From NCBI GenBank assembly GCA_964643545.1, contig CAZXTE010000001.1, positions 19,101 through 83,100 on the forward strand: 64,000 nucleotides of DNA, given 5' to 3'. Positions 1 through 64,000 of the stretch are shown one piece after another. How positions within the stretch are numbered: the first letter of the stretch is position 1; every line of letters starts with the position of its first letter. This DNA is from an uncultured Candidatus Saccharibacteria bacterium (lineage in GTDB: Bacteria; Patescibacteriota; Saccharimonadia; Saccharimonadales; AWTP1-31). The notes beneath the pieces are model-generated. The model saw only the letters and a list, made by a program, of their open reading frames with translations. It did no database searches and had not been told where the DNA came from. The position numbers were made by a program, and so were the translations under genes.

Positions 1-1
1 G

Positions 2-145
2 GACAACTACGAAAAATACTGTTTTGTAAATTTAGCAGACACCGACATAAACGCTCAATGGCCAATCGCTCTTGATGAAGCCATCGTTAATGATCGAGAC
101 CGTAACCACCCCTTCCTTAAAGATATAAAGCCCTTGGAGATCTAA
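2..145 (+). CDS. rfbC: dTDP-4-dehydrorhamnose 3,5-epimerase (RfbC), C-terminal fragment truncated by the window start
   Basis: The frame ending at TAA 143-145 translates to ...DINAQWPIALDEAIVNDRDRNHPFLKDIKPLEI. This fits an RfbC-like C-terminus (DP.L.I.WP....LS.KD pattern). It lies directly upstream of rfbD and rfbA. Confidence 0.45.
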   Translation, partial: DNYEKYCFVNLADTDINAQWPIALDEAIVNDRDRNHPFLKDIKPLEI

Positions 146-146
146 C

Positions 147-1010
147 ATGATTATTGATGACTCAAAGGTATTCATTGTCGGTGCAAATGGACAACTCGGT
201 CGCGCCTTAAAAGCTCAATATCCAAATGCGCAGTCTGCCGATATAGATGAGCTTGATATTACAGATGCCGATAGCGTAAAAAAATACGACTGGTCAAAGA
301 TAGACATCATCCTCAATGCAGCTGCCTACACAAATGTAGACGGCGCAGAAACAGCAGAGGGTCGAATAGCCGCCTGGAATGTAAACGCAGCTGCCGTTAA
401 GAACCTTGCGTACGCAGTGTGGGAGCATCAGCTAAAGGCGATTGTTCACATTTCTACTGACTACGTCTTCGACGGAAGTAAAGATAACCATAAAGAGACT
501 GAGTTGTTTAGCCCATTGTCTGTATACGGTAGTAGCAAAGCGGCTGGCGACCTGCTCATTTCTCAAGTAGACAAGCACTATATCTTGCGCACTTCGTGGG
601 TCATTGGTGAGGGTAACAATTTTGTTCGTACCATGCTTGGCCTTGGGGAAAAGGGTGTTAACCCAACGGTTGTCGCAGATCAAATTGGTCGACTAACCTT
701 TACCTCCGAGCTCGTTCGAGCGATCGATCACTTACTCACAGCAGGTGCTCCGTTTGGAACATATAACGTCAGTAACGGCGGTGAACCAGCCAGTTGGGCG
801 AACATAACGAGAGAAATATTTAAAGTAGCGGGCTACAGCTTGCAAGTTACAGACACAACTACTGCCGAATACTACGCAGGAAAAGAAGGCATCGCGCCCA
901 GACCACTGAAGAGTACCCTGGACCTTGAAAAAATCCAGGCAACCGGTTTTGTGTCGCTTGATTGGCAGAAGGAACTTACAAAATATATTGCAAAGGAGCA
1001 GCAGCAATGA
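147..1010 (+). CDS. rfbD: dTDP-4-dehydrorhamnose reductase
   Basis: 287 aa. It has an N-terminal Rossmann GANGQLG motif, and its size and sequence (STDYVFDG, YGSSK catalytic Y-x3-K) are typical of RmlD. Its stop overlaps the rfbA start in an ATGA arrangement. Confidence 0.85.
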   Translation: MIIDDSKVFIVGANGQLGRALKAQYPNAQSADIDELDITDADSVKKYDWSKIDIILNAAAYTNVDGAETAEGRIAAWNVNAAAVKNLAYAVWEHQLKAIVHISTDYVFDGSKDNHKETELFSPLSVYGSSKAAGDLLISQVDKHYILRTSWVIGEGNNFVRTMLGLGEKGVNPTVVADQIGRLTFTSELVRAIDHLLTAGAPFGTYNVSNGGEPASWANITREIFKVAGYSLQVTDTTTAEYYAGKEGIAPRPLKSTLDLEKIQATGFVSLDWQKELTKYIAKEQQQ

Positions 1011-1870
1011 AAGGCATAGTACTAGCCGGCGGGTCGGGCACACGACTCTACCCAATCACCCAGGGAGTCAGCAAGCAGCTCATACCCATCTTCGACAAAC
1101 CAATGATCTACTACCCGCTCACTACCCTCATCAATGCAGGAATCCGAGAGATACTCATTATTTCAACGCCCCAGGACCTGCCAAGATTTGAACAACTGCT
1201 TGGAGACGGCTCACGTATCGGGTGTAGCTTTACATATAAAGTACAGGAGACGCCACGTGGGCTTGCGGATGCATACATCGTCGGTGCTGATTTTATAGGG
1301 ACTGATGACGTAGCCATGGTGCTTGGAGACAACATATTCTTCGGTAGCGATTTCGACAAAAAGGTTAAGTCGGCGACCAAAGACCTAGATGGTGGAGTTA
1401 TTTTTGGCCAACAAGTTGCCGATCCCGAACGTTATGGAATCGTAGAATTCGACAAAGAAAACAAGGTTGTTTCGATAGAAGAGAAGCCAACGGAACCCAA
1501 GTCAAACTATGCCATCCCAGGATTATACTTTTTCGATAATGACGTTGTTGAGATTGCCAAGCACGTACAACCCAGCAATCGGGGTGAAATAGAGATTACA
1601 GAAATTCATAACGCTTACCTAAAACAAGGTAAATTAAAAGTAAACTTGTTGGACCGTGGTACTGCCTGGCTCGATACAGGAACATTCAAAAGCCTGAACC
1701 AGGCATCACAGTTTGTGCAGGTCATAGAAGAACGCCAAGGCATTAAGATCGGTTGCATAGAAGAGGCAGCCTACCAGCAAGGCTTCATAGACCGTACCCA
1801 GCTTGAAGAACTCGGCAATGAGCTCCTCAAGAGTGGATATGGCAAATACTTATTAGCGTGTCTTGTATAG
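1007..1870 (+). CDS. rfbA: glucose-1-phosphate thymidylyltransferase
   Basis: The start MKGIVLAGGSGTRLYPIT is the hallmark RmlA N-terminus, and the ATG at 1007 overlaps the rfbD stop. Nucleotidyltransferase motifs are present throughout. Confidence 0.9.
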   Translation: MKGIVLAGGSGTRLYPITQGVSKQLIPIFDKPMIYYPLTTLINAGIREILIISTPQDLPRFEQLLGDGSRIGCSFTYKVQETPRGLADAYIVGADFIGTDDVAMVLGDNIFFGSDFDKKVKSATKDLDGGVIFGQQVADPERYGIVEFDKENKVVSIEEKPTEPKSNYAIPGLYFFDNDVVEIAKHVQPSNRGEIEITEIHNAYLKQGKLKVNLLDRGTAWLDTGTFKSLNQASQFVQVIEERQGIKIGCIEEAAYQQGFIDRTQLEELGNELLKSGYGKYLLACLV

Positions 1871-2300
1871 CATGGTTAAACTTAAAAACCTGATAACCTT
1901 TCTATACAATCATCATCTTATACGTTATTTATTTGTTGGAGGCACAACCTTCTTCATAGACTTCGGGCTTTTAGTTTTGCTACACGGCAAACTCAATATT
2001 GGTTTAGCAATTGCCGCTTCTACTTCTTACTGGGTATCAATTCTGTACAATTTTAATCTCAACCGAAACTGGACTTTTAGTGCGGCCGAAAGCAAAAAAC
2101 TCCACCAACATATTCTTCCCTACTCTATTCTCTTGTGTTTCAATTATCTCTTCACTGTACTTTTTCTGAGTTTGATTACGAGAGTCATTCATTATCAAGT
2201 GGCTAAAGTTATTGCAGTCGTCGTCCAAGTTGCCTGGACATATCCTATCTATAAATATGTCATATTCGGAACTTCGTCCGACAAAACTAACCCAGCTTAA
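1863..2300 (+). CDS. GtrA-family polysaccharide biosynthesis membrane protein
   Basis: 145 aa with four predicted TM helices. Its size and hydropathy are typical of the GtrA/flippase-accessory family, and it sits inside a sugar-nucleotide operon. Confidence 0.65.
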   Translation: MYSMVKLKNLITFLYNHHLIRYLFVGGTTFFIDFGLLVLLHGKLNIGLAIAASTSYWVSILYNFNLNRNWTFSAAESKKLHQHILPYSILLCFNYLFTVLFLSLITRVIHYQVAKVIAVVVQVAWTYPIYKYVIFGTSSDKTNPA

Positions 2301-3243
2301 GAGAATTCCGAAAGTACTCTATGGTTTTATCTAAGCCTTCATCTAGCTCAATGGTCGGCTCCCAATGAAGCCTTCTTTTAGCTAATTCTATAACGGGTTT
2401 TCTCTGAAGTGGGTCGTCACCTGGAAGGGGCATATACACCATTTTTGAGTCACTACCCACCTTTTTTAGAACTTTTTCCGCTAGCTCTAACATAGTGAAC
2501 TCGGCTGGATTGCCAAGATTTATTGGTGTCACTTCTTCAGACTCAATCAACTTTACGATCCCAGCAACAAGATCATCAACGTAGCAGAAGCTTCGAGTTT
2601 GAGTGCCATCACCATAGACAGTAATAGGCTCTCCTCTTAGGGACTGCACGATAAAGTTTGATACTACTCTCCCGTCGTTTGCATCCATACGTGGGCCATA
2701 CGTATTAAAGAATCTGGCAATGCACGCTGATACCTCTGGGTGCTTTTTGGTATAAGAGTATATGAGGGCTTCGGCATACCGCTTAGACTCGTCGTACATG
2801 GCACGTGGGCCATAACAGTTAACGCTGCCTTTATAGGTCTCCGGTTGTGGGTGTACCTCAGGATCACCATAAACTTCGCTTGTACTTGCATGGAAGAAAC
2901 GTGCCTTATTTTTTTTCGCCAGATCTAGCAGCCTGAGCGTACCTTCAGACCCAACCCTTAGTGTTTCGATGGCAAGTCTTTGGTAATGTGGTGGGCTTGC
3001 GGGTGAAGCCATATTAAGAATAATGTCGTAAGATCTGTCGGTGACACTGTCTGGCAATTCTGACACAATGTCTGCCTCGATAAACGTAAATTGCTTGTTA
3101 TCTATAAGGTGCGTTACATTTTTCTTAGTACCCGTTGAAAGGTTATCCAAGCAGATTACGGAGTCTCCCTTGCCAATAAAGTAGTCGCAAAGATGTGATC
3201 CAAGAAACCCAGCACCACCCGCGATTAAAACCGACCTAGACAT
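2287..3243 (-). CDS. UDP-glucuronate decarboxylase (UDP-xylose synthase)-like NAD-dependent epimerase/dehydratase
   Basis: The internal Met start MSRSVLIAGGAGFLGSHLCD at 3243 gives a GxxGxxG Rossmann motif. A YxxxK (YDESKRY) motif is present and overall similarity is to the UXS/ArnA decarboxylase subfamily. The ORF-track start at 3288 would add 15 residues with no homology. Confidence 0.75.
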   Translation of the reverse strand: MSRSVLIAGGAGFLGSHLCDYFIGKGDSVICLDNLSTGTKKNVTHLIDNKQFTFIEADIVSELPDSVTDRSYDIILNMASPASPPHYQRLAIETLRVGSEGTLRLLDLAKKNKARFFHASTSEVYGDPEVHPQPETYKGSVNCYGPRAMYDESKRYAEALIYSYTKKHPEVSACIARFFNTYGPRMDANDGRVVSNFIVQSLRGEPITVYGDGTQTRSFCYVDDLVAGIVKLIESEEVTPINLGNPAEFTMLELAEKVLKKVGSDSKMVYMPLPGDDPLQRKPVIELAKRRLHWEPTIELDEGLDKTIEYFRNSLKLG

Positions 3244-4561
3244 ATGGGTCCACCAACCGCCTACCAATACTTTGGTAGTAAATTCCATGTTCTTCCATCG
3301 TTACTAAATCATATAGGTTCCTGCCATCAAAAACGACGGGGGCTTTAAGAAGCTCTTTGATCCTATTAAAGTCAGGGCTAAAAAACTCTTTCCAGTTAGT
3401 TGCAATGATCAGTGCATCAGCCCCATCAAGCACTTCGTACTCATCCTCGCCATAGCTAAGCCTTGGGTTGTCTGCCATCGCCTTCTTTACGTTTCCCATT
3501 GCTTGTGGGTCAAAAGCAACGACATTAGCACCCTGGCTCGTCAGTGATTCAATTATGGCAAGTGCTGGTGACTCACGTATATCGTCCGTATTGTCCTTAA
3601 AAGCAAGACCCCACAATGCAAATGTCTTACCCTCAACATTGCCCTCAAAATACTCCATAACTTTTTCTGGAACAACTAGTTTCTGGCGATCATTTGCCCC
3701 CATAACAGCCTCTAGGATACTAAAATCAAAACCACAATCTTCTGCTGTCTTGCTTAATGCCAAGACATCCTTTGGGAAACAGCTGCCACCGTAGCCTGGG
3801 CCTGCGTAAAGAAATTGATCACCTATCCGACTATCGGTACCCATCCCTGCCCGCACCATATCGACATCTGCACCAAGCAATGAACACATACCAGCAATCT
3901 GATTTATAAAACTAATCTTTGTTGCCAAGAAAGCATTCGATGCATACTTAATCATTTCTGCAGATGCTTCATCGGTTACGATAAGACTTTCTGGCTTCCT
4001 TCTGACAAATGGAGCATAAAGTTCTTTCATGACCCTGATCGCTCTGTCAGATTTACTACCTATAACCACTCTTTCAGGTGCAAGAAAGTCTGCAACTGCC
4101 TGCCCTTCTCTCAAGAACTCTGGGTTAGAGACTACATCAAAGTCGACTTTGGCGTTAACGGCAATTGCTTGCCTAACCTTTTCCGCAGTTCCCACAGGCA
4201 CTGTACTCTTGTCTACAATTACCGAGTAGCCCGCAAGCTTCTGCCCGATGTTGTCTGCAACGCCTAGAATATACGACAAGTCTGCGGAGCCATCTTCATC
4301 AGAAGGTGTTGGAAGTGCTAAGAAGATTGCTGCAGCGCCAAGAGCCTCTTCCAGATCGGTTGTAAAAGTTAAACGGCCTTCTTTGACGTTACGCTGAAAT
4401 ATATCGCCCAATCCTGGCTCAAAAATTGGCACTTCTCCAGCCTGCATTCTATGGACTTTTTCTCTATCAATATCTACACAGGTGACTTCGTTGCCCATCT
4501 CAGCGAAACAGGTACCCGTCACCAAACCAACGTATCCGGTTCCTACAACAGCAACTTTCAT
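3236..4561 (-). CDS. ugd: UDP-glucose 6-dehydrogenase
   Basis: 441 aa. The N-terminus MKVAVVGTGYVGLVTGTCFAEMGNEVTCVDID is the classic UDPG/GDP-mannose dehydrogenase NAD-binding domain, and the catalytic Cys region GGSCFPKD is present. Confidence 0.9.
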   Translation of the reverse strand: MKVAVVGTGYVGLVTGTCFAEMGNEVTCVDIDREKVHRMQAGEVPIFEPGLGDIFQRNVKEGRLTFTTDLEEALGAAAIFLALPTPSDEDGSADLSYILGVADNIGQKLAGYSVIVDKSTVPVGTAEKVRQAIAVNAKVDFDVVSNPEFLREGQAVADFLAPERVVIGSKSDRAIRVMKELYAPFVRRKPESLIVTDEASAEMIKYASNAFLATKISFINQIAGMCSLLGADVDMVRAGMGTDSRIGDQFLYAGPGYGGSCFPKDVLALSKTAEDCGFDFSILEAVMGANDRQKLVVPEKVMEYFEGNVEGKTFALWGLAFKDNTDDIRESPALAIIESLTSQGANVVAFDPQAMGNVKKAMADNPRLSYGEDEYEVLDGADALIIATNWKEFFSPDFNRIKELLKAPVVFDGRNLYDLVTMEEHGIYYQSIGRRLVDPYV

Positions 4562-4712
4562 ATGTTACCAACATTTATACCAAAGATAGTGGCGGTTATA
4601 AAGATGTAAACGATGAATGTTTGAATTCTACAACAACGCCATAGCACTAGTTACAATTCTGTTTTGTGGGGCACATTATGTTAGGATAAATGTACAATTA
4701 AACTTATCCGCG

Positions 4713-5441
4713 ATGGCTAAAACAGTAAAACTTTCAATAATTATTCCTTGTTTCAACGAAAAGGAGACAATCTTAACAATACTTCAAGAGATTGAGGACG
4801 TTCATCTAGGCTCTACTAAAAAAGAGATCATCATTATCGATGATGCCTCAACTGATGGTACACGAGAAATATTAACTCGTGTAGCTAGCAAAAACAAAAA
4901 CATAAAACTTCATTTTCAAAGTGTCAACCAAGGAAAAGGGGCTGCTTTGAAAAAAGGACTCCTATCTAGCACTGGGGATGTTGTGATCATCCAAGATGCA
5001 GATCTCGAATATGACCCCCAGGAATATGTACGCTTGCTCTACCCCATAGAGAGAGGCCACGCCGACGTAGTATACGGCTCACGATTTATTGGGGGTGAAC
5101 CACACAGAATTATTTATTTCCGTAATCAAGTTGCCAATAAGTTCTTAACCTGGCTATCGAATATTTTTACGGGTCTAAATCTAACGGACATGGAGACTTG
5201 TTACAAAATGATAGATGGTGAACTTGCGCGTATGCTCGCAAAAGACTTGAAGTCACAAAGATTCGGGTTTGAACCTGAAATTACTGCTCGCATTGCTAAA
5301 AATGGAGCTCGCGTCTATGAGATCGGCATCAGTTACTATGGGCGCAGTAAAGAGGAGGGCAAGAAGATTGGTTTTCGTGATGGCTTTAAAGCTATCTGGG
5401 AGATTGTTTATTTTAACCTGAGCGTACGCAAAAAACGATAA
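4713..5441 (+). CDS. family 2 glycosyltransferase (DPM1/ArnC-like)
   Basis: The internal start [16 protein letters not shown] is followed by [10 protein letters not shown], a DAD motif and YGSR. These are the GT2 polyprenyl-phosphate sugar transferase signatures. Confidence 0.8.
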
Positions 5442-7729
5442 ATATACTTTTTCCCCAAGGCCTGTGCTTCTCCAAGATTAAGATAGCCGCCAATCGTTAA
5501 CAATAGACCGGCGGCAAAAAGCCCATAACTTATATTCACATACGGTGGGCTGTACGAAAAATAGGTCTTTGACTTTCCCGCTGGCACAGCGACTGCCTGA
5601 AAGATATCTTTCTCTGTTTGGATGGGCCTACTAATATCGTTTACTTTTACTCGCCAACCCGGAAAAGAAAGCTCGCGTCTTATTATGGTCGTCTCTTTTG
5701 GGCAGTCTGCTTCTACAACATCCCTAGATGTATATGTTAATTTGCAATTTGCAATGCTTTCAAAATAGCCTTTCGAGTTTGGTAGTTCAAAAATCTCAAC
5801 AGTTTCGTCGCGGTGAACAAGTTTTAGCCCAAAACTATTACTAAACTTTTCACTAACCTGACCCCGATCTGTGACTAGATATTTAACGCTCAGATTCTCA
5901 AACTCTTTGATATTCCTTCCAAACTCTTCCAAAGCACTTGGCCCCAATGGATCAACACGTGAATAGCCCGTAAAGACTAGCGCGTTAGCGTTTCGATCTA
6001 ATTTATCTGGTATATATTCTGCCCAGTTCTTGGGTACAGGTAAGTTATTCACGTTGATTGACGCTATCTCATAATATGAACCGTAGTTCGGCGCAATTGG
6101 GTGAAGTGTATAGAATCGACTAACCCCTATGTTTTTTTGCAAAAAACTAACGGGCTTCGTGTTTACTTCTGGGATATTTGGCAACGACAGAAATGGGATC
6201 ATAAACAGTACAGCCGAATCAATCAATAATATGAAACCTATCGATTTACTACGCCATTCTTTTTTCAAGAAACAGGCAACAGCAATGCCCACAATCGTCA
6301 TTCCCCACACCACCGACAATACAGCCCAGGAATGATGAGACGAATAATCACCTAGCTGCCGAACTAGATTTCGCGCATAAAGTGCCAAGGAAGCCAAAAA
6401 AAATACAGCAAAGCCAGTTGCTCCGATTATTCTTTTCTTAGTAATCTCTGCTTTTTTGATTGCCTCTAGCCCAAACATGGCTAGAATAATTAAAGCCAGG
6501 CTTAGTGCAGGTATAGAATATCTGTAAAAAGCTATTAACTTCATTCCGGGCAGGACATTAACCATATACTCAACTGGCTTAAATCCGTATATTTTCAAAA
6601 TTATAACCAGCGAGAATGTAGAAAGGTAAAGTTTGTGAGCCAATCGTCTTCTGGAAAATAAACCAAGGAGTGCGGATGTAATAAGAGGCATGGAGATATA
6701 CCCCCCCACATTTGACCAAAATAGAAATATAGCAAGTGCCTTCCCTGTGTCAGAAAAACCAAAAATTGGGCCATAAATATACGGCATAAATAGAGCCGGC
6801 AACGTCTTTATATTGAGTGATACATGGGCATACCCACTGTCCGAGTGGCCACCAGTAGTTGCGTGAGGCAAATACCCCAGGAATGGAACAAGAATAGGAG
6901 CTGACAATAGCAAGCCCAGAATACTAGCAAATAACAGTTTGTAGATAAAAGGCTTCCAGGCACTCCTCTTTATTTGAATCATACGAACAACACCCCAGCC
7001 ATATGCAAATAGTGCGTTAATGTAAGCTGTTTCTGGGAAACCGGAGTACAACGAAAGACTCAGCGCTAACGCAATAACCAGCCATCCACCCCGTCGTTTT
7101 TTCTCAGCTCGGATAAGTGCTACTTCGATGCCCAGTAGCAGCATAGGTAAAAAAGCTATTGGATTAAAAGCAGCATTGGTTAGCCAGGCAAATGCCCCAT
7201 TCAATGCAAAAAGAATTCCACCAATTATAGCTATACTCGAGCTGAGTTTTATTTTTCTCAGTAATAGATAAGTAGTAAACCCAGCAATAAGTTGCAAAAA
7301 AAAGTGCATAATTATGAATCCATTTCCAAAGTACAGCAATAGTACAAGGGGGAAGAACGCTGCTGACTGCATACCCCCAGCCAGTGGTGAACCAATGCCC
7401 TCATAATGGTTCCAGTAGGGTACATCCCCCTGCAGCCAACTCTGGGCCGCCCTGCGGCCAAGCGCTTGAGAAGTAAAACCGTCGTTTGGGTCAATAGTGC
7501 TCTGGCCCCCAACAGGTCCGGGGGTAATACTTGTTGCCAACCCTGAGCGTTGTAGAATGGGGTTCCTGCTTTTGCCCATTATCAGTGGGGTCAAGTTTAT
7601 TAGAAGGATAGCAAGGAATACTACCAAGAATGGCTTTGTGTGTTCTGATTGAAATAATCGCTTAATTCTTGTCATATTTTCCCCAATATTATGCCACAGG
7701 TACGTCAACATACATTCATTATGAGTCAC
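5408..7729 (-). CDS. large polytopic membrane protein, YfhO/ArnT-like putative glycosyltransferase or glycan polymerase
   Basis: 773 aa with at least 12 predicted TM helices, followed by a ~250-aa soluble C-terminal domain. It sits in a polysaccharide locus. The family assignment is tentative. Confidence 0.55.
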
Positions 7730-7820
7730 TTTTGTGCAACGGTGTCGGTATTCGGATATGAAGCTAGTTACGCTATAATGGTCTATGTTATAAAAATGGA
7801 ATGGAGAGGTTTTTTATAAG

Positions 7821-8867
7821 ATGAAGGTTTTAATAACCGGTTCTGCTGGTCTGATTGGCTCAGAAGCTGCAAAATTCTTTGCTGAAAAGGGTTTTGAGGT
7901 TGTGGGCATTGACAACAATATGCGTAGTTACTTCTTTGGTGAGGAAGCAAGTACCGAGTGGAATCGAAAGAAAATTGAAACGCAGCTCAATAAAGCCTAC
8001 ACGCACTATAACGTCGATATCCGTGATAACGATGCGGTGGGCAAGATTTTTAAGAAACATAAATTTGATCTAATTATTCATACCGCCGCTCAACCCTCTC
8101 ACGACTGGGCAGCACGCGAGCCGTTTACTGATTTTACGGTTAACGCTAACGGCACACTTGTAATGTTAGAGAACATGCGGCAATTCTGTCCTGAAGCAGT
8201 GTTTATTTTTACCTCTACCAATAAAGTATACGGGGACACACCCAACAACCTTCCTTTGATCGAACTAGATAAGCGCTGGGAACTCCCCGAAGATCACAAG
8301 TTTTACAAGGGCATAGACGAAACAATGAGTATTGACGATTGTAAGCACTCAATTTTTGGTGCATCTAAAGTTGCGGCTGACATCATGGTTCAGGAGTATG
8401 GGAAATACTTTGGCTTCAAGACTGCAGTCTTCCGTGGTGGCTGCCTAACCGGACCATCCCATTCTGGCGCAGAGCTGCATGGCTTTTTAGCTTATCTAAT
8501 TAAGTGTATTGCGAGTGGCAAAAAGTACACGATCTTCGGCTACAAAGGCAAGCAAGTACGTGACAATATTCACTCTCACGATCTCGTAAATGCCTTTTAC
8601 CATGTGTATAAAAAACCTCGTTCTGGCGAAGTCTACAATATGGGCGGTAGTCGTAACTCCAACATATCCATGCTAGAAGCCATCGAAAAAATAGAGAAGT
8701 TATTGGGGAAAAAGGCAAACTACGAACTTTCAGACGAAAATCGTATCGGTGATCATATCTGGTATATATCAGACGTCTCTAAATTCCAAAAACACTACCC
8801 GAACTGGAAGTTCGAATACGATACAGATGCCATCCTAAAAGAGATGTGCGCAGCGGTGCGAGTCTAA
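7821..8867 (+). CDS. NAD-dependent sugar epimerase/dehydratase (CDP-paratose 2-epimerase-like)
   Basis: 348 aa with [17 protein letters not shown] Rossmann and YGASK catalytic motifs. A good RBS-like AGGAGG lies upstream at about 7805. Confidence 0.8.
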
Positions 8868-9934
8868 TGCATTATAAAAACATACTCATTACAGGTGGCG
8901 CTGGGTTTGTAGGCTCTAATTTAGCGCTAAAATTAAAAAGCGACTACCCCGAAGTGCATATTATTGTACTCGACAACTTAAAGCGTCGCGGTTCAGAACT
9001 ATCATTGGCGCGCTTAAAAAGCGCTGGCATCGATTTCGTTCATGGCGACATCCGTAACCGAGAAGATTTAGTGGTTGATAGTATTGATCTACTAATCGAA
9101 TGCTCTGCCGAACCGTCTGTTATGGCCGGGATCGATTCTTCGCCAGACTATTTAATGAACACTAACTTGGTTGGAACGCTCAATTGTTTAGAATTAGCAC
9201 GCCACCATAACGCAGCTAGTTTATTCCTATCTACCAGCCGCGTGTACCCCATAAGCCATATTAATAACCTGCAGTTCAAAGAGTCGAGCACACGATTCGA
9301 AATTCTCGATTCTCAAAAAATTCTTGGCGCTTCATCAAAGGGCATTGCTGAAAATTTTCCGCTCGACAGACCACGCTCTCTCTATGGAACAACAAAACTG
9401 GCTTCTGAGATGGTCGTGGCAGAATATATCGATACGTACGGCATGAAAGCAATTGTTAATCGCTGTGGTGTCATTACTGGTCCGTGGCAAATGGGCAAGA
9501 TCGACCAAGGTGTCTTCGTCCTGTGGGTTGCTAAACACTACTTCAAGCAATCGCTGTCCTATATAGGCTATGGTGGTGAAGGAAAACAGGTCCGTGACTT
9601 TATCCATATTGATGATTTGTATACGGCCATAGACCACCAACTCGCGCACTTCGATGATTACAATGCTGGAGTCTTTAATATTGGTGGTGGTGCAGCCAAT
9701 AGCGTGTCTCTCAAGGAGCTGACTACCTTGTGTCAGGAAATTACAGGAAATACGATCAATATTGCTTCCATCAAAGAAGACCGCCCAGCTGATCTGCGGT
9801 TCTTCATTACAGACAGCACGAAATTTCTGGAGAAATCAGGTTTATCGTGGAACAAAGATGCGCGTCAAACGGTTACTGATATTTACAAATGGATTCGCGA
9901 TAATGAAGCGGCCCTAAGACCAATCTTGGCCTAG
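8867..9934 (+). CDS. NAD-dependent sugar epimerase/dehydratase
   Basis: Begins [23 protein letters not shown] and has a YGTTK catalytic motif. The ATG overlaps the upstream stop (TAATG). The ORF track used a GTG 21 nt upstream. Confidence 0.8.
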   Translation: MHYKNILITGGAGFVGSNLALKLKSDYPEVHIIVLDNLKRRGSELSLARLKSAGIDFVHGDIRNREDLVVDSIDLLIECSAEPSVMAGIDSSPDYLMNTNLVGTLNCLELARHHNAASLFLSTSRVYPISHINNLQFKESSTRFEILDSQKILGASSKGIAENFPLDRPRSLYGTTKLASEMVVAEYIDTYGMKAIVNRCGVITGPWQMGKIDQGVFVLWVAKHYFKQSLSYIGYGGEGKQVRDFIHIDDLYTAIDHQLAHFDDYNAGVFNIGGGAANSVSLKELTTLCQEITGNTINIASIKEDRPADLRFFITDSTKFLEKSGLSWNKDARQTVTDIYKWIRDNEAALRPILA

Positions 9935-9937
9935 CGC

Positions 9938-10681
9938 ATGAAGTTATCGATTGTCATACCGGCACACAACGAAGAGGGCTCTATTGCAACCACCGTCAAC
10001 GCTTTTCATACGGAACTTACCAAGGCAAAAATCCCGCACGAAATACTTGTGGTTAACGACAACAGCAAAGATAAAACTGAAAAAATATTAAAAAACATCT
10101 GCAAAAAAATACCCGAGGTGCGCTACGTAAACAACGTTCCGCCCAATGGTTTTGGGTTTGCTGTGCGAAAAGGGCTGGAATCATACACCGGTGACTGCGT
10201 GGCGCTGGTCATGGCTGACATGTCCGACCGCCCTATGGATCTCGTTGCTTATTATCGAAAAATGATCGAGGGCAACTACGACGCCGTTTTTGGCTCCCGT
10301 TTTATAAAAGGTGGCAAGACTATTAACTACCCACGTACAAAGCTCCTTATGAATCGCTTGACCAACAATATAATAAAGATCCTGTTCGGCATTCGCTTCA
10401 ATGATGTCACCAATGCCTTTAAGCTCTACAAGAGAGAAACCATAGAAGGCGTAAAGCCATTCCTAAGTCATCACTTTAACCTAACGGTAGAACTCCCCCT
10501 CAAAGCGATTGTTCGTGGATACTCGTACGGTGTGGTGCCTAATTATTGGACCAACCGCACAACCGGCGAGGCAAAGCTTAAACTGAAGGAGATGGGAAGT
10601 CGATATTTCTATATAATTCTATATTGCTTGATAGAGAAGTGGTTATCACGTGGTGATTATAAAAAACCTAACTCACCATAG
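9938..10681 (+). CDS. family 2 glycosyltransferase (dolichyl/undecaprenyl-phosphate sugar transferase-like)
   Basis: MKLSIVIPAHNEEGSI followed by VVNDNSKDKT, then DAD and FGSRF motifs. Confidence 0.8.
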   Translation: MKLSIVIPAHNEEGSIATTVNAFHTELTKAKIPHEILVVNDNSKDKTEKILKNICKKIPEVRYVNNVPPNGFGFAVRKGLESYTGDCVALVMADMSDRPMDLVAYYRKMIEGNYDAVFGSRFIKGGKTINYPRTKLLMNRLTNNIIKILFGIRFNDVTNAFKLYKRETIEGVKPFLSHHFNLTVELPLKAIVRGYSYGVVPNYWTNRTTGEAKLKLKEMGSRYFYIILYCLIEKWLSRGDYKKPNSP

Positions 10682-10777
10682 TTTCTGAGTTTATCAACAA
10701 TTCGTTGTATTTCCTTCTATATGCCAGAACGCTTTTTTAAGCTACTATACCTATTAAGATAATTATGGAGATGTTGC

Positions 10778-11443
10778 TTGATGAAAGATTACGTACTTTC
10801 CATTTACGCTGATCGCTTTGATAAGGACGAGCAAAAACGTAAGGTAATGTGGCAGGTTCTCTGCAATGACTACTTTCAAAAGTTCATTGGCAAGAAAGAT
10901 GTCGTTCTTGACCTTGCTGCAGGATACTGTGAGTTTATTAATAATATAAAGTGCGGGAAGAAAATTGCTGTCGACCTAAATATGAAAACCAAGCAGAAGG
11001 CTGCAAAAAATGTAACAGTATACCGAGCGCTCAGTACCGCCCTGCCTAAAAAACTAACCGGTTCGGTGGATGTAGTATTTACCAGTAACTTCTTCGAGCA
11101 TTTAGATAGCAAAAATGAACTAATTGATACTCTAAAAGAGATACACCGAGTACTGAAACCAGGTGGTAAACTTATGGTTTTACAGCCCAATATTCGACTC
11201 GTCGGTAATCAGTATTGGGACTACGTTGACCACACATTGCCATTAACTGAAAAGAGTCTTGAAGAAGCTTTTCACTTAACTGATTTTGAACAATGGTTTC
11301 GTAAAGTAAGGTTTTTGCCATTTACAGCAAACTCACGTATGCCGGCGTATCCATTTCTAATTCGTCTGTATCTTCGACTTCCATTGGCTCAGTTTATTAT
11401 GGGTAAACAAACTTTTGTTATAGCTAAAAAAGTTAAGGCTTAG
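10778..11443 (+). CDS. class I SAM-dependent methyltransferase
   Basis: Motif I VLDLAAGYCEF and post-I VLKPGGKLMV are present. It lies inside the glycan locus. Confidence 0.7.
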   Translation: MMKDYVLSIYADRFDKDEQKRKVMWQVLCNDYFQKFIGKKDVVLDLAAGYCEFINNIKCGKKIAVDLNMKTKQKAAKNVTVYRALSTALPKKLTGSVDVVFTSNFFEHLDSKNELIDTLKEIHRVLKPGGKLMVLQPNIRLVGNQYWDYVDHTLPLTEKSLEEAFHLTDFEQWFRKVRFLPFTANSRMPAYPFLIRLYLRLPLAQFIMGKQTFVIAKKVKA

Positions 11444-12681
11444 TGCTTATTTAGACAAGTCAACCAATCACTACTCGGATTTACTTCGAGACAAACTCGC
11501 TCGCCAGAGTGAGCATTGTTGAATTTCTGAACTGAATTTGAAAAGTTTGTATACGATTTTTGTGGATAAGAGAAATCACTCGGTATTCCCAATAGAACCA
11601 TGCACAAGAGCAAGCCAACTGCTAATGACCTTGCATACTTATTAGCATACGAAAAGAGGAATAGTATTGCCGAAAAGAGGCCAATCATTGGAAGCCAAAA
11701 ATAACGATTTCCCCCTCCACTAACCATCGACGTCCACTGGGGTACGGTGTTGCTAGCCTGGGGTTTTATGAGCGCTACAAAGAAAATCAGCCAAGTGAAG
11801 ATTATGATCATCTTATACTTATACGGTGCTTTGATGAGAACAAAGATTAATAATGCTAATGTAACCGCACCAAGCACCGCAAACCAACCTTGATTGGCTA
11901 AAGCGTATTTGTTAATAGTCTCCATGCCTACCAGCAGTCCGCCAGTAATTCTACTACCTATTATAGCCAGAAACTTGACTGGGCTCGCGCCCAATCCCTG
12001 CGTAAATCTGGCTTCGGGCTTAGACAGAAGATACACAATTGTCTGCACGACCGACGTAACAGAATATACAGCCAGGTAGGGAAAGCCGACTTTCCCCCTC
12101 TTCCACAACCAGAAAGCGATTGGCAGGACTATGATGGAAAAAGGACCGGTTAGACCAGATATAAAAAGTACGCTGGTGTCAAAGACTTGCCAAAGTTTCG
12201 ACTCAGTTTTGCCAGAGATTAAAATCATGAACACGATCAACGCTAGGTGCCAGTTCATGTTGGTCAGGTTGGCGTTAACCTCAAAACTATTGGGCATCAG
12301 CAGATAGAAGGCTGCAAATAGTGACGAGTTTCGGGTTGAGCCAGTAAGCTTTTTGAATCGGTCGGTAAACAACAAAACAACAGGTAAAATCTGGACTACT
12401 GTTGCCGATAACACAAAAAATAATGGTGCTAGCTTCAACGGCAAGACCATGGATGTCGATGCGACCAGACGCATGCCGACTTGTAGGCTGCTGGCGTAGG
12501 GTTTAAAGATTGACAGAAGAATACCGTCGTTATAGGCCTGGCCGAACCACTTTATACCATCCTCTCCCCAGAATTGGGCATGCCTAAAAACGCTTGGATC
12601 GCGGAGGTAGACAAGCAAAAAACTGCCCAAAAATACTCCCAGAAGGAGCAGTATCTTGTTCTTAGTTAAATAATTCCGCAT
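11440..12681 (-). CDS. polytopic membrane protein, paralog of 16561-17853
   Basis: 413 aa with about 10 TM helices. The N-terminal motif FRHAQFWGEDG..W...AY and C-terminal tail ..NPSSDWLTCLNKH are shared with the 430-aa ORF at 16561-17853. This is likely a glycan polymerase or transferase family. Confidence 0.6.
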   Translation of the reverse strand: MRNYLTKNKILLLLGVFLGSFLLVYLRDPSVFRHAQFWGEDGIKWFGQAYNDGILLSIFKPYASSLQVGMRLVASTSMVLPLKLAPLFFVLSATVVQILPVVLLFTDRFKKLTGSTRNSSLFAAFYLLMPNSFEVNANLTNMNWHLALIVFMILISGKTESKLWQVFDTSVLFISGLTGPFSIIVLPIAFWLWKRGKVGFPYLAVYSVTSVVQTIVYLLSKPEARFTQGLGASPVKFLAIIGSRITGGLLVGMETINKYALANQGWFAVLGAVTLALLIFVLIKAPYKYKMIIIFTWLIFFVALIKPQASNTVPQWTSMVSGGGNRYFWLPMIGLFSAILFLFSYANKYARSLAVGLLLCMVLLGIPSDFSYPQKSYTNFSNSVQKFNNAHSGERVCLEVNPSSDWLTCLNKH

Positions 12682-12706
12682 TTGTGGATAGTATATAATA
12701 GTTCTC

Positions 12707-14329
12707 GTGCTTACAATAGATTGGTGGCCGCTACTAAGTGTAGCGCTTTATATTTCTTCATTTTTTAGTCTAAGTCTTTTTTTTGGCCTCAAAGCCCATC
12801 AGAAAAAACTCATTCCCGATAACTTTTTGTACATGGGTGGCCTAGCCATTTGTCTAGTCATCTGCTATTCTCAGTTTTACATTTTTGCCATTAGCCCAAA
12901 GCTTGGTCACGTCACGACTATTCTATTTATTCTCGCAGGCTTAGCAGTTTTGCCATTCCTGTTACGAACGCTTCTGATTCAAAAAACGATTTGGCAAATA
13001 ACTAAGAAGTACTTCTTTGTACCTTTTTTGATAATAGTTCTCCTCACTTTTCTGTATTCGTATTTCTTATTCGGCTGCACCACCAGCAAATACACTATTG
13101 ACCAATGGGGTGAAGTTCAAAACCCCGCCTTTTGTCACATATCGAAACTACCTATAGATAATGCTCTGCCCTACATCTACAGCGAGAAGGTTAAGAACAA
13201 TGATGCTAAATCATTGGTGATTGATTGGAGCATAGCCGACCGGCCACCGCTGCAAATTGCTACAACTTTGCCAATTTCTGATTTAGCCAAAACCACTGGC
13301 AGACCACAGCGTTACGCTATGTATTACGTCTTTTCCATCACATTACAGCTAAGCTGGATTGCGGTCATTTGGGGCATTTTAACAAAGCTTCTCCAGCGAA
13401 AATTACATGTCTGGGGTTCTATGTTGGCCCTGTCTGCTACGGGGTTCTTATACATTAACTCCGTTTTTGTGTGGCCAAAACTGATCTCAGCCAGTTTATT
13501 CGTATTTGGCGCCTTCATACTTTTTGAAACTAGCACCAAGAGACGAAACTTATTTACTTACAAGTATCTTACCCTAGCGGCAATCTCGTTCGCGCTGGCA
13601 TTACTCTCGCATACGGGCGTGTTGTTTACGTTAATAGTCCTTGCGCCGCTGGTTGCTTTTGACCTTTGGCGTAGTCAAAAAATAGACCAGAAGTTATTGA
13701 AGAGTCTCATAGTACCGACTGCTGCTGCCCTCATCTTGCTAGTACCATGGCAAATCACCAAAAATCATTTAATTTCTCATGATCGACTCATCAAGTGGCA
13801 CTTCGCAGGTGTAATCTCTGCGGAGGACCAGCGGGGAACTCTCAAAACTATAGTTGACGAGTACAAGAAGTTGCCCCTCGCAGCCTGGGCACACAATAAA
13901 CAGAAAAATATTGAAGCACTCTTTACGGGGGGCGTAGGCAACAGTTGCGACTCTGCAATTCGCAGGACCCTTGACGATTGCCACGTAGCCGTATGGAGAG
14001 ATCGAGAGTTCTTCAGCTCGTTCTATTCTTTAGGATTGTTTTCCATTGGATTCCCCGTAATTATCTGGCTTGGCCTTAAGAAGAAGTTGGACAGGCTTGA
14101 TATTATGCTACTTTTACTTACAGTACTGTACTTTATAGTTTGGGTGCTGTTGATGTTTATCCCGGGAGCAACCGTGATACATCAAGGGTCGTATGCTTCT
14201 GCTCTGTTTCTATTTATTTTGCTCATCAAGAATCTATCGCTAATGCCCGACGCAGCGTTTATAGCTTTTGTCGTTCTACAGCTCACCATATTTGGGTTAG
14301 CCTGGCTTCGACCTTTCGGCTTTTTGTAA
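12707..14329 (+). CDS. polytopic membrane protein (putative glycosyltransferase, GT39/ArnT-like fold)
   Basis: 540 aa with at least 12 TM helices and soluble loops. It sits in the polysaccharide locus, and no specific motif was recognised. Confidence 0.5.
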   Translation: MLTIDWWPLLSVALYISSFFSLSLFFGLKAHQKKLIPDNFLYMGGLAICLVICYSQFYIFAISPKLGHVTTILFILAGLAVLPFLLRTLLIQKTIWQITKKYFFVPFLIIVLLTFLYSYFLFGCTTSKYTIDQWGEVQNPAFCHISKLPIDNALPYIYSEKVKNNDAKSLVIDWSIADRPPLQIATTLPISDLAKTTGRPQRYAMYYVFSITLQLSWIAVIWGILTKLLQRKLHVWGSMLALSATGFLYINSVFVWPKLISASLFVFGAFILFETSTKRRNLFTYKYLTLAAISFALALLSHTGVLFTLIVLAPLVAFDLWRSQKIDQKLLKSLIVPTAAALILLVPWQITKNHLISHDRLIKWHFAGVISAEDQRGTLKTIVDEYKKLPLAAWAHNKQKNIEALFTGGVGNSCDSAIRRTLDDCHVAVWRDREFFSSFYSLGLFSIGFPVIIWLGLKKKLDRLDIMLLLLTVLYFIVWVLLMFIPGATVIHQGSYASALFLFILLIKNLSLMPDAAFIAFVVLQLTIFGLAWLRPFGFL

Positions 14330-14367
14330 TTTACAATTCTAGTTTAAAATGGTAAACTATAACTGTT

Positions 14368-14892
14368 ATGGTTAAAAATAAAAAGGTTAGAAAGACTAAG
14401 ATAATTGCACTCACCGCCGCTGTGCTGCTTCTAGCTGGCGGCTCTGCCTTTGCCTACGTAAAAACCAGACATCCAGCAGCCCCGGCGCCTCTGCCGGTCG
14501 GTGGAGTCAACCTTGATAAGCCAACTGCAGAAGAAATAAAAGAAACTGAAGAATTCAAGAAGCAGCAAGCAAAAGCGACGACTAACCCGCCCACCCAAAC
14601 GGCTTCTAACAACAATGCCAACGTTGTCATAACGACCATAACCACAACCGAAGCTAGGGGCTATGTATCGGGCACAGTTGAAGAAGGTGGCACCTGCACG
14701 CTAACGCTCACAAGAGGTACGGCAAAAGTAACAGCGAGCTCAACTGGCATACTCGATGTCAATAAAACGACCTGCTCCCAAATCACAATCGGCCCGGGTC
14801 AACTAAGCTCTGGTGAATGGGATGCAGTACTCAGTTACACTTCTCCAAGCATAAGTGGATCTTCTGCGGTCCAGAAACTAAAGGTACCCTGA
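14368..14892 (+). CDS. membrane-anchored secreted protein, unknown function
   Basis: 174 aa. It has an N-terminal signal anchor (IIALTAAVLLLAGGSAFA) followed by a Thr/Asn-rich linker. It is co-oriented with, and 3 nt upstream of, the next secreted-protein gene. Confidence 0.5.
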   Translation: MVKNKKVRKTKIIALTAAVLLLAGGSAFAYVKTRHPAAPAPLPVGGVNLDKPTAEEIKETEEFKKQQAKATTNPPTQTASNNNANVVITTITTTEARGYVSGTVEEGGTCTLTLTRGTAKVTASSTGILDVNKTTCSQITIGPGQLSSGEWDAVLSYTSPSISGSSAVQKLKVP

Positions 14893-14895
14893 GCT

Positions 14896-16560
14896 ATGTT
14901 GAGACCATTAAAGAGATTTGGTGCATTTATCAGCTTGCTAACCGCAGCGGTACTAATCGTGTTTGGACTTCAGCCAGCCTACGCAGCATCTGGCAACACC
15001 TTCAAAGCTGATCGTATTATTGATGACGCCATATTTTTTAACACAGCCCAGTTGTCCGTTACAGACATACAGAATTTCCTAAATAGTAAGGTCCCAACGT
15101 GCGACACCAATCATACCGGCAGCGGAAGCAACCAACCGCCGTTTACCTGTCTCAAGGACTACTCACAAACCATCAGCGATAGGGCGGCAGACCAGTATTG
15201 TACTGGTGCCGTAAGCGCTGGCACAAAGTCGTCGGCACAGATTATTAAAGATGTCGCAAATGCCTGTGGAATCAATGCTGCTGTACTAATAGTATTGCTC
15301 CAAAAAGAACAGTCCTTAATTACTGATACGTGGCCATGGGCATCACAGTACGAAAAAGCTACCGGTTACTATTGCCCCGATGACCCATCTAGGCCGGGCT
15401 GGTGTGACCCGGAATATGCAGGCTTTTTCAACCAAGTGTGGTATGCTGCCAGACAATTCCAGAGGTACGTGAAACAGCCGGGTTCTTTTAACTTTGCTGT
15501 TGGAAGAGCAAGCAGTGTACTCTTCCAGGCAAACCGCCCTAGTTGTGGTGGCACAACCCTTACTATGCAAACCCGAGCAACCGCAGCACTTTACAACTAT
15601 ACACCGTACCAGCCTAGTCAGGCTGCTCTAGACTATCTCTACGGCGTAGCCCCTGGTGACCCTAACACACCCGGCACGCCAGCTTATTGTGCAGCTTATG
15701 GGAACAGGAATTTCTGGCGACTCTTCAATGATTGGTTTGGGCCAACTACTTCAGATAACAATACGGATGTTATAAGTTTTGTTCGGCTTAACCATGCATC
15801 AGGGAACGTTGAGGTAGTAGGCTATACCTCAATAAGCGAGTACTCTTACCCCGCTCGGCATAACTTCTCTAGCTATCCCTCCGTACCAGCCGATGGCAAT
15901 GTGATACCCCTATTCTGGCCTAACGGTGACCTCGTATTCGTGAGACTTAATCATGCCTCAGGAAATGTCGAAGTGGTGAGCTATAGTGCGAATAGCGGAT
16001 ATAAACAACTTGTTAATATTGCAATAACTGGCTACCCCTCCGTGCCTGGCGATGGCAATGTTATCCCAATGTTTAAACCTAACGGGGATTTAAGTTTCAT
16101 TCGACTAAACCACAGTTCAGGAAATGTCGAAGTGGTGAGCTATGGCCCCGGAAGTAATTATAGAAGTCTCACCAGAATTCAAAATTCTAGCTATCCCTCC
16201 GTACCAGCCGATGGCAATGTGATACCCCTATTCTGGCCTAACGGTGACCTCGTATTCGTGAGACTTAATCATGCCTCAGGAAATGTCGAAGTGGTGAGCT
16301 ATAGTGCGAATAGCGGATATAAACAACTTGTTAATATTGCAATAACTGGCTACCCCTCCGTGCCTGGCGATGGCAATGTTATCCCAATGTTTAAACCTAA
16401 CGGGGATTTAAGTTTCATTCGACTAAACCACAGTTCAGGAAATGTCGAAGTAGCTACCTACAGCGCCTCTAGCAACTACAAGCAACTTATTGATTTACGC
16501 CTGACTGGTTACCCTAATGTAGCTAATGATGGTGCCGTAATTCCGCTATTCACCAGGTAG
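14896..16560 (+). CDS. secreted protein with six ~53-aa beta-strand repeats (NGDL.F.RLNH.SGNVEVV)
   Basis: 554 aa. Signal peptide with AYA cleavage site, then a Cys-containing N-terminal domain. The 53-aa repeat recurs six times, and two of the units are encoded by 100%-identical DNA. Confidence 0.7.
   Translation: MLRPLKRFGAFISLLTAAVLIVFGLQPAYAASGNTFKADRIIDDAIFFNTAQLSVTDIQNFLNSKVPTCDTNHTGSGSNQPPFTCLKDYSQTISDRAADQYCTGAVSAGTKSSAQIIKDVANACGINAAVLIVLLQKEQSLITDTWPWASQYEKATGYYCPDDPSRPGWCDPEYAGFFNQVWYAARQFQRYVKQPGSFNFAVGRASSVLFQANRPSCGGTTLTMQTRATAALYNYTPYQPSQAALDYLYGVAPGDPNTPGTPAYCAAYGNRNFWRLFNDWFGPTTSDNNTDVISFVRLNHASGNVEVVGYTSISEYSYPARHNFSSYPSVPADGNVIPLFWPNGDLVFVRLNHASGNVEVVSYSANSGYKQLVNIAITGYPSVPGDGNVIPMFKPNGDLSFIRLNHSSGNVEVVSYGPGSNYRSLTRIQNSSYPSVPADGNVIPLFWPNGDLVFVRLNHASGNVEVVSYSANSGYKQLVNIAITGYPSVPGDGNVIPMFKPNGDLSFIRLNHSSGNVEVATYSASSNYKQLIDLRLTGYPNVANDGAVIPLFTR
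15871..16455 (+). repeat. perfect tandem duplication inside the secreted repeat-protein gene
   Basis: The segment 15871-16137 is repeated identically at 16189-16455, with a 318-nt period equal to 106 aa in frame. The copies diverge only after gaaatgtcgaagt. Confidence 0.85.
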
Positions 16561-17853
16561 TTAGTTCTTCTTCAGGCACGTTTTCCACGCTTCGTCGGGA
16601 TTTATATCAAAGCAATATTGTTGCCCAGGACGTAAGGTCGAGAACTCGTTAGCTTGGCCTCTGAAGTTAAACTTCTTCAACTCTTTTACTCTAAAGTAGA
16701 ATGGGAAAAATAGCACGTATAAAGCCACCAAAGCTGAGGCAATCTTGCCCATGTTATTCCTGGTAAGTGCCGCAAAGTAGACCAGTATCAGCAGCCAGCA
16801 GAAGATTGGGATGAAAAAGTATCGTGCGCCGAAGGAATTTAGTTGTAACATATCCCAGAACTGCACAATCGGAACAGTTTGAGCTCGTACGAATGTCGAA
16901 GCATAAATAAGAGACCCGAATAATATCACTGCTCGCATATAGATGTTGGCCTTGATGAAGGCGTAGATCGTCATAATAATAGCGAACATACCCAACATAA
17001 ACATCTGGGGCGACCCTGCTATCTCTTTGGTGATTATTTTCTCGCCTGCGACTGGCAAAGCAAAGAACCTCATACCGGTAATCTTAATCGGTTTACTATA
17101 GTTATTTATTAGTTCTCTTTTCTGAGATACCAGACTGGCAGTTCTTTGTTGGGGGGCCTGTACGTAGACAGCTATCTGAATGAGCGCACAAGCAACTATA
17201 GCAGCAGCCTTAATCCAGTGCATTCTATTTTTGCTCTTTTGAGCAGTAATTAAGTATGCAGCCGTTAGTGCTAGGAAGGGAGCAAACGGCCCACTCAACC
17301 CAGACACAATAAGCACAGTAATATCAAATACCAACCATTTCTTCTGCGTTTTTGGGCCCCTAACTAGTACCAAAATTGCGGCAGCGGCCAAGAACCAAAT
17401 AGTATTTGTAAAATTTCCATAAATCTCAGCAATGCCCGGAATAAGTAGGTATAGAAAAGTGAATGTCATCTTTGATCGCACACTGAATTTTTTTATAAGG
17501 GTGCTATCCGACCAGAATATAAACAATGGTAGGACCATGACCAGAATGGCCACTAAATTTGCCGCCGCTGGGGCGAATCTTAGGGGTACCAACAGCAGCG
17601 GTAGAGCTACCAATCGAGGGAAGAAGGGCAAGATTCCAGAATAAGTCTTGAAGATACTGTAGCCGCCACGCATATAGGCATCTCTATAAAATACGGCGAA
17701 GTCTTCTGCCCAAAACTGAGCATTAAAAAGCAGCTCCGGCCTTCGTAATACGATTACGCCAACGCCAATCAAACACACTACTACCGCTTTTTTCATATCT
17801 GAAAGTACGACAAATTTACGCCAAATGTTAGCTGCCAGCGACTTTATTTCCAT
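16561..17853 (-). CDS. polytopic membrane protein, paralog of 11440-12681
   Basis: 430 aa with about 10 TM helices. It shares the N-terminal motif (LFNAQFWAEDF) and C-terminal motif (INPDEAWKTCLKKN) with the ORF at 11440-12681. Confidence 0.6.
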   Translation of the reverse strand: MEIKSLAANIWRKFVVLSDMKKAVVVCLIGVGVIVLRRPELLFNAQFWAEDFAVFYRDAYMRGGYSIFKTYSGILPFFPRLVALPLLLVPLRFAPAAANLVAILVMVLPLFIFWSDSTLIKKFSVRSKMTFTFLYLLIPGIAEIYGNFTNTIWFLAAAAILVLVRGPKTQKKWLVFDITVLIVSGLSGPFAPFLALTAAYLITAQKSKNRMHWIKAAAIVACALIQIAVYVQAPQQRTASLVSQKRELINNYSKPIKITGMRFFALPVAGEKIITKEIAGSPQMFMLGMFAIIMTIYAFIKANIYMRAVILFGSLIYASTFVRAQTVPIVQFWDMLQLNSFGARYFFIPIFCWLLILVYFAALTRNNMGKIASALVALYVLFFPFYFRVKELKKFNFRGQANEFSTLRPGQQYCFDINPDEAWKTCLKKN

Positions 17854-17857
17854 ATTC

Positions 17858-19756
17858 CTATTTTAATCTAGCATTAGCGATGTCACGACGAAACTCTGGG
17901 TGATAAAACGGGTCATCTTTAATGAGAGTGCCCCACTTATTTAACATAAGCTTTATCTCTTTATCGAACAGTTCTAGGTCGCGTTGCTTAGAACCAGGCT
18001 GGCCAATAGAGACTGACTCGTGGTGAAACAGATTTACGTGCGGCAGGTACACATTCCTATAACCTTTATCGTATAGCTTTAAACAGAAGTCAACATCGTT
18101 AAAGGCAATCTTAAAGATGGGGTCGAATCCATTAACTTTATTGAACTTGGAGACACCAACCATCACACAGGCTGCAGTTACAGCTGTGAAGTTCCGCGTG
18201 CCACCGACATATAAATTTTGAATGGGGCTCTGGGGTGGTTTATCTATATAAGCCGGGAAGAAATGCCCGGCTATGCCTGGGGTGCCATCCTGGCCACCAA
18301 CACCAAGGATAATGCCTGCATGCTGCAGCCTCTTGTCTGGATAATATAGTTTGCAGCCCACTGCACCAACGTCATCTTGTTGGCTGTAGGCAACCATCCC
18401 TTGGATCCAATCCGGAGATATGACCTCAGTGTCATTGTTGAGGAATAGTAGCTGTGAACCACTTGAGTTATCCGCTCCTAGATTGCAGGCTGCGGCAAAG
18501 TTGAACGGCTTTTCCCACTTCACCACCCTCAGGCCTTTTCCGAGCGATTTGTACCTTTTGTACAGATCCCACACTTTGTCGTCTGTACTGCCCGTGTCTA
18601 CTATTACTACTTCGTAATTATTATAGGTTGTTTTTTCTTTAATTGACCTTAAGCAACGCTCAATATAACCAAATTGATCTTTGGTTGGGATAACGATACT
18701 TACTAACGGATTATCACTTTCATACGCAACCCTCCACATAGAGTATGGAATTTGCCAAGAAATCTCGGCTTTCATGTTACGAGCCTTGACATCATCTTGT
18801 AAGGCTTTCTTCTGATTAACATAGGCGTACTCTTTGGAAGCAGGATTTTCAGCAGTCGAATTTTCAGTTTTCCGCCAACTGTAGAGTACCGTGGGTATGT
18901 GCTGAATTTTGTCAGTCTGGCGAGTAACTCGAAGGAATAGGTCCCAGTCTTGAGCACCTTCGTAACCAGGTCGAAAACCGCCAACTTTCTCAACTAACGA
19001 ACGTCTAATGACCGCAAAGTGAGTTATGTAATTGATTGATCGTAAAAATTCAAAACTCCAATCTGGTTTAAAGAAGGCATCTTCATGCACCTTGCTTTGT
19101 GAATCTATCTTGTCTTCGTCGCTATAAACAAGGTCGGCTTTTTTTTCATTAATAACAGTCGCTGCGTGGAATAAAGCATTTGGCCATAGTACATCATCGT
19201 GATCGAGCAGAGCTATAAATTCACCACTTGCTAGCTTTAATGCTGAGTTTGTGGCATGACAGATATGACCGTTTTCTTGGCGTATGGTGTACTTTATTCT
19301 GGGTTCTTTTTGGGCGTAAGCCTGAATCGCTCCAATTACTTTTTTATCGGTCGAGGCATCATCGGCAATGCAAAGCTCCCAGTTATCGTAAGTCTGGGCT
19401 ATAACGGACTCAATGCACTCTTTTAGGTGCTGAATGTTAGGATTGTAGGTTGGCACTAATACACTGATTAGAGGGCGAGATTTGAAATTCTTTTGGTTTT
19501 TCACTTGCTGCTTCAAAATACCACCCGTTGGGTAATTCTTTTTAAACCACTGTCTGTATTCTTTGTCGATTTGAATCTTTGTGTGAGCCGCTAGGGTTAA
19601 TGAATCTATGCGCGAAATGAGTTTTTTTGCACCCGGTAGACGCCGGGTATAACGATTAATAAAGATGTGTTTGCCGAAGATCTTGATGTGCAGAATTCGG
19701 ATTATAATTGGATATATCCCCTGCTTTACTTTCTTTACTATAGACGTCATTTTCAC
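17858..19756 (-). CDS. dual-domain family 2 glycosyltransferase
   Basis: 632 aa containing two GT2 modules. Their signatures are ISVLVPTYNPN...DDASTD and VSIVIPTKD...VVIVDTGSTDD, as in WbbL or rhamnan-type polymerising glycosyltransferases. Confidence 0.8.
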   Translation of the reverse strand: MKMTSIVKKVKQGIYPIIIRILHIKIFGKHIFINRYTRRLPGAKKLISRIDSLTLAAHTKIQIDKEYRQWFKKNYPTGGILKQQVKNQKNFKSRPLISVLVPTYNPNIQHLKECIESVIAQTYDNWELCIADDASTDKKVIGAIQAYAQKEPRIKYTIRQENGHICHATNSALKLASGEFIALLDHDDVLWPNALFHAATVINEKKADLVYSDEDKIDSQSKVHEDAFFKPDWSFEFLRSINYITHFAVIRRSLVEKVGGFRPGYEGAQDWDLFLRVTRQTDKIQHIPTVLYSWRKTENSTAENPASKEYAYVNQKKALQDDVKARNMKAEISWQIPYSMWRVAYESDNPLVSIVIPTKDQFGYIERCLRSIKEKTTYNNYEVVIVDTGSTDDKVWDLYKRYKSLGKGLRVVKWEKPFNFAAACNLGADNSSGSQLLFLNNDTEVISPDWIQGMVAYSQQDDVGAVGCKLYYPDKRLQHAGIILGVGGQDGTPGIAGHFFPAYIDKPPQSPIQNLYVGGTRNFTAVTAACVMVGVSKFNKVNGFDPIFKIAFNDVDFCLKLYDKGYRNVYLPHVNLFHHESVSIGQPGSKQRDLELFDKEIKLMLNKWGTLIKDDPFYHPEFRRDIANARLK

Positions 19757-20742
19757 TTCTTTCTCTTAATTACCCTCTTGGTTGCTCTAAGTAATTTGGT
19801 GACCTTCCAAGATAATGATCGTTGCATTGCCGTATTAGATGCCTCAAGGGTTTGTACTTGTAATGAAAGGAGGTTTATTGAGTGCTGCATACTATTTTTT
19901 TGATTATCAATTGCGTTCTTTACTATCTCTGTTAGGGCTAGCGGTAGTTTGTTAACAACACTGACAGTTTTAGTGGCAACCTTCGGATAATACTCATCCA
20001 TGGCTTTCGCTACTCTCCTAACTTTACTTTGATTCCCAGAAATAAAGTAGATTACTCTATAAGAATTAAACTCGTCAACATCACTATCTAGCAGCTTGGT
20101 GTTTTCATTATAAAATCGATTAATCTCACCTGCTTTCATCGATGTAGTGTCGAGTACGCTAGATAGAAAAAAGATAGTCTGCATGGTAACCCAATTCTCA
20201 ACTTTATTACTATAGAGTTTACTAAAGTATAGTTTTTTAGAATGAATCACTGACTCTATTTTTTGTTGAGTTGGTAAGACATTGTCTATATGTTCTGCTA
20301 GCCACTGATGTCCTTTTCCTTCAAATGATTTGAAAAGCGCATTTAAATTCTTCTCGGCTTCGGTAACCACACTTGAAGAATTTTCGAACGGACAGCACAA
20401 GAAAAATCCTTCTTTAGAGACACGTATGCATTCTAGAATAAAATCTGCTCGTTTTTCTGTAGATATATGCTCTAAAACATCAAAACTAACCACTACATCA
20501 AATTCCTCATTTTTAAAGGACATTTTTGTTCCATCGCCCTTGACGTAGTTATCTTCCTCTACATCAAAAACATCGAGTACCGTTACTTTATCTTGCCTCG
20601 AAAAATCGTGGGTTTTTCCCTTGTATCCTCCAACGTCAAGTACTTTGAGAGTTTTACCCTTTGGCCTAATTACTCCTACTAAGTCTGCGGTTATATTTTG
20701 ACGAGAATACTGATCGAAAGGTAAGTCTAGGCGTGCGTTCAT
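19753..20742 (-). CDS. SAM-dependent methyltransferase with C-terminal coiled extension
   Basis: Motif I KVLDVGGYKG and post-II DVVVSFDVLEHI are present. It overlaps the upstream Wzt stop (ATGA) and the downstream GT start. Confidence 0.7.
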   Translation of the reverse strand: MNARLDLPFDQYSRQNITADLVGVIRPKGKTLKVLDVGGYKGKTHDFSRQDKVTVLDVFDVEEDNYVKGDGTKMSFKNEEFDVVVSFDVLEHISTEKRADFILECIRVSKEGFFLCCPFENSSSVVTEAEKNLNALFKSFEGKGHQWLAEHIDNVLPTQQKIESVIHSKKLYFSKLYSNKVENWVTMQTIFFLSSVLDTTSMKAGEINRFYNENTKLLDSDVDEFNSYRVIYFISGNQSKVRRVAKAMDEYYPKVATKTVSVVNKLPLALTEIVKNAIDNQKNSMQHSINLLSLQVQTLEASNTAMQRSLSWKVTKLLRATKRVIKRKK

Positions 20743-21944
20743 GATATACCGCTCTTATCCCATGTGCCAAACAGCTCCACCTTGCTTGCCGGATTGGTTG
20801 TAGTATTAGCGGCAACTACCGTGAACTTAAATCCATTGTAAATATGATCGTGTTCTTGGGTCATATCTTTACTAAACACAGCTACGGTAAGTTTGTACTC
20901 TCCTTCCAGGAACGGCACCCTAGGTATGACGTAGGAAGCCGTCTGATCCGTTTGAAGCTCGTAATTTATGCTATTTGGGCCAGATAGATTTACCCCTTCG
21001 GAATCTTCAAACATTAATCCAAGAATTATTTTCTGTTTTTCTTCAGACTTGAATGAAATCTTAACTTCTAATTCTTCGCCACTGGTAACTCGTTTTTTCT
21101 TAAGCGGTTTGCCATTGCTGTAGAATTCTAGTGAATCAACTTTTACCTTGCTGTCACCCCAGCGTCGAACCTTCTTTTCACTCTGTACTGTTTCGTCGCC
21201 ATAACTACTGGCATTAATTTCCTGGTATACGGCAGCAGCTTCACTTGGTGTATAAATGCCTAGAAGCTTACCGTTATCAATAACAGCAACTCTTTCGCAG
21301 TATTTTTTTATAGCCTGCATATCGTGCGAAACAAGCACGACCGTTCTATTCGATTTCTTGTATTCAGCAAAGACGCTGTTGCACTTTTTCTGGAAGGCCT
21401 CATCTCCAACGGCTAGCACTTCGTCCAGTACCAGTATATCGCTTTTAGCTCGAATGGCGATCGAAAAGGCCAGACGAACCTGCATTCCCGATGAGTAATT
21501 CTTAAGCTTCTGGTCCATAAATTTCTCTATTTCAGCAAAGTCAACAATATCCTGGTACATTAAGTTCATTTCTTTGCGCCCGAAACCCAATAGCGCACCG
21601 TTTAAAAAAACATTTTCGCGACCTGTAAGTTCTGGGTTGAAACCAACACCTAATTCTATGAAGGGAGTAAGCTTACCATTGACAGATATAGCCCCTGTAT
21701 CTGGAGCGTAGATCCCTGCTAACAACTTAAGCAATGTGCTCTTCCCACTTCCATTCCTGCCAACTATCCCAAAGAAATTTCCCTTTTTTATCTCAAATGA
21801 CACATTGTCTAGAACTTTTTGTCTTTCAAACGTCCGATTCCCCCTAAACAGACTTACGAACAAGCCCTTAACAGACCCCTGTTTTTCGTGGGGAAGTTTG
21901 AATGTTTTACTGACAGACTCAATCTTAATAGCAAGATCATCCAT
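20739..21944 (-). CDS. polysaccharide ABC exporter ATP-binding protein (Wzt/TagH-like) with C-terminal extension
   Basis: Walker A GRNGSGKST, the ABC signature SGMQVRLAF and Walker B ILVLDE are present. A ~150-aa C-terminal domain follows the NBD. Confidence 0.85.
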   Translation of the reverse strand: MDDLAIKIESVSKTFKLPHEKQGSVKGLFVSLFRGNRTFERQKVLDNVSFEIKKGNFFGIVGRNGSGKSTLLKLLAGIYAPDTGAISVNGKLTPFIELGVGFNPELTGRENVFLNGALLGFGRKEMNLMYQDIVDFAEIEKFMDQKLKNYSSGMQVRLAFSIAIRAKSDILVLDEVLAVGDEAFQKKCNSVFAEYKKSNRTVVLVSHDMQAIKKYCERVAVIDNGKLLGIYTPSEAAAVYQEINASSYGDETVQSEKKVRRWGDSKVKVDSLEFYSNGKPLKKKRVTSGEELEVKISFKSEEKQKIILGLMFEDSEGVNLSGPNSINYELQTDQTASYVIPRVPFLEGEYKLTVAVFSKDMTQEHDHIYNGFKFTVVAANTTTNPASKVELFGTWDKSGIS

Positions 21945-22744
21945 TACAGATCCTCGGCAAAGTTTTTTGCTTCTCTCTTAAAGTACAGGACGCCGAATAA
22001 TAATACAGTGAGTGTTATAGAATATGGTACCAGTCGCGACCATTGACTACCGTAGACATGACTAATTGTTAACGAACTATGCGAAACTGCAGCGTACCTC
22101 GCGTCCTGAACGGCAGTAGCGATTGGATTCACCATCAAGATTTTCTGATACAAGGGCTTCGTTATGATCGAGAGTGGATATAGTATGGGCGTTAGATAGA
22201 ACAACCCTTGAAGCGAAACCTCCCATAGGTGCGTAACGTCCCGATACTTTACAAAGGCCGTCGCAAGAATAAGAGATACTCCCAAGGCAAACAAGTAGAG
22301 CTGAACCAGCACTAATGGCAACAGCAAGATACTTCGCATAATATCAACGTGATTGAATAGCAAGAAAATAAACACAATAATAAGATTAAGCGCTAAGTTA
22401 ATCAGTGCGGTAACGCTACTCGAAAGAACTATTATCCATCTTGGGATACGGATCTTGCGAATTAAGTCACCTCTGGAAACAATACTACTAAGACTTATAC
22501 TTGTCATTTCTGCAAAAAAGTTCCATAGTACTATTCCTAATAATAGGTATATGGGGTAGTGTTCTATGCCCTTACCTATCTTTAAGAATTTTACAAAGAC
22601 GACATAGAGTATCAGGAACAGCAACAACGGGCGCAGAAGCGACCATGCGTAGCCGAGAACAGAGCCTTGATAGCGAAGCTTGAAGTCGGTTCTAACCAGT
22701 TCACCAAGAAGAGTCCTGTTCTGTTTTGAAAATATATGTTTCAT
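21944..22744 (-). CDS. ABC-2 type polysaccharide exporter permease (Wzm/TagG-like)
   Basis: 266 aa with six TM helices. It is translationally coupled to the ATPase by a 1-nt overlap. Confidence 0.8.
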   Translation of the reverse strand: MKHIFSKQNRTLLGELVRTDFKLRYQGSVLGYAWSLLRPLLLFLILYVVFVKFLKIGKGIEHYPIYLLLGIVLWNFFAEMTSISLSSIVSRGDLIRKIRIPRWIIVLSSSVTALINLALNLIIVFIFLLFNHVDIMRSILLLPLVLVQLYLFALGVSLILATAFVKYRDVTHLWEVSLQGLFYLTPILYPLSIITKPLYQKILMVNPIATAVQDARYAAVSHSSLTISHVYGSQWSRLVPYSITLTVLLFGVLYFKREAKNFAEDL

Positions 22745-22783
22745 GGGTTACCAGCCTTTTATTATAAGATAGGTACTAGAAAC

Positions 22784-23794
22784 ATGAAAAAGATATTTGT
22801 CGTAGTCCCAAACTGGAATGGTAAAGATGAGCTAAAGGCCTGTCTTGAGTCGCTTCACGCGCAGACTCAAAGCGCACAGATTTTGGTAGTAGAGAACGGC
22901 TCTAACGATGGCTCCCTAGAATATATCCAAGAGAACTTTAACAACGTGCAACTTGTCATAAATAAAACGAACCTGGGCTTTGCGGGTGGGGTAAATAGCG
23001 GCATTAGGGAAGCAATCGCTAGTGGAGCAGAATATATAGCCCTATTCAATAACGATGCAGTTGCAGATAAAGACTGGCTCAAGCATCTTCTTAAGTCCTT
23101 AGAACAAAACTCGGAAGTCGGAATCACCACCTGTAAACTGTTGAGTGCAGATAAGAAACTGATCGACAGCACGGGTGACCAATATACCACATGGGGACTA
23201 CCCTACCCCAGAGGAAGGGGTGAGATTACCTCCAATAGGTATGATTCCGACACGCATATATTTGGGGCTTCTGGTGGGGCAAGCTTGTACAGAACTAAGA
23301 TGTTTGAAGAAATAGGACTATTTGACGAGGATTTCTTTGCCTACTTTGAAGATGTAGACTTGAGTTTCCGCGCCCAACTTGCTGGCTGGAAAGTACTTTA
23401 CGCTCCCAAAGCTATTGTTTATCACAAAATAGGCGCAACAAGCGGCAAAATAAAGGGCTTTACCACGTATCAAACGTTCAAGAACTATCCATTATTATTC
23501 TGGAAGAACGTTCCCTTTCCGCTTATGTTTAAAATGCTCCCACGATTTACACTCGTTTACGTCAGCATATACATAAGTTCTCTCTTAAAAGGACGTGGTT
23601 TGCCTGCAACAAAAGGCCTTGTGCGCTCACTCACTTTATTACCGAAAAAGACTCTGGAGCGGCGACGCATCCAGAAAAGCCGAATGGTTTCTGCCGAGCA
23701 CATTAATGGCTTGCTCTTGCATGACTTGCCCCCCAATGCCGACAAACTAAGGAAGCTACGTTCTCGTTGGTGGAAAATTATCGGCAAACGGTAA
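22784..23794 (+). CDS. family 2 glycosyltransferase
   Basis: The internal start MKKIFVVVPNWNGKDEL is followed by VVENGSNDGS and a DxD-like DAVAD motif. The ORF-track start at 22736 adds 16 unlikely residues. Confidence 0.75.
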   Translation: MKKIFVVVPNWNGKDELKACLESLHAQTQSAQILVVENGSNDGSLEYIQENFNNVQLVINKTNLGFAGGVNSGIREAIASGAEYIALFNNDAVADKDWLKHLLKSLEQNSEVGITTCKLLSADKKLIDSTGDQYTTWGLPYPRGRGEITSNRYDSDTHIFGASGGASLYRTKMFEEIGLFDEDFFAYFEDVDLSFRAQLAGWKVLYAPKAIVYHKIGATSGKIKGFTTYQTFKNYPLLFWKNVPFPLMFKMLPRFTLVYVSIYISSLLKGRGLPATKGLVRSLTLLPKKTLERRRIQKSRMVSAEHINGLLLHDLPPNADKLRKLRSRWWKIIGKR

Positions 23795-23818
23795 ACTTTT
23801 GGTACAGTTTTAGACCAG

Positions 23819-24226
23819 TTATATATTAAAGGTCTTCTTGGTCTTGTATGGTTCTAGCTCTAACGAGTCCTGAATTTCAGTATATACAAACGGCATCTCT
23901 TCTCGGGCGAGCGCCTGCATTGTTTTATCAATCATTTCGTATAATTTTGACGTTGGCACATCTTTTAGATCTCGTTTTTCAACTTCTTCTAGCAACTTCT
24001 CAAGTCTCTTGCCAAGAACCTTGATTCGATGTTGTTTACCAATCTTGTATTGTTCTTGCAAATTGTCTAAATACAGACCCTGTTGGTTCTGGATCTCATT
24101 TTCATATTGTTTTGCCCAATTAAACAAAGTTGTCTTACTGACGTCGAGTTTCTTTGCAATATTTGCATAGCTTTCATTGCTCGCACGTAACTCAATAAAT
24201 TTCTCATGTTTCTCTGGCTTACTCAT
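23819..24226 (-). CDS. small helix-turn-helix protein (possible transposase-N-terminal-like or regulator)
   Basis: About 135 aa. The N-terminal HTH ESYANIAKKLDVSKTTLFNWAKQY resembles the IS630/IS3 OrfA HTH, but no DDE domain follows. The C-terminal half is coiled-coil. Confidence 0.4.
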   Translation of the reverse strand: MSKPEKHEKFIELRASNESYANIAKKLDVSKTTLFNWAKQYENEIQNQQGLYLDNLQEQYKIGKQHRIKVLGKRLEKLLEEVEKRDLKDVPTSKLYEMIDKTMQALAREEMPFVYTEIQDSLELEPYKTKKTFNI

Positions 24227-24295
24227 CAACACTCCCCTTGCAATTTTCCTGTTCCGGTATTATACCACCCCTTACCGCCAGGGGTCACTCACGCA

Positions 24296-25618
24296 CTACT
24301 TCTTAGGCGAGAGTCTGGGTAGTATTTGAGCGCTCAATACCATACCCGTAAGCAGCCACCACTGTGTAGTCACCGCCTCGTTACTCCATACATGGTTGAG
24401 GAGTCCAACAATGATGTACCCCCAGAAACTCGCCTGGAGCGCTCTTTGCAAAACGAACATGTCTTGATTCTTTGTAAGCGTTTTCCTGAAAGACAGATTG
24501 TAGATAAGTAGGGCAAGTAGACCAAGAAAGAGCAGCAACCCCACCACTCCGACCTCGTACCCTATTTGTAGAAAGTAGTTTTCGGTCAATTGCCCGCCAT
24601 TAGTATTACGGATCGATACAATGCCAGCGGTCCCTGGACCATGACCCTGAGGCTCATGAATGATCCCATCTATGGCTTGGCGCTGAAAAGAAACACGCAG
24701 CTCGTTAGGATCAGCCTGGTTGGTGCTCTGGTCACTGTGCAAGAGTAGGTTTTGAGTGACGTAACTATCACGCGTCATCACTGCAACACCACAGAACAAC
24801 AGGACCACGGCGATAAGTACATACTTAAACCGGCCAGCCAGTGCTCGCAACACGCTGCCATAGGTGAGAACAACCGCCAGAACTACAGATAGAACAGCAC
24901 CAATCCACGCGCTACGAGAAAAAGTGAGCAGCAACGCCAACCCTTGCAACCCCAGTAAACCCAACAAGATTAGTCGCTTTTTCGCCTTCAGCACCATGAG
25001 CACCAACATAGTCATAGGAATCATGAGGTACGCACCTAGTGAATTTGGGTCACGAAGAGTGGACATAATACGAGGGAAGTCGGGCTTGTCGTCGATGAAA
25101 AACGCGGGTTTGACCCCCCGAGCGACACTATAGCCAAAGTGCGTCATTACATCTTTTGGCAGGAAGTACTGCAATACTCCAAGAACCGCCACTACCGAAC
25201 TAACAATCAATACTAATCGAATCAAAAAACGCTGTTTCTCTTTGTCTAGCCGCGCACCGGCAACTATGCCAATCAGCAATAGGGCCAAGGGCCGCGTGTT
25301 ATAGGCAGTCGCTTCCAGAGCGACTTGAGAGTATCCTTGAGAGCCAAGGAGCATAAGCAACACATGGGTCGTTACATAAAGCCCGGAAAGGACCGTCAGA
25401 ATGCGAAATAATCTATTACTAAACAACCCCCGCCGATATGCAAGACCCAGAAATATCGGGACTGATAGCATCAAAACAACATCTTTGCCTGCCTTCCACG
25501 CCGACAAGCCCCCGGTGTAGGTGCTTAACCAAATCGACAAGAAGATATGAAGGGGCATATACGTAAGATATGCGTACGCAAACCAGCGCGGGAACCAAGA
25601 CAGCTGCTGTTTGTTCAT
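24296..25618 (-). CDS. O-antigen ligase/polymerase (Wzy_C)-like membrane protein
   Basis: 440 aa with about 10-12 TM helices and one larger external loop. This is typical WaaL/Wzy-family topology, and the gene sits in the glycan locus. Confidence 0.6.
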   Translation of the reverse strand: MNKQQLSWFPRWFAYAYLTYMPLHIFLSIWLSTYTGGLSAWKAGKDVVLMLSVPIFLGLAYRRGLFSNRLFRILTVLSGLYVTTHVLLMLLGSQGYSQVALEATAYNTRPLALLLIGIVAGARLDKEKQRFLIRLVLIVSSVVAVLGVLQYFLPKDVMTHFGYSVARGVKPAFFIDDKPDFPRIMSTLRDPNSLGAYLMIPMTMLVLMVLKAKKRLILLGLLGLQGLALLLTFSRSAWIGAVLSVVLAVVLTYGSVLRALAGRFKYVLIAVVLLFCGVAVMTRDSYVTQNLLLHSDQSTNQADPNELRVSFQRQAIDGIIHEPQGHGPGTAGIVSIRNTNGGQLTENYFLQIGYEVGVVGLLLFLGLLALLIYNLSFRKTLTKNQDMFVLQRALQASFWGYIIVGLLNHVWSNEAVTTQWWLLTGMVLSAQILPRLSPKK

Positions 25619-25644
25619 TGTGTTTTATTGTATAGACTAATAGG

Positions 25645-26757
25645 ATGAAGAACCAGAAAAAACACATTGTTATTGATGCCCGCATTCGGCCCAGCAGCAC
25701 CGGCCGATATATTGACCGAGTACTCGAGCATCTCCAGACAATAGACACACATAATAAATACACAGTGCTCTTAAGCAAAGGGGACGAATGGAAACCCAAA
25801 GCAAAGAACTTTTCTGCGCAGACGTGCCGATTCAGGTCTTTTTCCTTTAACCCAATTGACCAACTCCTTTTCTCGCGTCAACTATATAAACTCAAGGCAG
25901 ATCTTGTACATTTTGCGATGACTGGATACCAACCATTGTTCTACTTTGGCAACCAAGTAACTACAACAAATGATCTGACAATGTTTAAGTTTACTCGACG
26001 TGGCAGACTACCGATGTGGGCGCACCGTCTGAGAATGTGGGGCTACCATCTACTGATCTGGCAGGCGCATAAAAAAGCAAAGTACATCTTAACCTTCAGT
26101 GAGTATACTCGAGATGCAGTGGCAAAATTCCATACTTTCACAAGTAGAAAAATAGTAATCACCCCCCTAGCAACTGAGCCGCCACTAACCGAAAAATCTA
26201 TGCCTGTTGAGGAAGTAGAAGGTCGTTATATTATGTACACCGGTAGCTCTTTCCCGCATAAAAATTTGAAGCGTTTGGTCAAGGCCTTTGCAAGAGTTAG
26301 CGAAGGTGACCCAAGCCTGCACTTAGTATTAGTGGGCAAGAAAGAATATCATTCAAATCAACTACAGAAATGGGTGAAAGAAAAAGGCATAACTAACGTC
26401 ATCTTTACAGGATTTGTAAGCGATGGTGAGTTAAAGTGGCTATACGAAAACACACTGGCTTATGTCTTCCCTTCTCTTAGTGAGGGCTTTGGTCTTCCTA
26501 GTCTTGAAGCAATGGCTCATGGCGCACCTGTCGCTAGTAGCAATGCATCCTGTCTGCCCGAGGTGAATGGTGAAGCTGCACAGTACTTCGACCCACTAGA
26601 TATTGAAAGCATGGCTCAAGTAATAAAAAGGGTTGTGGGCAGTAGCAGTTTACGCCAAAAACTAGTGACGGCTGGTTATCGACAAGTAAAAAAATACTCA
26701 TGGAAACGAACGGCGCAACAAACTTTAGAGGCCTACAAAAAAGTTCTAGAAAAATAG
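25645..26757 (+). CDS. family 1 (GT4) glycosyltransferase
   Basis: The C-terminal EGFGLPSLEAMAHGAPV motif is the GT4 E-x7-E signature. Confidence 0.85.
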   Translation: MKNQKKHIVIDARIRPSSTGRYIDRVLEHLQTIDTHNKYTVLLSKGDEWKPKAKNFSAQTCRFRSFSFNPIDQLLFSRQLYKLKADLVHFAMTGYQPLFYFGNQVTTTNDLTMFKFTRRGRLPMWAHRLRMWGYHLLIWQAHKKAKYILTFSEYTRDAVAKFHTFTSRKIVITPLATEPPLTEKSMPVEEVEGRYIMYTGSSFPHKNLKRLVKAFARVSEGDPSLHLVLVGKKEYHSNQLQKWVKEKGITNVIFTGFVSDGELKWLYENTLAYVFPSLSEGFGLPSLEAMAHGAPVASSNASCLPEVNGEAAQYFDPLDIESMAQVIKRVVGSSSLRQKLVTAGYRQVKKYSWKRTAQQTLEAYKKVLEK

Positions 26758-26875
26758 TTGTTGCTTTTATTACTGCTTTTTCTTTGATCTGTTCCGTGGC
26801 AATTTTTAAGCACGACAATTTTTCTTTTTAGGACTCTGCTACTACGCTTTCTTTACTAAATGTAGAGGGTACATT

Positions 26876-28363
26876 TTGAAAAGTTCTTTTTTGAAGGTGC
26901 GCGTATCGAAAAGTCTGTTCATTGTTATTTCTAGCTCAATTATTTTATCAATCCTGGTTCAACCGCTTATAGCTCTAAAAACCTCTGCGCTGGGCACCTA
27001 CCCTAACGCTTCTATTGCAAACCGAGCCCTCGGCTATACGGGCCAATGGGGCGGTAACGCCTGCAAAGATGTTGGTAGGAGTGGATATACTGGTGGTTAC
27101 CCTGGCGGTCAAACCTACGATGGTCAGTGCCGGGCGTTTGTTAACTGTGTGGTTTGGTCCGTTAGTAATCGTACGCAGTGGTTGGGTGGCGGAGACTACT
27201 TTAGCCCACTCGCAGCCAATGGTCATGAAATCAAAGATATTAATGGTTTAGTAAAAGGTGATGTCATCCAGGTCGGGCAAGGCACGCACACATTCATAAT
27301 TGTTGGTCGTACGGGCGGCAATATATTCAGAGTAGTGGACTCGAACAGCAGGCTAGATGAGGTGGTCCGAACATATGACCGTAAAGTCACCCTCGACAAT
27401 ACAAATCGTGCGTTTCGATTAGGTCTGGCTGATGGGCCTCAACCAACTGTGAACGGAGGGGTCGGGACAAGATTGCTCGGTGATGTAAATGGAGATGGGC
27501 TAGACGATGCGATCGTTATGTTTAAAGACACAGGGACAGCAATGGTCGCTCTTTCGCAAGGCAGCAGCTTCTCTAACCCTTCCGCCTGGAGTTATGGCCA
27601 TTCCATGAACGCAAGTAATTACTTTTTGGCCGATGTAAATGGCGATAAAAAGAAGGACTTGGTCGGATTCTTCGCCCAGGACGGGCGCTGGAAAGTTAGC
27701 CTATCTTCTGGGACCGGGTTTTGGTCACCCGTAGAGTGGGCGTATGGGCAGGGTGTTGGTACGAGTAATCAATGGTTAATGGATGCAAATGGTGACGCGA
27801 AGGCCGACATCATAACTCTAGATAAACAAAACGGCGACTGGTATGTAAGCAGCTCATCCGGGAGTGGGTTCTGGCCACCAAAGCGCTGGATTAGTGGCCA
27901 TGGAGTCGGAAGTGACGATCAAGCAGCAGGAGATTTTAACGGGGACGGCAGAGCTGATGTTGCCATTTGGCTTCGGGATGGCTCGTGGTATGTAGCCCTA
28001 TCTACGGGCAGCACGTTCGGCTATCCTGGCCACTGGTCTGCCGGGCAAGGATTAAATAGCAGCCAACGCCTCGTTGGGGATGCAAACGGCGATGGCAGAG
28101 CTGACACAGCATACTTCTACGCCGATACGGGCAGGTGGTACGTATCTACCTCTTCTGGTTCAGGGTTCTGGACACCAACGGAGTGGGCGTATGGGCAGGG
28201 CGTAGGGACCACGGAGCGTTTCTTGGGCACGACCACAAAAGATTCGCTAGCTGACATGGTTACATTTGACAGAAACACGGGAGATTGGTGGGTTAGTGTA
28301 TCGTCTGGATCAGGCTTTTGGCCACCTTCTCGTTGGATCAGTGGTCACGGTAAGGCTTCTTAG
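26876..28363 (+). CDS. secreted CHAP-like amidase/peptidase fused to an FG-GAP (integrin-alpha-like) beta-propeller
   Basis: It has a signal peptide. The N-terminal Cys...His pair (GQCRAFVNCVVW ... GTHTFIIVG) is CHAP-like. Six or more repeats follow with DVNGDG.DD/DANGDGRAD Ca-binding-like FG-GAP motifs. Confidence 0.65.
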   Translation: MKSSFLKVRVSKSLFIVISSSIILSILVQPLIALKTSALGTYPNASIANRALGYTGQWGGNACKDVGRSGYTGGYPGGQTYDGQCRAFVNCVVWSVSNRTQWLGGGDYFSPLAANGHEIKDINGLVKGDVIQVGQGTHTFIIVGRTGGNIFRVVDSNSRLDEVVRTYDRKVTLDNTNRAFRLGLADGPQPTVNGGVGTRLLGDVNGDGLDDAIVMFKDTGTAMVALSQGSSFSNPSAWSYGHSMNASNYFLADVNGDKKKDLVGFFAQDGRWKVSLSSGTGFWSPVEWAYGQGVGTSNQWLMDANGDAKADIITLDKQNGDWYVSSSSGSGFWPPKRWISGHGVGSDDQAAGDFNGDGRADVAIWLRDGSWYVALSTGSTFGYPGHWSAGQGLNSSQRLVGDANGDGRADTAYFYADTGRWYVSTSSGSGFWTPTEWAYGQGVGTTERFLGTTTKDSLADMVTFDRNTGDWWVSVSSGSGFWPPSRWISGHGKAS

Positions 28364-28821
28364 TCTTTGGTTACGGCCTTGAGGACAATGTGGCGGTCTC
28401 GGCCTTCGCCTACTGACTCGGTCTCTAGACCGCTCTCGCCCGCTAGTTTATGTATGGTGCGGCGATCAGCGGCATTCATGGGTTCGAGCGGCATGTCTTT
28501 GCCACTTTCTTTTACGGCAGCAACCCATTCTTCTGCCTTTTGCGACAGACGGTCTGCTCGAGCCTTCTTGTAGTCGGCAACGTCGACACTGACGCGAGAT
28601 ATTTCGTAATCGTTGTTCTTGAGTGCGCTACTCACCATGTACTGGATGGCACGGATGGTGTCGCCATGGCTACCGATAAGAAAGCCGTTGAGGTGCGAGC
28701 TAGGAACATGAAGTTCGATAACCTCATCTTCGCTATTGGTGGCATAAATATCGGTGTTTAAACCAAAAAAAGACAGTAGGTCTTCTAGGTACTTCTTGGC
28801 ATATAAAATTGATTCTTCCAC
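28360..28821 (-). CDS. jag: Jag/KhpB RNA-binding protein (KH + R3H)
   Basis: The KH-like motif IGSHGDTIRAIQY and the R3H motif ADRRTIHKLAGE...RHIVL are present. It is linked to yidC in the conserved order. Confidence 0.8.
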   Translation of the reverse strand: MEESILYAKKYLEDLLSFFGLNTDIYATNSEDEVIELHVPSSHLNGFLIGSHGDTIRAIQYMVSSALKNNDYEISRVSVDVADYKKARADRLSQKAEEWVAAVKESGKDMPLEPMNAADRRTIHKLAGESGLETESVGEGRDRHIVLKAVTKD

Positions 28822-29741
28822 TACCGTTTCCTCCGTTTACTTTTTGATTTGGCGGTTTGCTTCTTTTTGTTTTTAGGAGGAAGAACTTCTGCTTCGATTA
28901 CCACTTTCGATTTCTTGTCGGTCGCTGTCGTCAGTTCGGTCTTGTCCCGGCCAAGCACCCTGTCCTGCTGCCAATACGCAACCAGGCCACTGGCAAGCCA
29001 GTACAACGACAGTGCTGATGCTATGTTGACGGTAACGATAAAGATAAAACCAGGCAATAAGAAGCGTGTGCTGCGCCCAACGGCTGCATTGACTTCGGTT
29101 TGGTCAGCCTGCTTGCCACCACCGGCGTCTTTGAGGATGCTACGCAGACTACGCTTGTCTTTGGTGTCTGGTGCAAGCTGTTTGGCTTGGAAGTACTGGA
29201 CCACTGCGCTACCGGCAACAATGGCCATGGCAGGCCAATAGATAGCACCGGCTTTATCAAGGGCGGCCCTGGAAAGGTCAACAACCCCAAAGAGCGTACT
29301 GTCGAAGCGCCCAATATCCGCTGCCAGCGTCTTAACCCAGCTTAGATCCCGTATAAACGGATAGGAAAAGTTAACGATTGCGTGCGGGTCGTCCACAATG
29401 CGCCGCAACCCGCTATACAGACCAATGAAGATTGGGATCTGTACAATGAGCAGACCAATACTGGCGAAGGGATTAATCTCGCGCTCTTTGTAGAGCTCCA
29501 TCATCATGACAGATTCTTTTTGACGATCACCCTTTGCTGCGGCCTTGATCTTCTTAAGCTCTGGCTGCAGTTCTCGCATAGCTTTCGCTTGGTGTAGCTG
29601 CTTCTTGACGAGTGGCCACATAAGCAAGCGAACAAGTATGGTGAAGAGAATGATGCTCAGACCAAAATTATGACCTGGCAACAGAGCATAGATAAGGACT
29701 AGTAAGTTAAATATCGGCTTAACAATGAGCGCTGTAAACAT
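28821..29741 (-). CDS. yidC: membrane protein insertase YidC/Oxa1 (short form)
   Basis: 306 aa with five TM helices and a conserved YidC core. It has a Lys/Arg-rich C-terminal tail (KKKQTAKSKSKRRKR), as in Gram-positive-type YidC. It sits in the rnpA-yidC-jag synteny. Confidence 0.85.
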   Translation of the reverse strand: MFTALIVKPIFNLLVLIYALLPGHNFGLSIILFTILVRLLMWPLVKKQLHQAKAMRELQPELKKIKAAAKGDRQKESVMMMELYKEREINPFASIGLLIVQIPIFIGLYSGLRRIVDDPHAIVNFSYPFIRDLSWVKTLAADIGRFDSTLFGVVDLSRAALDKAGAIYWPAMAIVAGSAVVQYFQAKQLAPDTKDKRSLRSILKDAGGGKQADQTEVNAAVGRSTRFLLPGFIFIVTVNIASALSLYWLASGLVAYWQQDRVLGRDKTELTTATDKKSKVVIEAEVLPPKNKKKQTAKSKSKRRKR

Positions 29742-29755
29742 CGTTTCTCCTTTGG

Positions 29756-30130
29756 TTATATAGTATCACGGGTCTTGTCTTCAACCTTGACCGCGATGTT
29801 GGTTTTCTTAAGTAGCGCGCGCAGCTGTTCTTGCAGTTGGTCTATCGGAATAGTGGCGGTGCTTTCGTGAAAGACCGTCAGCACGATATCCATAGGCTGA
29901 TCGGGCAGAATTATAGTACGGATAAGTTCGTATAGCCGGCGACGCATCCGATTGCGCTTTACGGCTGACTTGCTGACTTTCTTGCTGACGACCACGGCAC
30001 AGCGCATGTCCGTACGCCGTTGGTTTTGGCCATACTTTAATCCAAATAGGTCACTCCGTACCGTTTGGCCAGTCTTATAGACATAGCGAAGGCTATTGTG
30101 ACCATGGAAGCGATTTGCTCGCCGAAGCAT
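29756..30130 (-). CDS. rnpA: ribonuclease P protein component
   Basis: 124 aa, basic, with the RNR motif region KRNRMRRRL. It lies immediately downstream of rpmH. Confidence 0.85.
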   Translation of the reverse strand: MLRRANRFHGHNSLRYVYKTGQTVRSDLFGLKYGQNQRRTDMRCAVVVSKKVSKSAVKRNRMRRRLYELIRTIILPDQPMDIVLTVFHESTATIPIDQLQEQLRALLKKTNIAVKVEDKTRDTI

Positions 30131-30149
30131 ACGGCTTAAGACCTTCTAT

Positions 30150-30287
30150 CTAGTGCGTTAGACGCACGCGACCTTTGATACGTCGGCTTTTTAGAACTCG
30201 ACGACCGGCTTTACTGGCCATTCGTTTTAGGAATCCGTGCTCGCGTGCGCGGTGGCGTTTTTTTGGTTGGTAGGTTCGTTTTGGCAT
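30150..30287 (-). CDS. rpmH: 50S ribosomal protein L34
   Basis: [40 protein letters not shown] is near-consensus L34. The ORF-track N-terminal extension (start at 30371) is not part of L34. Confidence 0.9.
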
Positions 30288-30525
30288 GTGTGCTCCTGTT
30301 GTCGTTTTTAGTAACGTGAAATTAACAATGTTTACCCCACAAATTCTAGCAAGTTTTCCACTGGTCGCCAACTACTTTCCACAGATTTCAAGATGGAGCA
30401 TTGCCCTGTGTACAAATATTCATCTGTTAGGCGCAATTCATTTAGAAATCACCTTTCGCAATTGTTTTCTTGTGGAAAACTTTTCTTCAATCCTCTAGAA
30501 TACGACTACGAAACCAAAGGAGAGG
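30288..30525. promoter_or_regulatory. rpmH-dnaA intergenic region with DnaA-box-like 9-mers
   Basis: TTTCCACAG at 30376-30384 and TGTGGAAAA at 30471-30479 each match the TTATCCACA consensus, or its reverse complement, at 7-8 of 9 positions. The region is AT-rich and carries divergent promoters. Confidence 0.45.
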
Positions 30526-31904
30526 GCGTGAACGACGGGTTGTGGCAAGCCGTACTTGGTGAGATCGAACTTTCTGTGTCGAGAGCTAGTTTTATTACTT
30601 GGTTCAAAAACACACACCTTGTTCGGTACAAAAAAGGGGTCTTGGTTGTTGGCGTGCCTAATGTTTTTATAAAGAATCAGCTGGAACGCAAGTTTAACCA
30701 ACTGATCGTTGATGCCCTCAAAAACAATGGGGTAACCCCCGACACTATCCAATACAAGGTTTACTCGTCAGGCTTGCAAAGAAAGATTGTGGACGACCCG
30801 ATGGTTATCCAGGCATCACCGCGGGACGACGAGCAAGCAAACCAAACCGGCGGGACGCCACGATCTAGTTCGCTTCGGCATAGTTACCGCCAAGGCCTAA
30901 ACGAACGCTATACGTTCGAAAACTTTATTGTTGGTTCGGGCAACGAACTCGCCTATGCTGCCTGCCAAGCCATAGCCACGAGCCCCGGCACAAAGTACAA
31001 CCCCTTGTTCTTGTATGGTGGTGTTGGTATTGGCAAAACCCACCTTATCCAGGCGGTCGGTAACGCCGTACTAGCCAACAATCCAAAAGCTCACGTTGTC
31101 TATATATCTACCGAGCAGTTTGTCCAAGAATTCTTGGACGCCATCCGCTACAAGAAAAATACCGACTTTGCGGGTTTTTATAGAAGCGCTGATGTGTTGA
31201 TTGTTGATGACATGCAGTTTATTGCCAACAAAGAAAAGACCCAGGAAGAGTTTTTTCACACCTTTAACGCACTCCACCAGGCCAACAAGCAGATCATTAT
31301 TAGCAGCGACAAGCCGCCAAAGGAGATACCCACCTTGGAGGACCGCCTACGATCTCGTTTTGCTTGGGGTATGAGCATTGACATGCAAACTCCGGACTTT
31401 GAGACGCGCTGCGCCATTATCCAAACCAAGGCGATCGTACACAACATCACGTTGCCGCCAGATGTAGTGGAATACCTAGCGACACATATCCAAACAAACA
31501 TCCGCGAACTCGAAGGCGCGCTGAACCAATTGTTGGCCTTTTGCGAGATGCGCGGGCTAGCACCGGACTTACATTTGGCAACCGGCCTTCTTGGAGCAAG
31601 CAAAAACCGTCCGAAACATTTGAATGCTAAGCAAATTGTCGAACGTACCGCTAAGCACTTCCAGGTTTCTTTGGATGATATCTTAGGACCAAAGCGAGAC
31701 AAAGACATTGTGGTGCCCAGGCAAATCGCTATGTATATGCTACGAAGCGAACTCCATTTGAGCTTCCCGAAAATCGCGAAAGAACTTGGTCGAAAAGATC
31801 ACACGACTGCCATCCATTCTGTTGAAAAAATCGAAAAAGAGTCGTCGCTCGATGCGAATATTCGTGCGGCAATTTCCGAAATTAAAGAGCGTTTGTATGC
31901 GTAA
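30526..31904 (+). CDS. dnaA: chromosomal replication initiator DnaA
   Basis: AAA+ Walker A GGVGIGKTHL, Walker B LIVDDMQF and a sensor region are present, with the C-terminal DNA-binding domain HTT..SVEKI. The likely start is GTG at 30526 after AAAGGAGAGGG. The ORF-track start at 30393 adds 44 non-conserved residues. Confidence 0.85.
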
Positions 31905-32159
31905 TACATGTGCACAAGTTGTTCATAGTATAGGCACAACTTTGTATAACTTTGGGGGTTACCCACAGCACAAAATTGGTCAGTTTTTTCACACCTCTTT
32001 GTACACTTTTTGTACTCGATTTGTACGTTGTTTATACACGCAATTTTTTGAAGTTCTAAACAGGCATTTTTATCTGTTAGTTACCGCCTTATACCCACAA
32101 TACACAGGGCTTACTATAACTACTACTACCTATTAATTAATAACAATATAAGGAACCAT
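31905..32159. promoter_or_regulatory. dnaA-dnaN intergenic region, candidate oriC
   Basis: DnaA-box-like 9-mers are TTACCCACA at 31959-31967, TTATACACG at 32032-32040 and TTATACCCACA at 32089-32099. The 3' end near 32120-32159 is AT-rich and is a candidate DNA-unwinding element. Confidence 0.5.
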
Positions 32160-33251
32160 ATGAAGCTCCAAGTAACACAAGAAAACTTATCAAAAGCAGT
32201 CAGCACAGTAGGTCGTGTTGCAAATACAAGAAACACTCTCCCTATACTCTCTAACATTATGTTGAAGACGGTTGGTACACGACTTGCAATCTCTGCAACA
32301 AATTTAGAAATTGGTATAACCCATTACATCGGTTCGAAGGTTGGGGAAAAAGGAAGTATCACCGTACCTGCCCGCCTCATGCAGGATTTTGTAAGTAGCC
32401 TACCAAGTGGTGTTATTGATTTAACACTAGACGAATATAAACTTCACATCACGACTGATAAGTACAACTCAGTGATTAATGGTGTTTCAGCAGAAGAATT
32501 CCCGGTCATGCCAACTATAGAAGGTGGAGAAAAATGGTCACTCCCCTCACATGTTCTAAAACGAGGACTACAACAAATTTTAATAGCCGCGAGTAACGAC
32601 GAAGCAAGACCGGTTTTGACAGGTGTGTACATGCAAACCAACAATGGCAAGTTATTCGCTGCAGCAACAGATAGTTATCGTCTTGCTGAAAAAAACCTGG
32701 GCAAAACAACCGAAAAAGTAAACCTACTTATACCGGCATCTTCCCTGCAAGACCTACTACGAATCCTACCCGATGGTGAAGAATTGGTTGAAATAACAAA
32801 CGATGACCAGCAAATTTTGTTTAAAGTCGGTGAAGTTGAGTTGGTAACCAGGCTTATAGAGGGTGTATACCCGGACTACCAAAAACTTATCCCAAAGACA
32901 TTTGCGAACACTGCAAAAATAAGTAAGACTGACCTCGTAAACATCACAAAAGTTTCTAGTCTGTTTGCTCGAGAAAGTGCCGGCAGTGTAACTGTGCAAC
33001 TAGACGATACACAGAAGCAGATTAGTATACGAGCGGTCGCTTCACAATTGGGCGAGAACACTGCTACCGCTGATGCTGACGTAGTTGGTGACGGTGGTAT
33101 AACGCTGAACAGTAAGTATATATTGGACGCACTTGCTGTTATGAGTAGTGACACAGTCGAACTGTGTTTTAACGGCAAACTAGAACCTTGTGTGCTGCGA
33201 GAATCCGACAAGAACGACTACACGCACGTCATTATGCCATTAAAGAGCTGA
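32160..33251 (+). CDS. dnaN: DNA polymerase III beta subunit (sliding clamp)
   Basis: 363 aa. It begins MKLQVTQENLSKAV, has a three-domain clamp architecture, and follows dnaA. Confidence 0.9.
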   Translation: MKLQVTQENLSKAVSTVGRVANTRNTLPILSNIMLKTVGTRLAISATNLEIGITHYIGSKVGEKGSITVPARLMQDFVSSLPSGVIDLTLDEYKLHITTDKYNSVINGVSAEEFPVMPTIEGGEKWSLPSHVLKRGLQQILIAASNDEARPVLTGVYMQTNNGKLFAAATDSYRLAEKNLGKTTEKVNLLIPASSLQDLLRILPDGEELVEITNDDQQILFKVGEVELVTRLIEGVYPDYQKLIPKTFANTAKISKTDLVNITKVSSLFARESAGSVTVQLDDTQKQISIRAVASQLGENTATADADVVGDGGITLNSKYILDALAVMSSDTVELCFNGKLEPCVLRESDKNDYTHVIMPLKS

Positions 33252-33281
33252 GGGAGGCCCTACGATGGCCTACAATACTAG

Positions 33282-34355
33282 GTGATGGCAATCGTTAGTC
33301 TGCAACTAGAAAACTTTCGTACATACTACCGGGATAGTTTCGAATTCTCGGAAGGGGTTAGTATTATTGTTGGTCCAAATGCCAGCGGTAAAACCAATCT
33401 TCTGGAAGCTATACTACTGCTCTGTGAAGGCCAATCGTTTCGCGCCAAAGATCACGAACTTATTAGCCACGAAAAAGACTATGCCCGAATTGAAGGTTTG
33501 GTGGGTATAGATAAGCGCATTGTTTTGATAGAGCACGATGGGATAGAGCGAAGCACAAAAACACACCAGATAAACACCCAAAACCTAAAACGTTTACCAC
33601 CAGCAAAACGAGTGCCGGTGGTGCTGTTCGAGCCGGAAATTTTACAGCTTTTCCAGGGTGGACCCGAAAAACGAAGAGAGTATATAGATAGTCTGATTAG
33701 CCGGACTACCCCAGGATTCAACACAATACTGCGTCAGTACAGGCGGGTCTTAAGCCAACGAAACGCGTTGCTAAAAAGGCAGCAAGCACCAAAGCAGGAA
33801 GAGTTCTTTGCCTGGGATGTCCGACTAAGTGAATTGGGTGGTCAGATTGCCACTGCGCGCAATCAGCTCATCGACAATCTCAACAGCTCAATAAATGAGG
33901 AGTATCAGAAGATAGCTAGCAAGAACAATAATGTGAGCCTTGAGTATCTCTCTAAAATATCGTCATTGTCGTATAACACCAAAATGCTCCACATGCTCGA
34001 GCAGGTATTCCAAACCGATCGGGAACGGGGGTATACAAGTGTCGGGCCTCACAGAGACGACTTGCAAGTGCTTTTTGATGGTAAAGATGCGAAACAGGTA
34101 GCCTCCCGCGGCGAGATGAGATCATTGGTGTTAACACTAAAGATACTTGAGCTAAAGATCGTAGAAGAGGCAGCCCAAAAGCAACCAATACTACTACTCG
34201 ACGATGTGTTTAGCGAACTTGATGGTGCTCGCCGCAAGGCCCTGACAGAATCAATACAACAATACCAAACCTTTATTACGACCACAGACGCAGACCTAAT
34301 CGTGAAGTATTTTATTGGAGCCTGCGAAATAATCCCCACTAACAGAGCAGTCTAA
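33282..34355 (+). CDS. recF: DNA replication and repair protein RecF
   Basis: Walker A GPNASGKTN and the SMC-like signature LSGGE-equivalent region are present, with a Walker B LLLDDV. It sits in the dnaA-dnaN-recF synteny. Confidence 0.85.
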   Translation: MMAIVSLQLENFRTYYRDSFEFSEGVSIIVGPNASGKTNLLEAILLLCEGQSFRAKDHELISHEKDYARIEGLVGIDKRIVLIEHDGIERSTKTHQINTQNLKRLPPAKRVPVVLFEPEILQLFQGGPEKRREYIDSLISRTTPGFNTILRQYRRVLSQRNALLKRQQAPKQEEFFAWDVRLSELGGQIATARNQLIDNLNSSINEEYQKIASKNNNVSLEYLSKISSLSYNTKMLHMLEQVFQTDRERGYTSVGPHRDDLQVLFDGKDAKQVASRGEMRSLVLTLKILELKIVEEAAQKQPILLLDDVFSELDGARRKALTESIQQYQTFITTTDADLIVKYFIGACEIIPTNRAV

Positions 34356-34987
34356 CGGTTGTTTATATTCCGTATGACTGACTCGGGAACTTTTGGAAAC
34401 TCTTTGATGTACAGAATGATCGTTGGACCTGCGGCAATTGACCAGGTGTTACCACTCTTCTTTAGAACAACCAACAAGATATCATCTTGTTCTGGGTCTA
34501 GCGGGAGGAGCTTCCCGGCATACCAGTCACCTCGCAGATAAAGCTTCCCATCGGAAATAGTGTATTTTGAGATATCATCGAAGTCGCTACGTATAACAGA
34601 CTCCACTGCAGACTTTTGAGGAACGAGCATTTCTTGCAAACGACTGTCGCTATACGAAAGTTCGGGGGTTTGAACGGTAGTTTTAGAGCTAATATTCAGT
34701 TGCTTGGATTCTGTTTTATACACACCACCACTAAAGACTGCGTTGTAATATCCTTTGGAGACTCTGACCGTTGTTTTCTCCTGAGTACGTACGATCTCTT
34801 TGGTGCTGGCTGGGTAGTTGGTGCCAGACTGGGTTAGTGTAATGGTTGTCCCTTGCTCTGGGATCAGAGTGACGCGCTTAAGGCCAAAGAAATATCGAAA
34901 ACCAAACCAGGCAACAAGCCCAAAAACCAACACAATAGCACCGAACGTTACCAGGCGCTTAATTTGAATTCGGGGTGGCTCTTCCAT
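34352..34987 (-). CDS. bitopic membrane protein (N-terminal TM, ~180-aa external domain), candidate VirB8-like T4SS subunit
   Basis: A single N-terminal TM (LVTFGAIVLVFGLVAWFGF) is followed by a soluble domain. It is the last gene of the long minus-strand T4SS-like operon. The VirB8 assignment rests on topology only. Confidence 0.4.
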   Translation of the reverse strand: MEEPPRIQIKRLVTFGAIVLVFGLVAWFGFRYFFGLKRVTLIPEQGTTITLTQSGTNYPASTKEIVRTQEKTTVRVSKGYYNAVFSGGVYKTESKQLNISSKTTVQTPELSYSDSRLQEMLVPQKSAVESVIRSDFDDISKYTISDGKLYLRGDWYAGKLLPLDPEQDDILLVVLKKSGNTWSIAAGPTIILYIKEFPKVPESVIRNINNR

Positions 34988-34988
34988 G

Positions 34989-35387
34989 TTAGTCTCCTGA
35001 CTGAAGGTCTCTAAATATTATTTCCAAATCACTAGGGTCATAACCTTGGGAGCGTATCCAGGTTAGTGCTTCTTGCCTGGCCTGTGGATCGGGGGCTTTA
35101 ATGAGAAGCGCTACCGAATCGTTACTGTCGGGTGAGACCAATGACTTCCCGTAATCTATACGGAAGTAGAGGCCGAGTGCAGGGAGTTTATCTACGATGC
35201 TGCTTTTTGCACGGACTGCCGCATCTTTTTCTTGGTAAGACGTACCACCTGCTCTTTCTTTTTCTTGGGTGCTTTTTGTATTGTTTGTTTGGGTCCTTGT
35301 CGTCACCCCAAGAATAAGTAGCCCGAACATGACGATGCCAATAAGTACGGCTATGACAATGATTTTGCTGCGTGGGTTTTCCTGCAT
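34989..35387 (-). CDS. small bitopic membrane protein
   Basis: 132 aa with an N-terminal TM (IIVIAVLIGIVMFGLLILGV). It sits in the operon 1 nt from its neighbour. Confidence 0.45.
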   Translation of the reverse strand: MQENPRSKIIVIAVLIGIVMFGLLILGVTTRTQTNNTKSTQEKERAGGTSYQEKDAAVRAKSSIVDKLPALGLYFRIDYGKSLVSPDSNDSVALLIKAPDPQARQEALTWIRSQGYDPSDLEIIFRDLQSGD

Positions 35388-35400
35388 TACTTCGTCTCCC

Positions 35401-37863
35401 TTATTTAATTCTCGCTACCGAGAAGTGATGGCCACGATCTTCCAGGTAGGCGTTACCAGCTTGTGGCGCCTGGGAGCCGAGTGAAGCCTGGCGCATGTTA
35501 TACGTGCCTCCCTGTGTCCCGACGTAGATGAATGTGTGTCCCTGGTCACCCGCTGCATAGATCAGTATGTCACCCGGCAACAGCTTGCTTGTGTCGTTTA
35601 TATCGTCAAAAACGGTGTACTTTTCGGGATGACTTCGGAGATACTCAAGTTGTGTTCCGGTGTCGACTTTCGGGTAACTCGTGTCCACCCCGCTACTGAG
35701 CATAACCGTAGCCACAAACCCACCACAGTCAGTTACGTCGGGTGTCGGATTGAATTGTTTCTTGGTATCGAGGAATTTTTGTGTTGCCGTTGCCCCATGG
35801 CCTTTGTCCGGCCACGCGAGGCTTATTGCGGTAGCCACAACATCACCCGCAACAGCAGCATTCCCCCCGGCATCAGGAGACCCTGTGCAGGTACCTGCAC
35901 TAGACCCACCACCACCCCCAACATAGTCTGCACCAATTGCAACCTTGTCGTAGTCACCCTCAGTGTCGCCAGGCCAAGCGATTTGTGGGGCGCCCGGTTT
36001 CTCATCGAGGCCGCCTAAATAGGCAAAGATAGCTCCCGCCCCCATGCGTCCGCTGTTGTCCAAGCCGTAATTACCGTATCCATAGGCGGCAGAGCCCAGA
36101 TATGCACTCCAGGTATTGAGCCATTCGTTGGCCCCAAAAGTTCCATCCTGAATGGCTGCAATAACCTCGGCACCAGTCTTCTGTGGGTTTCTTCTTGTTG
36201 CATGAAGGATAAGAACCCAGGTCGAGTAGTCGATATCTTGCACATTAGACCCATAACCACGTCTAGCTGGGGCACGTCCAGGGACTTGCTCGGGAGTATC
36301 AAAGAATCCGGGCACGCCCACATCGGCGGAATGCCACTTGTACTGCTTGCCGCCCAACTCAGCAGCAGTCGGAAGCTTCCGGCCATTAATCATAGATTGT
36401 TCTGGGTTCGAACTGCCTTCACGCCAGTGCGTTGCTGCTAGTGCCTGCCACGGCACGCCCCAACGCGCCCCAATAGACTTGTAGACAGGGATCTCCCTCA
36501 CGATATCACTTTTTATAAGTGCATCGAGTTTTGACTCTAACCCCTTGCCTTTAATCATTACATTATCGGGGTAGGTCTTGTAGCTGGCGTCAGCGGGTGT
36601 CCCTGGGTTACCGCCACCCCCGCCAGGAGCTGGCGCCCCGGGTTGGCGGATTGCATTAATACGATCCAAAGACTGCTGGATGCGCTGATTCGTTATTTTT
36701 CCTGCCTTATAGTCGGATTCAAGCCGGTCAAGCACCTTCCCAACCGATGATTCATTCACAAAAACAGCCATGTCTGCGCCTGCCGCGATCGCCATAGACG
36801 TTGCCTCCTCTACGCCGTATTTAGACTTAATGGCTTCCATGGTGCCTATGTCGTCTGTCATTGCGACACCGTTAAAGCCGTATTTATCGCGCAATAGTTT
36901 ATAGGTCTCGGGGCTCAAACTCGTTGGTATGCCACCAGTTGTTAGTCCGGGCACATTAAGGTGGCCCAGCATAACAGCAGACCTCGGGTTCTTTAGTAGT
37001 TTTTCGTAAGGCTTTAAATCCCTACCCTCCAGAGTTGCTAAGTCACTGGTTGTCACAACCTGTTTGTGCGAATCGCCATTGGCATAACCATGACCTGGGA
37101 AGTGCTTAAACACGGGCGTAAGGTTGCCTTGGCGGAGTCCTTCGGCAAACGCGCCAGACTTTTTTTCTACAACCGCAGGATCTTTCGAGAATGCCCTGTC
37201 CAAGGGGCTAATAACGGCAGAGCCACCATCGAGGTCTGCCACAGGCGCAAAATCCATGGTTAGTCCAACGGCTGCAAGCTTGTCCGCTTGGCCCTTCGCA
37301 ATGCTCTGAACTTCTGTGTCTGTTTTCGTACCCATTTCCCGAGCACTGGGCACAACGCCGAGCGGACGAAAGCGCTGTACTTTACCGCCTTCTTCGTCGG
37401 CAGCCACCAACATGGGTACAGGACCGGCTTTGAACTTATCGATCCACGTTTTATCTTTCTGCTCAAATTGTCGTCCCATCAAGAAGACTCCCCCCACATG
37501 GCTATCAATCAAGGCTTGAGCTTCTGACTCATTTGTCACAGAGACCATCAACAGTTGGGCGAGCTTCCCGCGGATGCCCCACTCAGCTGGAATTTCATAG
37601 CTGGCGCCAGTTGTTGGGCCTGTTGTTTCGCACTTCTCTTTGGCGTAGTTTGTCTTGTGGTGTTCCGTGTTTAGGAGGATGTGGTACAGATCGTCCTCGG
37701 GTATTTTTGCAGCCATTCCAAGTGGGATGATTGCTTGGAAATACAGCATGGTGAGAATGAACGACGCGCAAAAGAGGCGGAACAGGTGCTTTTTCTTCAC
37801 TATAGACATAGACATAGGCATGGTGTTATTAGCTCCCAGTATGAGACCAATGCCATGGCTCAT
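35401..37863 (-). CDS. secreted multi-domain peptidoglycan hydrolase: GH3 beta-N-acetylhexosaminidase (NagZ-like) plus C-terminal CHAP/NlpC-P60-like domain
   Basis: The KHFPGHGYANGDSH motif is a GH3 hallmark. A Gly/Pro linker (PGGGGGNPGTP) follows, then a middle domain, then C-terminal Cys (DCGGFVATVM) and His (GHTFIYVG) papain-like motifs. It has an N-terminal signal anchor. The real start may be an internal Met at 37821, 37815 or 37809, which would remove the 35-nt overlap. Confidence 0.7.
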   Translation of the reverse strand: MSHGIGLILGANNTMPMSMSIVKKKHLFRLFCASFILTMLYFQAIIPLGMAAKIPEDDLYHILLNTEHHKTNYAKEKCETTGPTTGASYEIPAEWGIRGKLAQLLMVSVTNESEAQALIDSHVGGVFLMGRQFEQKDKTWIDKFKAGPVPMLVAADEEGGKVQRFRPLGVVPSAREMGTKTDTEVQSIAKGQADKLAAVGLTMDFAPVADLDGGSAVISPLDRAFSKDPAVVEKKSGAFAEGLRQGNLTPVFKHFPGHGYANGDSHKQVVTTSDLATLEGRDLKPYEKLLKNPRSAVMLGHLNVPGLTTGGIPTSLSPETYKLLRDKYGFNGVAMTDDIGTMEAIKSKYGVEEATSMAIAAGADMAVFVNESSVGKVLDRLESDYKAGKITNQRIQQSLDRINAIRQPGAPAPGGGGGNPGTPADASYKTYPDNVMIKGKGLESKLDALIKSDIVREIPVYKSIGARWGVPWQALAATHWREGSSNPEQSMINGRKLPTAAELGGKQYKWHSADVGVPGFFDTPEQVPGRAPARRGYGSNVQDIDYSTWVLILHATRRNPQKTGAEVIAAIQDGTFGANEWLNTWSAYLGSAAYGYGNYGLDNSGRMGAGAIFAYLGGLDEKPGAPQIAWPGDTEGDYDKVAIGADYVGGGGGSSAGTCTGSPDAGGNAAVAGDVVATAISLAWPDKGHGATATQKFLDTKKQFNPTPDVTDCGGFVATVMLSSGVDTSYPKVDTGTQLEYLRSHPEKYTVFDDINDTSKLLPGDILIYAAGDQGHTFIYVGTQGGTYNMRQASLGSQAPQAGNAYLEDRGHHFSVARIK

Positions 37864-40800
37864 TCCAGTACTGCTTTAGATTATACTTTCCGGCGTTATC
37901 TATGAGCCAGTCCCACATCGGCATGCCGGGGGCAACACGAGGGTTGCTGGGGCTAGCTTTCCCACCATTTTTTGTGCCAAACTCCTCAGGGTGACCAACT
38001 CGAGTAAGCGCAAAATCTACGGCATCACCAGACTGATGTCTAGATGTTCCAGGCTTTGCGACATCGGAGTAGACGCCGTTAGGGCACTTATCATCTTTTG
38101 CGCACAGCTCTTGTTGGTGCTTCATGGTGCGAAAACTACTGGAGGCTTTGGGTGAGACGCCATCGCTCTTCATGGCGTTAAACATGTTCACCCAATCATT
38201 TGATTTGTCTGCTGCCACGAGTACGTTACCATCTGCCCCATTTACGTAATATTGACTACGCGGATTACTCTCCTCGCTTGAACTTGGGAAGCCAAGGATC
38301 GCACACAGGGTTATCTTCTTTAGAACGCCACCTTCATACCCATCGGCAAGCCCCACGTTCTTGGTGCCACTTGCACAGGTTCCGTCGCCCGTACCTCCCG
38401 TAGAGGCGGGGGGTGGTCCAAGACTCGCCACAAGAAAGTCGCTCTTTGCCAGGTATCCTGCAGCAGTATGGTGAATTTTATCTGGCGCAAACGGATACTT
38501 AGCTGGATTTTTAGCCACCTCGGCACGCCAGTCAATGGGTGTATATTTCAGGGCAGCCGCCTGGCTCGAAACTGCCGCCGCGACAGCATCGTAATTGGAA
38601 ATTTGGGTTTTTGCATTCATCCAGAATATCTTCGCCGAGGGGTTGTATTCGTGGATTTTGTCGACCATGAGTTTTATTTTGCTCGCGAACTGGGGGCTGT
38701 CTGGTCCTGGGTTTGTGCCCAGCATGACCGCTATTGTCCCGGCACGGCTAACTTCGTTTCTATCGAGGTCGATCTTTTCTAGAGATCGGTCAACGTCTAT
38801 ACCGTCGGTTGCCTGGACCTTGGTAACTTCCCACCCAGCAGTTTGCAGCTTGTTCGTTAATGAGCCTAAGTCTTTCATGCCGTTTGTCAACGAGTCGCCA
38901 ACGACGTAGACTGCATTATTGCCACCCCCACTATTTGAACCTCCGCCCCCGCTGGTGGTTTCAGATTCATAATCTTCCGGGTCGAGCACATCAGTTGTAT
39001 ATCGGCCACCAGCTGCCGCCACAGCCTTCTTATTTAGCAAGCAAGGGTTTTCCTTGGTGTGCACGTCGGTGCCCGTCTCCTTGTCCTCTATAAGCGTACC
39101 TGCAAATTCACCGCGCCCATTCGCCCAGTCTTTATCCATCTTTTCACAGACGGCGTCGGTAAGCGTGTCTGGGTCAACATCAAGTGCTGACGAATTCTTT
39201 GGAAAGCCATATTGGACGACACCAAATGGGTCAGGCTTTGCATCTGCTGCAAAGGTCTTTTTGGTGGCAAGTAAACTGCCAAAACTTTTTGACAGGCTTG
39301 TGAATGGATTTGCGAGAAGACCGGTGACGCCTGTATTGGCGGTTCTAGTCACACTGCTGGGTGTAGCCATCGCCATTTGGCTGACAAGTGATTTTGGACT
39401 CTCTGTGCTGAACATACGAGCAAAGAATGGTTGACGTTGGAATTCCTCGTTGCGCTGATTCTCTTGGTCGGCGCGAATCTCGGCTACCTGGGCGTCGGTG
39501 AGGCGTATGCCCCCCAGGCCATAGTGTGCATCATTATTCCCTGCTACATCGGCACCGCCTGCGAGCATATCGAATGTGCGGGCCCCGCTCATGTCTGCAG
39601 ACACTGGTGACGGGATTAGCCACTTCGCAATTGTTTCGAATATCTTGCCGATTTGTTCCTCAATCATCTTCTTTAGGTCAGCGTATTGAGGAAAGATCTT
39701 GCTAATTGCTGCCTCGACAGCACCTACGCCCAGATCAATGAGCTTATTGATCAAGTTAAGGATTTGTCCGATTGTGGCGTTCCATGCATCTGCCGTCTGC
39801 CCGAGCAGACTAAGTGGGGGTTGATTAAAGATGTCAGATATTTTCTGGATGACCCCATTGGTAAGCAGACTTTCCTCTGGGCAAATAAGCTTACCGGTGT
39901 CTGGCTTATTCTTATCGTCACATGTGTATTTTGGCTCTGACGCAGTGCTGCCCGTTTCTGCTGCGTATGCTTTTTGCGGCGACAGGACATCCAAAAAGGA
40001 GCTTTTTTGTATTGGTTCGCCTAGGATGTCCCCGTAGAGTGGTGCTAATTCAGCGGGTTGATTTTTGTGGTCTTTATCACCGGCGCTGTCACCCACACCA
40101 TTCGTCATGCTACCGAGCAACTCGACGTTACAATGCATGCCTTTGCACTCGTCTGCAGTTGTTCTATACAGCATGTAGGTTGCCACCATTTGCGTGCCAA
40201 TAATTTCGTATTTCCAGCGTTTCAATGCCGGCCCAGCTGACTTAGCTTTCGCGGTAATTCTGGCTGCTAGGTCAATCCAGCCAATAACAGGCAAGCCTTT
40301 CGAGGCGGCTGACCCTGCAGCCTCTCCGGCAATCTTCGCAACAACCTCTTCAACAATAAAAGCAGTTAAGCTCTTGTCTGCGAGTTTAATTGTCTTCTCA
40401 ACAATTTTTTCTACGGTCTCCTCGGTGAATTCTTTGCCAGACTTCTCAAGTGCCTCACGAATTTGTTTCTCTATTTTGTCTCTCCTCACTCCGTCATTGT
40501 CAGCTTCACCCTTCGATGCTTTGTCCGAATCACAGGCAGGATCGATGATACACTCTAATACAAAACCCAGATGTTGAGTGTAGGGTATGATGACCCGGCG
40601 ATTAATGACGAGCCTGAAGGCTCCCTTCTTTTTGTCTTTCCAGTCGTCTATGCGATCTTTTGATTTGCACGCAAAAACACACCTCCGGATGCCGTATTTT
40701 TCTTCCAGAAGTCGCCCCACCTTGAATCGGTACATAACACGCTTCCACAATGTCTCTTCTTTGAAAGACTCACGTACTTTTATGCGAACATCATTTCTGC

Positions 40801-41575
40801 CACCTGCTGCCTTCCACATACCCTGGTTTGGGTCTTTTCGCCAGCCTTCTACGTCAAGGTTACTCACTTTGTCATTGACCTTAATCTTGTAGTCGCTTGC
40901 CCCGCCACTAAAACCATCCCGGGTTATTTCTATGCCGTATTTCTCGGATAGTTTATTCTCGAGGCGTGCATCGCGCCAACCCCTAAACAAGCGGGCAGCC
41001 GGCGAATCGCCTTCTAGATTGGCAATACAATTTTTGTCTATTGTCCCAGACGAACGACTACAGGTTCCCTTGCCTAGGTTTGGGATCACCTTATCTCGGA
41101 GGTACTTGTCTAGTAGCCTTTCTGCTCTCGTTTGCACAGCACTCTCCGAGCTGGCAAAAAAGCGACTCTGCAAATTTTCCATGATGTGGTTAATCTTCAA
41201 GGGCAAAAACGCCATGAATGCGGCCAGAATCAAACCGCCAATGCCACCCCCAATAAGCCCAGCACCAATCAATTTCTTTTTTTTGCCGCCCGTGGCACCT
41301 GCTAAAAATTTCTTAAGGCTTTGAAGGTCTTTTACATCCTCAGTATTGTAGCCGCTCCCAACCCTATCGCCGAGCGCATCTGCTTCTCTTGATGCGGCTC
41401 CGCCAACACCATCCGCTGCCTCTCCCTGAGCCTCTTGCTCTGAGATATTTGGTGTTTCTGTCGAAGCGTCACCACTGGCCTCGTTTGTTAGTTTGGGGTC
41501 CTCATCTCCGCCCCCCACACTTCCTGATGCTCTTCGAGGCGAGTCATCGTCATATATTTTTGATGGTTCACCCAT
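37829..41575 (-). CDS. giant membrane-anchored multi-domain protein: SGNH/GDSL hydrolase plus C-terminal M15 (VanY/LAS-type) peptidase domain
   Basis: 1248 aa with an N-terminal TM (GAGLIGGGIGGLILAAFMAFL). There are a GDSL block VYVVGDSLTNG and a downstream SGNH-like block. The C-terminal SRHQSGDAVD ... EPWHW motifs match Zn D-Ala-D-Ala carboxypeptidase-like (VanY / peptidase M15) signatures. Confidence 0.65.
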   Translation of the reverse strand: MGEPSKIYDDDSPRRASGSVGGGDEDPKLTNEASGDASTETPNISEQEAQGEAADGVGGAASREADALGDRVGSGYNTEDVKDLQSLKKFLAGATGGKKKKLIGAGLIGGGIGGLILAAFMAFLPLKINHIMENLQSRFFASSESAVQTRAERLLDKYLRDKVIPNLGKGTCSRSSGTIDKNCIANLEGDSPAARLFRGWRDARLENKLSEKYGIEITRDGFSGGASDYKIKVNDKVSNLDVEGWRKDPNQGMWKAAGGRNDVRIKVRESFKEETLWKRVMYRFKVGRLLEEKYGIRRCVFACKSKDRIDDWKDKKKGAFRLVINRRVIIPYTQHLGFVLECIIDPACDSDKASKGEADNDGVRRDKIEKQIREALEKSGKEFTEETVEKIVEKTIKLADKSLTAFIVEEVVAKIAGEAAGSAASKGLPVIGWIDLAARITAKAKSAGPALKRWKYEIIGTQMVATYMLYRTTADECKGMHCNVELLGSMTNGVGDSAGDKDHKNQPAELAPLYGDILGEPIQKSSFLDVLSPQKAYAAETGSTASEPKYTCDDKNKPDTGKLICPEESLLTNGVIQKISDIFNQPPLSLLGQTADAWNATIGQILNLINKLIDLGVGAVEAAISKIFPQYADLKKMIEEQIGKIFETIAKWLIPSPVSADMSGARTFDMLAGGADVAGNNDAHYGLGGIRLTDAQVAEIRADQENQRNEEFQRQPFFARMFSTESPKSLVSQMAMATPSSVTRTANTGVTGLLANPFTSLSKSFGSLLATKKTFAADAKPDPFGVVQYGFPKNSSALDVDPDTLTDAVCEKMDKDWANGRGEFAGTLIEDKETGTDVHTKENPCLLNKKAVAAAGGRYTTDVLDPEDYESETTSGGGGSNSGGGNNAVYVVGDSLTNGMKDLGSLTNKLQTAGWEVTKVQATDGIDVDRSLEKIDLDRNEVSRAGTIAVMLGTNPGPDSPQFASKIKLMVDKIHEYNPSAKIFWMNAKTQISNYDAVAAAVSSQAAALKYTPIDWRAEVAKNPAKYPFAPDKIHHTAAGYLAKSDFLVASLGPPPASTGGTGDGTCASGTKNVGLADGYEGGVLKKITLCAILGFPSSSEESNPRSQYYVNGADGNVLVAADKSNDWVNMFNAMKSDGVSPKASSSFRTMKHQQELCAKDDKCPNGVYSDVAKPGTSRHQSGDAVDFALTRVGHPEEFGTKNGGKASPSNPRVAPGMPMWDWLIDNAGKYNLKQYWNEPWHWSHTGS

Positions 41576-41601
41576 GGTTGTTTATACGGCTCCGACCATA
41601 G

Positions 41602-43515
41602 TTAAACTCCAGGCGTCAATCTATTGTTAAGGTCAATGGTGCCTTGTGGCTGATTGATTTCGCCCTGTCTCATTTGTTGAACCTGCTGCGGATTCGTTGT
41701 GATAAGCCCGGTTTCTGTAGGGCTGGCTGTAATCTGGATATGAACGTGGCTTTGCCCAGCGAAGAACAGGCCCTGGCCAACAGGAAATTGACTGAGGCGC
41801 TTCTTCTCCTCGCTGGTAAGCTTGAATATATCAGCCAATACATCAACGGCAGACGTCGACTGCTTCAGCAGTATCTGCATGCTTGCGTTGGCAACGATCG
41901 CGCGACCCATGCGTGATCCCATAAAGTCCTCCACATCCTGGCTAATGGTGGTAATGCCGAGGTTGTACTTTCGAGCACGTTTTGCAAGCGAAAACAAGAA
42001 GTTAGCAGAGTCTTCGTACTTCATAAGCTGCCAAGCTTCATCGACAATCAGAATGCGACGTTTTACGTCACTCTTCGTTTTGTTCCAGATGTAGTTCAGT
42101 ACAATGTACATAGCAACGGGGCGTAATTCGTCCTCGAGGTCACGTATGTTAAACACAACCAGGGGATTATTGACGTTAGTATTCGATTGCTGACTAAAAA
42201 TGCCCGCAAATGTACCGGTGGTATATTTTCTTAGACGCTGTGCGAGCTGTGGTCCTGTGCCGCCCATATGTAGCAGCGTGTCGTACAGATCGGCAATTGT
42301 TGGCGGAACCCCATTGTGCGTGAGTGGATCGTTGGTTATGCCGGCCTTGGCATATGTTTCGATGAGTGCTGCGTCGAGGTCGGATTCTTCTACGGGGGAT
42401 AAAGCAGGAACAGCGGCTACACCGCCACTTGCTGCCATTTGTGCTTGTGCGCCACCCATCATCAGTCGGAAGAGCCCGTGCAAAGTAATAATATTACTAC
42501 GCAAGGCGTTGTCGGCTTCTTCGGCATCTACAACCTTCGGAAGGTCAAAGGGGTTAATGCGTGTTGCTGAGCTCAAACTTAGTCGTACATATGCACCACC
42601 GACTGCATCACACATTCGCTGGTATTCGTTTTCTGGGTCAATAATAAAGATTTCGGTGCCGAACATAAGACTACGCAACGCTTCTAGCTTAACGGTAAAC
42701 GACTTACCAGCACCCGACTTGGCAAAGACAACTGAGTTGCCATTTTCTAGGCTAAACCGATCAAATATAACAAGACCAGAGTTGTGCATGTTGATGCCGT
42801 ACAATATGCCATTCTCTTGGCTCAGGTCGGCCGAAGTAAACGGGAAGCTCGTGCTAATCGCGCCCGTGTTCATATTGCGACGAATCTGAAGCTGGTCCAT
42901 AAATTGCGGTATGCAACTATTAAAGCCCTGCTCTTGCTGTGAGGTAGCTGCTTTGGAGTAGGTTAGCTGTTGGCCCAGCATAGACTCGATCTTGTGGGTT
43001 ACAAACTCCAGTTCGTCCATGTCGCCTGCGTAGACAGTAAAATATAATCCAAAACGGAAGAAACGTTCCTCGCCAACCTGTAACTTATCGCGCATTTCCT
43101 CAGCATCTGTAATGGCGGCCTGCTTGCCTGGGTCTCGCACGCGTCCCTTCTCTGCGTCAATCTGTAGACCGGCCTCTAACTGCGTTACTTTTTTGCGCAA
43201 GTTCTCCAAAACCACTTGGCTTTCCACGGGGTATATATACATAGAAAGATCCATAACCTCGTCGATGTTTACCAGGCTACTTGCCCAGCCTGTAAAAACC
43301 TGGCGGGGGTATCCGTAGACATAAAATGTTCTGGCTATCCTGGTCCCAATATGGAACAGACTATTCTCGAACACAAGTGAACTGGGGGCGATAAAGTCAC
43401 GAAGTGCAGTGATGCCCTTTTGGAACGCTGCGCTTACCTCTTGCTCTTCTCGTGCTCGTTGCGCTTGTGCGATTGCAACCGGGTCAACGGGTTGGTTCTT
43501 TCTGCCAAAAGCCAT
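41602..43515 (-). CDS. virB4: type IV secretion system ATPase, VirB4/TraC/CagE family (C-terminal ATPase module)
   Basis: Walker A FAKSGAGKSF and Walker B ILIVDEAWQL (DEAW is characteristic of VirB4) are present, with an ISQDVEDF motif C region. 637 aa is short for VirB4, which suggests the N-terminal domain is encoded separately. Confidence 0.75.
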   Translation of the reverse strand: MAFGRKNQPVDPVAIAQAQRAREEQEVSAAFQKGITALRDFIAPSSLVFENSLFHIGTRIARTFYVYGYPRQVFTGWASSLVNIDEVMDLSMYIYPVESQVVLENLRKKVTQLEAGLQIDAEKGRVRDPGKQAAITDAEEMRDKLQVGEERFFRFGLYFTVYAGDMDELEFVTHKIESMLGQQLTYSKAATSQQEQGFNSCIPQFMDQLQIRRNMNTGAISTSFPFTSADLSQENGILYGINMHNSGLVIFDRFSLENGNSVVFAKSGAGKSFTVKLEALRSLMFGTEIFIIDPENEYQRMCDAVGGAYVRLSLSSATRINPFDLPKVVDAEEADNALRSNIITLHGLFRLMMGGAQAQMAASGGVAAVPALSPVEESDLDAALIETYAKAGITNDPLTHNGVPPTIADLYDTLLHMGGTGPQLAQRLRKYTTGTFAGIFSQQSNTNVNNPLVVFNIRDLEDELRPVAMYIVLNYIWNKTKSDVKRRILIVDEAWQLMKYEDSANFLFSLAKRARKYNLGITTISQDVEDFMGSRMGRAIVANASMQILLKQSTSAVDVLADIFKLTSEEKKRLSQFPVGQGLFFAGQSHVHIQITASPTETGLITTNPQQVQQMRQGEINQPQGTIDLNNRLTPGV

Positions 43516-44387
43516 TACAGTAGCTCCCTGTCTAAGTTTGGTTGTGGAGCCTGTCCTTGCCCTCTTGTGACAACAGGTGTTGAAAGATCACCGAAGTTAC
43601 GAAGTTGCTGCCTTGTTGCAGTATCTGGGTTGTAGGCATCGTAGTAGAGCTCGATAAGTTCCTGGGTATCGAGTGGTAACCCTTGGATGCCGCACTGCAT
43701 CAATCCAGAGAGTACAGCTTGTACGCGGTTTCTCAGCTCGTCTTTTGCCTTGGCGAGATCAGTCTCATTGATAACCACTTGCTTCTCAGGCTTCTTGCTG
43801 AACAGTGCCCCAATGCCACCAACAAGTTTCTTGCTTTCATCCAGTGTTTTCTGCAGGTCTGCTACGGGGAAATAGGGTATGACCACGTAAAAACGTTTAT
43901 CCATAATGTTGGTTTGTTGGCTCAACTGATCCATGAAATTTATGTAATCGTCCATGAGTAGCGCCAACAGCATGTTGTCGTGCTCGCTACGAATTTTGAC
44001 AAGCTTATCCAAGTAAGGTCCAAGGTCTACCTTCTCGGAACGGATCATAATTTGTATAGGGAAATAGAGAGAATTTAGAAAACCCTGGTAGCTAAACTCA
44101 ACAGCCTCTCGTTCTTGCGGGCTCATTAGGTCAAAGTTAATAGATTTTGTCATGATGACGGAACGGAAAGAGCCATCGTTCATGATCACAATACCATCTC
44201 GGATTTCCGCTATTTGCAGGGCATTTTGTGTGCTGTTTGGGTTTGATGGTGGTGCAAGAGGTTGTGGTTTGGCCCCAGCGGTACGAGGTGCATTAAAGCT
44301 AGCAGGTGGCGGTCCAGCGGGGGTTGGGTATGCCATCCCGGGCTGGTTTTGTACGGGGTTCATCTGAGGATTTGATGCCGGATTCAT
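43515..44387 (-). CDS. protein translationally coupled to virB4, possible detached VirB4 N-terminal domain
   Basis: 290 aa. Its stop TAA overlaps the virB4 ATG by 1 nt. The N-terminus is Pro/Asn-rich and low-complexity. The rest (IAEIRDGIVIMNDGSFRSVIMTK...) is a folded domain reminiscent of the VirB4/TraC N-terminal region. Confidence 0.5.
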   Translation of the reverse strand: MNPASNPQMNPVQNQPGMAYPTPAGPPPASFNAPRTAGAKPQPLAPPSNPNSTQNALQIAEIRDGIVIMNDGSFRSVIMTKSINFDLMSPQEREAVEFSYQGFLNSLYFPIQIMIRSEKVDLGPYLDKLVKIRSEHDNMLLALLMDDYINFMDQLSQQTNIMDKRFYVVIPYFPVADLQKTLDESKKLVGGIGALFSKKPEKQVVINETDLAKAKDELRNRVQAVLSGLMQCGIQGLPLDTQELIELYYDAYNPDTATRQQLRNFGDLSTPVVTRGQGQAPQPNLDRELL

Positions 44388-44427
44388 GCTACCTGTCTAC
44401 CCACTCCCTTGGTGCTCAATTGATAAT

Positions 44428-45471
44428 TTAACGCAGCGATATTATTACTTCACCATCGTCAGTCTTTGATTGACTGGGGTGGTTCTTCTCTGCCTCTCGT
44501 GCCAAACTATCAATCGGGCGATTATTCTCGATTGCTAGGTTCAGTATATCAGGCGCAGGTGCTGCTGTCACCCCTGGTGATTTTGGTTGTGCTTGCGGGG
44601 GCTGACTCGAAAGCGGCTGGAGCTTTCTGTGGTTACGAAACGACTCATCTGGGTGGCTTTTTTGCTCGTGTATCTTGTTTAGTAGCGCCTGCTCATTTGC
44701 GTCTGGTATTGCTGGCTTGGCAAAAGTCGGAGCAGGTGTTGACCCTCCCTGTGATTGCACGAACCAGCCTCCTGGGGGTGCGATATTGGTGCTCGGTGCT
44801 TGTTGCTCCCGAGCAACTTCACGCATGTGAGAGACTGCCTCTTGTTGGTGCACTTCCTTCGACTGGGCAATTTGGGCATCGAGCCGAGCGGCCGTTTGAT
44901 TATCAAAAATATCATCCTCTGCTCGAACATCTATGGTCGAGACCTGCTTTGGCAATTCCTCGACCGCTACAAGCCTGTCCGAGCTTGGCGCCATAGCTAA
45001 CGAACCGTAAGAGGGCTGTGCAAATAAGTTCACGTCCACGTTCTTAATAACCCAACCACGGCTGTCTATGGTTGTTGCCAGCGCCTTAAGGCGGCTTTTG
45101 ACTTCGTTCTGGCTAAGGTTATCAGAGAAGTTCTGTTCAATATGTTTTGGAACAGTTATCTTGACCAGTTCCTTCATGCCCGACTGGTCCCAAATGCGTT
45201 TACGTGGCTTAAAGTAAAAACGGAGCTTAGCGAGGAGCCATACCTCAGTGGGCTGATCTCGACCCCACGGGAACGCCAAAAACCCAAAGACAATCTCTAT
45301 AGGCAACAAAATAACCGCCACAAACCATACATTGTGTGTAAGGCCCAAGAAACTTATGTAAAGACTGGTTACAACAATCGCCCCAAAGATAAATTGTTTC
45401 AGCGTTAAGGGGCCAAGGAACTTATCCTCTGCCTCAATATCCTGGAGAACTTTATACGTAGCCACTAGCAT
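44428..45471 (-). CDS. membrane protein with N-terminal TM hairpin, candidate VirB3-like T4SS subunit with extended Pro/Gln-rich tail
   Basis: Two adjacent N-terminal TM helices (FIFGAIVVTSLYISFLGL / VWFVAVILLPIEIVFGFLAF) sit immediately upstream of virB4. This position and topology are typical of VirB3/PrgI/TcpE. Confidence 0.45.
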   Translation of the reverse strand: MLVATYKVLQDIEAEDKFLGPLTLKQFIFGAIVVTSLYISFLGLTHNVWFVAVILLPIEIVFGFLAFPWGRDQPTEVWLLAKLRFYFKPRKRIWDQSGMKELVKITVPKHIEQNFSDNLSQNEVKSRLKALATTIDSRGWVIKNVDVNLFAQPSYGSLAMAPSSDRLVAVEELPKQVSTIDVRAEDDIFDNQTAARLDAQIAQSKEVHQQEAVSHMREVAREQQAPSTNIAPPGGWFVQSQGGSTPAPTFAKPAIPDANEQALLNKIHEQKSHPDESFRNHRKLQPLSSQPPQAQPKSPGVTAAPAPDILNLAIENNRPIDSLAREAEKNHPSQSKTDDGEVIISLR

Positions 45472-45523
45472 TTAGTATCTGATATTCATCAGAAGCATGC
45501 AAGTTTTATAGAGGAAACTTGTA

Positions 45524-46495
45524 CTAAAGAGCTGGAGGTCCGGCAGGTGGTGCTGGAGGTGCAGCGGGCGGAGGCGGCAGTGCAGCTATGCGGGCAGCCT
45601 CTGCCGTAGCAGCTGCCTGGGCATCCAGATTGGCAGTTGCAAGTGCGGCAGTAGTTTGTATCTCGTTTAAGACCGCCCGCTCTGCATCGTATCTACCGAC
45701 GGCTGCATCAAGCAGGTTCACTCTCGTTTCTTTGGGGGTAGAAGCGCGTTTGTATTGAGGGCTAAATTCACCCAGAATTTTAAAAGCATCAAATCCACCA
45801 CCCTCCTTGTCGGGTCGCCTAGGGCGTTCCCGGGCAATGGGCATGTTGCTCTCGAATGGACCAAGGTCAGGCGTTGGGGAATAGGAGGTATCCTCTCCTA
45901 GGAGTGCTGGCCCCCGTGATGGAACGTGGCCTTCAAAGAATTCAAGCCCTGTCCCCACAATCCTACCAAGCGCTCCTGGATCGTCAGAGACGTGTTTTCT
46001 GCGACCCGTTGGGATGACTTCACGCCTAATGCTAAACACGGCAAATATTGGAGAGCCGCCGTCTCGGGCAACTTCCACCGGTGTGCTATAGGTTGTTTCA
46101 ACGCGTCCTATCGGCTGCTCTTCTCGCGAAATTCTGCCAGGTATGCGACTTCGCCGGTCTATACCAGGCCCTCTTGTTCGCAGGGCGTTTTGTCGCATGC
46201 GATCGGGCTCGCTTCTTTGGGTACGCTCTGCATCAACACCAATTCGCTGGATTAAGTCATCAACGTCTGCGGCTACTCGCTCTTGTTCTCCGTAGAATTC
46301 AAGCACAGCTTCCGCACCCCTGTGAATGTCCTGTGTTGCCTCAACGTGCGCTTCCCTTGTAGCCTCTTCATCATCACGTCGATCGTGTCTGGCCGTCTGT
46401 AATCTACGACGGAGGTCTTCTTGGTAGGCTGCTTGTTCTGGGCTAGGGATATCGCTCATAGTGTATTTTTGTTTTAATAGTGAGTAACAAATCAA
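45524..46495 (-). CDS. hypothetical protein with Pro/Ala-rich N-terminus, T4SS-operon member
   Basis: 323 aa. The N-terminus is low-complexity (PPPPAAPPAPPAGPPAL). It lies between the virB6-like gene and the virB3-like gene in the same operon. Confidence 0.45.
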   Translation of the reverse strand: MICYSLLKQKYTMSDIPSPEQAAYQEDLRRRLQTARHDRRDDEEATREAHVEATQDIHRGAEAVLEFYGEQERVAADVDDLIQRIGVDAERTQRSEPDRMRQNALRTRGPGIDRRSRIPGRISREEQPIGRVETTYSTPVEVARDGGSPIFAVFSIRREVIPTGRRKHVSDDPGALGRIVGTGLEFFEGHVPSRGPALLGEDTSYSPTPDLGPFESNMPIARERPRRPDKEGGGFDAFKILGEFSPQYKRASTPKETRVNLLDAAVGRYDAERAVLNEIQTTAALATANLDAQAAATAEAARIAALPPPPAAPPAPPAGPPAL

Positions 46496-46547
46496 CAGTA
46501 CACTATTTTGGTTAATAAGTCAACAAGGTTGTGTAAAGTCATCTATA

Positions 46548-49500
46548 CTATTGGCGCTTGGTGGGGTCGTTGCCAACATCTATTGGGATATCCTCTCCAG
46601 GAAGTGGGGTACCGGACCGTCCCGCTGGACCACCCGGTACAGTTGAGCGTGTTGGAGTACCGGCTATGGGGTCTGCTCTGCCTGTGGTGCCTACCTCGCG
46701 GCTCCACTCGACGGGGTCAGTTGCGGCGTGCCCTGTAGCTGGGTCGATCCTAGAACTAGTTTCAAATAATGCGTAAAAGTTCTCCATTTCTTCTTTGGTG
46801 CGTCCGCTAGCACCACCACCAACTTGGGTGATCATTCTTCCAGTTGGGGTACCGCTTGCCGTCATTTCCGGTACTGTCTGGCCGATGCTGCGTGCAATTC
46901 GAGCACCACGTTGGATAACTTCATTTGCGGCTGCCTGTTCATCGGCTGTTGCAGCTGGGTTAGCGAGTGTGGTACGAGCACGAACGACTTCTTCTGACAT
47001 TGTAGTCCAGGTGTCCGGATGCTGTTGTGTCATCTGGTATGTGCCTTGGCGTTCATCGATCTCTTGCATAAGGGCTGTGGCATTCATGGTTAGTCCATTC
47101 TCGCCGTATTGGTAATGCTTCCACTCGCGGTCGGTATTCTGGTTGGCGAAGGCCGCACCCGTCCATATGCCACCCATTTGGCCTGTAGTAGCATTTTCGG
47201 CAGCACCACCACGTGTTGCTAGGCGACCAACGTTCTGGTACAGGTAATCATGTTGTTCTTGGGTGGTGGCTTTGCGCATTTCGTAACTAAGAGCGTACTG
47301 TGCAGCATCTTGGTCCCCACGCCAGCGATTGTGTGCCGCATCCACGGCACTTTCGTCGACCCATTTCCCACCAAGTGTTTTATATTGACGTGTATTATTG
47401 TGGATTCGAACATGACCATTCCCGTCCGGGTCGTAGAGGTTGCCGGCTATAGCATCGGCCTCCGCCTTGTTTACAGTCAGTGCTCGTACCTCAGTATCAT
47501 CCCCGGTAGAGGTCAGCTGCTCCATTCGTTTTTGTGTTTCGCCACGCATTGCTGTAATACCCTCCTCGAGGTTATAGCCACCAACACGCCCCTGCAAGAA
47601 TCGCGCGCTTCTGCCAAACCGACCGCCCCTGCTGGCGTAGGTGCCAAGGGCACGGTATTGACGATCTCGTGCTGTTAGCATGCGGCGCTGCACATCTTGT
47701 TTGGCCTGTTCTTTGCGACTTTTGGTGAGCCCTCCAACCTTTGCGGTGCCCCCAGCAACGGCTGCATAGAGTTTGCCCATGGCTCCCCCGGCAAACTTGA
47801 AAGCAAAAGGAATCAGGAATAATGGGATAATTTGCAGCGAGAATGCGATGAGACCCGCAAGTCCCGCGGAAACAGGGTTGGGACTTCCGGAAGTCCCTAC
47901 GGCGTCATTTGCTACGAGTATTGTTGCGCTCAATATGCTGGCAGTCGAGAATATAACAACAACAATTGGGAACACTAGTAATGTCTCGAATAATAAGTTC
48001 CACCACTTTTTAAAATATTGTTCGGTATTTGGGAGGCAGTACAAAGCAAATGCAACGGGGCTGACCATAATGAGGGCTAATATAATGCCGCGCCGAATAA
48101 CGAGCGTTGCAAAGACCGCAAGGATGGCTAACATTGCCGGAACGACAATGCCGATAAGAATAAAAACTGCCGCCTTCCCCAGGAACCCTGCCGTTAAAAA
48201 CCCACCCAGGAACCCTGCAATACCTGCAGCCCCAAGAAACAATGCGAGAACAGTAGTTAGTACTGCGCCAAGTTGCGCCCCTGGGCTGGGAGCTGCATGA
48301 AGCAAATCGGCCACTGGGGCCATCATGAGCTGGGCAATTCCCTTGCCAAGAACGTTGGTGATGTCCACGAGCAAAGCCACAATGTAGACAGATAAGTTTA
48401 TGAGTATGGCCGCTATTAATATGCGTGGCATCACTTTCTTGGCTGTATACGCATCGATAATGCCTCCACCGATAGTTTGCCCAAAAACAATGACCAGCAT
48501 GGCTATGATGAGGAATATATTGCCATAAACGCGAAATGCCGACCACGCCTTGAAGCTCGGGTCTGATGGGTCGGTAGAAACAGGGCTGGTATATAAAAGA
48601 GGGGATACAAGATTCTTAAAAAGCCAGTCAGTTGTTTCGGCAAACATATTAAAGACAGGGCAAAGTATCCAGTTTAGGCTAAAACCAGATGCTTCGCAGG
48701 TGGCGTTTGTGTCGTCCGATGTGCCGTCCGTGTTCCCACCCCCAGACGGGTTACTGCCCCCACTATTATCTCCCTGATTTCCTTTAGAATCTTCAATTTG
48801 TTTCTGGTAATCGCCATCAAGATCCTTCATGAGCTTAGATAGGTCTGGGGTAAAGCCGTCATCTTCCAAAATATGGAAACATTTTTTATTCTTGTCGCCG
48901 CCACACTGCTGAGAGTTACTGTTCGTATCTAGATTATAGACGAGACTACTCCCGACCATCTGCACTGCGTAATTATCTGCCGTGATTGCGGCACTGGACC
49001 ATGTTACGTCATCTTGGTCTACTTCAAAGTCTTGATTGATGGTGAGTGCAATTGTTATCTCTTTGCCATCCTTGTCCTTTATGACGGATGCTGCACCACT
49101 ATTGTTGTTGCCAGGCAGCTTAATGAGACGAAAGCGAAAATTACCCGACTTTTTTAGAAAGGCGAGCTTGTCTGCCTGGGCACTAGCTTGTATGTAGTCT
49201 TTATCGCCAGCTTTAATTTTAAAGTGGACGCTTACTTTTCTTTGATTAAGTGGGCTGATATCGATACGTGACGTACATGTCTTGTCTCGATACGATTTGT
49301 CGGCAAACTTTTGGTGTTCCTCCCAGACCCCTGAGCTCTTAAGCTTTGAGTAGAGCTTTTCGGCTTGATCTGCATAAAACCTCTTGGTGCTCGCGTCGCC
49401 GCCATTACGAATGTCCCACAAGTGGTCCTGATCTTTGGGGTTGCCTTTCTGGTAGGTAAATGTGCCAGGAAAGCACAGGTCCATGGTAAGCCGTGCATCT

Positions 49501-49844
49501 CCATTAACAAATGTGGCAATACGGGGCGCAGCTACTGTAGAAAACTCAGCCGAGGCAGTCTTATAGGTATAGTCACCATTATCCGGGATAGATTCTGCTT
49601 TGTTATCGGCGCGAATGTAAGGCAAGTCTCGATCCGTGCGGGTTGTAAAGACATCCTTTCCCGGAACACGATTATAATTTGAGTTCACATCGTCATCATA
49701 AGGACTGGTAGCGTATGCTATTTGTGGCGTGAAAATAATAACGCCAGCAAGAAGCTGCAGGATGATAAATGATATAAAAGCAAATGGAATAAGCTTGCGG
49801 TTAGATCTCACAACTGAAGTATAGATTAACGGAATTAAATACAC
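46548..49844 (-). CDS. large polytopic membrane protein, VirB6/TrbL-like channel subunit with N-terminal extracellular and C-terminal cytoplasmic domains
   Basis: 1098 aa. Signal anchor, then a ~380-aa external domain, then about 8-9 TM helices (residues ~400-690), then a ~400-aa hydrophilic tail. It is the first gene of the operon containing virB4. Confidence 0.55.
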   Translation of the reverse strand: MYLIPLIYTSVVRSNRKLIPFAFISFIILQLLAGVIIFTPQIAYATSPYDDDVNSNYNRVPGKDVFTTRTDRDLPYIRADNKAESIPDNGDYTYKTASAEFSTVAAPRIATFVNGDARLTMDLCFPGTFTYQKGNPKDQDHLWDIRNGGDASTKRFYADQAEKLYSKLKSSGVWEEHQKFADKSYRDKTCTSRIDISPLNQRKVSVHFKIKAGDKDYIQASAQADKLAFLKKSGNFRFRLIKLPGNNNSGAASVIKDKDGKEITIALTINQDFEVDQDDVTWSSAAITADNYAVQMVGSSLVYNLDTNSNSQQCGGDKNKKCFHILEDDGFTPDLSKLMKDLDGDYQKQIEDSKGNQGDNSGGSNPSGGGNTDGTSDDTNATCEASGFSLNWILCPVFNMFAETTDWLFKNLVSPLLYTSPVSTDPSDPSFKAWSAFRVYGNIFLIIAMLVIVFGQTIGGGIIDAYTAKKVMPRILIAAILINLSVYIVALLVDITNVLGKGIAQLMMAPVADLLHAAPSPGAQLGAVLTTVLALFLGAAGIAGFLGGFLTAGFLGKAAVFILIGIVVPAMLAILAVFATLVIRRGIILALIMVSPVAFALYCLPNTEQYFKKWWNLLFETLLVFPIVVVIFSTASILSATILVANDAVGTSGSPNPVSAGLAGLIAFSLQIIPLFLIPFAFKFAGGAMGKLYAAVAGGTAKVGGLTKSRKEQAKQDVQRRMLTARDRQYRALGTYASRGGRFGRSARFLQGRVGGYNLEEGITAMRGETQKRMEQLTSTGDDTEVRALTVNKAEADAIAGNLYDPDGNGHVRIHNNTRQYKTLGGKWVDESAVDAAHNRWRGDQDAAQYALSYEMRKATTQEQHDYLYQNVGRLATRGGAAENATTGQMGGIWTGAAFANQNTDREWKHYQYGENGLTMNATALMQEIDERQGTYQMTQQHPDTWTTMSEEVVRARTTLANPAATADEQAAANEVIQRGARIARSIGQTVPEMTASGTPTGRMITQVGGGASGRTKEEMENFYALFETSSRIDPATGHAATDPVEWSREVGTTGRADPIAGTPTRSTVPGGPAGRSGTPLPGEDIPIDVGNDPTKRQ

Positions 49845-49931
49845 AAAACTAACTACAGTCGTTAAGGTGATTGCGCAAAATAATGACTTTTATGGTTAAA
49901 TAAAGAGTACTAACGCAACACGTAATAAAAA

Positions 49932-50450
49932 ATGAACGAAAACAATAATCAAACACCAGCAGAAACCGTAGACTACAGTTTCATAACGGATCAACCCACG
50001 GCATCTCCAAAAAAGAAACCTAATAAAATGATCGCCATATTTCTCGGGTTGACGTTGCTCGTTATTTTGGCGGCGGGCTTACTGTTGTTAGTACAGTCCA
50101 AAAAAAGCACAACCAAAAGTAACATCGACGCAGAACAGGTCGTCCGACAACTTTTTGTAGATATGGGGAACGGGGATAATATCGCCGCCCTAAACGCATT
50201 TACGGGGCCAAATAAGCCGGATGCTGCGTACCTTGAGGGCTACTTAATAGCTCCGCTGAAGAATGATTACTTGGTAGATTCATGCACATTTACCTCTTCA
50301 GAAACAAAAGTAGCTAGCTATTACCAGGTCAAGGCATCTTGCCCACAAAAGCAAGCAAGTAACATCAGAATTCGTGTAGACTTTACAGTTATGAGACAAG
50401 AGCTATCATCGAAAATTGTTGCATACTCTCTTGGCGGGGTAGATACGTGA
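49932..50450 (+). CDS. bitopic membrane protein, divergent from the T4SS operon
   Basis: 172 aa with a TM at residues ~33-54. It overlaps the next gene by 4 nt. Confidence 0.5.
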   Translation: MNENNNQTPAETVDYSFITDQPTASPKKKPNKMIAIFLGLTLLVILAAGLLLLVQSKKSTTKSNIDAEQVVRQLFVDMGNGDNIAALNAFTGPNKPDAAYLEGYLIAPLKNDYLVDSCTFTSSETKVASYYQVKASCPQKQASNIRIRVDFTVMRQELSSKIVAYSLGGVDT

Positions 50451-51433
50451 AATTGGTAAAGCGGGTTCACACCGCCGGATTAGTTATCCTATCTGTCGCT
50501 GGTCTACTTAGTGCAACATTATTCGTACATCCAAAATCGGTCCAAGCAGCCGCGCCAATATGCTATGAGCTACTCGGCAGCTCTGGTAATGATGTCCGAG
50601 TGGCTGACTGTAATAATCCCACAGTAGTTACTTTAAGAGACCAAAAGTACCCTGCTGACAAAAAATTTCTTGACGATCACTGTTACCTATATGGTGGATT
50701 TGGATTTTTCATAAAACGAGGTTTAACAGAAGTGCCGCCTGCGAGCGATGCAAATAAGAAATACACCTGTGAGTGGGCAAGAAAAGCGGCGGCTGCAGGT
50801 CAGGCAGCCGCTCCAAAATGTTACTTATTCTCTCGTGCGACGTTGGACGATTACTTTTCATTTAAATTTGCCGCTACAGATATCAAGGAAACTGCGTGCA
50901 CGCAAGAATTAAAGAATTACTACAGGTTTGTTCACAATCCTAAAGAAATAGAAAGCGGGTGGTGCTACCTATTCAGCCAAGATCATAACAACATCCAGAC
51001 ATCATGTGCAGACCTTCTTTCCAATATTGCAACTGCAGATAGTAGCGGAGGCGGGGGCGGCGGCACCTCCAGTTGCGCAAGCGATCCAACGCTTTCTTTC
51101 TGTGTGGACCTGCCGGTTAAGACCAATGATACGTGCGGCGAAGCTGGTAGCGGTACGGAAGTCCAGATATCGATCAATGTGGGATGTGTGGGCAAAGGTA
51201 ATGGCATTCTTGATCTGACCTTTGCGCTCATTCGATTTCTCTCTTATGGTGTGGGCATTGCCATGGTGGCCTCTTTAGTTGTTGCTGGCATACAGTACAG
51301 CTCCTCTAGAGGTGATCCACAGGCTACCAGCAAGGCAATAGGTCGTGCGCAGAGCACTGTTGGGGCGTTACTTCTGTTCTTGTTTATATATGCTATATTG
51401 AACTGGATAATACCCGCAGGACTCTTGAAATGA
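50447..51433 (+). CDS. Cys-rich secreted protein with C-terminal VirB2/TrbC-pilin-like helix-loop-helix
   Basis: 328 aa with a signal peptide and at least 12 Cys, followed by a Gly-rich linker SSGGGGGGTSSC. The C-terminus has two hydrophobic helices flanking SSSRGDPQATSK. This is the same module as in the five downstream paralogs. Confidence 0.55.
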   Translation: MKLVKRVHTAGLVILSVAGLLSATLFVHPKSVQAAAPICYELLGSSGNDVRVADCNNPTVVTLRDQKYPADKKFLDDHCYLYGGFGFFIKRGLTEVPPASDANKKYTCEWARKAAAAGQAAAPKCYLFSRATLDDYFSFKFAATDIKETACTQELKNYYRFVHNPKEIESGWCYLFSQDHNNIQTSCADLLSNIATADSSGGGGGGTSSCASDPTLSFCVDLPVKTNDTCGEAGSGTEVQISINVGCVGKGNGILDLTFALIRFLSYGVGIAMVASLVVAGIQYSSSRGDPQATSKAIGRAQSTVGALLLFLFIYAILNWIIPAGLLK

Positions 51434-51819
51434 CACTCCCCCTAACCTATTTTGCAGCAGCTTGTGAAGCTGGGAAAGACACCGCCGGGCAGGTGTTAAA
51501 CTTCTTTGCATTTCCTACGTGGTACAAATATCTTGAAGGGCAGACTATCACAAGTAACGGTGCCGCAGAATGTGCCCCTAAAATCACTAAGATTGGTGAT
51601 GCCTGGTTGGTGTTGGCGGCTGTTATAGAAATAATGCTACGAGTCGGTGCACTCATTGCGATAGCATTTGTTATCTATGGGGGCATATCGTTTATTACCA
51701 GCGAAGGACAGCCAGATAAAGCATCAAAAGCCAGGAGCACAGTAATAAATGCAGTTATTGGGCTGGCACTTTCGATTTCGGCATCGGCGGTAATCTCTTT
51801 CATAGCAAGGAGCTTTTAA
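51430..51819 (+). CDS. VirB2/TrbC-pilin-like small membrane protein (paralog 2 of 6)
   Basis: 129 aa. The helix-loop-helix has the loop ITSEGQPDKASKARS. It overlaps the upstream gene by 4 nt. Confidence 0.55.
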   Translation: MTLPLTYFAAACEAGKDTAGQVLNFFAFPTWYKYLEGQTITSNGAAECAPKITKIGDAWLVLAAVIEIMLRVGALIAIAFVIYGGISFITSEGQPDKASKARSTVINAVIGLALSISASAVISFIARSF

Positions 51820-52140
51820 GTGACATTCAACGTATTTGCACAAACACAGCCCCCACCTACTTCACAGGTTGGTGTTTGTACTACAGATTTGTGCAACACA
51901 AATCTGCCCGCAGTGAGTGCAGGAAGCACGCAAGTGACTACGGTTTTGCAGATCTTGTTTGGAGTGGTAGCAGTGCTGGCGCTTATTTATGTCATTTTGG
52001 CAGGTTTGAAGCTCATCACTTCCAGCGGTGATCCTCAGTCAGTAGCAAAAGGACGACAACAGATACTCTTTGCAGTTATTGGCCTGACAGTTGCACTCAG
52101 CGCCGAACTAATCATTTCATTTGTAATCAACAGGCTATAA
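51820..52140 (+). CDS. VirB2/TrbC-pilin-like small membrane protein (paralog 3 of 6)
   Basis: 106 aa with a CTTDLC Cys pair and the loop ITSSGDPQSVAKGRQQ between two hydrophobic helices. Confidence 0.55.
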   Translation: MTFNVFAQTQPPPTSQVGVCTTDLCNTNLPAVSAGSTQVTTVLQILFGVVAVLALIYVILAGLKLITSSGDPQSVAKGRQQILFAVIGLTVALSAELIISFVINRL

Positions 52141-52142
52141 TC

Positions 52143-52550
52143 ATGAGAAAATTAACACTAGTTATGGCAACCGTACTAGGCAGCATGCTTTTTGCGCTGC
52201 CGAATACAGTATTTGCGGTAGATGTTTTTGGGGGGTCGGACGGTGCTTGTACACAAGCAAATACCACGGGCGAAGTTCCGGAAATATGTAAGGACACCGT
52301 GAACGCAACGGGCGAGAACCCTATAGTAGGGCCGAGTGGTATTGTCACCAAGGGTTTACAAGTACTCGTCATTGTAATCGGCATCATTGCGGTTGTGATG
52401 TTAGTAATCTCTGGGCTACGACTTATTATGTCGGGCGGTGATCCAAAAAATGCGGCCAGCGCACGAGATGGCATACTGTACGCCGGTATTGGTATAGTAG
52501 TAGTAGTGACTGCACAACTGCTGATCAACTTTGTATTAACAAAACTGTAA
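52143..52550 (+). CDS. VirB2/TrbC-pilin-like secreted protein (paralog 4 of 6)
   Basis: 135 aa with a signal peptide and a Cys pair (CTQANTTGEVPEIC). The loop is IMSGGDPKNAASARD. Confidence 0.6.
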   Translation: MRKLTLVMATVLGSMLFALPNTVFAVDVFGGSDGACTQANTTGEVPEICKDTVNATGENPIVGPSGIVTKGLQVLVIVIGIIAVVMLVISGLRLIMSGGDPKNAASARDGILYAGIGIVVVVTAQLLINFVLTKL

Positions 52551-52558
52551 AGGAAAAA

Positions 52559-52969
52559 ATGAAAAAAATTGCCCGTTTCAGGAAAAACTTGGTAGTAGCA
52601 CTGGCGTCTGTGTTCTTCTTAGTACCGCTCTCGCCTGTTCTGGTGCATGCAGGACCATTCGACAGCGCCAAAGACGCAGCATGTAAGGGTTTAAATTTTG
52701 ACGACCCTACGGCCACGTGTGCTGCAGGCTCTAAGGACGCAGAAACAAATGCCAAGCTAAAGACGGCCGTGAATCTTTTGTCGGCTATTGTGGGTGTAAT
52801 TGCAGTAGTTATGATTATCATTGCAGGCATGAATTTTATAACTGCAGGAGGAGATTCGGGCAAAGTTTCAACTGCCAGGAATATGATTCTGTACGCTGCA
52901 ATTGGTATTGTAGTTGTAGCCCTCGCACAACTGATCGTCCGCTTTGTCTTGCAACGATTCGGGAAGTAG
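52559..52969 (+). CDS. VirB2/TrbC-pilin-like secreted protein (paralog 5 of 6)
   Basis: 136 aa with a signal peptide and a Cys pair (CKGLNFDDPTATC). The loop is ITAGGDSGKVSTARN. Its C-terminal 20 aa are near-identical to the next paralog. Confidence 0.6.
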   Translation: MKKIARFRKNLVVALASVFFLVPLSPVLVHAGPFDSAKDAACKGLNFDDPTATCAAGSKDAETNAKLKTAVNLLSAIVGVIAVVMIIIAGMNFITAGGDSGKVSTARNMILYAAIGIVVVALAQLIVRFVLQRFGK

Positions 52970-53031
52970 CTGTTGTAACTTCCCTCAAAGTTGTGATATA
53001 AACATAAGTAGCAATATAGAAAGGTAAAAGA

Positions 53032-53460
53032 ATGATTAAAAAATTAAAACGTTTAGTAGTTGGCTTCACCGCTTCGGCTGCACTGTTAATGCCTTTGGCT
53101 ATACCTGTGGCTGTTCACGCGCAAACGACTGAAGACATTGGAAAGAACTTTTGTCAGGGGGCAGACATAACACTCGGTACTGGTACGGGTAGCTCTGCAA
53201 CCTGTGATACCAAAGATGCAGAAAGCAAAGTGAATACTACCGTAAAGAACTCGCTCAATCTTTTTTCGGCAATAGTTGGTATTTTGTCTGTAGTCATGAT
53301 CATTATTGGTGGTGTTAAGTACATCACCTCTGGTGGTGAATCTGGCAAGGTTACCTCAGCCAAAGACAGCATTTTGTTTGCGGTCGTCGGATTGATTGTC
53401 GTGGCTCTTGCACAACTGATCGTCCGCTTCGTCTTGCAACGATTCGGTAACCCCACCTAA
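53032..53460 (+). CDS. VirB2/TrbC-pilin-like secreted protein (paralog 6 of 6)
   Basis: 142 aa with a signal peptide and a Cys pair (CQGADITLGTGTGSSATC). The loop is ITSGGESGKVTSAKD, and the tail ALAQLIVRFVLQRFG is shared with paralog 5. Confidence 0.6.
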   Translation: MIKKLKRLVVGFTASAALLMPLAIPVAVHAQTTEDIGKNFCQGADITLGTGTGSSATCDTKDAESKVNTTVKNSLNLFSAIVGILSVVMIIIGGVKYITSGGESGKVTSAKDSILFAVVGLIVVALAQLIVRFVLQRFGNPT

Positions 53461-53481
53461 GAAAGTTAGACGTATTAAAAA

Positions 53482-53509
53482 AGCTCCGGGTAACCGGAGC
53501 TTTTTATTT
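53482..53509. terminator. bidirectional rho-independent terminator
   Basis: The stem is AGCTCCGG/CCGGAGCT with a GTAA loop, and it is flanked by an A-run and a T-run (AAAAAAGCTCCGGGTAACCGGAGCTTTTTATTT). It lies between the convergent pilin array and hsp20. Confidence 0.8.
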
Positions 53510-53521
53510 GGTCGAGGTATT

Positions 53522-54004
53522 CTAAAGAACCTGGATCTTCTTGACGGTGTCTTGCTTGAGCTTAGTAAAGCTAATGGTTAGAACGCCATCTTTCAAGACT
53601 GCTTCGATCTCTTCTTCTTTAACGGGAACAGGTAATGTGATGCTGCGAGAGAATTCTCCCCAGTAGCATTCTTGAACAAAATAGTTCTCTACGTCATCTT
53701 CGTTGCCGGCAGATAGCGTGCCACGAATGCTAAGCGTGTTGTCGGCAATGCTCACATCGAGTTCTTGCTTGTTGACTCCCGCGGTACGTGCCTTTACGAC
53801 TAGTTTTTCCTTGGTCTCGTATACATCAACTGCTAATTGGCCAGGAACTGCTTCTTCCTCGTCCCATTCTTCTGCGGCCACAACTGCTGTGTTTGCGGCG
53901 ACAGGCGCAGTAGTCGCTGTTTCTGGAGCATCGTCTTCACCCAAAAAGGCAGCCGTCAGCTCATCTTCCATCAATAAATCTTCATCACGATTACGTCGTG
54001 CCAT
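53522..54004 (-). CDS. Hsp20/alpha-crystallin family small heat shock protein
   Basis: 160 aa. The alpha-crystallin domain shows the LSIRGTL...GVLTISF beta-sandwich signature, and the N-terminal arm is acidic. Confidence 0.8.
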   Translation of the reverse strand: MARRNRDEDLLMEDELTAAFLGEDDAPETATTAPVAANTAVVAAEEWDEEEAVPGQLAVDVYETKEKLVVKARTAGVNKQELDVSIADNTLSIRGTLSAGNEDDVENYFVQECYWGEFSRSITLPVPVKEEEIEAVLKDGVLTISFTKLKQDTVKKIQVL

Positions 54005-54123
54005 GTATGTTACCCTCCACTTGCAATAGTTTTTTGTGGTATTTTTATCTTACTTAGCAGTATAACCTAGGTAAAACCACCCAGCAACCTAAGACGGTAT
54101 ATTTACAACACAATAATAACAAC

Positions 54124-54792
54124 ATGCCAGTACTAGAGATAATTTTATCGGTCGTTGCTCCGCACACCTGTGTGGGTTGCGGTGTCGAGGGCTCACTTCT
54201 CTGCTGCGGGTGTAGCGTCGAGATTACTCCTGTGCCCTCGCGTTGCTACCACTGTAGAAAGCGAACAGAGTCTTTTAGAACGTGCCAAAGTTGCAGAGGC
54301 TCGAGCAAGCTGCGTCGAGTCTTCGTGCGGGCACAATACTGCGACGTTCCTAAGGAGCTGGTGCATAAGCTGAAGTTTGAACGTGCTCGAGCTGCTGCTG
54401 CAACGCTAGCAAGTTTGATGAGCGAGAAGTGGGGTGATGTTTCGACAGATACGCTGATCGTTCATGTGCCGACGGCAACATCGAGAAGGCGCCAGCGGGG
54501 TTATGACCAAGCTGAACTCCTTGCAAAGGAGCTGAAGAGATTAACTGGTGCTAAGCGAGCATCGTTGCTTTGTCGTCTTGGGCAGCAACGCCAAGTTGGT
54601 CATACTAGAAAACAACGCCTTGAACAGCTGAGTAATGCTTTCTATATATTAAACCCAAAAGAAGTAATAGGGAGAGATGTTCTTCTTGTTGACGATGTGT
54701 TGACGACAGGCGCTACCCTGGAGGCAGCCGCAAATGTGCTTCGCAGAGCGGGTGCACGACACGTTGATGCAATAGTTTTTGCACAGGCATAA
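54124..54792 (+). CDS. comFC: ComF family protein (ComFC: zinc-ribbon + phosphoribosyltransferase domain)
   Basis: There is an N-terminal double CxxC zinc ribbon (CVGCG...C..C, then C..C), and a C-terminal PRTase motif VLLVDDVLTTGATL. Confidence 0.75.
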   Translation: MPVLEIILSVVAPHTCVGCGVEGSLLCCGCSVEITPVPSRCYHCRKRTESFRTCQSCRGSSKLRRVFVRAQYCDVPKELVHKLKFERARAAAATLASLMSEKWGDVSTDTLIVHVPTATSRRRQRGYDQAELLAKELKRLTGAKRASLLCRLGQQRQVGHTRKQRLEQLSNAFYILNPKEVIGRDVLLVDDVLTTGATLEAAANVLRRAGARHVDAIVFAQA

Positions 54793-54829
54793 AAAAAGAG
54801 CCTACAATTTTGGCTCAGTACTCTTCTCA

Positions 54830-54919
<90 letters not shown>

Positions 54920-54940
54920 AGACTAGCTTTTCGTGTTACG

Positions 54941-55033
54941 TGGCGGAGGAGGAGGGATTCGAACCCTCGCGGGAGATTGCTCCCCCCTAACGATTTAGCA
55001 AACCGTCCCCTTCAGCCTCTTGGGTACTCCTCC
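54941..55033 (-). tRNA. tRNA-Ser (anticodon GCU)
   Basis: The reverse complement gives acceptor GGAGGAG/CTCCTCC and anticodon loop UUGCUAA, with a long variable arm. The T-loop is GGTTCGAATCC and the CCA is encoded. Confidence 0.85.
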
Positions 55034-55118
55034 GTAACAGGTTGCAATTATAGCAACTTCCCTGTTATTCATAAAGAACAGTTTTAGTAATTTGTTGTAA
55101 ATACGGTACAATACGCTT

Positions 55119-55691
55119 ATGCAAGAGGGTCAACAAAGTCAGACGGTGGCGCCTGTGCCGCAACAAACTGCACCGCAGTCGAGCTGGCAATTCACGAATA
55201 ACGAGCCGGCCCTACCTCAAACTTCAAAAGACATAAACCCCATACAATGGTCTGCCTCTGAGTTTATACGTCACGATAAAGGGATTGGCTGGTATCTTGC
55301 ACTTATGGGTGCTTCTTTGCTCGTAGCAGCGGGCATCTACTTAATAACACGCGACAAAATAACTGCCGCAACCATTATTGTTGCTACGATTCTACTAGGT
55401 GTTGTCGCTGCGCGAAAACCCCGAGAATTACAGTATGGAGTGGATGAGCACGGCGTACAGATTGGCAAGAAGCTTTACCCGTACACGAGCTTTAAGTCGT
55501 TTTCTATTATGCAAGAGGGTGGGATTGAATCTATTTGGTTTATGCCCATGCAACGATTTATGCCCGGGCTTAGTATCTACTTTGCGCCCGAAGATGGGCC
55601 GAAGATTGTTGATGCACTTTCACAGTTCTTGCCTGCCGAGACTCGCTCGCTTGATCCTGTTGACAAATTCATGCATCGCATCCGCTTCTAG
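55119..55691 (+). CDS. hypothetical membrane protein (2 TM)
   Basis: 190 aa with a Gln-rich N-terminus and two TM helices (WYLALMGASLLVAAGIYLI / AATIIVATILLGVVAA). Confidence 0.5.
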   Translation: MQEGQQSQTVAPVPQQTAPQSSWQFTNNEPALPQTSKDINPIQWSASEFIRHDKGIGWYLALMGASLLVAAGIYLITRDKITAATIIVATILLGVVAARKPRELQYGVDEHGVQIGKKLYPYTSFKSFSIMQEGGIESIWFMPMQRFMPGLSIYFAPEDGPKIVDALSQFLPAETRSLDPVDKFMHRIRF

Positions 55692-55740
55692 CTAGCAATA
55701 ACAGATACGCTGTGCTAGAATTACCCCTGTTCATCATTGA

Positions 55741-55817
55741 GCACCCGTAGCTCAGCTGGATAGAGCGTTGGCTTGCGGAGCCAAAGGTCGTAGGTTCGAA
55801 TCCTGTCGGGTGTACCA
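55741..55817 (+). tRNA. tRNA-Arg (anticodon read as GCG)
   Basis: The backbone closely resembles bacterial tRNA-Arg (GCACCCGTAGCTCAGCTGGATAGAGC...GGTTCGAATCC...CCA). The anticodon loop is UUGCGGA. The anticodon call is less certain than the gene call. Confidence 0.75.
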
Positions 55818-55826
55818 ATGAAAGGG

Positions 55827-55848
55827 CCGGTCGAAAGACCGGTTTTTT
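55827..55848 (+). terminator. rho-independent terminator after tRNA-Arg
   Basis: The stem is CCGGTC/GACCGG with a GAAA loop, followed by TTTTTT. Confidence 0.7.
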
Positions 55849-55899
55849 CATTTGTTATGTCTGTGAGCTCGGACCTACGACCCGAGCTTTGCTCGGCAG

Positions 55900-55923
55900 T
55901 CTTCGAATCCTGTCGGGTATACT
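55900..55923 (+). repeat. partial direct copy of the tRNA-Arg 3' end (att-like)
   Basis: CTTCGAATCCTGTCGGGT is an 18-nt exact match to tRNA positions 55797-55814, located 85 bp downstream of the tRNA. Confidence 0.6.
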
Positions 55924-56231
55924 GCTTGGCGTTCAGCTTGAATGCACAAGGCGCAGCATCTGTCTGCTTGTGGCAAGAACGGGGTTTGGCGGCCGCAGTT
56001 GGTAGACTGGAGCAAAGTACTCATCGTGTAACCGAGCAGCTTTGGCTGGTGGTGCATCTGGGTGTGGCACGCGCGGCTCAAAATCTCCCGCCAAACCATC
56101 ATCACCAAATAGCTCTTCTACGGTTGATATGCCCCCAAGGAACTCTGCAAACTGTTGTATGCGATGTTCGTTTGGTTTTGGTGCTTCTGGGTTATCTATT
56201 TGTTCCATGGCTGTAGTCTAGATTCGTTTGT

Positions 56232-56945
56232 GTGTACAATCTAGTTAGTACATTTTGTGTCAAAAAAATTAGACCTATGCTTACACATAATATCCAGAGA
56301 AAAATTATTCGCGGGCTTGCACTCCATAAATCCTTGTCTTTTGCTGAGCTTCGTCCCGCCGGCACAGAGAGTAATGTATTTACGTATCATTTGAATACGC
56401 TTATAAAAGAGGGCTATGTAGATAAGGTTGGCAAAGGAAATTACGAACTCACTGCTCTTGGCAAGATGCTTGGTATAAATTCTCATCTGACACCGAAAGA
56501 ATGGTTATCGCAGGCGCATGCAGTAGTGTTCGTGACGGTGTTTGACCCCAAAAAAGGATGGTTGGTGCGACGGCGTAAAGCGCAGCCAATGTACGACTAT
56601 GTGGGCTTTTTGCACTTTGAACCAGTTGCAGCAGTGCCTATGTTGGAGACCGCTCAAAACATAGTGAATGATAAAGTCGGCATTCACGCGGTTTTTGAAC
56701 CAAGAGGTTTTGGCTATGCGCGCTTTTTTAAAGATGGTGATCTACAGAGCTTTACGACCTACACCATTGTTGGTGCTACATCGTTCGAGGGAGACATAAC
56801 GAAGCAGACCGAAACTGGCGAGAGTTATTGGGCCAGCTATGATGAGATAAAGAAAGAGAAATTATTGCTCCCAACGATGCTTCCTATTATGGATAACCTT
56901 CTCAAGGAAAAGCTGTTCTTTTTAGATATGAATTTTGAAGTTTAG
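56232..56945 (+). CDS. winged-helix (MarR/ArsR-like) DNA-binding protein with C-terminal domain of unknown function
   Basis: The N-terminus IQRKIIRGLALHKSLSFAELRPAGTESNVFTYHLNTLIKEGYVDKV is a wHTH. The true start may be the internal ATG at 56277. Confidence 0.55.
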   Translation: MYNLVSTFCVKKIRPMLTHNIQRKIIRGLALHKSLSFAELRPAGTESNVFTYHLNTLIKEGYVDKVGKGNYELTALGKMLGINSHLTPKEWLSQAHAVVFVTVFDPKKGWLVRRRKAQPMYDYVGFLHFEPVAAVPMLETAQNIVNDKVGIHAVFEPRGFGYARFFKDGDLQSFTTYTIVGATSFEGDITKQTETGESYWASYDEIKKEKLLLPTMLPIMDNLLKEKLFFLDMNFEV

Positions 56946-56966
56946 AAGCGCACGAGGTAGCATATC

Positions 56967-57755
56967 TTGGGTTGGGCGTACTTTCTATTGATCTCGACGT
57001 TTGCTATATTGAACCGACTGATGAAAGTATGCTATTGGAATGTCTGCAATGAGACTTCGCCAGAAGATATTGCTGCACACTGTAGTGATATGCCCGGTGT
57101 TGACGTATTCTGCCTACAAGAAGTGCCATATGCACAACATGGGTATACAAGGTTGCCTGCAACAAGGCTTTTGGCTCGTGAGCTGGGCATGGACGGGGTA
57201 TTCCAGCATACCCGCACGTTAAGAAGATCACCGGGCAAATATAAGGCGTATGGTACCGCTATCCTTAGTAAGTCCACAATTATCGGCTCAAGAACCGCTG
57301 TGCTCAGAGATGACATCTTTGCATATATGACTCCCGGCGCACAAAATCAACGCATTGCACTGTCTGCAGCAACTGAAGCTGAACCTGGTGTAACTGTTGC
57401 TGTGGCTCACCTTTCCTATCGCCTACCGCTTGGTCTGGGCAGCGTTGGGCTTTTAGAAGAACGTCGCGTACTTCAAAGACAACTTTCCACAATGCGCGAC
57501 ACTTCAGAAGTGATCTTTGGTGGCGATATGAATGCTGAACCGGGTGGGGGCTTAGATGCTATGATTGGCGAGCTTGGTCTGTCGAGAGTGCCTACCGATG
57601 GTGCTACATTTCGTTCTCGGCATTGGTTTGCTGGCCATGCGACGCGGGAACTAGACAGGGCATTTGTTACACAGGGCTTGGTTGCAACTGCTGAACTGGG
57701 TGCGTTTGGCGCATCTGACCACCGTCCTGTGATTGTGGATGTTCACACCAGATGA
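56967..57755 (+). CDS. endonuclease/exonuclease/phosphatase (EEP) family protein
   Basis: VFCLQEV, GGDMNAEPGG and the C-terminal SDHRPVIVDV are the EEP catalytic motifs. Confidence 0.75.
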   Translation: MGWAYFLLISTFAILNRLMKVCYWNVCNETSPEDIAAHCSDMPGVDVFCLQEVPYAQHGYTRLPATRLLARELGMDGVFQHTRTLRRSPGKYKAYGTAILSKSTIIGSRTAVLRDDIFAYMTPGAQNQRIALSAATEAEPGVTVAVAHLSYRLPLGLGSVGLLEERRVLQRQLSTMRDTSEVIFGGDMNAEPGGGLDAMIGELGLSRVPTDGATFRSRHWFAGHATRELDRAFVTQGLVATAELGAFGASDHRPVIVDVHTR

Positions 57756-57823
57756 ATCTATAGACAAAACGAATGAACAGGAATATCCTAAAAGCATTAA
57801 CAGTTTTAAGGAGGGTTCAAACA

Positions 57824-58039
57824 ATGAAAATGAACGCAGTAGATAAAGTTGCATACCTGCTCCTCGTAGTGGGTGGCCTCAACTGGGGCCTCGTGGGAGT
57901 TTTTGAATGGAATCTAGTAACAAAACTTTTTGGGGTTGATTCTGGTTTGACCAGAGTTGTATATGCGCTTGTTGGTGTCGCAGCGGTGTACGGTTTGTAT
58001 ACTATCGTCAGCATGCTTGCAAAGGGCGAAGACGCGTAG
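57824..58039 (+). CDS. DUF378 family small membrane protein
   Basis: MKMNAVDKVAYLLLVVGGLNWGLVGVF... is the DUF378 signature. An RBS AAGGAGG lies 8 nt upstream of the ATG at 57824. The ORF-track start at 57773 is less likely. Confidence 0.7.
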   Translation: MKMNAVDKVAYLLLVVGGLNWGLVGVFEWNLVTKLFGVDSGLTRVVYALVGVAAVYGLYTIVSMLAKGEDA

Positions 58040-58062
58040 AGCGTCAACCGGGCAGTCACAGA

Positions 58063-58092
58063 AAATCGGGGCAACGCCCCGATTTTTATTTG
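58063..58092 (+). terminator. rho-independent terminator
   Basis: The stem ATCGGGG/CCCCGAT with loop CAACG is followed by TTTTTATTT. Confidence 0.7.
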
Positions 58093-58124
58093 GTTGGCAT
58101 GATGAGCGAGGGTATATACTGTAT

Positions 58125-58700
58125 ATGATGAGTAAAAGCCAAAAGAAGTTATATGGCGTGATCCTATTCGGGGCACTTGTTGGTTTTATTGCTTCTTTTT
58201 GGCAACTACTCGAAAAACTAACATTGCTAAAAAACAGTGCTGCTCCCTTAAGTTGTAATCTGAACACCGTCTTTAGTTGCACGAATGTATTGAATGCTCC
58301 TCAGAGCTCAGTGTTTGGCTTCCCGAACTCGCTACTGTGCATTATTTTATTCACCATTGCCATTGTTGCAGCTATAGTTGGATTAACGGGTACAAAAATA
58401 GCTCGTGGGGTGCGTTTTTCGTTTCAATTCCTAGCTCTCTTTACCGTATTCTTTGGCCTTTGGTACCTATGGCAGAGCATATTTAATCTAGGGGCAATGT
58501 GTATTTTCTGTGTTTTTTGTTTCGGGGGCGTGCTAACGATAAATGCCGCTTGGTTCAGGCTGAATTATTCGGATTACCCGATTTCAAAGTCACTTAAGCG
58601 AAAGATCGATGTAGCGGTCGCTAACGGCGCCGATATTTTCTTCTGGTGCCTCATCGGCTTGATTGTTGTAGCAGAAGCAGTTATCAAATTCACTCGCTAG
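58125..58700 (+). CDS. vitamin K epoxide reductase (VKOR) family membrane protein
   Basis: MMSKSQKKLYGVILFGALVGFIASFWQLLEKL then CNLNTVFSC (CxxC loop) then a later CIFCVFC active-site region, with 4-5 TM helices. Start chosen at the internal ATG after the terminator. The ORF-track start at 57957 overlaps the upstream gene. Confidence 0.7.
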   Translation: MMSKSQKKLYGVILFGALVGFIASFWQLLEKLTLLKNSAAPLSCNLNTVFSCTNVLNAPQSSVFGFPNSLLCIILFTIAIVAAIVGLTGTKIARGVRFSFQFLALFTVFFGLWYLWQSIFNLGAMCIFCVFCFGGVLTINAAWFRLNYSDYPISKSLKRKIDVAVANGADIFFWCLIGLIVVAEAVIKFTR

Positions 58701-58969
58701 ATACGGCGTTGCGAGCGGTTCACTTTGGGGGAGATGGAGACCTTCTCTATTTGTTCTTGCCTATGCTTGCAAAAACGCACGCAACCGATAATAGTATCTG
58801 CAGATGAAGTTATTTTTCTTGGGGGTATTATTTTTGGCTATACCGTACGTACTGCTGAACTCATTCGTAATGCCGCAGCTTCGGGGTCTTGAGAAAATGT
58901 ACAGCAATGCTGACGTAATTGCCGAGAATGTGGCCAAAGGAAAGCCGGTAAGCCCAGAGACAAACGGGG

Positions 58970-60439
58970 TTAGGTGTGTACTACAACCGGCGTGCCAATA
59001 GTGGCCCATGAGTAGATCCAGGCTGCGTCATCATTGGTAATGCCAACGCAACCATGTGAGCTATTGACGTTGCCAAAATAGGAAGACGGCCGCCAGTAGT
59101 TGCCATGAACGGCATAATCTCTATAGAAATAGTTTACATACTGTACGTTAGGCTGAAAATATTCGCTACCATCTGCATTGAACCCGCGCATATCTTGCTG
59201 ACGAACTTTTGAATAGATAGCAAATTGTCCGGTTACCGTTGGCGTTGCCGCGGCACCTGCGGTTATGAGGAACGTGCGAATAAGTACATTGTTCTGGTAC
59301 GCGTACATACGTTTACTGCCCGTGTCTACCTCGAGTAGTTTTGGCCCATTGGCGACGTTGACCGTCTTGAATGGCGTATAGCCAACTGTCATCGTGGCTT
59401 GCACCGAATTCTCCGTTGCGAGCCCGGCAACTATTTGTGATGTAACCTCATCCTTGTTCGTTACATCGGTTCCATTACTGCCGGTCACCAGGATTGTTTT
59501 GGCGCCATTAGCTTGTGTAATCTCTACCTGATCTCGGGGCCGGTGGACAATAGATGCTGTTAGCTTTTGCAAATACTCCCCTACTTTGCCGTTATCTACG
59601 GCTATGTCGTAGCTGCTTGCCTTTTCGTTTGGTGTTAATACTAACCATGAGCCAATCGTGTGCGCATCCGCAGTGGTTTGATCCTGATTAAGCGTTATCT
59701 GAACACTTCTTTTTAGCATACTCTCGAGCTTGGCTTTGCTTTTCGCAATACTCCCGGTTGTTATTGCTGGTCGAACTGTTTGCAACGTTAGCGACAAAGC
59801 TGGTTGTTGCAGAGCACGCACAGCACTCAAAACCGTGTTGCGACCACCGACGATGGCGTACTCTTGCCCGTCCGACTCATCCGTTGTCTGGATGGATCCA
59901 TCGGAATTGACCGCCAGAAGCGCATTTTTAACGGGCCGTACTTCTACCCTGGCATGCTGCGCAAGAAATGTAGAAAATTGTTGTTCGTTTATATTCAAAG
60001 CGACACTTGCTGGTTTTTCTTGCCACCAAAGCAGCGTAGACGAAACGCTGTTTGCCTGACTCTTGGTCGCCTGAATACTTTTGTCGACATCCAGCGCTAA
60101 CCCCATCTGCAAGAGAGAGTAGCTGTTTAACTTGCCGGCATCATCCTTAATGGTCAGTCTATAATCTGTTTGCTGTTTATTGAGTGCACTTCTGAGTTCG
60201 GTTTTTAGATTCTGTCTGGGGATGGTTTGTGCACCGACACTAAAGTGCGCAAAGAATGTTGCACCAACAATCCAGCTAGACAACAGCACTCCCAGTACAA
60301 GGGCGCTGACCAAGTAGGCGTGCTTGTGAAGTTTAGGAAAGCGTACATGACTAGGGTGCTCTTTCGTACCCTTCTCGTCTGAATCATCACGAAGTCGCTT
60401 TGTCGCTACACGCCCCACATTGCTCTGTTTCTTATGCAT
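58970..60439 (-). CDS. L,D-transpeptidase (YkuD) domain protein, membrane-anchored
   Basis: It has an N-terminal TM, and the C-terminal catalytic motif SHGCVGI with an upstream conserved His/Tyr region. The long N-terminal domain could be PG-binding or a scaffold. Confidence 0.75.
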   Translation of the reverse strand: MHKKQSNVGRVATKRLRDDSDEKGTKEHPSHVRFPKLHKHAYLVSALVLGVLLSSWIVGATFFAHFSVGAQTIPRQNLKTELRSALNKQQTDYRLTIKDDAGKLNSYSLLQMGLALDVDKSIQATKSQANSVSSTLLWWQEKPASVALNINEQQFSTFLAQHARVEVRPVKNALLAVNSDGSIQTTDESDGQEYAIVGGRNTVLSAVRALQQPALSLTLQTVRPAITTGSIAKSKAKLESMLKRSVQITLNQDQTTADAHTIGSWLVLTPNEKASSYDIAVDNGKVGEYLQKLTASIVHRPRDQVEITQANGAKTILVTGSNGTDVTNKDEVTSQIVAGLATENSVQATMTVGYTPFKTVNVANGPKLLEVDTGSKRMYAYQNNVLIRTFLITAGAAATPTVTGQFAIYSKVRQQDMRGFNADGSEYFQPNVQYVNYFYRDYAVHGNYWRPSSYFGNVNSSHGCVGITNDDAAWIYSWATIGTPVVVHT

Positions 60440-60569
60440 TTCTTTTTAACTCTTTTGATCAGTATAACACTGAAAGCACAAGCGAATACCTACGTGTTTC
60501 GTAAGCAAAACGTAGTAATTTAGTACCGTTTTTTGCTTTTTACGCAAATGCTTATCTATACTGTAGTTA

Positions 60570-62180
60570 ATGGGGGAAATAGTTGGGGAGTTAGCTGTTG
60601 AGATAGATCAACCCGCACAAGAGGCCTGCGGGTTGTTTATGGTCCACTTGCGCCCAGATGCCGTTGTTGGTCCAGCTGCAACAGAGCTTGCAGCCATGGG
60701 CATCGGTCAGCTTGGGCATCGTGGCAATGAAGGAACCGGAGTAGCCGTGCAAGACCAGGCCCGTGTTCTGGTTATTCACGGCAAGGGTGATGCGAAAGAG
60801 GCTTTTGGCGGCAACCAGTTACTCGGGCAAGATGCACAAAGTGCGATGGCACATGGGAGGTATGCAACTTCGAACATGGATGCGTCGGCCGAGGACGAGA
60901 GTGGAGAAATAAAGAAAAGTATCTACGATACGATACAACCAATGATCGAACAGGCCGAGGTACGCGAAGGCAGGCTAGTGTCGATTGTACAAGGACACAA
61001 TGGCGACATAGCAAATGCCAAGGAACTGACCGAGTTGTTTGGCTATAAACATGAAGAAATAAAGAGCGACAGTCACCTTGCCTTGCTAATGCTAAAAGAT
61101 GCGCTAGAGGCAGGCCTCAGCGAAGTAGAAGCCATACGGCATATCAGTCATCTGATGGTTGGTGCGTACTCGATGACAACCATGATCGGCGACAAACGGT
61201 TTGCATGGAGGGACCCGTGGGGGTTTCGGCCACTATTTTTAGGCGAAATCAAGAACGACGAAGGTGGTGTAGAGGGCTGGGCTGTTGCCTCTGAGCAACC
61301 TGCTTTTGAGGCAATTGGCGCCCGAGAGCTTGGGCCTGTTGGGCGGGGGGAGCTGGTTGAAATAGGGGACGACGGACCGATAGTACATCAATTATTTACC
61401 GAAGAAGAGTTGGCTCAGATCCCCGAGAGCTTGTGCATATTTGAATTCGTGTACTTTGCTCGCCCAGATACAGTTTTAAACGGCGTTAATGTGGGTGCGG
61501 CTCGCGTGAAAGCTGGTGAAATTCTAAGAAAAGAAGAGAATGCAGCGCTACCCTTTCCAAGGCGTCTTGGTAGGTATGCATTAGATCGGTTACGTCTCCA
61601 CAAAAATTCAATTGTAGTCGGTTCGCCAAATTCGGGTATGTTGGGAGCGGAGGGCTATGCACATGAATCTGGTATGCGAATGGTGCCTGGACTCGTCAAA
61701 AACCCGTCCGATGGGCGCCGTTCATTTATGCAGCCCGGCCAGAATGGTAGGATTGCCACGGCCTTGAACAAAATGAATGTGGTCCGATCAATCGTTGTTG
61801 GCAATAAGGTTTACAATGGCGACGACTCAAGGGTGCGCGGCCACACCAGCAGGAGGGTTAATGATCAAATGAGGGCGGCAGGCGCTGCGGAGTTGCACGG
61901 CAGAATTTTTTCGCCGCCCTATAAACACCCTTGTCACTTTGGGATGGACACAAAAGACCCTAGTCAGCTAAAGGCAAACCGAATGAGTGTCGAAGAAATG
62001 CGCAAAGACGCGGGTGATGATTCGCTGGTTTTCTTGTCGCTGGCGGGGCTCTTGAAGTCTGTTGGGAGCAAAGACGGTAGAGGGTTCTGTACTCACTGCA
62101 TGACCGGCGTAGATCCTACCCAAACTCCCGTTCAGATTCGGACAAGACGTGAGTATCTAGAAAGAACACTAGCAGCCTAG
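60570..62180 (+). CDS. purF: amidophosphoribosyltransferase-like protein (class II glutamine amidotransferase + PRTase; PurF family)
   Basis: It carries the GHNGDIANAKEL (HNGN-like) motif and the PRTase motif VYNGDDSRVRGHTSRR (DDS.VRGTT), with C-terminal PC.FG.D. The catalytic Cys in ACGLF is preceded by ~20 residues, so there may be a propeptide or a later start. Confidence 0.6.
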   Translation: MGEIVGELAVEIDQPAQEACGLFMVHLRPDAVVGPAATELAAMGIGQLGHRGNEGTGVAVQDQARVLVIHGKGDAKEAFGGNQLLGQDAQSAMAHGRYATSNMDASAEDESGEIKKSIYDTIQPMIEQAEVREGRLVSIVQGHNGDIANAKELTELFGYKHEEIKSDSHLALLMLKDALEAGLSEVEAIRHISHLMVGAYSMTTMIGDKRFAWRDPWGFRPLFLGEIKNDEGGVEGWAVASEQPAFEAIGARELGPVGRGELVEIGDDGPIVHQLFTEEELAQIPESLCIFEFVYFARPDTVLNGVNVGAARVKAGEILRKEENAALPFPRRLGRYALDRLRLHKNSIVVGSPNSGMLGAEGYAHESGMRMVPGLVKNPSDGRRSFMQPGQNGRIATALNKMNVVRSIVVGNKVYNGDDSRVRGHTSRRVNDQMRAAGAAELHGRIFSPPYKHPCHFGMDTKDPSQLKANRMSVEEMRKDAGDDSLVFLSLAGLLKSVGSKDGRGFCTHCMTGVDPTQTPVQIRTRREYLERTLAA

Positions 62181-62218
62181 ACTTCTGTAGGCATGCGCTT
62201 GTAGAATACATTGGTTAC

Positions 62219-62308
62219 GGAGAGGTGTCCGAGTGGTTGAAGGAGCTGCTCTCGAAAAGCAGTATGCCGGCAACGGTATCGAGGGTTCGAATCCCTCTCT
62301 CTCCGCCA
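62219..62308 (+). tRNA. tRNA-Ser (anticodon CGA)
   Basis: A type-II tRNA with acceptor GGAGAGG/CCTCTCC, anticodon loop CUCGAAA, a long variable arm, and CCA encoded. Confidence 0.85.
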
Positions 62309-62325
62309 CGATTCATATGGAGTGT

Positions 62326-63366
62326 CTAGCTTTGGCTCTGAGGCGTCTCTGGCGCAGAAGCTCTAACTACCGGTCTTCTACTAATTACTTGCAGCGACAA
62401 TAGTACCAGTGCCCCACACAGAGTAATTAAGCCAGAGGCAATAAATCCTTGTTTTGTGAGGTCGTGAATAAATGCATCGATCCCCTTCTCTAGTGCTGTT
62501 CTTATGGTTGTATCCAGATTACCCTTTGCTACGTTGGTTTTAATGAATGGGGCTATGAAGCGTTCGAGTGCCGCGCCAACACCAAGCAGCAGACCGCTCA
62601 TCACCAGCGTAACGCCAATTTTTTTTGCAGCGCGACGGTGATCATGGAGCCCAAGCATAATAATTGTGATCAGTAGTATGGACATGAAGCCAAGCGCAAC
62701 GGGCACTAAGCGAACATATGAGTACACTCTTTTGACTTGCTGAAAGCGCTGATACACTGGTTCTTTTGTGCCATCATTTGCCTGCGCCTGAAACGTGTCG
62801 GCGCTTAATGTTACTTGGGGCAAGAAGTTATCGCTTGATACGATTGTACTGGTGAGTTTTGCGATCTCGGCGTCTACGTCAAACCCAAATGCTGGCCGAC
62901 AGGTAATCTTTAGCAGTTCCGTGCTGGTTGGTATGGATCTTGGTGGGCATGCCGGTAGACTTAGGTACCGCGTTTTTAAGTACGAAGACAAACCCGAGGC
63001 GAACGCCACCTTTTGCGGCTGCAAATCTATAGAAAAACTTGGCTTTTCGGTTTTACCATCTAGCCACTGAAAAGACCCATCGATTATTTGCCCGCCTGTC
63101 TGCTCCAAAAAAACGGGCGTTACGGCTTGTTTTGCCGCTGCTTGAACCCCCGGATCCCCAAAAAAGGCACTGTCAGCACCAGACGATGCCTTGCTGGCCT
63201 GGCCGACAAGATAGTCGGGCAGTGTGGCATAAATGCCACTGCTGCGGAGCCAGCTCTTTATGTGTGGCGGCCGAAACTGCAGAACCAAGATGCTTGTTAT
63301 TGCGAGAAGTATTACACAAACTGCCAGCATGCTGCTGGATAACCCAGAAAAGAATTTTTTAACCAT
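62326..63366 (-). CDS. hypothetical membrane protein
   Basis: 346 aa. An N-terminal TM is followed by a ~200-aa external domain and then 3-4 C-terminal TM helices. Confidence 0.5.
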   Translation of the reverse strand: MVKKFFSGLSSSMLAVCVILLAITSILVLQFRPPHIKSWLRSSGIYATLPDYLVGQASKASSGADSAFFGDPGVQAAAKQAVTPVFLEQTGGQIIDGSFQWLDGKTEKPSFSIDLQPQKVAFASGLSSYLKTRYLSLPACPPRSIPTSTELLKITCRPAFGFDVDAEIAKLTSTIVSSDNFLPQVTLSADTFQAQANDGTKEPVYQRFQQVKRVYSYVRLVPVALGFMSILLITIIMLGLHDHRRAAKKIGVTLVMSGLLLGVGAALERFIAPFIKTNVAKGNLDTTIRTALEKGIDAFIHDLTKQGFIASGLITLCGALVLLSLQVISRRPVVRASAPETPQSQS

Positions 63367-63425
63367 AAACCTATTCTAGAGACGCACACCAAATTAACCA
63401 AGAAAAATACGATACAATAGAGAAT

Positions 63426-63824
63426 ATGAACGAAGAATCAATTTTTACGAAGATCATAAAGGGCGAAATACCATGCCACAAGGTGTACGAGGACGAACGC
63501 ACCCTTGCCTTTATGGACATCCACCCCATTCAGCCGGGGCACGTTCTGGTGGTTTCTAAGACACAGGTACCTACATTTGTAGATTTGAACGAAGAGGATG
63601 CAGGTGCATTCTGGGCTACGCTTCGAAAAGTGGGGAGGCGTCTGCAAGAAGTCTATCCTAATAAGAAGCGGATAGGCCTTATGATAGAAGGTTTAGATGT
63701 TCCCCATGTGCATGCCAAGTTGTTCCCTATTGATAGTGGCACGCAATTCCGCAGCGAGCCAGATCTTGCTGCCGAACCTGATCACGCTGCTTTGGCAGAA
63801 TTGGCTAAGCGGATTGCCTTTTAA
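63426..63824 (+). CDS. HIT (histidine triad) family nucleotide hydrolase
   Basis: The His-x-His-x motif is DVPHVHAKLFP, and the N-terminal region IFTKIIKGEIPCHKVYED is typical of HIT proteins. Confidence 0.8.
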   Translation: MNEESIFTKIIKGEIPCHKVYEDERTLAFMDIHPIQPGHVLVVSKTQVPTFVDLNEEDAGAFWATLRKVGRRLQEVYPNKKRIGLMIEGLDVPHVHAKLFPIDSGTQFRSEPDLAAEPDHAALAELAKRIAF

Positions 63825-63841
63825 GGTGCTACAATACGAAT

Positions 63842-64000
63842 ATGAGTGAAGGTGCAGTAGCATTCGTTTTTAGTATCGGTGTCGGGGCGTGGGTGTATAG
63901 TAAATTTCAACGACGAACTGGCAATCAGACACAGAAATCATTAACGGCAGCCGCCGTTGTTGGTGTGTTTGCTTTCATCGTCTTCTTTTCCCTGGCCAAA
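63842..64000 (+). CDS. small membrane protein, truncated by the window end
   Basis: ATG at 63842. The hydrophobic segments VAFVFSIGVGAWV and AAVVGVFAFIVFF are visible before the truncation. Confidence 0.3.
   Translation, partial: MSEGAVAFVFSIGVGAWVYSKFQRRTGNQTQKSLTAAAVVGVFAFIVFFSLAK

Follow-up and report, generated by a model that had tools for sequence, protein, structure and literature searches.

A chromosomal type IV secretion locus of Saccharibacteria beside dnaA-dnaN-recF, most probably non-conjugative

The locus at positions 34352-53460 of the window (the whole stretch of 64,000 nucleotides that was analysed) is best explained as a chromosomal, non-conjugative type IV secretion system (T4SS) of Saccharibacteria, an exapted relative of the MPF-FATA machinery that monoderms use for conjugation (probability about 0.9). 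A nine-gene minus-strand operon stands opposite a seven-gene plus-strand array. Judged by sequence, the locus corresponds in position and composition to SEML1_0004-0019 of Southlakia epibionticum ML1, most genes of which are essential by Tn-seq (Wang et al. 2023, Cell, PMC10633639). It belongs to the already known T4SS/pilin cluster that is found beside the replication origin in all Saccharibacteria, very small bacteria that live on other bacteria. The cluster has been described since 2020 and is essential in one cultured species, so that the observation is genuine, though not novel. The original prediction of a fixed, surface-acting apparatus, probably for host interaction, and not a conjugative element, is supported by the family matches, the synteny and the absent conjugation genes. 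Its description of the gene combination as unusual has to be given up, as the combination is the norm among Saccharibacteria and has been published (PMC7427843; PMC10633639; PMC12102498; review PMC12857230); the first three of these sources cover the MPF-FATA ancestry of the cluster and its proximity to dnaA as well as its pilin arrays and lack of a relaxase.

The features are listed in Table 1. Genes of the minus-strand operon are spaced by -35 to +52 nt, and the ORF layout matches the nine packed or overlapping genes, with divergent plus-strand genes, that had been proposed. The operon converges on recF, the stop codon of which overlaps its end; dnaA, dnaN and recF were all confirmed by Pfam, as expected for a position directly after them, and rnpA, yidC and jag lie upstream. 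The claim that the locus abuts the replication origin holds as far as this adjacency and a strand switch at 28-35 kb by GC3-skew fit are concerned, but oriC was not located and DnaA boxes, of which there are 19 where 15 would be expected, show no enrichment. Pfam scans of the whole window, covering the 58 largest non-overlapping ORFs in the 64 kb, found no relaxase, VirD4/T4CP, integrase or Rep gene, which bears out the predicted absences, and no tRNA-flanked boundaries were found in the window. With neither a relaxase nor a coupling protein, the machine is most likely non-conjugative. The gene for a coupling protein could lie beyond the window; ML1 encodes a distant, non-essential one (PMC12102498).

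Table 1. Genes of the T4SS locus and its neighbours, in order along the window.
Feature	Position	Strand	Basis
dnaA, dnaN, recF (left anchor near origin)	30393-34355	+	Pfam; conserved adjacency
Bitopic surface protein, 211 aa	34352-34987	-	TM helix, family alignment
Bitopic paralogue of the 211-aa protein, 132 aa	34989-35387	-	Alignment, iterative HMM search, TM helix
Exported hydrolase, 820 aa, slot 2 (second hydrolase gene downstream of virB4)	35401-37863	-	Pfam, PDB
Bitopic hydrolase, 1248 aa, slot 1 (directly after virB4)	37829-41575	-	Pfam, PDB, TM helix
VirB4-family ATPase, 637 aa	41602-43515	-	Pfam, NCBIfam, PDB matches
TrsD-like protein, 290 aa	43515-44387	-	NCBIfam TrsD
PrgI/VirB3-like protein, 347 aa	44428-45471	-	Pfam PrgI, TM helices
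Orphan soluble protein, 323 aa, Ala/Arg/Glu/Pro-rich	45524-46495	-	No family match
Extended VirB6-like polytopic protein, 1098 aa	46548-49844	-	Topology, Foldseek
Bitopic protein, 172 aa, head of pilin operon	49932-50450	+	Family alignment, AF2 model
Pilin-type protein p328, 328 aa	50447-51433	+	PF18895 sub-threshold (E=0.006, residues 268-321)
VirB2-like pilin p129, 129 aa	51430-51819	+	PF18895
VirB2-like pilin p106, 106 aa	51820-52140	+	PF18895
VirB2-like pilin p135, 135 aa	52143-52550	+	PF18895
VirB2-like pilin p136, 136 aa	52559-52969	+	PF18895
VirB2-like pilin p142, 142 aa	53032-53460	+	PF18895
hsp20 (minus) and comF-like phosphoribosyltransferase gene (plus), right-hand neighbours	53522-54792		Pfam

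The 637-aa protein is a VirB4-family ATPase, as had been claimed. It matches the Pfam TraG P-loop/AAA_10 domain, scores significantly against NF045971, the VirB4-like CD1110 family (346.8 bits, cutoff 325), and aligns with the VirB4 structure 4ag5 (E=7.8e-47). The Walker A motif reads GAGKS and the Walker B motif VDEAW, with the DEAW of the claim, whereas the N-terminal ~180 residues of full-length relatives are lacking. The 290-aa protein, the stop codon of which overlaps the virB4 start (ATGA), matches NCBIfam TrsD at 1e-05, below the NCBIfam cutoff. Coverage of the CD1110 VirB4 model by the two proteins is complementary (positions 4-118 for the 290-aa protein and 182-734 for the 637-aa protein), paralogous similarity between them is absent, and the smaller is interpreted as a putative, separately encoded VirB4 N-terminal domain. 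The 347-aa protein matches Pfam PrgI above cutoff (E=3.4e-11) and has TM helices at residues 24-42 and 48-66 followed by a long low-complexity C-terminal tail, in agreement with the proposed 2-TM VirB3-like protein. Both the TrsD-like and the PrgI/VirB3-like genes adjoin virB4, which itself appears on sequence grounds to be related to the monoderm MPF-FATA class. The motor would comprise a cytoplasmic VirB4 ATPase with its N-domain encoded apart, and PrgI/VirB3 as its anchor.

A tentative alternative concerns what this motor moves, namely that the system is not an exporter but a DNA or RNA uptake machine feeding the epibiont nucleotides, comparable to Helicobacter ComB or archaeal Ced. VirB4 weakly matches the DNA-import ATPases CedB/CedD (1.4e-12, 8.6e-06), the comF-like gene is a conserved neighbour, and the absent coupling protein and relaxase are consistent with import; the idea has been raised by a PNAS perspective and a 2026 preprint (host-RNA feeding, possible T4SS pili), both of which state that nucleotide synthesis is lacking in Patescibacteria. 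However, the Ced matches are far weaker than those to conjugative VirB4 proteins and are confined to the P-loop region, and in ML1 comF (SEML1_0021) is non-essential whereas the T4SS is essential. Uptake is moreover a sub-hypothesis on the substrate of the Saccharibacteria T4SS and would not give the locus another identity.

The channel of this T4SS may be assembled around the 1098-aa protein, which contains seven TM helices, a signal/anchor helix plus six. The signal/anchor helix is followed by a ~400-aa ectodomain, a highly conserved six-TM core (residues 380-690) and a ~320-aa helical cytoplasmic domain. The VirB6/TrbL-like assignment made earlier agrees with the polytopic architecture and with the four best Foldseek matches, all of which are TrwI/VirB6 (solved structures of R388 VirB6), but the matches are weak. 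The 323-aa protein encoded beside it has no TM helices and no family match in Pfam or NCBIfam, and among the related loci searched has a homologue only in that designated L001. Substitutions in its gene are distributed as in coding sequence, and about half of the related loci carry an equally unrelated soluble ORF in the same slot.

Two giant peptidoglycan-hydrolase fusions had been proposed, and both proteins carry Pfam domains with intact catalytic motifs. The 820-aa protein contains a GH3 domain (Pfam, 1e-63) of the NagZ/LpqI-type beta-N-acetylglucosaminidases (NF003740 at 1.5e-47), matching 4yyf (1.9e-70) and LpqI (6gfv, 1.1e-64) in the PDB, and a weakly matching C-terminal NlpC/P60 domain (0.0023). 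The GH3 motifs KHFPGHG and MTDD and the DCGGF and GHTFIY motifs of an NlpC/P60-like cysteine peptidase are intact. In the slot census GH3 is rare at slot 2, the domains of which vary from species to species. The 1248-aa protein has a single TM helix (residues 106-124) and a conserved N-terminal region of ~850 aa. It matches Pfam VanY (3.9e-15) and Lipase_GDSL_2 (1.6e-07) as well as PDB entries 4mph/4jid, with the SGNH esterase motifs GDSL...DKIH and a C-terminal VanY/M15 peptidase (SRHQSGDAVD, EPWHW); VanY is present at slot 1 in 17 of 47 species. Of the CHAP/GH3/SGNH/M15 domains originally named, the last three are thus found, and CHAP is better described as the weak NlpC/P60 match. The two membrane-anchored hydrolases (GH3+NlpC/P60 and SGNH+M15) would take the role of VirB1 and open the wall for the apparatus. 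They may possibly also attack the host wall, or their action might be confined to the epibiont's own wall.

Three small bitopic proteins complete the non-pilin part of the locus. The 211-aa protein has one N-terminal TM helix and is likely the counterpart of SEML1_0004/0005; a comparison with L001 shows a codon-position substitution bias in its gene. In the family that it forms with its 132-aa paralogue, 10 of 30 members match PEGA and 7 of 30 match CarboxypepD_reg, both beta-sandwich folds, and the ML1 counterparts are annotated prealbumin-like/PEGA. The paralogue has lost the PEGA domain and retains only the TM helix and a C-terminal 'ALxWIRxxGYDPxDxEIxF' domain. The suggestion that these two are VirB8-like was rejected, since they are bitopic but belong to this beta-sandwich family. 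The 172-aa protein has a PDYxFI motif on the cytoplasmic side, a single TM helix and an ectodomain in which two Cys are invariant across the family alignment. Its AF2 model (pLDDT 53.8, low confidence) shows three helices and then four strands; the top Foldseek matches are generic NTF2-like proteins (E>=0.027) with no VirB8 or T4SS protein among them, and a homologue, P0126, carries PF05223. The ectodomain is, at low confidence, probably NTF2-like. A VirB8 homologue was not identified at the locus, the sole NTF2-like candidate coming from this pLDDT 54 model.

Six pilin paralogues had been predicted at 49932-53460, and six are present, although the first ORF of that interval (49932-50450), which encodes the 172-aa protein, was rejected as a pilin for want of any pilin-model match. 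The five tandem pilins score 27.7-51.2 bits against PF18895 (T4SS_pilin, gathering cutoff 26.6), and the 328-aa protein is the one that falls below threshold. The 142-aa copy shares 21-48% identity with the other tandem pilins. A two-helix hydrophobic hairpin occurs in all six copies, its helices being joined in the five tandem pilins by a conserved I(T/S)SGGD loop. Four of the copies (p328, p135, p136 and p142) also have an N-terminal hydrophobic stretch resembling a signal peptide, which p129 and p106 lack. The 328-aa protein, of a family present in 52 loci, carries a signal peptide, two ~80-aa Cys-containing repeats, a Gly6 linker and the hairpin at its C-terminus, and may be a minor pilin or a tip pilin.

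It is improbable that these small hydrophobic paralogues are instead effector- or toxin-like subunits, either secreted or resident in the membrane. McLean et al. 2020 likened the array to pertussis toxin subunits and the ptx/ptl locus, but with an identity to toxin S1 of merely 11% (PMC7427843). The pilin profile matched nothing meaningful among PDB sequences, and so no solved pilin, and pili are normally absent from monoderm T4SSs (PMC12102498). Against this, PF18895 is matched above cutoff with sub-threshold TrbC/VirB2 matches over the same region (TrbC, E=2e-4 to 0.012), the hairpin with a conserved loop is common to all six copies, and the ML1 orthologues match TrbC/VirB2 structures (TM ~0.75). 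In the T4SS proposed here, the divergent operon would provide Sec-exported VirB2-like pilins for a pilus or stalk reaching the host cell. Instead of conjugating, the machine would carry out contact-dependent transfer where epibiont and host meet, by effector export or uptake of host material. The sequences themselves show which genes are present, the families to which they belong, their topology, and how far they are syntenic and conserved; pilus assembly, substrate and transport direction are inferred.

The window comes from a Candidatus Saccharibacteria genome. Related loci were represented by 80 retained of 580 confirmed, all 80 from Saccharibacteria/Patescibacteria MAGs. The order dnaA-dnaN-recF / hydrolases-VirB4-TrsD-PrgI-VirB6 / pilins / hsp20-comF is kept in the ~46 fully covered loci, which represent different Saccharibacteria species, and the right-hand neighbours are retained in 36 (hsp20) and 25 (comF-like) loci. 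The TrsD-like protein has a median identity of 71% (78 loci). That the locus is an integrated conjugative element, or its decayed remnant, placed near the origin by chance is largely refuted: its best VirB4 matches are of CD1110/CTn2 type, from the Mbov_0397 ICE and to TraC, and monoderm conjugation systems typically have TrsD, PrgI and VirB6-like components (PMC12102498), but besides the missing conjugation genes and boundaries it holds an identical position and order between the core genes recF and hsp20/comF in dozens of species, its VirB4 is better conserved than DnaA (median identity 85%, over 80 Saccharibacteria loci, against 73%), all of its genes show purifying-selection substitution patterns, it is essential in ML1, and its GC content of 0.45-0.53 is not sharply unlike that of the flanks.

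As a non-conjugative Saccharibacteria T4SS the locus closely resembles those of ML1 and Nanosynbacter lyticus TM7x (McLean et al. 2020, PMC7427843). All share the position between dnaA-dnaN-recF and hsp20-comF, the strand arrangement, and the order of small exported beta-sandwich proteins, two large hydrolases, VirB4, a ~290-aa protein, PrgI and a VirB6-like protein, followed by a divergent array of six PF18895 pilins with an N-terminal extension on the second gene of the array. ML1 differs in having two VirB6-like genes (SEML1_0011 and 0013) flanking the NTF2-like 0012, where the window has one VirB6-like gene, and in a slot-2 hydrolase with two lysozyme-like domains and a cysteine peptidase in place of GH3+NlpC/P60. 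In comparison with ML1, the window has an added SGNH domain in the slot-1 protein, a PEGA-family gene cut to 132 aa, and two extra genes, the 323-aa orphan and the 172-aa NTF2-like gene heading the pilin operon.

A Patescibacteria-wide survey (Quinonero-Coronel et al. 2025, Microb Genom, PMC12102498) reported MPF-FATA affinity, TrsD, PrgI and VirB6, pilin arrays of 2-11 genes, absence of a relaxase and proximity to dnaA. The T4SS clade it describes shares with the window an MPF-FATA-related VirB4, TrsD-like and PrgI-like genes beside virB4, VirB6, VirB2-like arrays (~25% mean identity), the lack of a relaxase and the dnaA/dnaN proximity, with no essential difference. The survey had few VirB1 and VirB8 homologues, and the window details hydrolase and beta-sandwich domains at those positions.

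The monoderm MPF-FATA systems (pCF10 Prg, pIP501 Tra, pGO1 Trs, C. difficile CTn2) have in common with the window a CD1110-family VirB4, TrsD, PrgI/VirB3, a VirB6-like channel protein, a large membrane-anchored multi-domain wall hydrolase (PrgK, TraG of pIP501) and the lack of an outer-membrane core complex. Unlike them, the window lacks a relaxase, T4CP, oriT, a PrgB-type surface adhesin and an identified VirB8-like PrgL/TraM, possesses VirB2-like pilins, and carries a locus that is chromosomally fixed and essential in ML1. Tandem, divergent VirB2-like genes beside a non-conjugative host-interaction T4SS are also found in Bartonella Trw and among the Anaplasma VirB2 paralogues. These are diderm systems with a wholly different envelope and core complex and with eukaryotic hosts, and the pilins of the window belong to PF18895 and not to canonical TrbC/VirB2.

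The locus is one more orthologue of an already described type IV secretion system (T4SS) that is typical of Saccharibacteria, and does not represent a new kind of system. The original prediction of a chromosomally fixed, surface-acting apparatus was essentially right in its overall interpretation, although the combination of parts that it called unusual is already known. A VirB4/VirB6/PrgI region together with 4–6 small secreted proteins adjoining a comF-type gene was noted in TM7x and across Saccharibacteria (McLean et al., 2020; PMC7427843), and in Southlakia epibionticum ML1 the genes SEML1_0006-0019 were annotated as a T4SS of Gram-positive-like type, whose essential pilin series is unusual and which lacks a coupling protein and relaxase (Wang et al., 2023; PMC10633639). 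The ML1 gene tables give the same order as the window, from immediately after dnaA-dnaN-recF to hsp20 and comF (PMC10633639), and a tRNA-Ser likewise follows directly after the comF-like gene. A survey of 2,474 virB4 genes reported MPF-FATA affinity, TrsD, PrgI and VirB6, 441 pilin arrays of 2–11 genes with ~25% identity, the absence of relaxases and the proximity of dnaA/dnaN (Quinonero-Coronel et al., 2025; PMC12102498). A 2025 FEMS review places the system in the T4SS superfamily as a newcomer (PMC12857230).

Coordinates of the features of the locus and its surroundings
Feature	Position	Strand
Polysaccharide cluster	1-28400	
Four ORFs of 413-554 aa	11440-17853	
HTH_Tnp_1 ORF, 137 aa	23819-24232	minus
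GC3-skew strand switch	about 28-35 kb	
jag, yidC, rnpA	upstream of locus	minus
dnaA, dnaN, recF	upstream of locus, after rnpA	plus
Region aligned with contig DAISWP010000001.1	31596-53482	
T4SS operon, nine genes	34352-49844	minus
Slot-2 hydrolase gene (GH3), 820 aa	35401-37863	minus
Slot-1 hydrolase gene, 1248 aa	37829-41575	minus
Orphan ORF, 323 aa	45524-46495	minus
VirB6-like gene, 1098 aa	46548-49844	minus
Region scanned for promoters and terminators	49600-54200	
Divergent intergenic region, 87 bp	49845-49931	
Pilin operon, seven genes	49932-53460	plus
172-aa ORF	49932-50450	plus
328-aa ORF	50447-51433	plus
hsp20, comF-like gene, tRNAs, housekeeping genes	downstream of locus	
Two adjacent tRNA-Ser (TGA, GCT)	54830-55033	minus
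tRNA-Arg (GCG)	55741-55817	
Third tRNA-Ser (CGA)	62219-62308	

The ORF map of the window agrees with the predicted layout of a nine-gene minus-strand operon facing a plus-strand array. The minus-strand genes are spaced by -35 to +52 nt, and those on the plus strand are separated by 4-nt overlaps or gaps of 0–62 nt. A promoter and terminator scan around the divergent region and the pilin operon performed no better than on shuffled sequence. The closest genome in a one-per-species collection (contig DAISWP010000001.1) aligns with 88.8% nucleotide identity over 21.9 kb, which rules out that the two contigs are identical. Third codon positions hold 55–94% of the mismatches in every operon gene, so that all of them, including two orphan-like ones, behave as real coding genes. 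Identical copies of the 172-aa protein are found on NCBI and Logan contigs (the listed homologue P0123; SRR14932662, SRR11524814).

Scanning the VirB4 sequence against one genome per species confirmed 580 relatives, and the 80 loci kept all come from Saccharibacteria/Saccharimonadales/Patescibacteria MAGs. The fixed chromosomal arrangement is borne out, as essentially every locus long enough to reveal it has the order dnaA-dnaN-recF, small exported proteins, two large hydrolases, VirB4, TrsD-like, PrgI, VirB6-like, pilin array and hsp20-comF. The cytoplasmic motor is strongly conserved across species, with a median identity of 85% for VirB4, a value favoured by the ranking of loci on VirB4 similarity, and 71% for the TrsD-like protein; the values are 73% for DnaA, 65% for DnaN, 49% for RecF, 42% for PrgI, 36–45% for the pilins and 30–36% for the VirB6-like protein and the hydrolases. 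Variation is high in the outward-facing shell, which is made up of the pilin paralogues, the ectodomain of VirB6, the PEGA proteins and the slot-1 and slot-2 hydrolases, whose catalytic domains are swapped.

The 637-aa protein is the VirB4-family ATPase that had been predicted. It matches the Pfam families TraG P-loop, AAA_10 and DUF87, exceeds the cutoff of the NCBIfam model NF045971 (‘VirB4-like conjugal transfer ATPase, CD1110 family’; 346.8 bits, cutoff 325), aligns with the solved VirB4 of Thermoanaerobacter (pdb 4ag5, E=7.8e-47) and carries Walker A (GAGKS) and Walker B (VDEAW) motifs, and it spans only positions 182–734 of the 752-position NF045971 model. The 290-aa protein, the gene for which lies upstream and overlaps virB4 through ATGA, matches TrsD (1e-05) and also positions 4–118 of NF045971. 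BLASTP finds no similarity between the two proteins, in keeping with the splitting of one gene and not with its duplication. As they match complementary parts of the model, VirB4 is encoded in two pieces, an arrangement reported for Patescibacteria (PMC12102498). The 347-aa protein is PrgI/VirB3 (3.4e-11) and has the two transmembrane helices expected of it. Many homologues of the VirB6-like protein bear a precomputed PF19590 label. Its residues 710–1030 are modelled with high confidence (pLDDT >90) as a cytoplasmic C-terminal helical domain; structural searches with this domain gave no convincing match, and it could stand in for the coupling protein as a docking platform.

Six pilin-like paralogues had been proposed in the plus-strand array. 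Five ORFs exceed the gathering score of PF18895 ‘T4SS pilin’ (27.7–51.2 bits), three of them with additional sub-threshold matches to TrbC/VirB2, and the 328-aa ORF is a weaker sixth, its pilin hairpin lying at the C-terminus (PF18895 E 0.006) after two Cys-containing repeats; the first ORF of the array, of 172 aa, is not a pilin. When the six pilin domains were combined into a profile and compared with the sequences in PDB, the only matches were spurious ones to TPR and capsid proteins. The 328-aa protein is possibly a minor or tip pilin in a system without VirB5. Its repeats are ~80 aa long (CYxL...C...C) and a Gly6 linker precedes the hairpin.

The 172-aa protein is bitopic; a PDYxFI motif in its cytoplasmic part is conserved, and two of its cysteines are invariant. 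A word-indexed search recovered seven relatives of its family and one of the 211-aa protein, and PDB sequence searches with both gave no useful match. Owing to the few homologues found, AF2 modelled the 172-aa protein with low confidence (pLDDT 54); the model consists of three helices followed by four strands, and its Foldseek neighbours are NTF2-like proteins with no VirB8/TraM among them. The protein may at best be regarded as a weak VirB8-type candidate. The bitopic 211-aa and 132-aa proteins, small exported proteins encoded at the end of the operon and previously suggested to be VirB8-like, turn out to belong to a single family of a different kind. Iterative HMM searches in related loci show that this family usually occurs as a tandem pair of ~200-aa genes or as a fused ~500-aa gene, the 132-aa gene being a truncated member, and 10 of 30 members match PEGA and 7 of 30 CarboxypepD_reg, both of which are beta-sandwich domains. 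In keeping with this assignment, SEML1_0004/0005 of ML1 are annotated with a prealbumin-like/PEGA fold. The orphan 323-aa ORF, between the VirB6-like and PrgI genes, encodes a charged protein rich in Ala, Arg, Glu and Pro without transmembrane helices. About half of the related loci hold an unrelated soluble ORF of 240–770 aa in this slot, and these ORFs share no detectable similarity from one species to another.

Downstream of virB4, the catalytic domains found in the two hydrolase slots differ from species to species. The window's cassette pairs an NlpC/P60-like domain with a GH3 exo-glucosaminidase that is rare and of the LpqI type known from Actinobacteria, and an M15 peptidase with an SGNH esterase. 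In slot 1, the 1248-aa protein is bitopic (transmembrane helix at 106–124), with a conserved N-terminal region of ~850 aa followed by SGNH and VanY/M15 domains, the latter with the motifs SxHxxGxAxD and EPWHW. The N-terminal region is kept among species and only the C-terminal catalytic domain varies, VanY being found in 17 of 47. Residues 1–880 contain a conserved cytoplasmic N-terminal ‘VYDD’ motif and a conserved extramembrane region of ~750 aa, for which none of the 47 species gave a family assignment. In slot 2, the 820-aa protein contains a GH3 NagZ-type domain (1e-63, residues ~94–408) with the motifs KHFPGHG and MTDD, together with a weakly matching NlpC/P60 domain, the cysteine of which lies in DCGGF. 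The GH3 domain is nearest to exported actinobacterial NagZ/LpqI enzymes (pdb 4yyf, 1.9e-70; Mycobacterium tuberculosis LpqI 6gfv, 1.1e-64; 5iob, 2.5e-57), the next solved NagZ-type enzymes following at ~1e-33. Across 52 species slot 2 contains Phage_lysozyme2 (30), SGNH (15), M23 (9), Amidase_3, C39_2 and CHAP (6 each), Glucosaminidase and NlpC/P60 (5 each) and GH3 in only two, so that GH3 is the one truly uncommon element of the window. As the known hosts of cultured Saccharibacteria are Actinobacteria, this sequence affinity suggests that the domain may have been captured from the host.

An integrated conjugative element is rejected in view of the fixed synteny and the absence of mobility genes: as predicted, none of the 58 ORFs scanned in the window contains a relaxase, VirD4/TcpA, integrase or Rep domain. 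The lack of a relaxase and coupling protein also makes conjugation unlikely. The GC3 skew, fitted with a replication term and a coding-strand term, switches strand at a position compatible with an origin in the region of the dnaA cluster; consensus DnaA boxes are neither enriched nor clustered in the window. Given this switch, transcription of the 15.5-kb T4SS operon, an essential one in ML1 (PMC10633639), would meet the replication fork head-on right beside the origin. The orientation of the operon is the same in all related loci and in ML1.

By homology with the R388 system and those of monoderms, the cytoplasmic ATPase would consist of VirB4 plus its detached N-domain and would dock on PrgI/VirB3 and on the VirB6-like channel. 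The two membrane-anchored hydrolases would open the peptidoglycan for the apparatus, in the role of VirB1/PrgK, and Sec-exported pilins would be pulled from the membrane and polymerized into a stalk or pilus. To our knowledge no other T4SS is essential for the growth of its owner, and no other monoderm T4SS has VirB2-like pilins. The system is a leading candidate for how ultrasmall epibionts extract host resources, and the question of its function remains important. The machine would act where the epibiont contacts its host bacterium, effector export and import of host material being the candidate activities, in line with published proposals of effector delivery or uptake of host molecules (PMC12857230). 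A more specific reading, to which a probability of only about one in four is given, is that the outward-facing shell determines the host range of a feeding conduit, the hydrolases being directed at the wall of the host rather than at the cell's own, and the pilus and VirB6 channel importing host material. The general idea has already been voiced in the literature; the part concerning host-directed modular hydrolases is not established. The PEGA-family assignment, the variable hydrolase slots and the head-on, origin-proximal essential operon are of modest value and could guide experiments on host specificity.

The beginning of the window is occupied by a large cell-surface polysaccharide cluster encoding RmlA/RmlD, UDP-glucose dehydrogenase, several epimerases, GT2/GT1 glycosyltransferases, YfhO, GtrA, a Wzm/Wzt ABC-2 exporter, a Wzy_C ligase-like protein and an FG-GAP repeat protein. 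The four ORFs of 413–554 aa gave no Pfam match. The only trace of a mobile element in the window, the HTH_Tnp_1 ORF, lies inside this cluster.

Follow-up and report, generated by a model that had tools for sequence, protein, structure and literature searches.

What role does a membrane protein that combines an SGNH esterase and a VanY/M15 peptidase play beside the VirB4 ATPase of a Saccharibacterial T4SS? The question is posed by a gene at 37829..41575 on the (-) strand of the window, the 64,000-nucleotide stretch of DNA analysed here. Ultrasmall parasitic Saccharibacteria need T4SS for life on their hosts, and the hosts of cultivated Saccharibacteria are Actinobacteria.

Topology of the encoded protein

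The ORF listing gives 1248 codons and a stop codon, with an ATG start. The product is a bitopic membrane protein that bears two catalytic heads at its C-terminal end. Public data contain a protein identical to it, and HMS49824.1, from a Candidatus Saccharibacteria MAG, is a near-identical cluster member whose annotation reads D-Ala-D-Ala carboxypeptidase family protein. An intact orthologue, 94% identical, is carried by locus L007; pN/pS values computed against this one orthologue indicate purifying selection on every part of the protein.

Residues 1-100 (41276..41575, (-)) form an acidic low-complexity cytoplasmic tail. The start of the modelled N-terminal fragment has pLDDT <50. The tail motif (V/I)YD(D/E), here IYDDD at residues 7-11, is conserved; in the columns for the N-termini of 49 homologues, Y8 is present in 33/46 and D9 in 41/46. 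A GxGY motif follows at residues 73-76. The single TM signal anchor, residues 101-127 (41195..41275, (-)), is the hydropathy maximum of the protein (Kyte-Doolittle 2.06) and is modelled by AF2 as one long helix; G104, P125 and K127 of this region are nearly invariant among homologues. The 1248-aa ORF with an N-terminal TM described in the first-pass annotation was thus borne out. A Kyte-Doolittle scan of all 1248 residues found no second segment at TM level. The anchor is preceded by KKKK on its N side, and the topology is therefore N-in, C-out. All 16 Cys are extracytoplasmic and are arranged as 8 close pairs.

The gene is a fixed member of the T4SS operon

The suggestion that the gene lies in a T4SS-like operon was confirmed by its neighbours. 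It is an integral member of a chromosomal, conjugation-derived T4SS operon, in which it is single-copy and fixed; its position directly after virB4, beside recF-dnaN-dnaA, is invariant in 7 loci. Directly upstream, across a 26-nt gap, lies the gene for a VirB4-like ATPase of 637 aa (41602..43515, (-)), which matches NCBIfam conju_CD1110 with 346.8 bits (cut-off 325) and Pfam P-loop_TraG. The next interval (43515..45471, (-)) encodes two proteins, a TrsD/TraC-like one of 290 aa and a PrgI (VirB3-like) one of 347 aa. The former matches NCBIfam TrsD (E 1e-5) and shares 65-78% identity with the proteins that other loci encode there, whose genes are annotated PF26593 TraC-like; the latter matches Pfam PrgI with 44 bits. 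Two ORFs occupy 45524..49844 (-): one of 323 aa, and one of 1098 aa that locus comparison identifies as a VirB6/TrbL_3-like membrane protein. Pfam gave no match for either ORF itself, and residues 381-693 of the larger match L004 and L006 genes annotated as PF19590 TrbL_3. Beyond them, six T4SS pilin (VirB2-like) genes form a divergently transcribed array (50447..53460, (+)); five score 27.7-51.2 bits against PF18895 T4SS_pilin, and the first ORF matches weakly (E 0.006).

On the other side, the start of the 820-aa partner gene in slot 2 (35401..37863, (-)) overlaps the 3' end of the target by 35 nt. Its product comprises a GH3 NagZ-like beta-N-acetylhexosaminidase (Pfam Glyco_hydro_3, 216 bits; NCBIfam beta-N-acetylhexosaminidase, 162 bits, under its 207-bit cut-off), an unassigned middle and a weak NlpC/P60 match (NLPC_P60, E 0.0023). 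Slot 2 holds a lysozyme, amidase, CHAP, M23 or SGNH+M23 protein in other loci, and GH3 only in the lineage of the target. Two small TM-anchored ORFs of 132 and 211 aa (34352..35387, (-)) end the operon next to recF; ORFs in the equivalent place in L033 and L005 resemble them weakly (26-36% identity). The window also contains a YkuD L,D-transpeptidase gene at 58970-60439.

Judged by synteny, length and domain layout, the target appears to be the equivalent, in position and architecture, of SEML1_0007 of Ca. Southlakia epibionticum ML1 (Wang et al. 2023, PMC10633639). The ML1 locus has the same order: recF, small ORFs, a multi-hydrolase protein, SEML1_0007 and virB4, and then the TraC-like gene, PrgI, VirB6-like genes and pilin array. 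SEML1_0007 is of a similar size class (1113 aa vs 1248 aa) and layout, with ~950 unannotated N-terminal aa and, after them, a LAS (Hedgehog/DD-peptidase) domain at the C-terminus. This is its sole recognised domain (PMC10633639 Tables S1/S2), whereas in the target an SGNH esterase is inserted before the VanY-type LAS head. In Tn-seq, SEML1_0007 was called GD/ES/ES and essential, with insertions falling from 123 in the input to 29, 1 and 1; SEML1_0004/0005, the equivalents of the two small ORFs, were also scored essential (PMC10633639 Tables S1/S2). The family has thus been recorded before, as an essential gene without a name (PMC10633639 Tables S1/S2; PMC12102498). In PMC12102498 it is the 'peptidase homologue immediately downstream of virB4', and the peptidase and lysozyme homologues that directly follow virB4 are noted there as essential and as possible substitutes for VirB1.

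A conserved helical arm carries the heads

The stretch before the esterase had been taken for ~450 aa without recognisable motifs. It is longer, about 740-760 aa (128-885), and far from featureless, being a conserved family core common to hundreds of Saccharibacterial proteins. The extracytoplasmic arm (N-module, residues 128-865; 38981..41194, (-)) accounts for ~740 aa and is almost wholly alpha-helical with one small beta-sheet. Of its 12 Cys, which lie in 6 close pairs, 10 are (nearly) invariant; a conserved PCLL motif (residues 844-847) marks its end. Its pN/pS is 0.049. The arm family comprises 2460, 1650 and 751 clusters at E 1e-3, 1e-10 and 1e-30, respectively, and is almost confined to Saccharibacteria (26 genome loci, most titled Saccharibacteria or Saccharimonadales). 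No fold relative was found in the PDB or among viral models, and the predicted fold appears to be novel. A Gly/Ser-rich linker, residues 866-885 (38921..38980, (-)), leads from the arm to the SGNH domain. It has the highest pN/pS of all parts (0.18) and is the head-exchange junction in relatives, whose tails part ways right after the ...PEDLQ(E/D)P segment.

Both catalytic heads are real domains

The GDSL-like and M15-like motifs were examined with HMMs and Foldseek, and neither is a chance match. The small SGNH/GDSL esterase domain (residues 886-1050; 38426..38920, (-)) has complete catalytic residues: Ser895 of GDSL (893-896), Asn955 of GTN (GTNPG, 953-957), and Asp1032 and His1035 of DKIH (DKIHH, 1032-1036). 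The Pfam Lipase_GDSL_2 match covers profile positions 1-176 of 178 (E 1.6e-7), its 32.4 bits falling 0.5 bit short of the gathering cut-off of 32.9, and the match to an HMM made from relatives' SGNH heads reaches 3.5e-54. Residues 860-1248 fold as two domains in the AlphaFold model, which rests on 9 sequences only (pTM 0.50). Foldseek aligns the SGNH head with OatA C-terminal domain and TesA structures at probability 1.00, the best match being the S. aureus OatA C-terminal domain (6wn9/6vjp; E 7e-6, TM 0.73). The proposed likeness to O-acetyl-peptidoglycan esterases holds to this extent; however, the scores of TesA, lipases and sialate esterases are nearly as high, so the fold does not reveal the substrate. 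The pN/pS of this head is 0.022. Its closest relative, P0052 (49% identity), is a slot-2 protein in which the domain is fused to M23, and the SGNH cassette may be mobile between slots.

A Pro/Gly-rich linker, GPPPASTGGTGDG (residues 1051-1066; 38378..38425, (-)), with pLDDT <50 at model residues 199-204, separates the heads. The VanY/M15B (LAS) zinc peptidase domain (residues 1067-1248; 37832..38377, (-)) scores 56.2 bits against Pfam VanY (cut-off 25; profile positions 6-131 of 132). Its PDB sequence matches are LdcB and VanY, and Foldseek returns VanYB 5hnm/6a6a and LdcB 4mph/4ox3 at probability 1.00. The catalytic and zinc residues are complete, with His1180 and Asp1187 in SxHxxGxAxD (SRHQSGDAVD, 1178-1187) and Glu1239 and His1242 in ExxH (EPWHW, 1239-1243). 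A disulfide braces the N-terminal beta-hairpin of this head. A stand-alone VanY, P0053, is 40% identical to it, and its pN/pS is 0.134. Many enzymes of the VanY family are non-lytic carboxypeptidases.

Heads are exchanged across the family

The heads of 179 relatives were compared. They comprise LAS peptidases and M23, which are the commonest, as well as SGNH, GH5, phosphoesterase, EEP, beta-helix and beta-lactamase-like domains. A head is lacking in 34 of the 179 (~19%), and the essential function may therefore reside in the arm alone. Different heads are found on arms that are 83-87% identical. Between L033 and L034, the DNA is 79.5% identical to about codon 877; beyond it, ~3.9 kb lack similarity until recF. 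These comparisons suggest that the heads swap often, as part of a hypervariable cassette. The arm is the defining part of the family, and the enzymatic domains are its exchangeable accessories. The combination of SGNH and VanY, considered uncommon in the first-pass annotation, is indeed rare but not unique, being present in three of the 179 (the target, P0131 and P0083). These belong to three lineages, none the closest relative of another. In other relatives SGNH is paired with M23 and with another domain.

Probable function

The target is probably a structural accessory of the Saccharibacterium chromosomal T4SS, namely a subunit tethered to it that cuts the envelope. There is about an even chance that the main target of the heads is the host cell wall. 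The host wall is favoured on circumstantial grounds: heads swap rapidly within the hypervariable cassette, and GH5, phospholipase-C-like phosphoesterase, EEP and beta-helix heads would make no sense against the peptidoglycan of the producer. The arm would be held within the T4SS beside VirB4, possibly via the cytoplasmic tail, and would project the heads through and past the epibiont's own wall. MurNAc O-acetylation blocks muramidases; the SGNH head could strip the O-acetyl groups off MurNAc, while the VanY head would cut stem peptides as a D,D- or L,D-carboxypeptidase or as an L-Ala-D-Glu endopeptidase. Together with the neighbouring GH3/NlpC-P60 protein, both heads would locally dismantle peptidoglycan, letting the T4SS pilus or channel pass. 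The membrane anchor limits the reach of the heads, a point against this scheme.

It is possible, with a clearly lower probability, that the heads are self-directed and open the producer's own peptidoglycan for assembly of the T4SS and pilus, a VirB1/PrgK-type role modelled by analogy on PrgK, TraG(pIP501), CwlT and TcpG of Gram-positive conjugation. In the pCF10 operon prgK comes after prgJ, and the place of the target after virB4 mirrors this; PrgK, too, is anchored by an N-terminal TM, LAS and M23 are the prevailing heads of the target family, and substitution for a missing VirB1 has been proposed (PMC12102498). Yet own wall chemistry is expected to be stable per lineage, while heads differ on arms of such high identity and the head region is a replaced cassette in L033 vs L034. 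Moreover, GH5, PLC-like phosphoesterase, EEP and beta-helix heads lack an obvious substrate in producer peptidoglycan, and Pfam and NCBIfam detect no SLT/lysozyme or CHAP domain in the target. In an unlikely alternative, nutrient scavenging, the heads and the GH3 NagZ-like enzyme would harvest amino sugars and amino acids of host peptidoglycan, the T4SS link being co-regulation only. The family of the GH3 domain is of the recycling type, free D-Ala is a product of VanY-type carboxypeptidases, and Saccharibacteria lack de novo amino-acid synthesis (PMC10633639). However, other lineages have lysozyme, amidase, CHAP or M23 in place of GH3, headless members are found, and the strictly kept position and overlapping frames suggest a machine component.

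Less likely still is an antibacterial effector: after cleavage, the T4SS would deliver the ectodomain or heads into the host envelope, much as polymorphic toxins act or as the Xanthomonas/Stenotrophomonas killing T4SS uses its peptidoglycan-hydrolase and lipase effectors. The conserved N-part and junction (PCLL...), joined to a C-terminal enzyme that is hypervariable, are as expected of polymorphic toxins, and the peptidase, esterase, phospholipase-like and nuclease/phosphatase-like heads resemble effector repertoires. The freely delivered effector considered in the first-pass annotation is nevertheless disfavoured, because the N-in signal anchor and conserved cytoplasmic tail point to a resident membrane protein. 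Headless members also persist, no immunity-like gene was identified, nor any neighbour co-varying with the heads as an immunity protein, and the small ORFs downstream retain weak conservation between loci whose heads differ. Neither a VirD4 coupling protein nor an XVIPCD-like signal was found in the locus. Least probable is ordinary wall maturation, in which the VanY head would trim own pentapeptides to tetrapeptides, for example for the YkuD L,D-transpeptidase encoded in the window, and proximity to the T4SS would be coincidental. LdcB/VanY relatives are housekeeping carboxypeptidases, but such enzymes keep their catalytic class among close relatives, whereas the target family swaps; the position after virB4 is kept in every locus examined, and a 740-aa arm would be superfluous.

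Comparison with known systems

The VanY head has the fold and the SxHxxGxAxD and ExxH motifs in common with the VanY/LdcB family (MEROPS M15B, PF02557). It is only 20-25% identical to these enzymes and differs from them in the disulfide-braced hairpin, a 30-residue low-confidence insert (model residues 339-355) and the fusion to a large T4SS arm. The SGNH head resembles in structure the OatA C-terminal domain (6wn9, 6vjp, 5ufy) and may resemble in function Ape1, an O-acetyl-peptidoglycan esterase. Like the OatA domain it is small (~165 aa) and extracytoplasmic, and its SGNH fold has the triad Ser-His-Asp. In several relatives of the target, the head is fused to peptidoglycan peptidases. Sequence identity is 14-20%. 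Unlike OatA, the target has no AT3 acyltransferase domain for acetyl supply; a transferase role is therefore unlikely and an esterase role is suggested.

PrgK (pCF10), TraG (pIP501), CwlT (ICEBs1) and TcpG (pCW3) are VirB1-like peptidoglycan hydrolases encoded, like the target, beside VirB4 in an MPF-FATA-type T4SS operon. They too are modular proteins, either secreted or anchored by a TM, that combine two domains for cleaving the wall, and hydrolases of this class are required for T4SS function (PMC12102498). Their domains are SLT/lysozyme or muramidase plus CHAP/NlpC-P60 (and LytM), whereas the target has SGNH and VanY, without glycosidase or CHAP, and a 740-aa helical arm that they lack. 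Its T4SS has no relaxase or coupling protein and serves epibiosis, not conjugation. With polymorphic toxins (Rhs, CDI, LXG) and the wall- and lipid-degrading effectors of killing T4SS/T6SS, the target shares a conserved N-part, a conserved junction and fast-exchanged C-terminal enzymes, many of them aimed at the cell envelope. Unlike these systems, it is membrane-anchored, has no recognised immunity gene or secretion signal, and is single-copy and fixed in a machine operon. Those toxins serve competition, whereas the counterpart of the target is essential for growth.

Results

The T4SS locus and its neighbourhood

The ORF at 37829-41575 (-) of the ORF listing encodes a protein of 1248 aa, and a protein identical to it was found in a Candidatus Saccharibacteria MAG. 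Its gene is the sixth of an operon on the (-) strand, separated from virB4 by 26 nt and overlapping the following gene by 35 nt. In order of transcription, the genes before it encode a VirB6/TrbL_3-like protein (1098 aa), a 323-aa ORF, PrgI (VirB3-like), a TrsD/TraC-like protein (290 aa, 43515-44387) and VirB4 (637 aa, CD1110 family, 346.8 bits, 41602-43515). It is followed by a gene for a second hydrolase of 820 aa (slot 2, 35401-37863), and two small anchored ORFs end the operon. Just past this downstream end lies dnaA-dnaN-recF on the opposite strand. Upstream of the operon is a divergent array of six PF18895 VirB2-like pilin genes (50447-53460, (+)), the first of which (328 aa) greatly exceeds the other five in length and aligns to the pilin profile through its C-terminal 55 residues alone. 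The 290-aa protein covers the N-terminal part of the VirB4 models (CD1110 positions 4-118, Mbov_0397 positions 100-250) and the 637-aa VirB4 matches positions 182-734; from this complementary coverage, VirB4 seems to be divided between two genes with abutting reading frames. The 290-aa protein is also the most conserved gene product compared between loci (65-78% identity).

The gene order is the same in seven loci (the window, L001, L004, L005, L006, L033 and L034), in all of which the family gene lies directly downstream of virB4 in a dnaA-proximal T4SS locus. The locus is the chromosomal MPF-FATA-derived T4SS of Patescibacteria (PMC12102498; PMC10633639). In the window, the slot 2 protein consists of a GH3 NagZ-like beta-N-acetylhexosaminidase (97-403), about 270 aa with no assignment and a weak NlpC/P60 match (707-784). 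Other Saccharibacterial T4SS loci carry Phage_lysozyme2, Amidase_3, Glucosaminidase+Amidase_3, CHAP, M23 or SGNH+M23 proteins in this slot; among the loci examined, GH3 was confined to the lineage of the window.

Envelope-biogenesis genes occupy 5408-29741, upstream of the origin region. They encode a YfhO-like protein (5408-7729), a GT2 glycosyltransferase (17858-19756), a Wzy_C O-antigen-ligase-like protein (24296-25618), an FG-GAP repeat protein (26876-28363) and YidC (28821-29741). Within the same region, Pfam matched none of three ORFs of 430-554 aa (12707-17853). The ORF at 58970-60439 (-) codes for a YkuD L,D-transpeptidase that also has a PG_binding_4 domain. L,D-transpeptidases take tetrapeptides as donors, and a D,D-carboxypeptidase, for instance one of the VanY type, could provide these.

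Topology and catalytic heads

Hydropathy revealed one TM-grade segment, residues 101-127, with KKKK just before it. All 16 cysteines lie C-terminal to this segment, as eight close pairs, which indicates an N-in/C-out signal anchor with a disulfide-stabilised ectodomain. In the family, the cytoplasmic tail is acidic and disordered with a conserved (V/I)YD(D/E) motif. It reads IYDDD at residues 7-11 here (41543-41557, (-)) and is found at the same region in 40+ relatives. A GxGY motif stands about 25 residues N-terminal of the TM segment, and the tail is otherwise variable. Judged from sequence, the two motifs are candidates for peptides on which a cytoplasmic partner in the T4SS docks.

The first-pass annotation had proposed an SGNH esterase and a VanY/M15 peptidase in this protein, and the motifs on which it drew are present: GDSL 893-896, GTNPG 953-957, DKIHH 1032-1036, SRHQSGDAVD 1178-1187 and EPWHW 1239-1243. 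The spacer of about 450 aa that it placed between the TM segment and GDSL was an underestimate, the real distance being about 760 residues. Both heads have domain-level support from HMMs and AlphaFold/Foldseek. That the GDSL-like and M15-like motifs are chance matches was considered and ruled out by domain-level matches in Pfam, the SGNH-head HMM and Foldseek.

The SGNH head (886-1050) carries the nucleophile Ser895 within GDSL (block I), which is kept in the relatives P0052, P0131, P0083 and P0097. GTN 953-955 (block III, oxyanion Asn) and DKIH 1032-1035 (block V, triad Asp/His) are also present, and sequence alignment gives G925 in ATDG, opposite ATIG of P0052, as the candidate block II oxyanion Gly. 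The Pfam model Lipase_GDSL_2 scored 32.4 bits, 0.5 bit short of its cut-off of 32.9, with E 1.6e-7 and the profile covered full-length; P0131 and P0097 exceed the threshold (49.0 and 40.7 bits). An HMM made from the SGNH heads of relatives matched the protein at 3.5e-54. The AlphaFold model of residues 860-1248, built from nine sequences, had a pLDDT of 77.4 and contained two well-folded domains with a floppy linker between them. The best Foldseek PDB matches of the SGNH head were OatA C-terminal domains (6wn9/6vjp, E 7e-6, TM 0.73; also 5ufy); TesA and other esterases came next, and many SGNH structures had probability 1.00. The protein is a true member of the SGNH/GDSL hydrolase superfamily. 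In two SGNH-only heads, P0020 and P0041, the block V His is apparently Gln (AYQTN and GVQPS, columns ~280-320 of A4, the alignment of trimmed tails), so some SGNH heads may be catalytically inactive binding modules.

The second head (1067-1248) is a true member of the VanY/M15B LAS superfamily. PF02557 VanY scored 56.2 bits against a cut-off of 25 with nearly the whole profile covered, and the best Foldseek PDB matches were VanYB and LdcB, which matched at the sequence level too. SRHQSGDAVD fits SxHxxGxAxD, with its His and Asp zinc ligands, and EPWH 1239-1242 fits ExxH, with the catalytic Glu and third zinc ligand; the latter is kept as E(S/P/A/C)WHW among the VanY-type heads of relatives. 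The catalytic sets Ser/Asn/Asp-His (SGNH) and His/Asp/Glu/His (VanY) are thus complete.

Against one L007 orthologue, 94% identical and of the same architecture, pN/pS was 0.049 for the arm, 0.022 for SGNH, 0.134 for VanY and 0.18 for the linker. These low values throughout show that all parts of the protein are maintained by selection.

A conserved arm shared by the family

Homologues of the protein share not the enzymes, only the N-terminal 60-70%. Forty-eight other homologous clusters were 26-41% identical to the query over full-length alignment, with Cys and aromatic columns that do not vary. Searched with a profile, 1.84 billion representatives yielded 2460 clusters at E 1e-3, 1650 at 1e-10 and 751 at 1e-30. 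Among 26 species-level genome matches, most were titled Saccharibacteria or Saccharimonadales; the rest had generic labels or, for three of them, those of other phyla. The conserved core consists of the cytoplasmic tail, the single TM segment and the arm (128-865), an ectodomain of about 740 aa with ten (nearly) invariant cysteines and a PCLL motif at its end. The AlphaFold model made with the family alignment was confident (pLDDT 76.8, pTM 0.84) and almost entirely helical. No relative of the fold was found among BFVD viral models (best E 0.73), nor of the arm in the PDB by sequence profile or in 72,556 plasmids; Pfam, NCBIfam and PHROGs gave no match. About 70% of the protein is without annotation or fold relative in the libraries searched. 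No second arm copy was found across the window.

The protein is a true member of this unnamed family, which we call SEML1_0007-like. SEML1_0007 of Candidatus Southlakia epibionticum has 1113 aa, is annotated 'hypothetical' and has a Hedgehog/DD-peptidase domain at 951-1105 as its sole recognised domain (PMC10633639). It is flanked by virB4 (SEML1_0008) and a lysozyme/cysteine-proteinase protein (SEML1_0006), and Tn-seq classed it GD/ES/ES, with 123 insertions in the input DNA dropping to 29, 1 and 1 (PMC10633639). Judged by its coordinates, length and neighbours as published, and by its DPAM domain, it is the positional and architectural counterpart of the protein studied here. The role of the Saccharibacterial T4SS, which is essential, has been called 'completely unknown' (PMC11665869). 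No account of the arm as a family, its fold or the polymorphism of its heads was found in the literature searched.

Exchange of the catalytic heads

The arm end was set by HMM and the tails of 179 relatives, a mixture of 90%-identity and 50%-identity cluster representatives, were classed. LAS heads with an HxH motif were most frequent (57), and 34 proteins had no head (tail below 60 aa). VanY-type LAS heads numbered 26, M23/LytM-like heads 25 + 3, and SGNH-only heads 11. GH5 heads, SGNH+VanY heads (the query, P0131 and P0083) and the unassigned cluster unkA were each represented by three; PF04185 phosphoesterase heads, an unknown domain with VanY, and beta-lactamase-like heads with SxxK by two each; and a beta-helix head, EEP+M23, and SGNH with another domain by one each. 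Five were other singleton heads. Classes with no Pfam match were assigned by motif and clustering.

The head class agreed with that of the relative with the most similar arm in only 45 of the 179. Arms 83-87% identical carried unlike heads in two groups, one comprising P0002 (VanY) with P0012 and P0008 (both HxH), the other P0022 (M23-like) and P0023 (HxH). The same was visible in DNA: between PrgI and about codon 877 of the family gene, L033 and L034 share 79.5% identity, after which about 3.9 kb without DNA similarity (L033 8633-12560, L034 8639-11897) span the head, slot 2 and small ORFs. This hypervariable island starts at the linker after the arm and stops at recF, where similarity returns at 77%. 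These results show conservation of the arm, VirB4 and the TraC-like protein but fast replacement of the catalytic tip, which is exchanged as a cassette.

Searching with the two-head region for close relatives retrieved only P0052 and P0053. The closest relative of the SGNH domain is that of P0052 (49% identity), an SGNH+M23 protein in slot 2 of another T4SS locus; cassettes therefore also move between both slots. None of the three SGNH+VanY proteins has another of them as its closest relative, and identity between their heads is only 27-32%, which suggests that the pairing is functionally favoured. In P0164 and P0091, the place of the query's SGNH, ahead of VanY, is taken by a conserved domain of about 220 aa that matches nothing in Pfam. 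A 77-aa ORF at L005 13352-13585 (+), wedged between slot 2 and a family protein with a phosphoesterase head, could be a candidate for an immunity protein or inhibitor; it has no counterpart in the window.

Discussion

The topology, domain identities, catalytic residues, operon membership, arm conservation and cassette behaviour of the heads, all directly observed, frame the function proposed here. The arm would stay in the T4SS as one of its subunits, its cytoplasmic YDD tail perhaps serving for docking, and would present envelope-degrading heads outside the cell. The SGNH head is predicted to de-O-acetylate MurNAc and the VanY head to cut stem peptides; together with the neighbouring GH3/NlpC-P60 protein, they may open peptidoglycan locally.

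The wall of the host is the favoured target, with about an even chance of being the right one, because heads swap between near-identical arms and because GH5, PLC-like, EEP and beta-helix heads have no obvious substrate in the producer's own sacculus. A self-directed role like that of VirB1/PrgK, in which the heads would act on the producer's wall, is possible but rather unlikely. The peptidase and lysozyme homologues that directly follow virB4 have been suggested as possible replacements for VirB1, and VirB1/TrsG/CD419 profiles did not retrieve these proteins (PMC12102498). Ordinary wall maturation is highly improbable. Nutrient scavenging overlaps with the host-directed reading and is a doubtful explanation on its own; that the protein is a released effector is quite improbable, the observed architecture being that of a membrane-anchored ectodomain.

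The arm family stands at the heart of an essential T4SS locus, its counterpart SEML1_0007 being itself essential, and the interest lies in the family-level pattern more than in the SGNH+VanY pairing. That pairing would predict a two-step attack on O-acetylated peptidoglycan. Tentatively, the arm may be an undescribed fold forming a Saccharibacteria-specific extracellular T4SS arm, whose swappable tips, with slot 2, would be a host-envelope 'key set' deciding which wall chemotypes can be breached. Such a set would comprise peptidoglycan peptidases, de-O-acetylases, glycosidases and lipid/phosphoester hydrolases. It would determine host range much as the depolymerases of phage tail fibres do, and would evolve through the exchange of cassettes at a defined linker. 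An exchanged tip on a conserved arm thus leads to a testable hypothesis, namely that the tips fit the envelope of the host and have a part in setting host range.

Several known systems invite comparison. The protein resembles OatA-type O-acetyltransferases only in the fold of OatA-C; it has one TM segment only, and the N-terminal AT3 acyltransferase domain of OatA had no match in Pfam or NCBIfam, which makes an esterase role of the SGNH head likelier than OatA-like acetyl transfer. Compared with the VirB1-like/PrgK-type peptidoglycan hydrolases of Gram-positive conjugation, TM-anchored proteins with two domains, it is taken to work similarly and is likewise encoded inside a T4SS operon, adjoining VirB4. 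However, Pfam and NCBIfam gave no match to an SLT/lysozyme-like or CHAP catalytic domain, and it is therefore not a member of that group. No immunity gene of the kind that accompanies polymorphic toxins was recognised: the gene directly downstream encodes another hydrolase, and the small ORFs at the end of the operon show weak conservation between loci that differ in their heads. With those systems it shares, as the census and the L033/L034 breakpoint demonstrate, the same organisation of a conserved N-terminal region and hypervariable C-terminal catalytic domains exchanged by recombination.

Follow-up and report, generated by a model that had tools for sequence, protein, structure and literature searches.

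A GH3-bearing, predicted exported peptidoglycan hydrolase beside virB4 in a Saccharibacteria T4SS cluster

The hydrolase gene and its T4SS neighbourhood

The window (the whole stretch of DNA that was analysed, 64,000 nt from an uncultured Candidatus Saccharibacteria bacterium) carries an origin-proximal T4SS cluster in which the second gene downstream of virB4, a position referred to here as the slot, encodes a three-module peptidoglycan hydrolase. The genes of this region are as follows:

34352..35387, minus strand: two small predicted exported proteins (132 aa and 211 aa), ORFs downstream of the hydrolase in the same transcriptional direction
35401..37863, minus strand: the whole hydrolase gene, three modules, predicted exported, 820 aa as listed ORF
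37829..41575, minus strand: upstream partner gene, 1248 aa (Pfam VanY 3.9e-15, Lipase_GDSL_2 1.6e-7)
41602..43515, minus strand: VirB4-type T4SS ATPase (Pfam P-loop_TraG 1.5e-26, AAA_10, DUF87)
44428..45471, minus strand: PrgI (VirB3-like) T4SS component (Pfam PrgI 3.4e-11)
46548..49844, minus strand: large polytopic membrane protein at a VirB6/TrbL-like position, assigned by position only
50447..53460, plus strand: divergent six-gene array of small proteins with a hydrophobic hairpin at the C-terminus of each translation (VirB2-like pilins)

The preliminary description of this DNA had placed the hydrolase in a T4SS-like operon, a context that the VirB4/TraG P-loop ATPase and PrgI genes show to be real. 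The VirB4 protein shares 83-89% identity with the VirB4 of loci L002, L003, L005 and L007. The translation of 46548..49844 contains multiple hydrophobic stretches and had no match in a Pfam search, and in L003 and L005 the matching end of the cluster carries a TrbL_3 gene. Within the divergent array the Pfam T4SS_pilin match to 50447-51433 is weak; the T4SS of S. epibionticum has been described with a six-pilin array. The upstream partner has a membrane region at its N-terminus, a GDSL esterase-like domain and, at the C-terminus, similarity to VanY/M15 D-Ala-D-Ala carboxypeptidases; it corresponds in position to SEML1_0007 of S. epibionticum and is found as the same gene between virB4 and the hydrolase in L002-L007. 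Pfam gave no informative match for the two small exported proteins, the larger of which resembles SEML1_0005 in length (636 nt) and position, the latter being an essential 636 nt gene for an 'exported protein of unknown function' (PMC10633639). The gene order virB4, large VanY protein, multi-module hydrolase, small exported protein(s) and recF-dnaN-dnaA is common to the window and L002-L007.

The ORF of the hydrolase was confirmed exactly as first described, on the minus strand and with 820 aa, and its true start is probably the ATG at 37821 (M15), which would give a protein of 806 aa. This codon has GGGAG 11 nt upstream and leaves an 8 nt gap to the upstream gene instead of the 35 nt overlap that results from the ATG at 37863, and the 90% cluster of the hydrolase includes an 806 aa member. 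Either start codon retains the predicted export segment, in agreement with the secretion signal proposed in the preliminary description: the sole hydrophobic segment of the protein in a Kyte-Doolittle scan lies at aa 27-54 and is preceded by KKK. Export and topology were judged by hydrophobicity and the positive-inside rule only, and on this heuristic the segment would be a Sec signal peptide or else a signal anchor that stays uncleaved. A lipobox is absent from the N-terminus, and classical signal peptides are found in the orthologous-slot proteins P0002 and P0003.

The features within the gene, all on the minus strand, are listed from the N-terminus:

37708..37800, minus strand: predicted N-terminal export segment, aa 22-52 (KKK n-region, about 23 hydrophobic residues, then GMA/AK)
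36655..37575, minus strand: GH3 catalytic domain (N-terminal type), aa 97-403, as in single-domain NagZ/LpqI enzymes (Pfam PF00933, PDB matches)
37066..37107, minus strand: NagZ signature KHFPGHG-YANG-DSH with Asp-His dyad, aa 253-266, aligning to the same motif in 4yyf
36850..36858, minus strand: TDD motif, aa 336-338, at the GH3 nucleophile Asp position ('mTDDigtm' aligned to 'yTDDlssm' of 4yyf)
36580..36642, minus strand: Gly/Pro-rich linker 1, aa 408-428 (sequence; pLDDT <50 where the middle-domain model begins; dN/dS 0.17)
35929..36576, minus strand: middle domain with predicted lysozyme-like/GH23-like fold, aa ~430-645, a rare family without Pfam model
36418..36420, minus strand: Glu482 in PWQALAATHWRE-GSSNP, candidate catalytic acid, invariant in 19 family members
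35848..35928, minus strand: Gly/Ser-rich linker 2, aa 646-672 (sequence; low pLDDT where the C-terminal model begins)
35404..35847, minus strand: C-terminal NlpC/P60-superfamily cysteine peptidase, aa 673-820 (papain-like fold, Cys713 and His776)
35725..35727, minus strand: Cys713 (DCGGFV), predicted nucleophile, nearly invariant in the family alignment and aligning to 'DCSGFV' of Spr/MepS
35536..35538, minus strand: His776 (GHTFIYVG), predicted general base, invariant in 29 sequences and aligning to the catalytic His of Spr/MepS and RipA

Comparison with a 94%-identical orthologue in L001 gave a dN/dS of 0.049 for the whole gene and of ~0.03 in each of the three modules (0.035 for GH3), with more relaxed values of 0.12-0.17 in the linkers. 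All three modules are under purifying selection, and Gly/Pro linkers, of which one was noted earlier, are real at both listed positions.

Three predicted wall-degrading modules

The NagZ-like GH3 domain that had been recognised from its KHFPGHG motif holds up well, as Glyco_hydro_3 (PF00933) matches aa 97-403 at E = 1e-63, aligning over 313 of the 316 positions of the model and scoring 216 bits where 27 would suffice, and KHFPGHGYANGDSH at aa 253-266 agrees with KH(F/I)PG(H/L)G-x4-D(S/T)H, which we take to be the NagZ-specific signature. The Asp of the TDD motif is presumably the GH3/NagZ catalytic nucleophile. The best solved relatives are 4yyf (1.9e-70), LpqI (6gfv, 1.1e-64) and 5iob (2.5e-57), and actinobacterial LpqI-type enzymes (1e-57 to 1e-70) are separated by more than 20 orders of magnitude from other characterised relatives at 1e-33 or weaker. 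Against NCBIfam NF003740 (beta-N-acetylhexosaminidase) the module scores 162.4 bits, under the equivalog trusted cutoff of 207, and by signature it would belong to the NagZ/LpqI subfamily without being an equivalog of Gram-negative NagZ. Its predicted activity is that of an exo-beta-N-acetylglucosaminidase.

The Asp-His dyad has been described for both NagZ and LpqI, the latter being a lipoprotein attached to the outside of the membrane (PMC6572805) that is exo-acting and extracytoplasmic and frees GlcNAc from muropeptides of muramidase or lytic transglycosylase origin. The earlier remark that NagZ enzymes are normally cytoplasmic is true for Gram-negatives only and does not carry over to this protein, whose closest relatives are the exported actinobacterial LpqI enzymes. 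Because LpqI sits outside the membrane, and because the module matches B. subtilis YbbD too, an entry named 'lipoprotein ybbD', an exported NagZ is not anomalous in itself. The nearest non-CPR relatives of the GH3 module are from the Mycobacteriales, as seen in the PDB matches and in a Pkinase-GH3 protein (P0012) whose gene adjoins aftD in L088.

The middle domain lies between the two linkers and need not be called unknown, as it first was, since its predicted model has a lysozyme-like alpha-helical fold, and on that model it is a lysozyme/lytic-transglycosylase-fold domain. The catalytic Glu of GH23 enzymes stands at the C-terminal end of a helix, before the substrate groove. Glu482 is located at the C-terminal end of helix 60-71 in the model and is the candidate catalytic acid. 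Searches of Pfam (including SLT and SLT_2) and PHROGs at E<=10 gave no family match for the middle domain, and its family profile found none among solved structures when compared by sequence. Phage_lysozyme2 (PF18013), the usual middle module of the slot, likewise showed no similarity to it, with no Pfam match and an hhalign probability of 0.1% for the family profile against 30-odd PF18013 domains of slot proteins. The Ser of the 'ES' motif of family-1 lytic transglycosylases is replaced by Gly, and the SPYVMN..D..H motif of more distant family members is absent from the middle domain of the hydrolase.

At the C-terminus the proposal of a peptidase with Cys and His in papain-like order was well founded: the predicted model has a papain-like alpha+beta fold, and Cys713 and His776 follow one another in the Cys-then-His order of NlpC/P60. 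NlpC/P60 enzymes usually complete the triad with a polar residue (His, Asn, Gln or Glu) about 12 positions after the His. In Spr this is His131, and the alignment column it falls in is variable, with Met in the hydrolase; Ser794, nearly invariant in the 29-sequence family, lies 18 residues past His776. The label 'CHAP/NlpC-P60-like' was correct as to the papain-type superfamily and less so as to CHAP, the sequence being nearer NlpC/P60, with 15 of 29 family members matching PF00877 at E<=0.01 against weak CHAP matches in only three. The hydrolase itself falls short of the PF00877 gathering score of 23, scoring 18.3 bits at full length and 22.3 bits when the C-terminal domain is searched separately, and the C-terminal domain has no match to CHAP (PF05257) at E<=10. 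CHAP endolysins are among its top fold matches, and from the predicted model the relationship to CHAP appears to be one of shared superfamily only.

The slot across Saccharibacteria and the proposed role

A survey of the slot covered 39 independently sampled further loci, fetched through VirB4 alone, and the occupant was a multi-module peptidoglycan hydrolase in 39/39. Across all of the ~46 loci examined the position holds a peptidoglycan hydrolase whose module content has turned over; PF18013, M23, C39_2, CHAP, NlpC_P60, Amidase_2/3, GH73, SLT and GDSL occur in many combinations in the 39 loci, and VirB4 identity is 73-89% among genomes whose slot modules are heavily shuffled. GH3 was seen in 0/39 complete genes plus one truncated gene, ~98% of the sampled loci being without it, and since it is nearly absent from the slot elsewhere GH3 is not required for core T4SS function. 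Slot occupants that do carry GH3 (P0002-P0011, P0017, P0021 and P0031, from loci L002-L005 and L022) have an orthologous module with 38-54% identity over the GH3 part at the same T4SS position, where it is partnered by PF18013 and C39_2, M23, Amidase_2/3, GDSL or beta-lactamase-like domains; P0005 has the same C-terminal cysteine peptidase family as the hydrolase. No cluster other than that of P0001 (locus L001, 94% identical) showed the combination of GH3, the lysozyme-like family and the NlpC/P60-like domain. The preliminary description considered such a fusion in a T4SS operon atypical. Multi-domain hydrolases are known and essential there (PMC10633639, PMC12102498) and the GH3 module alone is unusual, so that we regard the protein as a rare version, with GH3 added, of a wall-breaching hydrolase already known beside the T4SS.

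We estimate a probability of about 0.7 that the hydrolase is the VirB1-equivalent wall-breaching enzyme of the Saccharibacteria T4SS; hydrolases of these clusters have been proposed as VirB1 replacements by other authors (PMC12102498). Its domains are identified, their catalytic residues are conserved and so is the position by virB4. In the mechanism we infer, with its bond specificities, inter-module cooperation and target wall, the protein would leave via Sec and then be tethered by the N-terminal hydrophobic segment or released, with its three peptidoglycan-degrading modules joined by flexible linkers. The middle module would cleave the MurNAc-GlcNAc backbone with Glu482 as acid, as a hydrolase or lytic transglycosylase, and the NlpC/P60-type module would cleave stem peptides or cross-links through Cys713 and His776. 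The GH3 module, being exo-acting, could not by itself open the sacculus and may trim non-reducing GlcNAc from strand ends or muropeptides made by the other two modules, yielding free GlcNAc. Together with the adjacent GDSL and VanY protein the locus could dismantle a local area of wall into small units, giving a path for the T4SS channel and pilus.

A general autolysin or peptidoglycan-recycling enzyme, next to the T4SS only through the compactness of the genome, might be suspected from the domains, as GH3 NagZ/LpqI and NlpC/P60 proteins are ordinary cell-wall turnover enzymes, and from the adjoining dnaA-dnaN-recF genes, a conserved housekeeping neighbourhood. This is very improbable given that a peptidoglycan hydrolase occupies the slot in every locus examined despite complete module turnover, that the gene is on the same strand as the T4SS-linked gene upstream with the short overlap or gap described above, that in S. 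epibionticum the slot occupant is essential along with the other cluster genes, and that P0172, a distant member of the middle-domain family, carries a fused T4SS pilin domain.

The enzyme could instead act on the cell's own wall only, as a donor-side analogue of VirB1, TraG and PrgK that opens its own peptidoglycan for T4SS/pilus assembly while GH3 tidies or recycles the fragments. Such a function is established for TraG and PrgK in Gram-positive conjugation, the membrane-anchored layout of glycosidase and cysteine peptidase is the same, and the gene sits tight in the T4SS operon, overlapping or nearly abutting its upstream neighbour. Genomes with VirB4 proteins 73-89% identical should however have own walls of similar chemistry, and still entire catalytic modules (GH73, GH3, PF18013, SLT, M23, C39, CHAP and amidases) are exchanged in the slot, although an assembly factor with a housekeeping role ought to match VirB4 in conservation; we therefore find a purely self-directed role rather doubtful. 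As target, the host wall (with or without the cell's own) seems somewhat more likely than the own wall alone because slot modules shuffle while VirB4 stays within this range of identity, a pattern to be expected where diverse actinobacterial wall chemistries have to be matched and not where an own conserved wall is kept up.

A host-directed enzyme might also serve nutrition, with host actinobacterial peptidoglycan digested at the attachment site and GlcNAc and peptides imported by the auxotrophic epibiont. GH3 would then be the key module, turning muropeptides into free amino sugar, and the link to the T4SS would reflect co-deployment at the host interface, not channel assembly. Characterised GH3 relatives are exo-acting and salvage amino sugars outside the membrane; the nearest non-CPR relatives of the module are from Mycobacteriales, which include known Saccharibacteria hosts such as Gordonia (PMC11880426); module shuffling fits the tracking of host wall types; and many biosynthetic pathways are missing in Saccharibacteria. 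Set against this, ~98% of the sampled loci are without GH3, therefore GlcNAc harvest through GH3 is no general requirement, and LpqI-type enzymes work just as well on fragments from a cell's own wall turnover, and we hold nutrient harvesting to be a tentative and rather unlikely explanation. A more elaborate scheme appears unlikely: the slot would be a fast-evolving, host-directed cassette setting which actinobacterial walls can be breached, the LpqI-type GH3 having been captured from a Mycobacteriales host lineage and the enzyme also stripping host GlcNAc as food.

The T4SS is essential for the host-dependent life of Saccharibacteria and other CPR bacteria, and the slot varies more than any other part of this machine, which is highly conserved elsewhere; this makes the slot a natural candidate for a determinant of host specificity or host exploitation. 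As a VirB1-equivalent wall-breaching enzyme, the hydrolase would indicate that the slot is able to recruit an exo-glycosidase predicted to free GlcNAc and employs a family of predicted lysozyme fold outside all database models, with the classical glycosidase and cysteine peptidase core of Gram-positive VirB1-like enzymes kept. Taken alone it is a further member of a recognised enzyme class and no new principle.

Comparison with known systems

The T6SS effectors Tse1 (NlpC/P60 amidase) and Tse3 (muramidase) resemble the hydrolase at the level of fold only. They are separate proteins that are injected by the T6SS and neutralised by immunity proteins, whereas the hydrolase has a predicted Sec-type N-terminus and no immunity gene was identified for it. 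LpqI (Rv0237 of M. tuberculosis; 6gfv), 4yyf, 5iob and B. subtilis NagZ/YbbD likewise have a single-domain GH3 with KHFPGHG-x4-DSH and lie outside the cytoplasmic membrane, as predicted here. These are stand-alone lipoproteins of ~340-390 aa that recycle their own wall, and unlike them the hydrolase is without a lipobox, is fused to two more hydrolases and is encoded in a T4SS operon.

The preliminary description likened the protein to TraG (pIP501) and PrgK (pCF10) as a different solution to the same problem. The analogy holds, as the gene is in a T4SS cluster on the virB4 strand and encodes an N-terminal membrane segment followed by glycosidase and Cys/His peptidase domains (topology predicted), and TraG and PrgK are likewise encoded in Gram-positive-type T4SS operons with an N-terminal membrane segment and pair an extracellular lysozyme/SLT-fold glycan cutter with a C-terminal Cys/His peptidase of the CHAP/NlpC-P60 superfamily. 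The solution would be the same and not a different one because the middle domain has, in its predicted model, a lysozyme/lytic-transglycosylase fold, the lysozyme-like and cysteine peptidase pair being present with GH3 added. TraG consists of SLT and CHAP and PrgK of LytM, muramidase and CHAP; the GH3 module is absent from TraG, which has two domains only, and from PrgK, which has LytM instead, and the hydrolase differs further in a middle domain without a Pfam SLT match and a peptidase nearer NlpC/P60 than CHAP. In PrgK only the middle muramidase matters for catalysis, and the domains on either side have a regulatory role, so conserved catalytic residues are no proof that all three modules work. 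The Saccharibacteria T4SS has no recognisable relaxase and is essential for growth, whereas the systems of TraG and PrgK serve conjugation.

In Candidatus Southlakia epibionticum ML1 (Wang et al. 2023, Cell; PMC10633639) SEML1_0006 (two lysozyme-like domains and a cysteine proteinase) and SEML1_0007 (DD-peptidase fold) lie downstream of virB4 (SEML1_0008) and are essential by Tn-seq (PMC10633639 Table S2). SEML1_0006 occupies the same slot, second downstream of virB4, and its flanks also match, as it follows the large DD-peptidase protein and precedes small exported proteins and recF-dnaN-dnaA. The layout is shared too, with three wall-degrading modules of which a papain-like cysteine peptidase comes last. 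SEML1_0006 is a 643 aa protein with a GH73 glucosaminidase (PF01832), a phage-tail lysozyme (PF18013) and the cysteine peptidase and, compared by published domain description, the hydrolase has GH3 in place of GH73 and a Pfam-less, predicted lysozyme-like family in place of PF18013.

Genomic setting and start of the hydrolase gene

With its GH3 module, the hydrolase gene is a rare variant of a known and essential component of the Saccharibacteria type IV secretion system (T4SS), its VirB1-like multi-module hydrolase. The minus-strand ORF of 820 aa was found exactly where the preliminary description had placed it, and that observation is borne out with the addition of a third predicted catalytic domain. 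The gene stands second downstream of virB4 (the virB4+2 position, hereafter the slot) among the following features.

46548-49844, minus: large polytopic membrane protein
44428-45471, minus: PrgI/VirB3
41602-43515, minus: VirB4
37829-41575, minus: GDSL and VanY protein of 1248 aa, directly upstream of the hydrolase gene
35401-37863, minus: hydrolase gene
after the hydrolase gene, minus: two small exported proteins, the minus-strand cluster converging on recF
plus strand: dnaA, dnaN and recF
50447-53460, plus: six small pilin-like proteins, divergent from the T4SS operon

This layout is that of SEML1_0006-0019 of Candidatus Southlakia epibionticum, in which SEML1_0008 is VirB4, SEML1_0007 (1113 aa) has a C-terminal DD-peptidase fold, the slot occupant SEML1_0006 (643 aa) combines GH73, a phage-tail lysozyme and a cysteine-proteinase fold and SEML1_0005 (636 nt) encodes an exported protein, all four having scored as essential for epibiotic growth (PMC10633639). 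A later survey suggests that the VirB1 role has passed to the homologues of peptidases and lysozymes encoded downstream of virB4 (PMC12102498). The six pilin-like proteins (328, 129, 106, 135, 136 and 142 aa), all of which have a conserved hydrophobic hairpin at the C-terminal end, match the six VirB2-like pilins reported essential in S. epibionticum, with a weak Pfam T4SS_pilin match for the first of the array only. The 1248-aa upstream protein, kept at the same position in related loci, has a long low-complexity and membrane region ahead of its two recognised domains, a GDSL esterase-like domain at aa 891-1041 and a VanY/M15 carboxypeptidase domain at aa 1122-1247; no domain was recognised in its first ~880 aa.

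The first ATG of the hydrolase gene at 37863 sits 35 nt within the upstream gene (stop at 37829). Because GGGAG lies 11 nt ahead of a second ATG at 37821 (Met15), and because the same 90%-identity cluster contains an 806-aa member, the true product is probably 806 aa. Either start leaves the N-terminus unchanged, with KKK followed by the sole strongly hydrophobic stretch of the protein (aa 27-54), which ends in GMA followed by AK. On this heuristic basis a Sec-type signal peptide or uncleaved signal anchor is predicted, and export, likewise predicted from hydrophobicity, is backed by the classical signal peptides of two other slot proteins (P0002 and P0003). A lipoprotein such as LpqI or YbbD was rejected as the single Cys of the export segment lies in RLFC with no lipobox. 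A phage origin is disfavoured by the chromosomal dnaA-proximal context; in PHROGs the C-terminal domain weakly matches a tail-lysin family (E=7e-4).

G+C is 0.48-0.53 at 34000-48000, covering the T4SS and hydrolase region, and 0.40-0.47 in most of the remaining window, which also holds the following features.

5408-7729, minus: YfhO-like membrane protein, envelope-related
17858-19756, minus: GT2 glycosyltransferase, envelope-related
24296-25618, minus: Wzy_C O-antigen-ligase-like protein, envelope-related
26876-28363, plus: FG-GAP repeat protein, envelope-related
54830-55033 (minus), 55741-55817 (plus) and 62219-62308 (plus): four tRNA genes, Ser-tga, Ser-gct, Arg-gcg and Ser-cga

An ORF at 54779-55087 spans two of the tRNA-Ser genes and was discarded as an artefact, and several ORFs of 430-554 aa (12707-14329, 14896-16560, 16561-17853) gave no Pfam match.

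Three predicted catalytic modules

The N-terminal module matches Pfam Glyco_hydro_3 at aa 97-403 (E=1e-63) and scores 162 bits with the NCBIfam beta-N-acetylhexosaminidase equivalog, under its cutoff of 207. With no GH3 C-terminal domain in the protein, the module is of the single-domain NagZ type, and its KHFPGHG-YANG-DSH (aa 253-266) and TDD (aa 336-338) align with the motifs of solved relatives. Among solved structures the best matches come from Actinobacteria (4yyf, E=1.9e-70; Mycobacterium tuberculosis LpqI 6gfv, 1.1e-64; 5iob, 2.5e-57) and Gram-negative NagZ enzymes match at 1e-33 or weaker. LpqI is a lipoprotein at the membrane's outer face that uses an Asp-His dyad, is exo-acting and not autolytic and frees GlcNAc from soluble muropeptides of muramidase or lytic transglycosylase origin (PMC6572805). 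The premise of the preliminary description that NagZ enzymes are cytoplasmic is thus inapplicable to the relatives of this module.

The nearest non-CPR relatives of the module are from Mycobacteriales (the PDB matches and the Pkinase-GH3 protein P0012, adjoining aftD in database locus L088), and these best hits together with the one genomic context are compatible with its capture from the host lineage. Our literature search on GH3 or NagZ in Saccharibacteria or Patescibacteria found nothing relevant. Among P0012 (L088, 6001-8019) and P0013-P0030, the closest non-CPR relatives of the GH3 module (~40-45% identity) combine a Ser/Thr protein kinase with a GH3 domain at the C-terminus. The L088 gene adjoins aftD (arabinofuranosyltransferase), DUF2613 and DUF222, neighbours that suggest Mycobacteriales. 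It is unusual in its own right that a kinase should carry a NagZ-like sensor domain on the outside of the cell.

The middle domain gave no Pfam or PHROGs family even at E<=10, and a sequence search of solved structures with its family profile found none. When 1.84 billion representatives were scanned exhaustively with HMMER, five proteins matched at E<1e-10 and ~10 further proteins matched only around the motif (V/I)PWQ(A/V)LAA(I/T)H(W/Y/F)RE(G/A)..NP, the distant members being joined to M23, M15_4 and C39_2 and, in P0172 alone, to a T4SS pilin domain. In that 359-aa protein the N-terminal pilin domain (Pfam T4SS_pilin, 6e-5) is fused directly to the middle-family member, another physical tie of this unannotated lysozyme-like family to T4SS. 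The AF2 model of the domain is confident (pLDDT 87) and its lysozyme-like fold was recognised solely by fold comparison. One Glu is invariant across 19 aligned sequences and corresponds to Glu482, which in the model closes a helix at its C-terminal end. The catalytic acid of GH23 enzymes sits in such a position, and by this match Glu482 is a candidate catalytic acid. The domain has EG in place of the ES motif, and its subfamily is without a motif found in distant relatives. A diverged PF18013 (Phage_lysozyme2), the module that usually takes the middle place in slot proteins, was rejected (no Pfam hit, hhalign probability 0.1%). As modelled, the domain is a third predicted catalytic module from a lysozyme-fold family undescribed by current domain libraries, and it may act by hydrolysis or by forming 1,6-anhydro ends.

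The C-terminal domain scores marginally below the Pfam NlpC_P60 gathering score of 23 (18.3 bits for the whole protein, 22.3 for the domain alone). A database search with aa 426-820 returned 48 proteins at E<=0.001, and local BLAST and phmmer mapping placed this domain at or near the C-terminus of nearly all of them, with PF18013, M23, SLT, Amidase_3, GH73, an Rpf-like transglycosylase or a beta-lactamase-like domain as fusion partners; where the bearer is named, it belongs to Saccharibacteria, Saccharimonadales or Kribbella, an actinobacterium. Across 29 aligned sequences the Cys of the DCG motif (Cys713 here) hardly varies, and the His of GHT (His776 here) never does. NlpC/P60 is matched by 15 of the 29 members and CHAP by 3, and the family profile matches Spr/MepS and RipA, so that of the two identities first proposed for this domain the family leans by sequence to NlpC/P60 and CHAP is unsupported at that level. 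The third residue of the canonical triad, His131 in Spr, falls in a variable column, occupied here by Met, and the peptidase may run on a Cys-His dyad or on another third residue. The Kribbella copies are chromosomal and joined to PF18013 and M23 (P0132, P0136, P0155, P0156), and modules of the hydrolase are therefore common to Saccharibacteria and members of the host phylum.

In a single sequence pair, against the 94%-identical orthologue at L001 (Candidatus Saccharibacteria bacterium CTOTU2456), dN/dS is 0.035 for GH3, 0.027 for the middle domain and 0.028 for the C-terminal domain, compared with 0.12-0.17 for the linkers and 0.25 for the N-terminus. The low values in the three modules indicate that all of them are maintained. 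In the same pair dS of the GH3 part (36655-37575) is 1.04, about double that measured for the middle part (0.41) and the C-terminal part (0.52), a difference that may reflect recombination or a history of the GH3 module apart from the others.

Module exchange at the virB4+2 position

In six related loci (L002-L007) the gene order of virB4, large VanY-type protein, hydrolase, small exported proteins and recF is identical and the module set of the hydrolase differs at each.

L002: GH3, PF18013, C39_2
L003: GH3, PF18013, M23
L004: PF18013, GDSL, GH3, Amidase_3, Cys-peptidase family of the hydrolase
L005: beta-lactamase-like, GH3, PF18013, M23
L006: lysozyme-like middle family of the hydrolase, M23
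L007: SLT-like, Cys-peptidase family of the hydrolase

For an unbiased sample, metagenome contigs were searched with a VirB4 alignment (five seed proteins, 83-89% identical), giving 80 loci with VirB4 identity of 73-88%, and 39 of these held a complete virB4+2 gene of 279-835 aa. The Pfam families in the 39 genes were PF18013 (23), M23 and C39_2 (7 each), GDSL (6), CHAP (5), Amidase_3 and NlpC_P60 (4 each), GH73 (3), C70 (2), Amidase_2 and SLT_2 (1 each); GH3 was found in none. When local HMMs were run over every ORF of the sampled loci, PF18013 was detected in 25, the Cys-peptidase family in 12, the middle-domain family in 3 and GH3 in one (L022, truncated at the end of the contig). The slot is thus a fixed position always occupied by a peptidoglycan hydrolase and extremely modular, in which the Cys-peptidase family is common, the lysozyme-like family uncommon and GH3 rare (about 2%). 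The exact three-module architecture was found in GTDB representative genomes at L001 only, and a full-length search for the combination returned the same single 90% cluster.

Over ~85 loci VirB4 is 73-89% identical, while the gene two positions downstream ranges from 279 to 1200 aa with its catalytic modules wholly exchanged. The comparison of VirB4 (window 41602-43515, loci L008-L087) with the slot reveals a striking contrast in evolutionary rate inside one operon.

Proposed action and relation to TraG and PrgK

If it works as LpqI does, the GH3 module would be exo-acting and incapable of breaching the sacculus. The lysozyme-like and Cys-peptidase modules would generate strand ends and disaccharide-peptides from which GH3 would trim GlcNAc, the fusion handing the products of the other two modules straight to it. 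With the adjacent GDSL and VanY protein, whose GDSL domain is a possible de-O-acetylase, the locus would carry up to five wall-directed activities. Because VirB4 is near-invariant while slot modules are exchanged wholesale, we argue that adaptation to diverse actinobacterial host walls fits more easily than maintenance of the epibiont's own wall. The epibiont's own wall may contain 3-3 cross-links, as a 489-aa protein with YkuD L,D-transpeptidase and PG_binding_4 domains (58970-60439, minus) suggests, and these bear on which peptide bonds T4SS-linked peptidases would meet.

The earlier interpretation is partly supported, in that a T4SS-linked wall hydrolase stands and the cytoplasmic-NagZ premise does not, nor does the view that the protein is a different solution from the VirB1-like hydrolases TraG and PrgK of Gram-positive T4SSs. 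TraG consists of SLT and CHAP, and PrgK of LytM, muramidase and CHAP, one of these three domains being catalytically important. The middle lysozyme-fold domain and the Cys/His peptidase give the same pair, and since this pair behind an N-terminal membrane segment matches the architecture of TraG and largely that of PrgK, the hydrolase is a TraG/PrgK-type solution with a GH3 module inserted.
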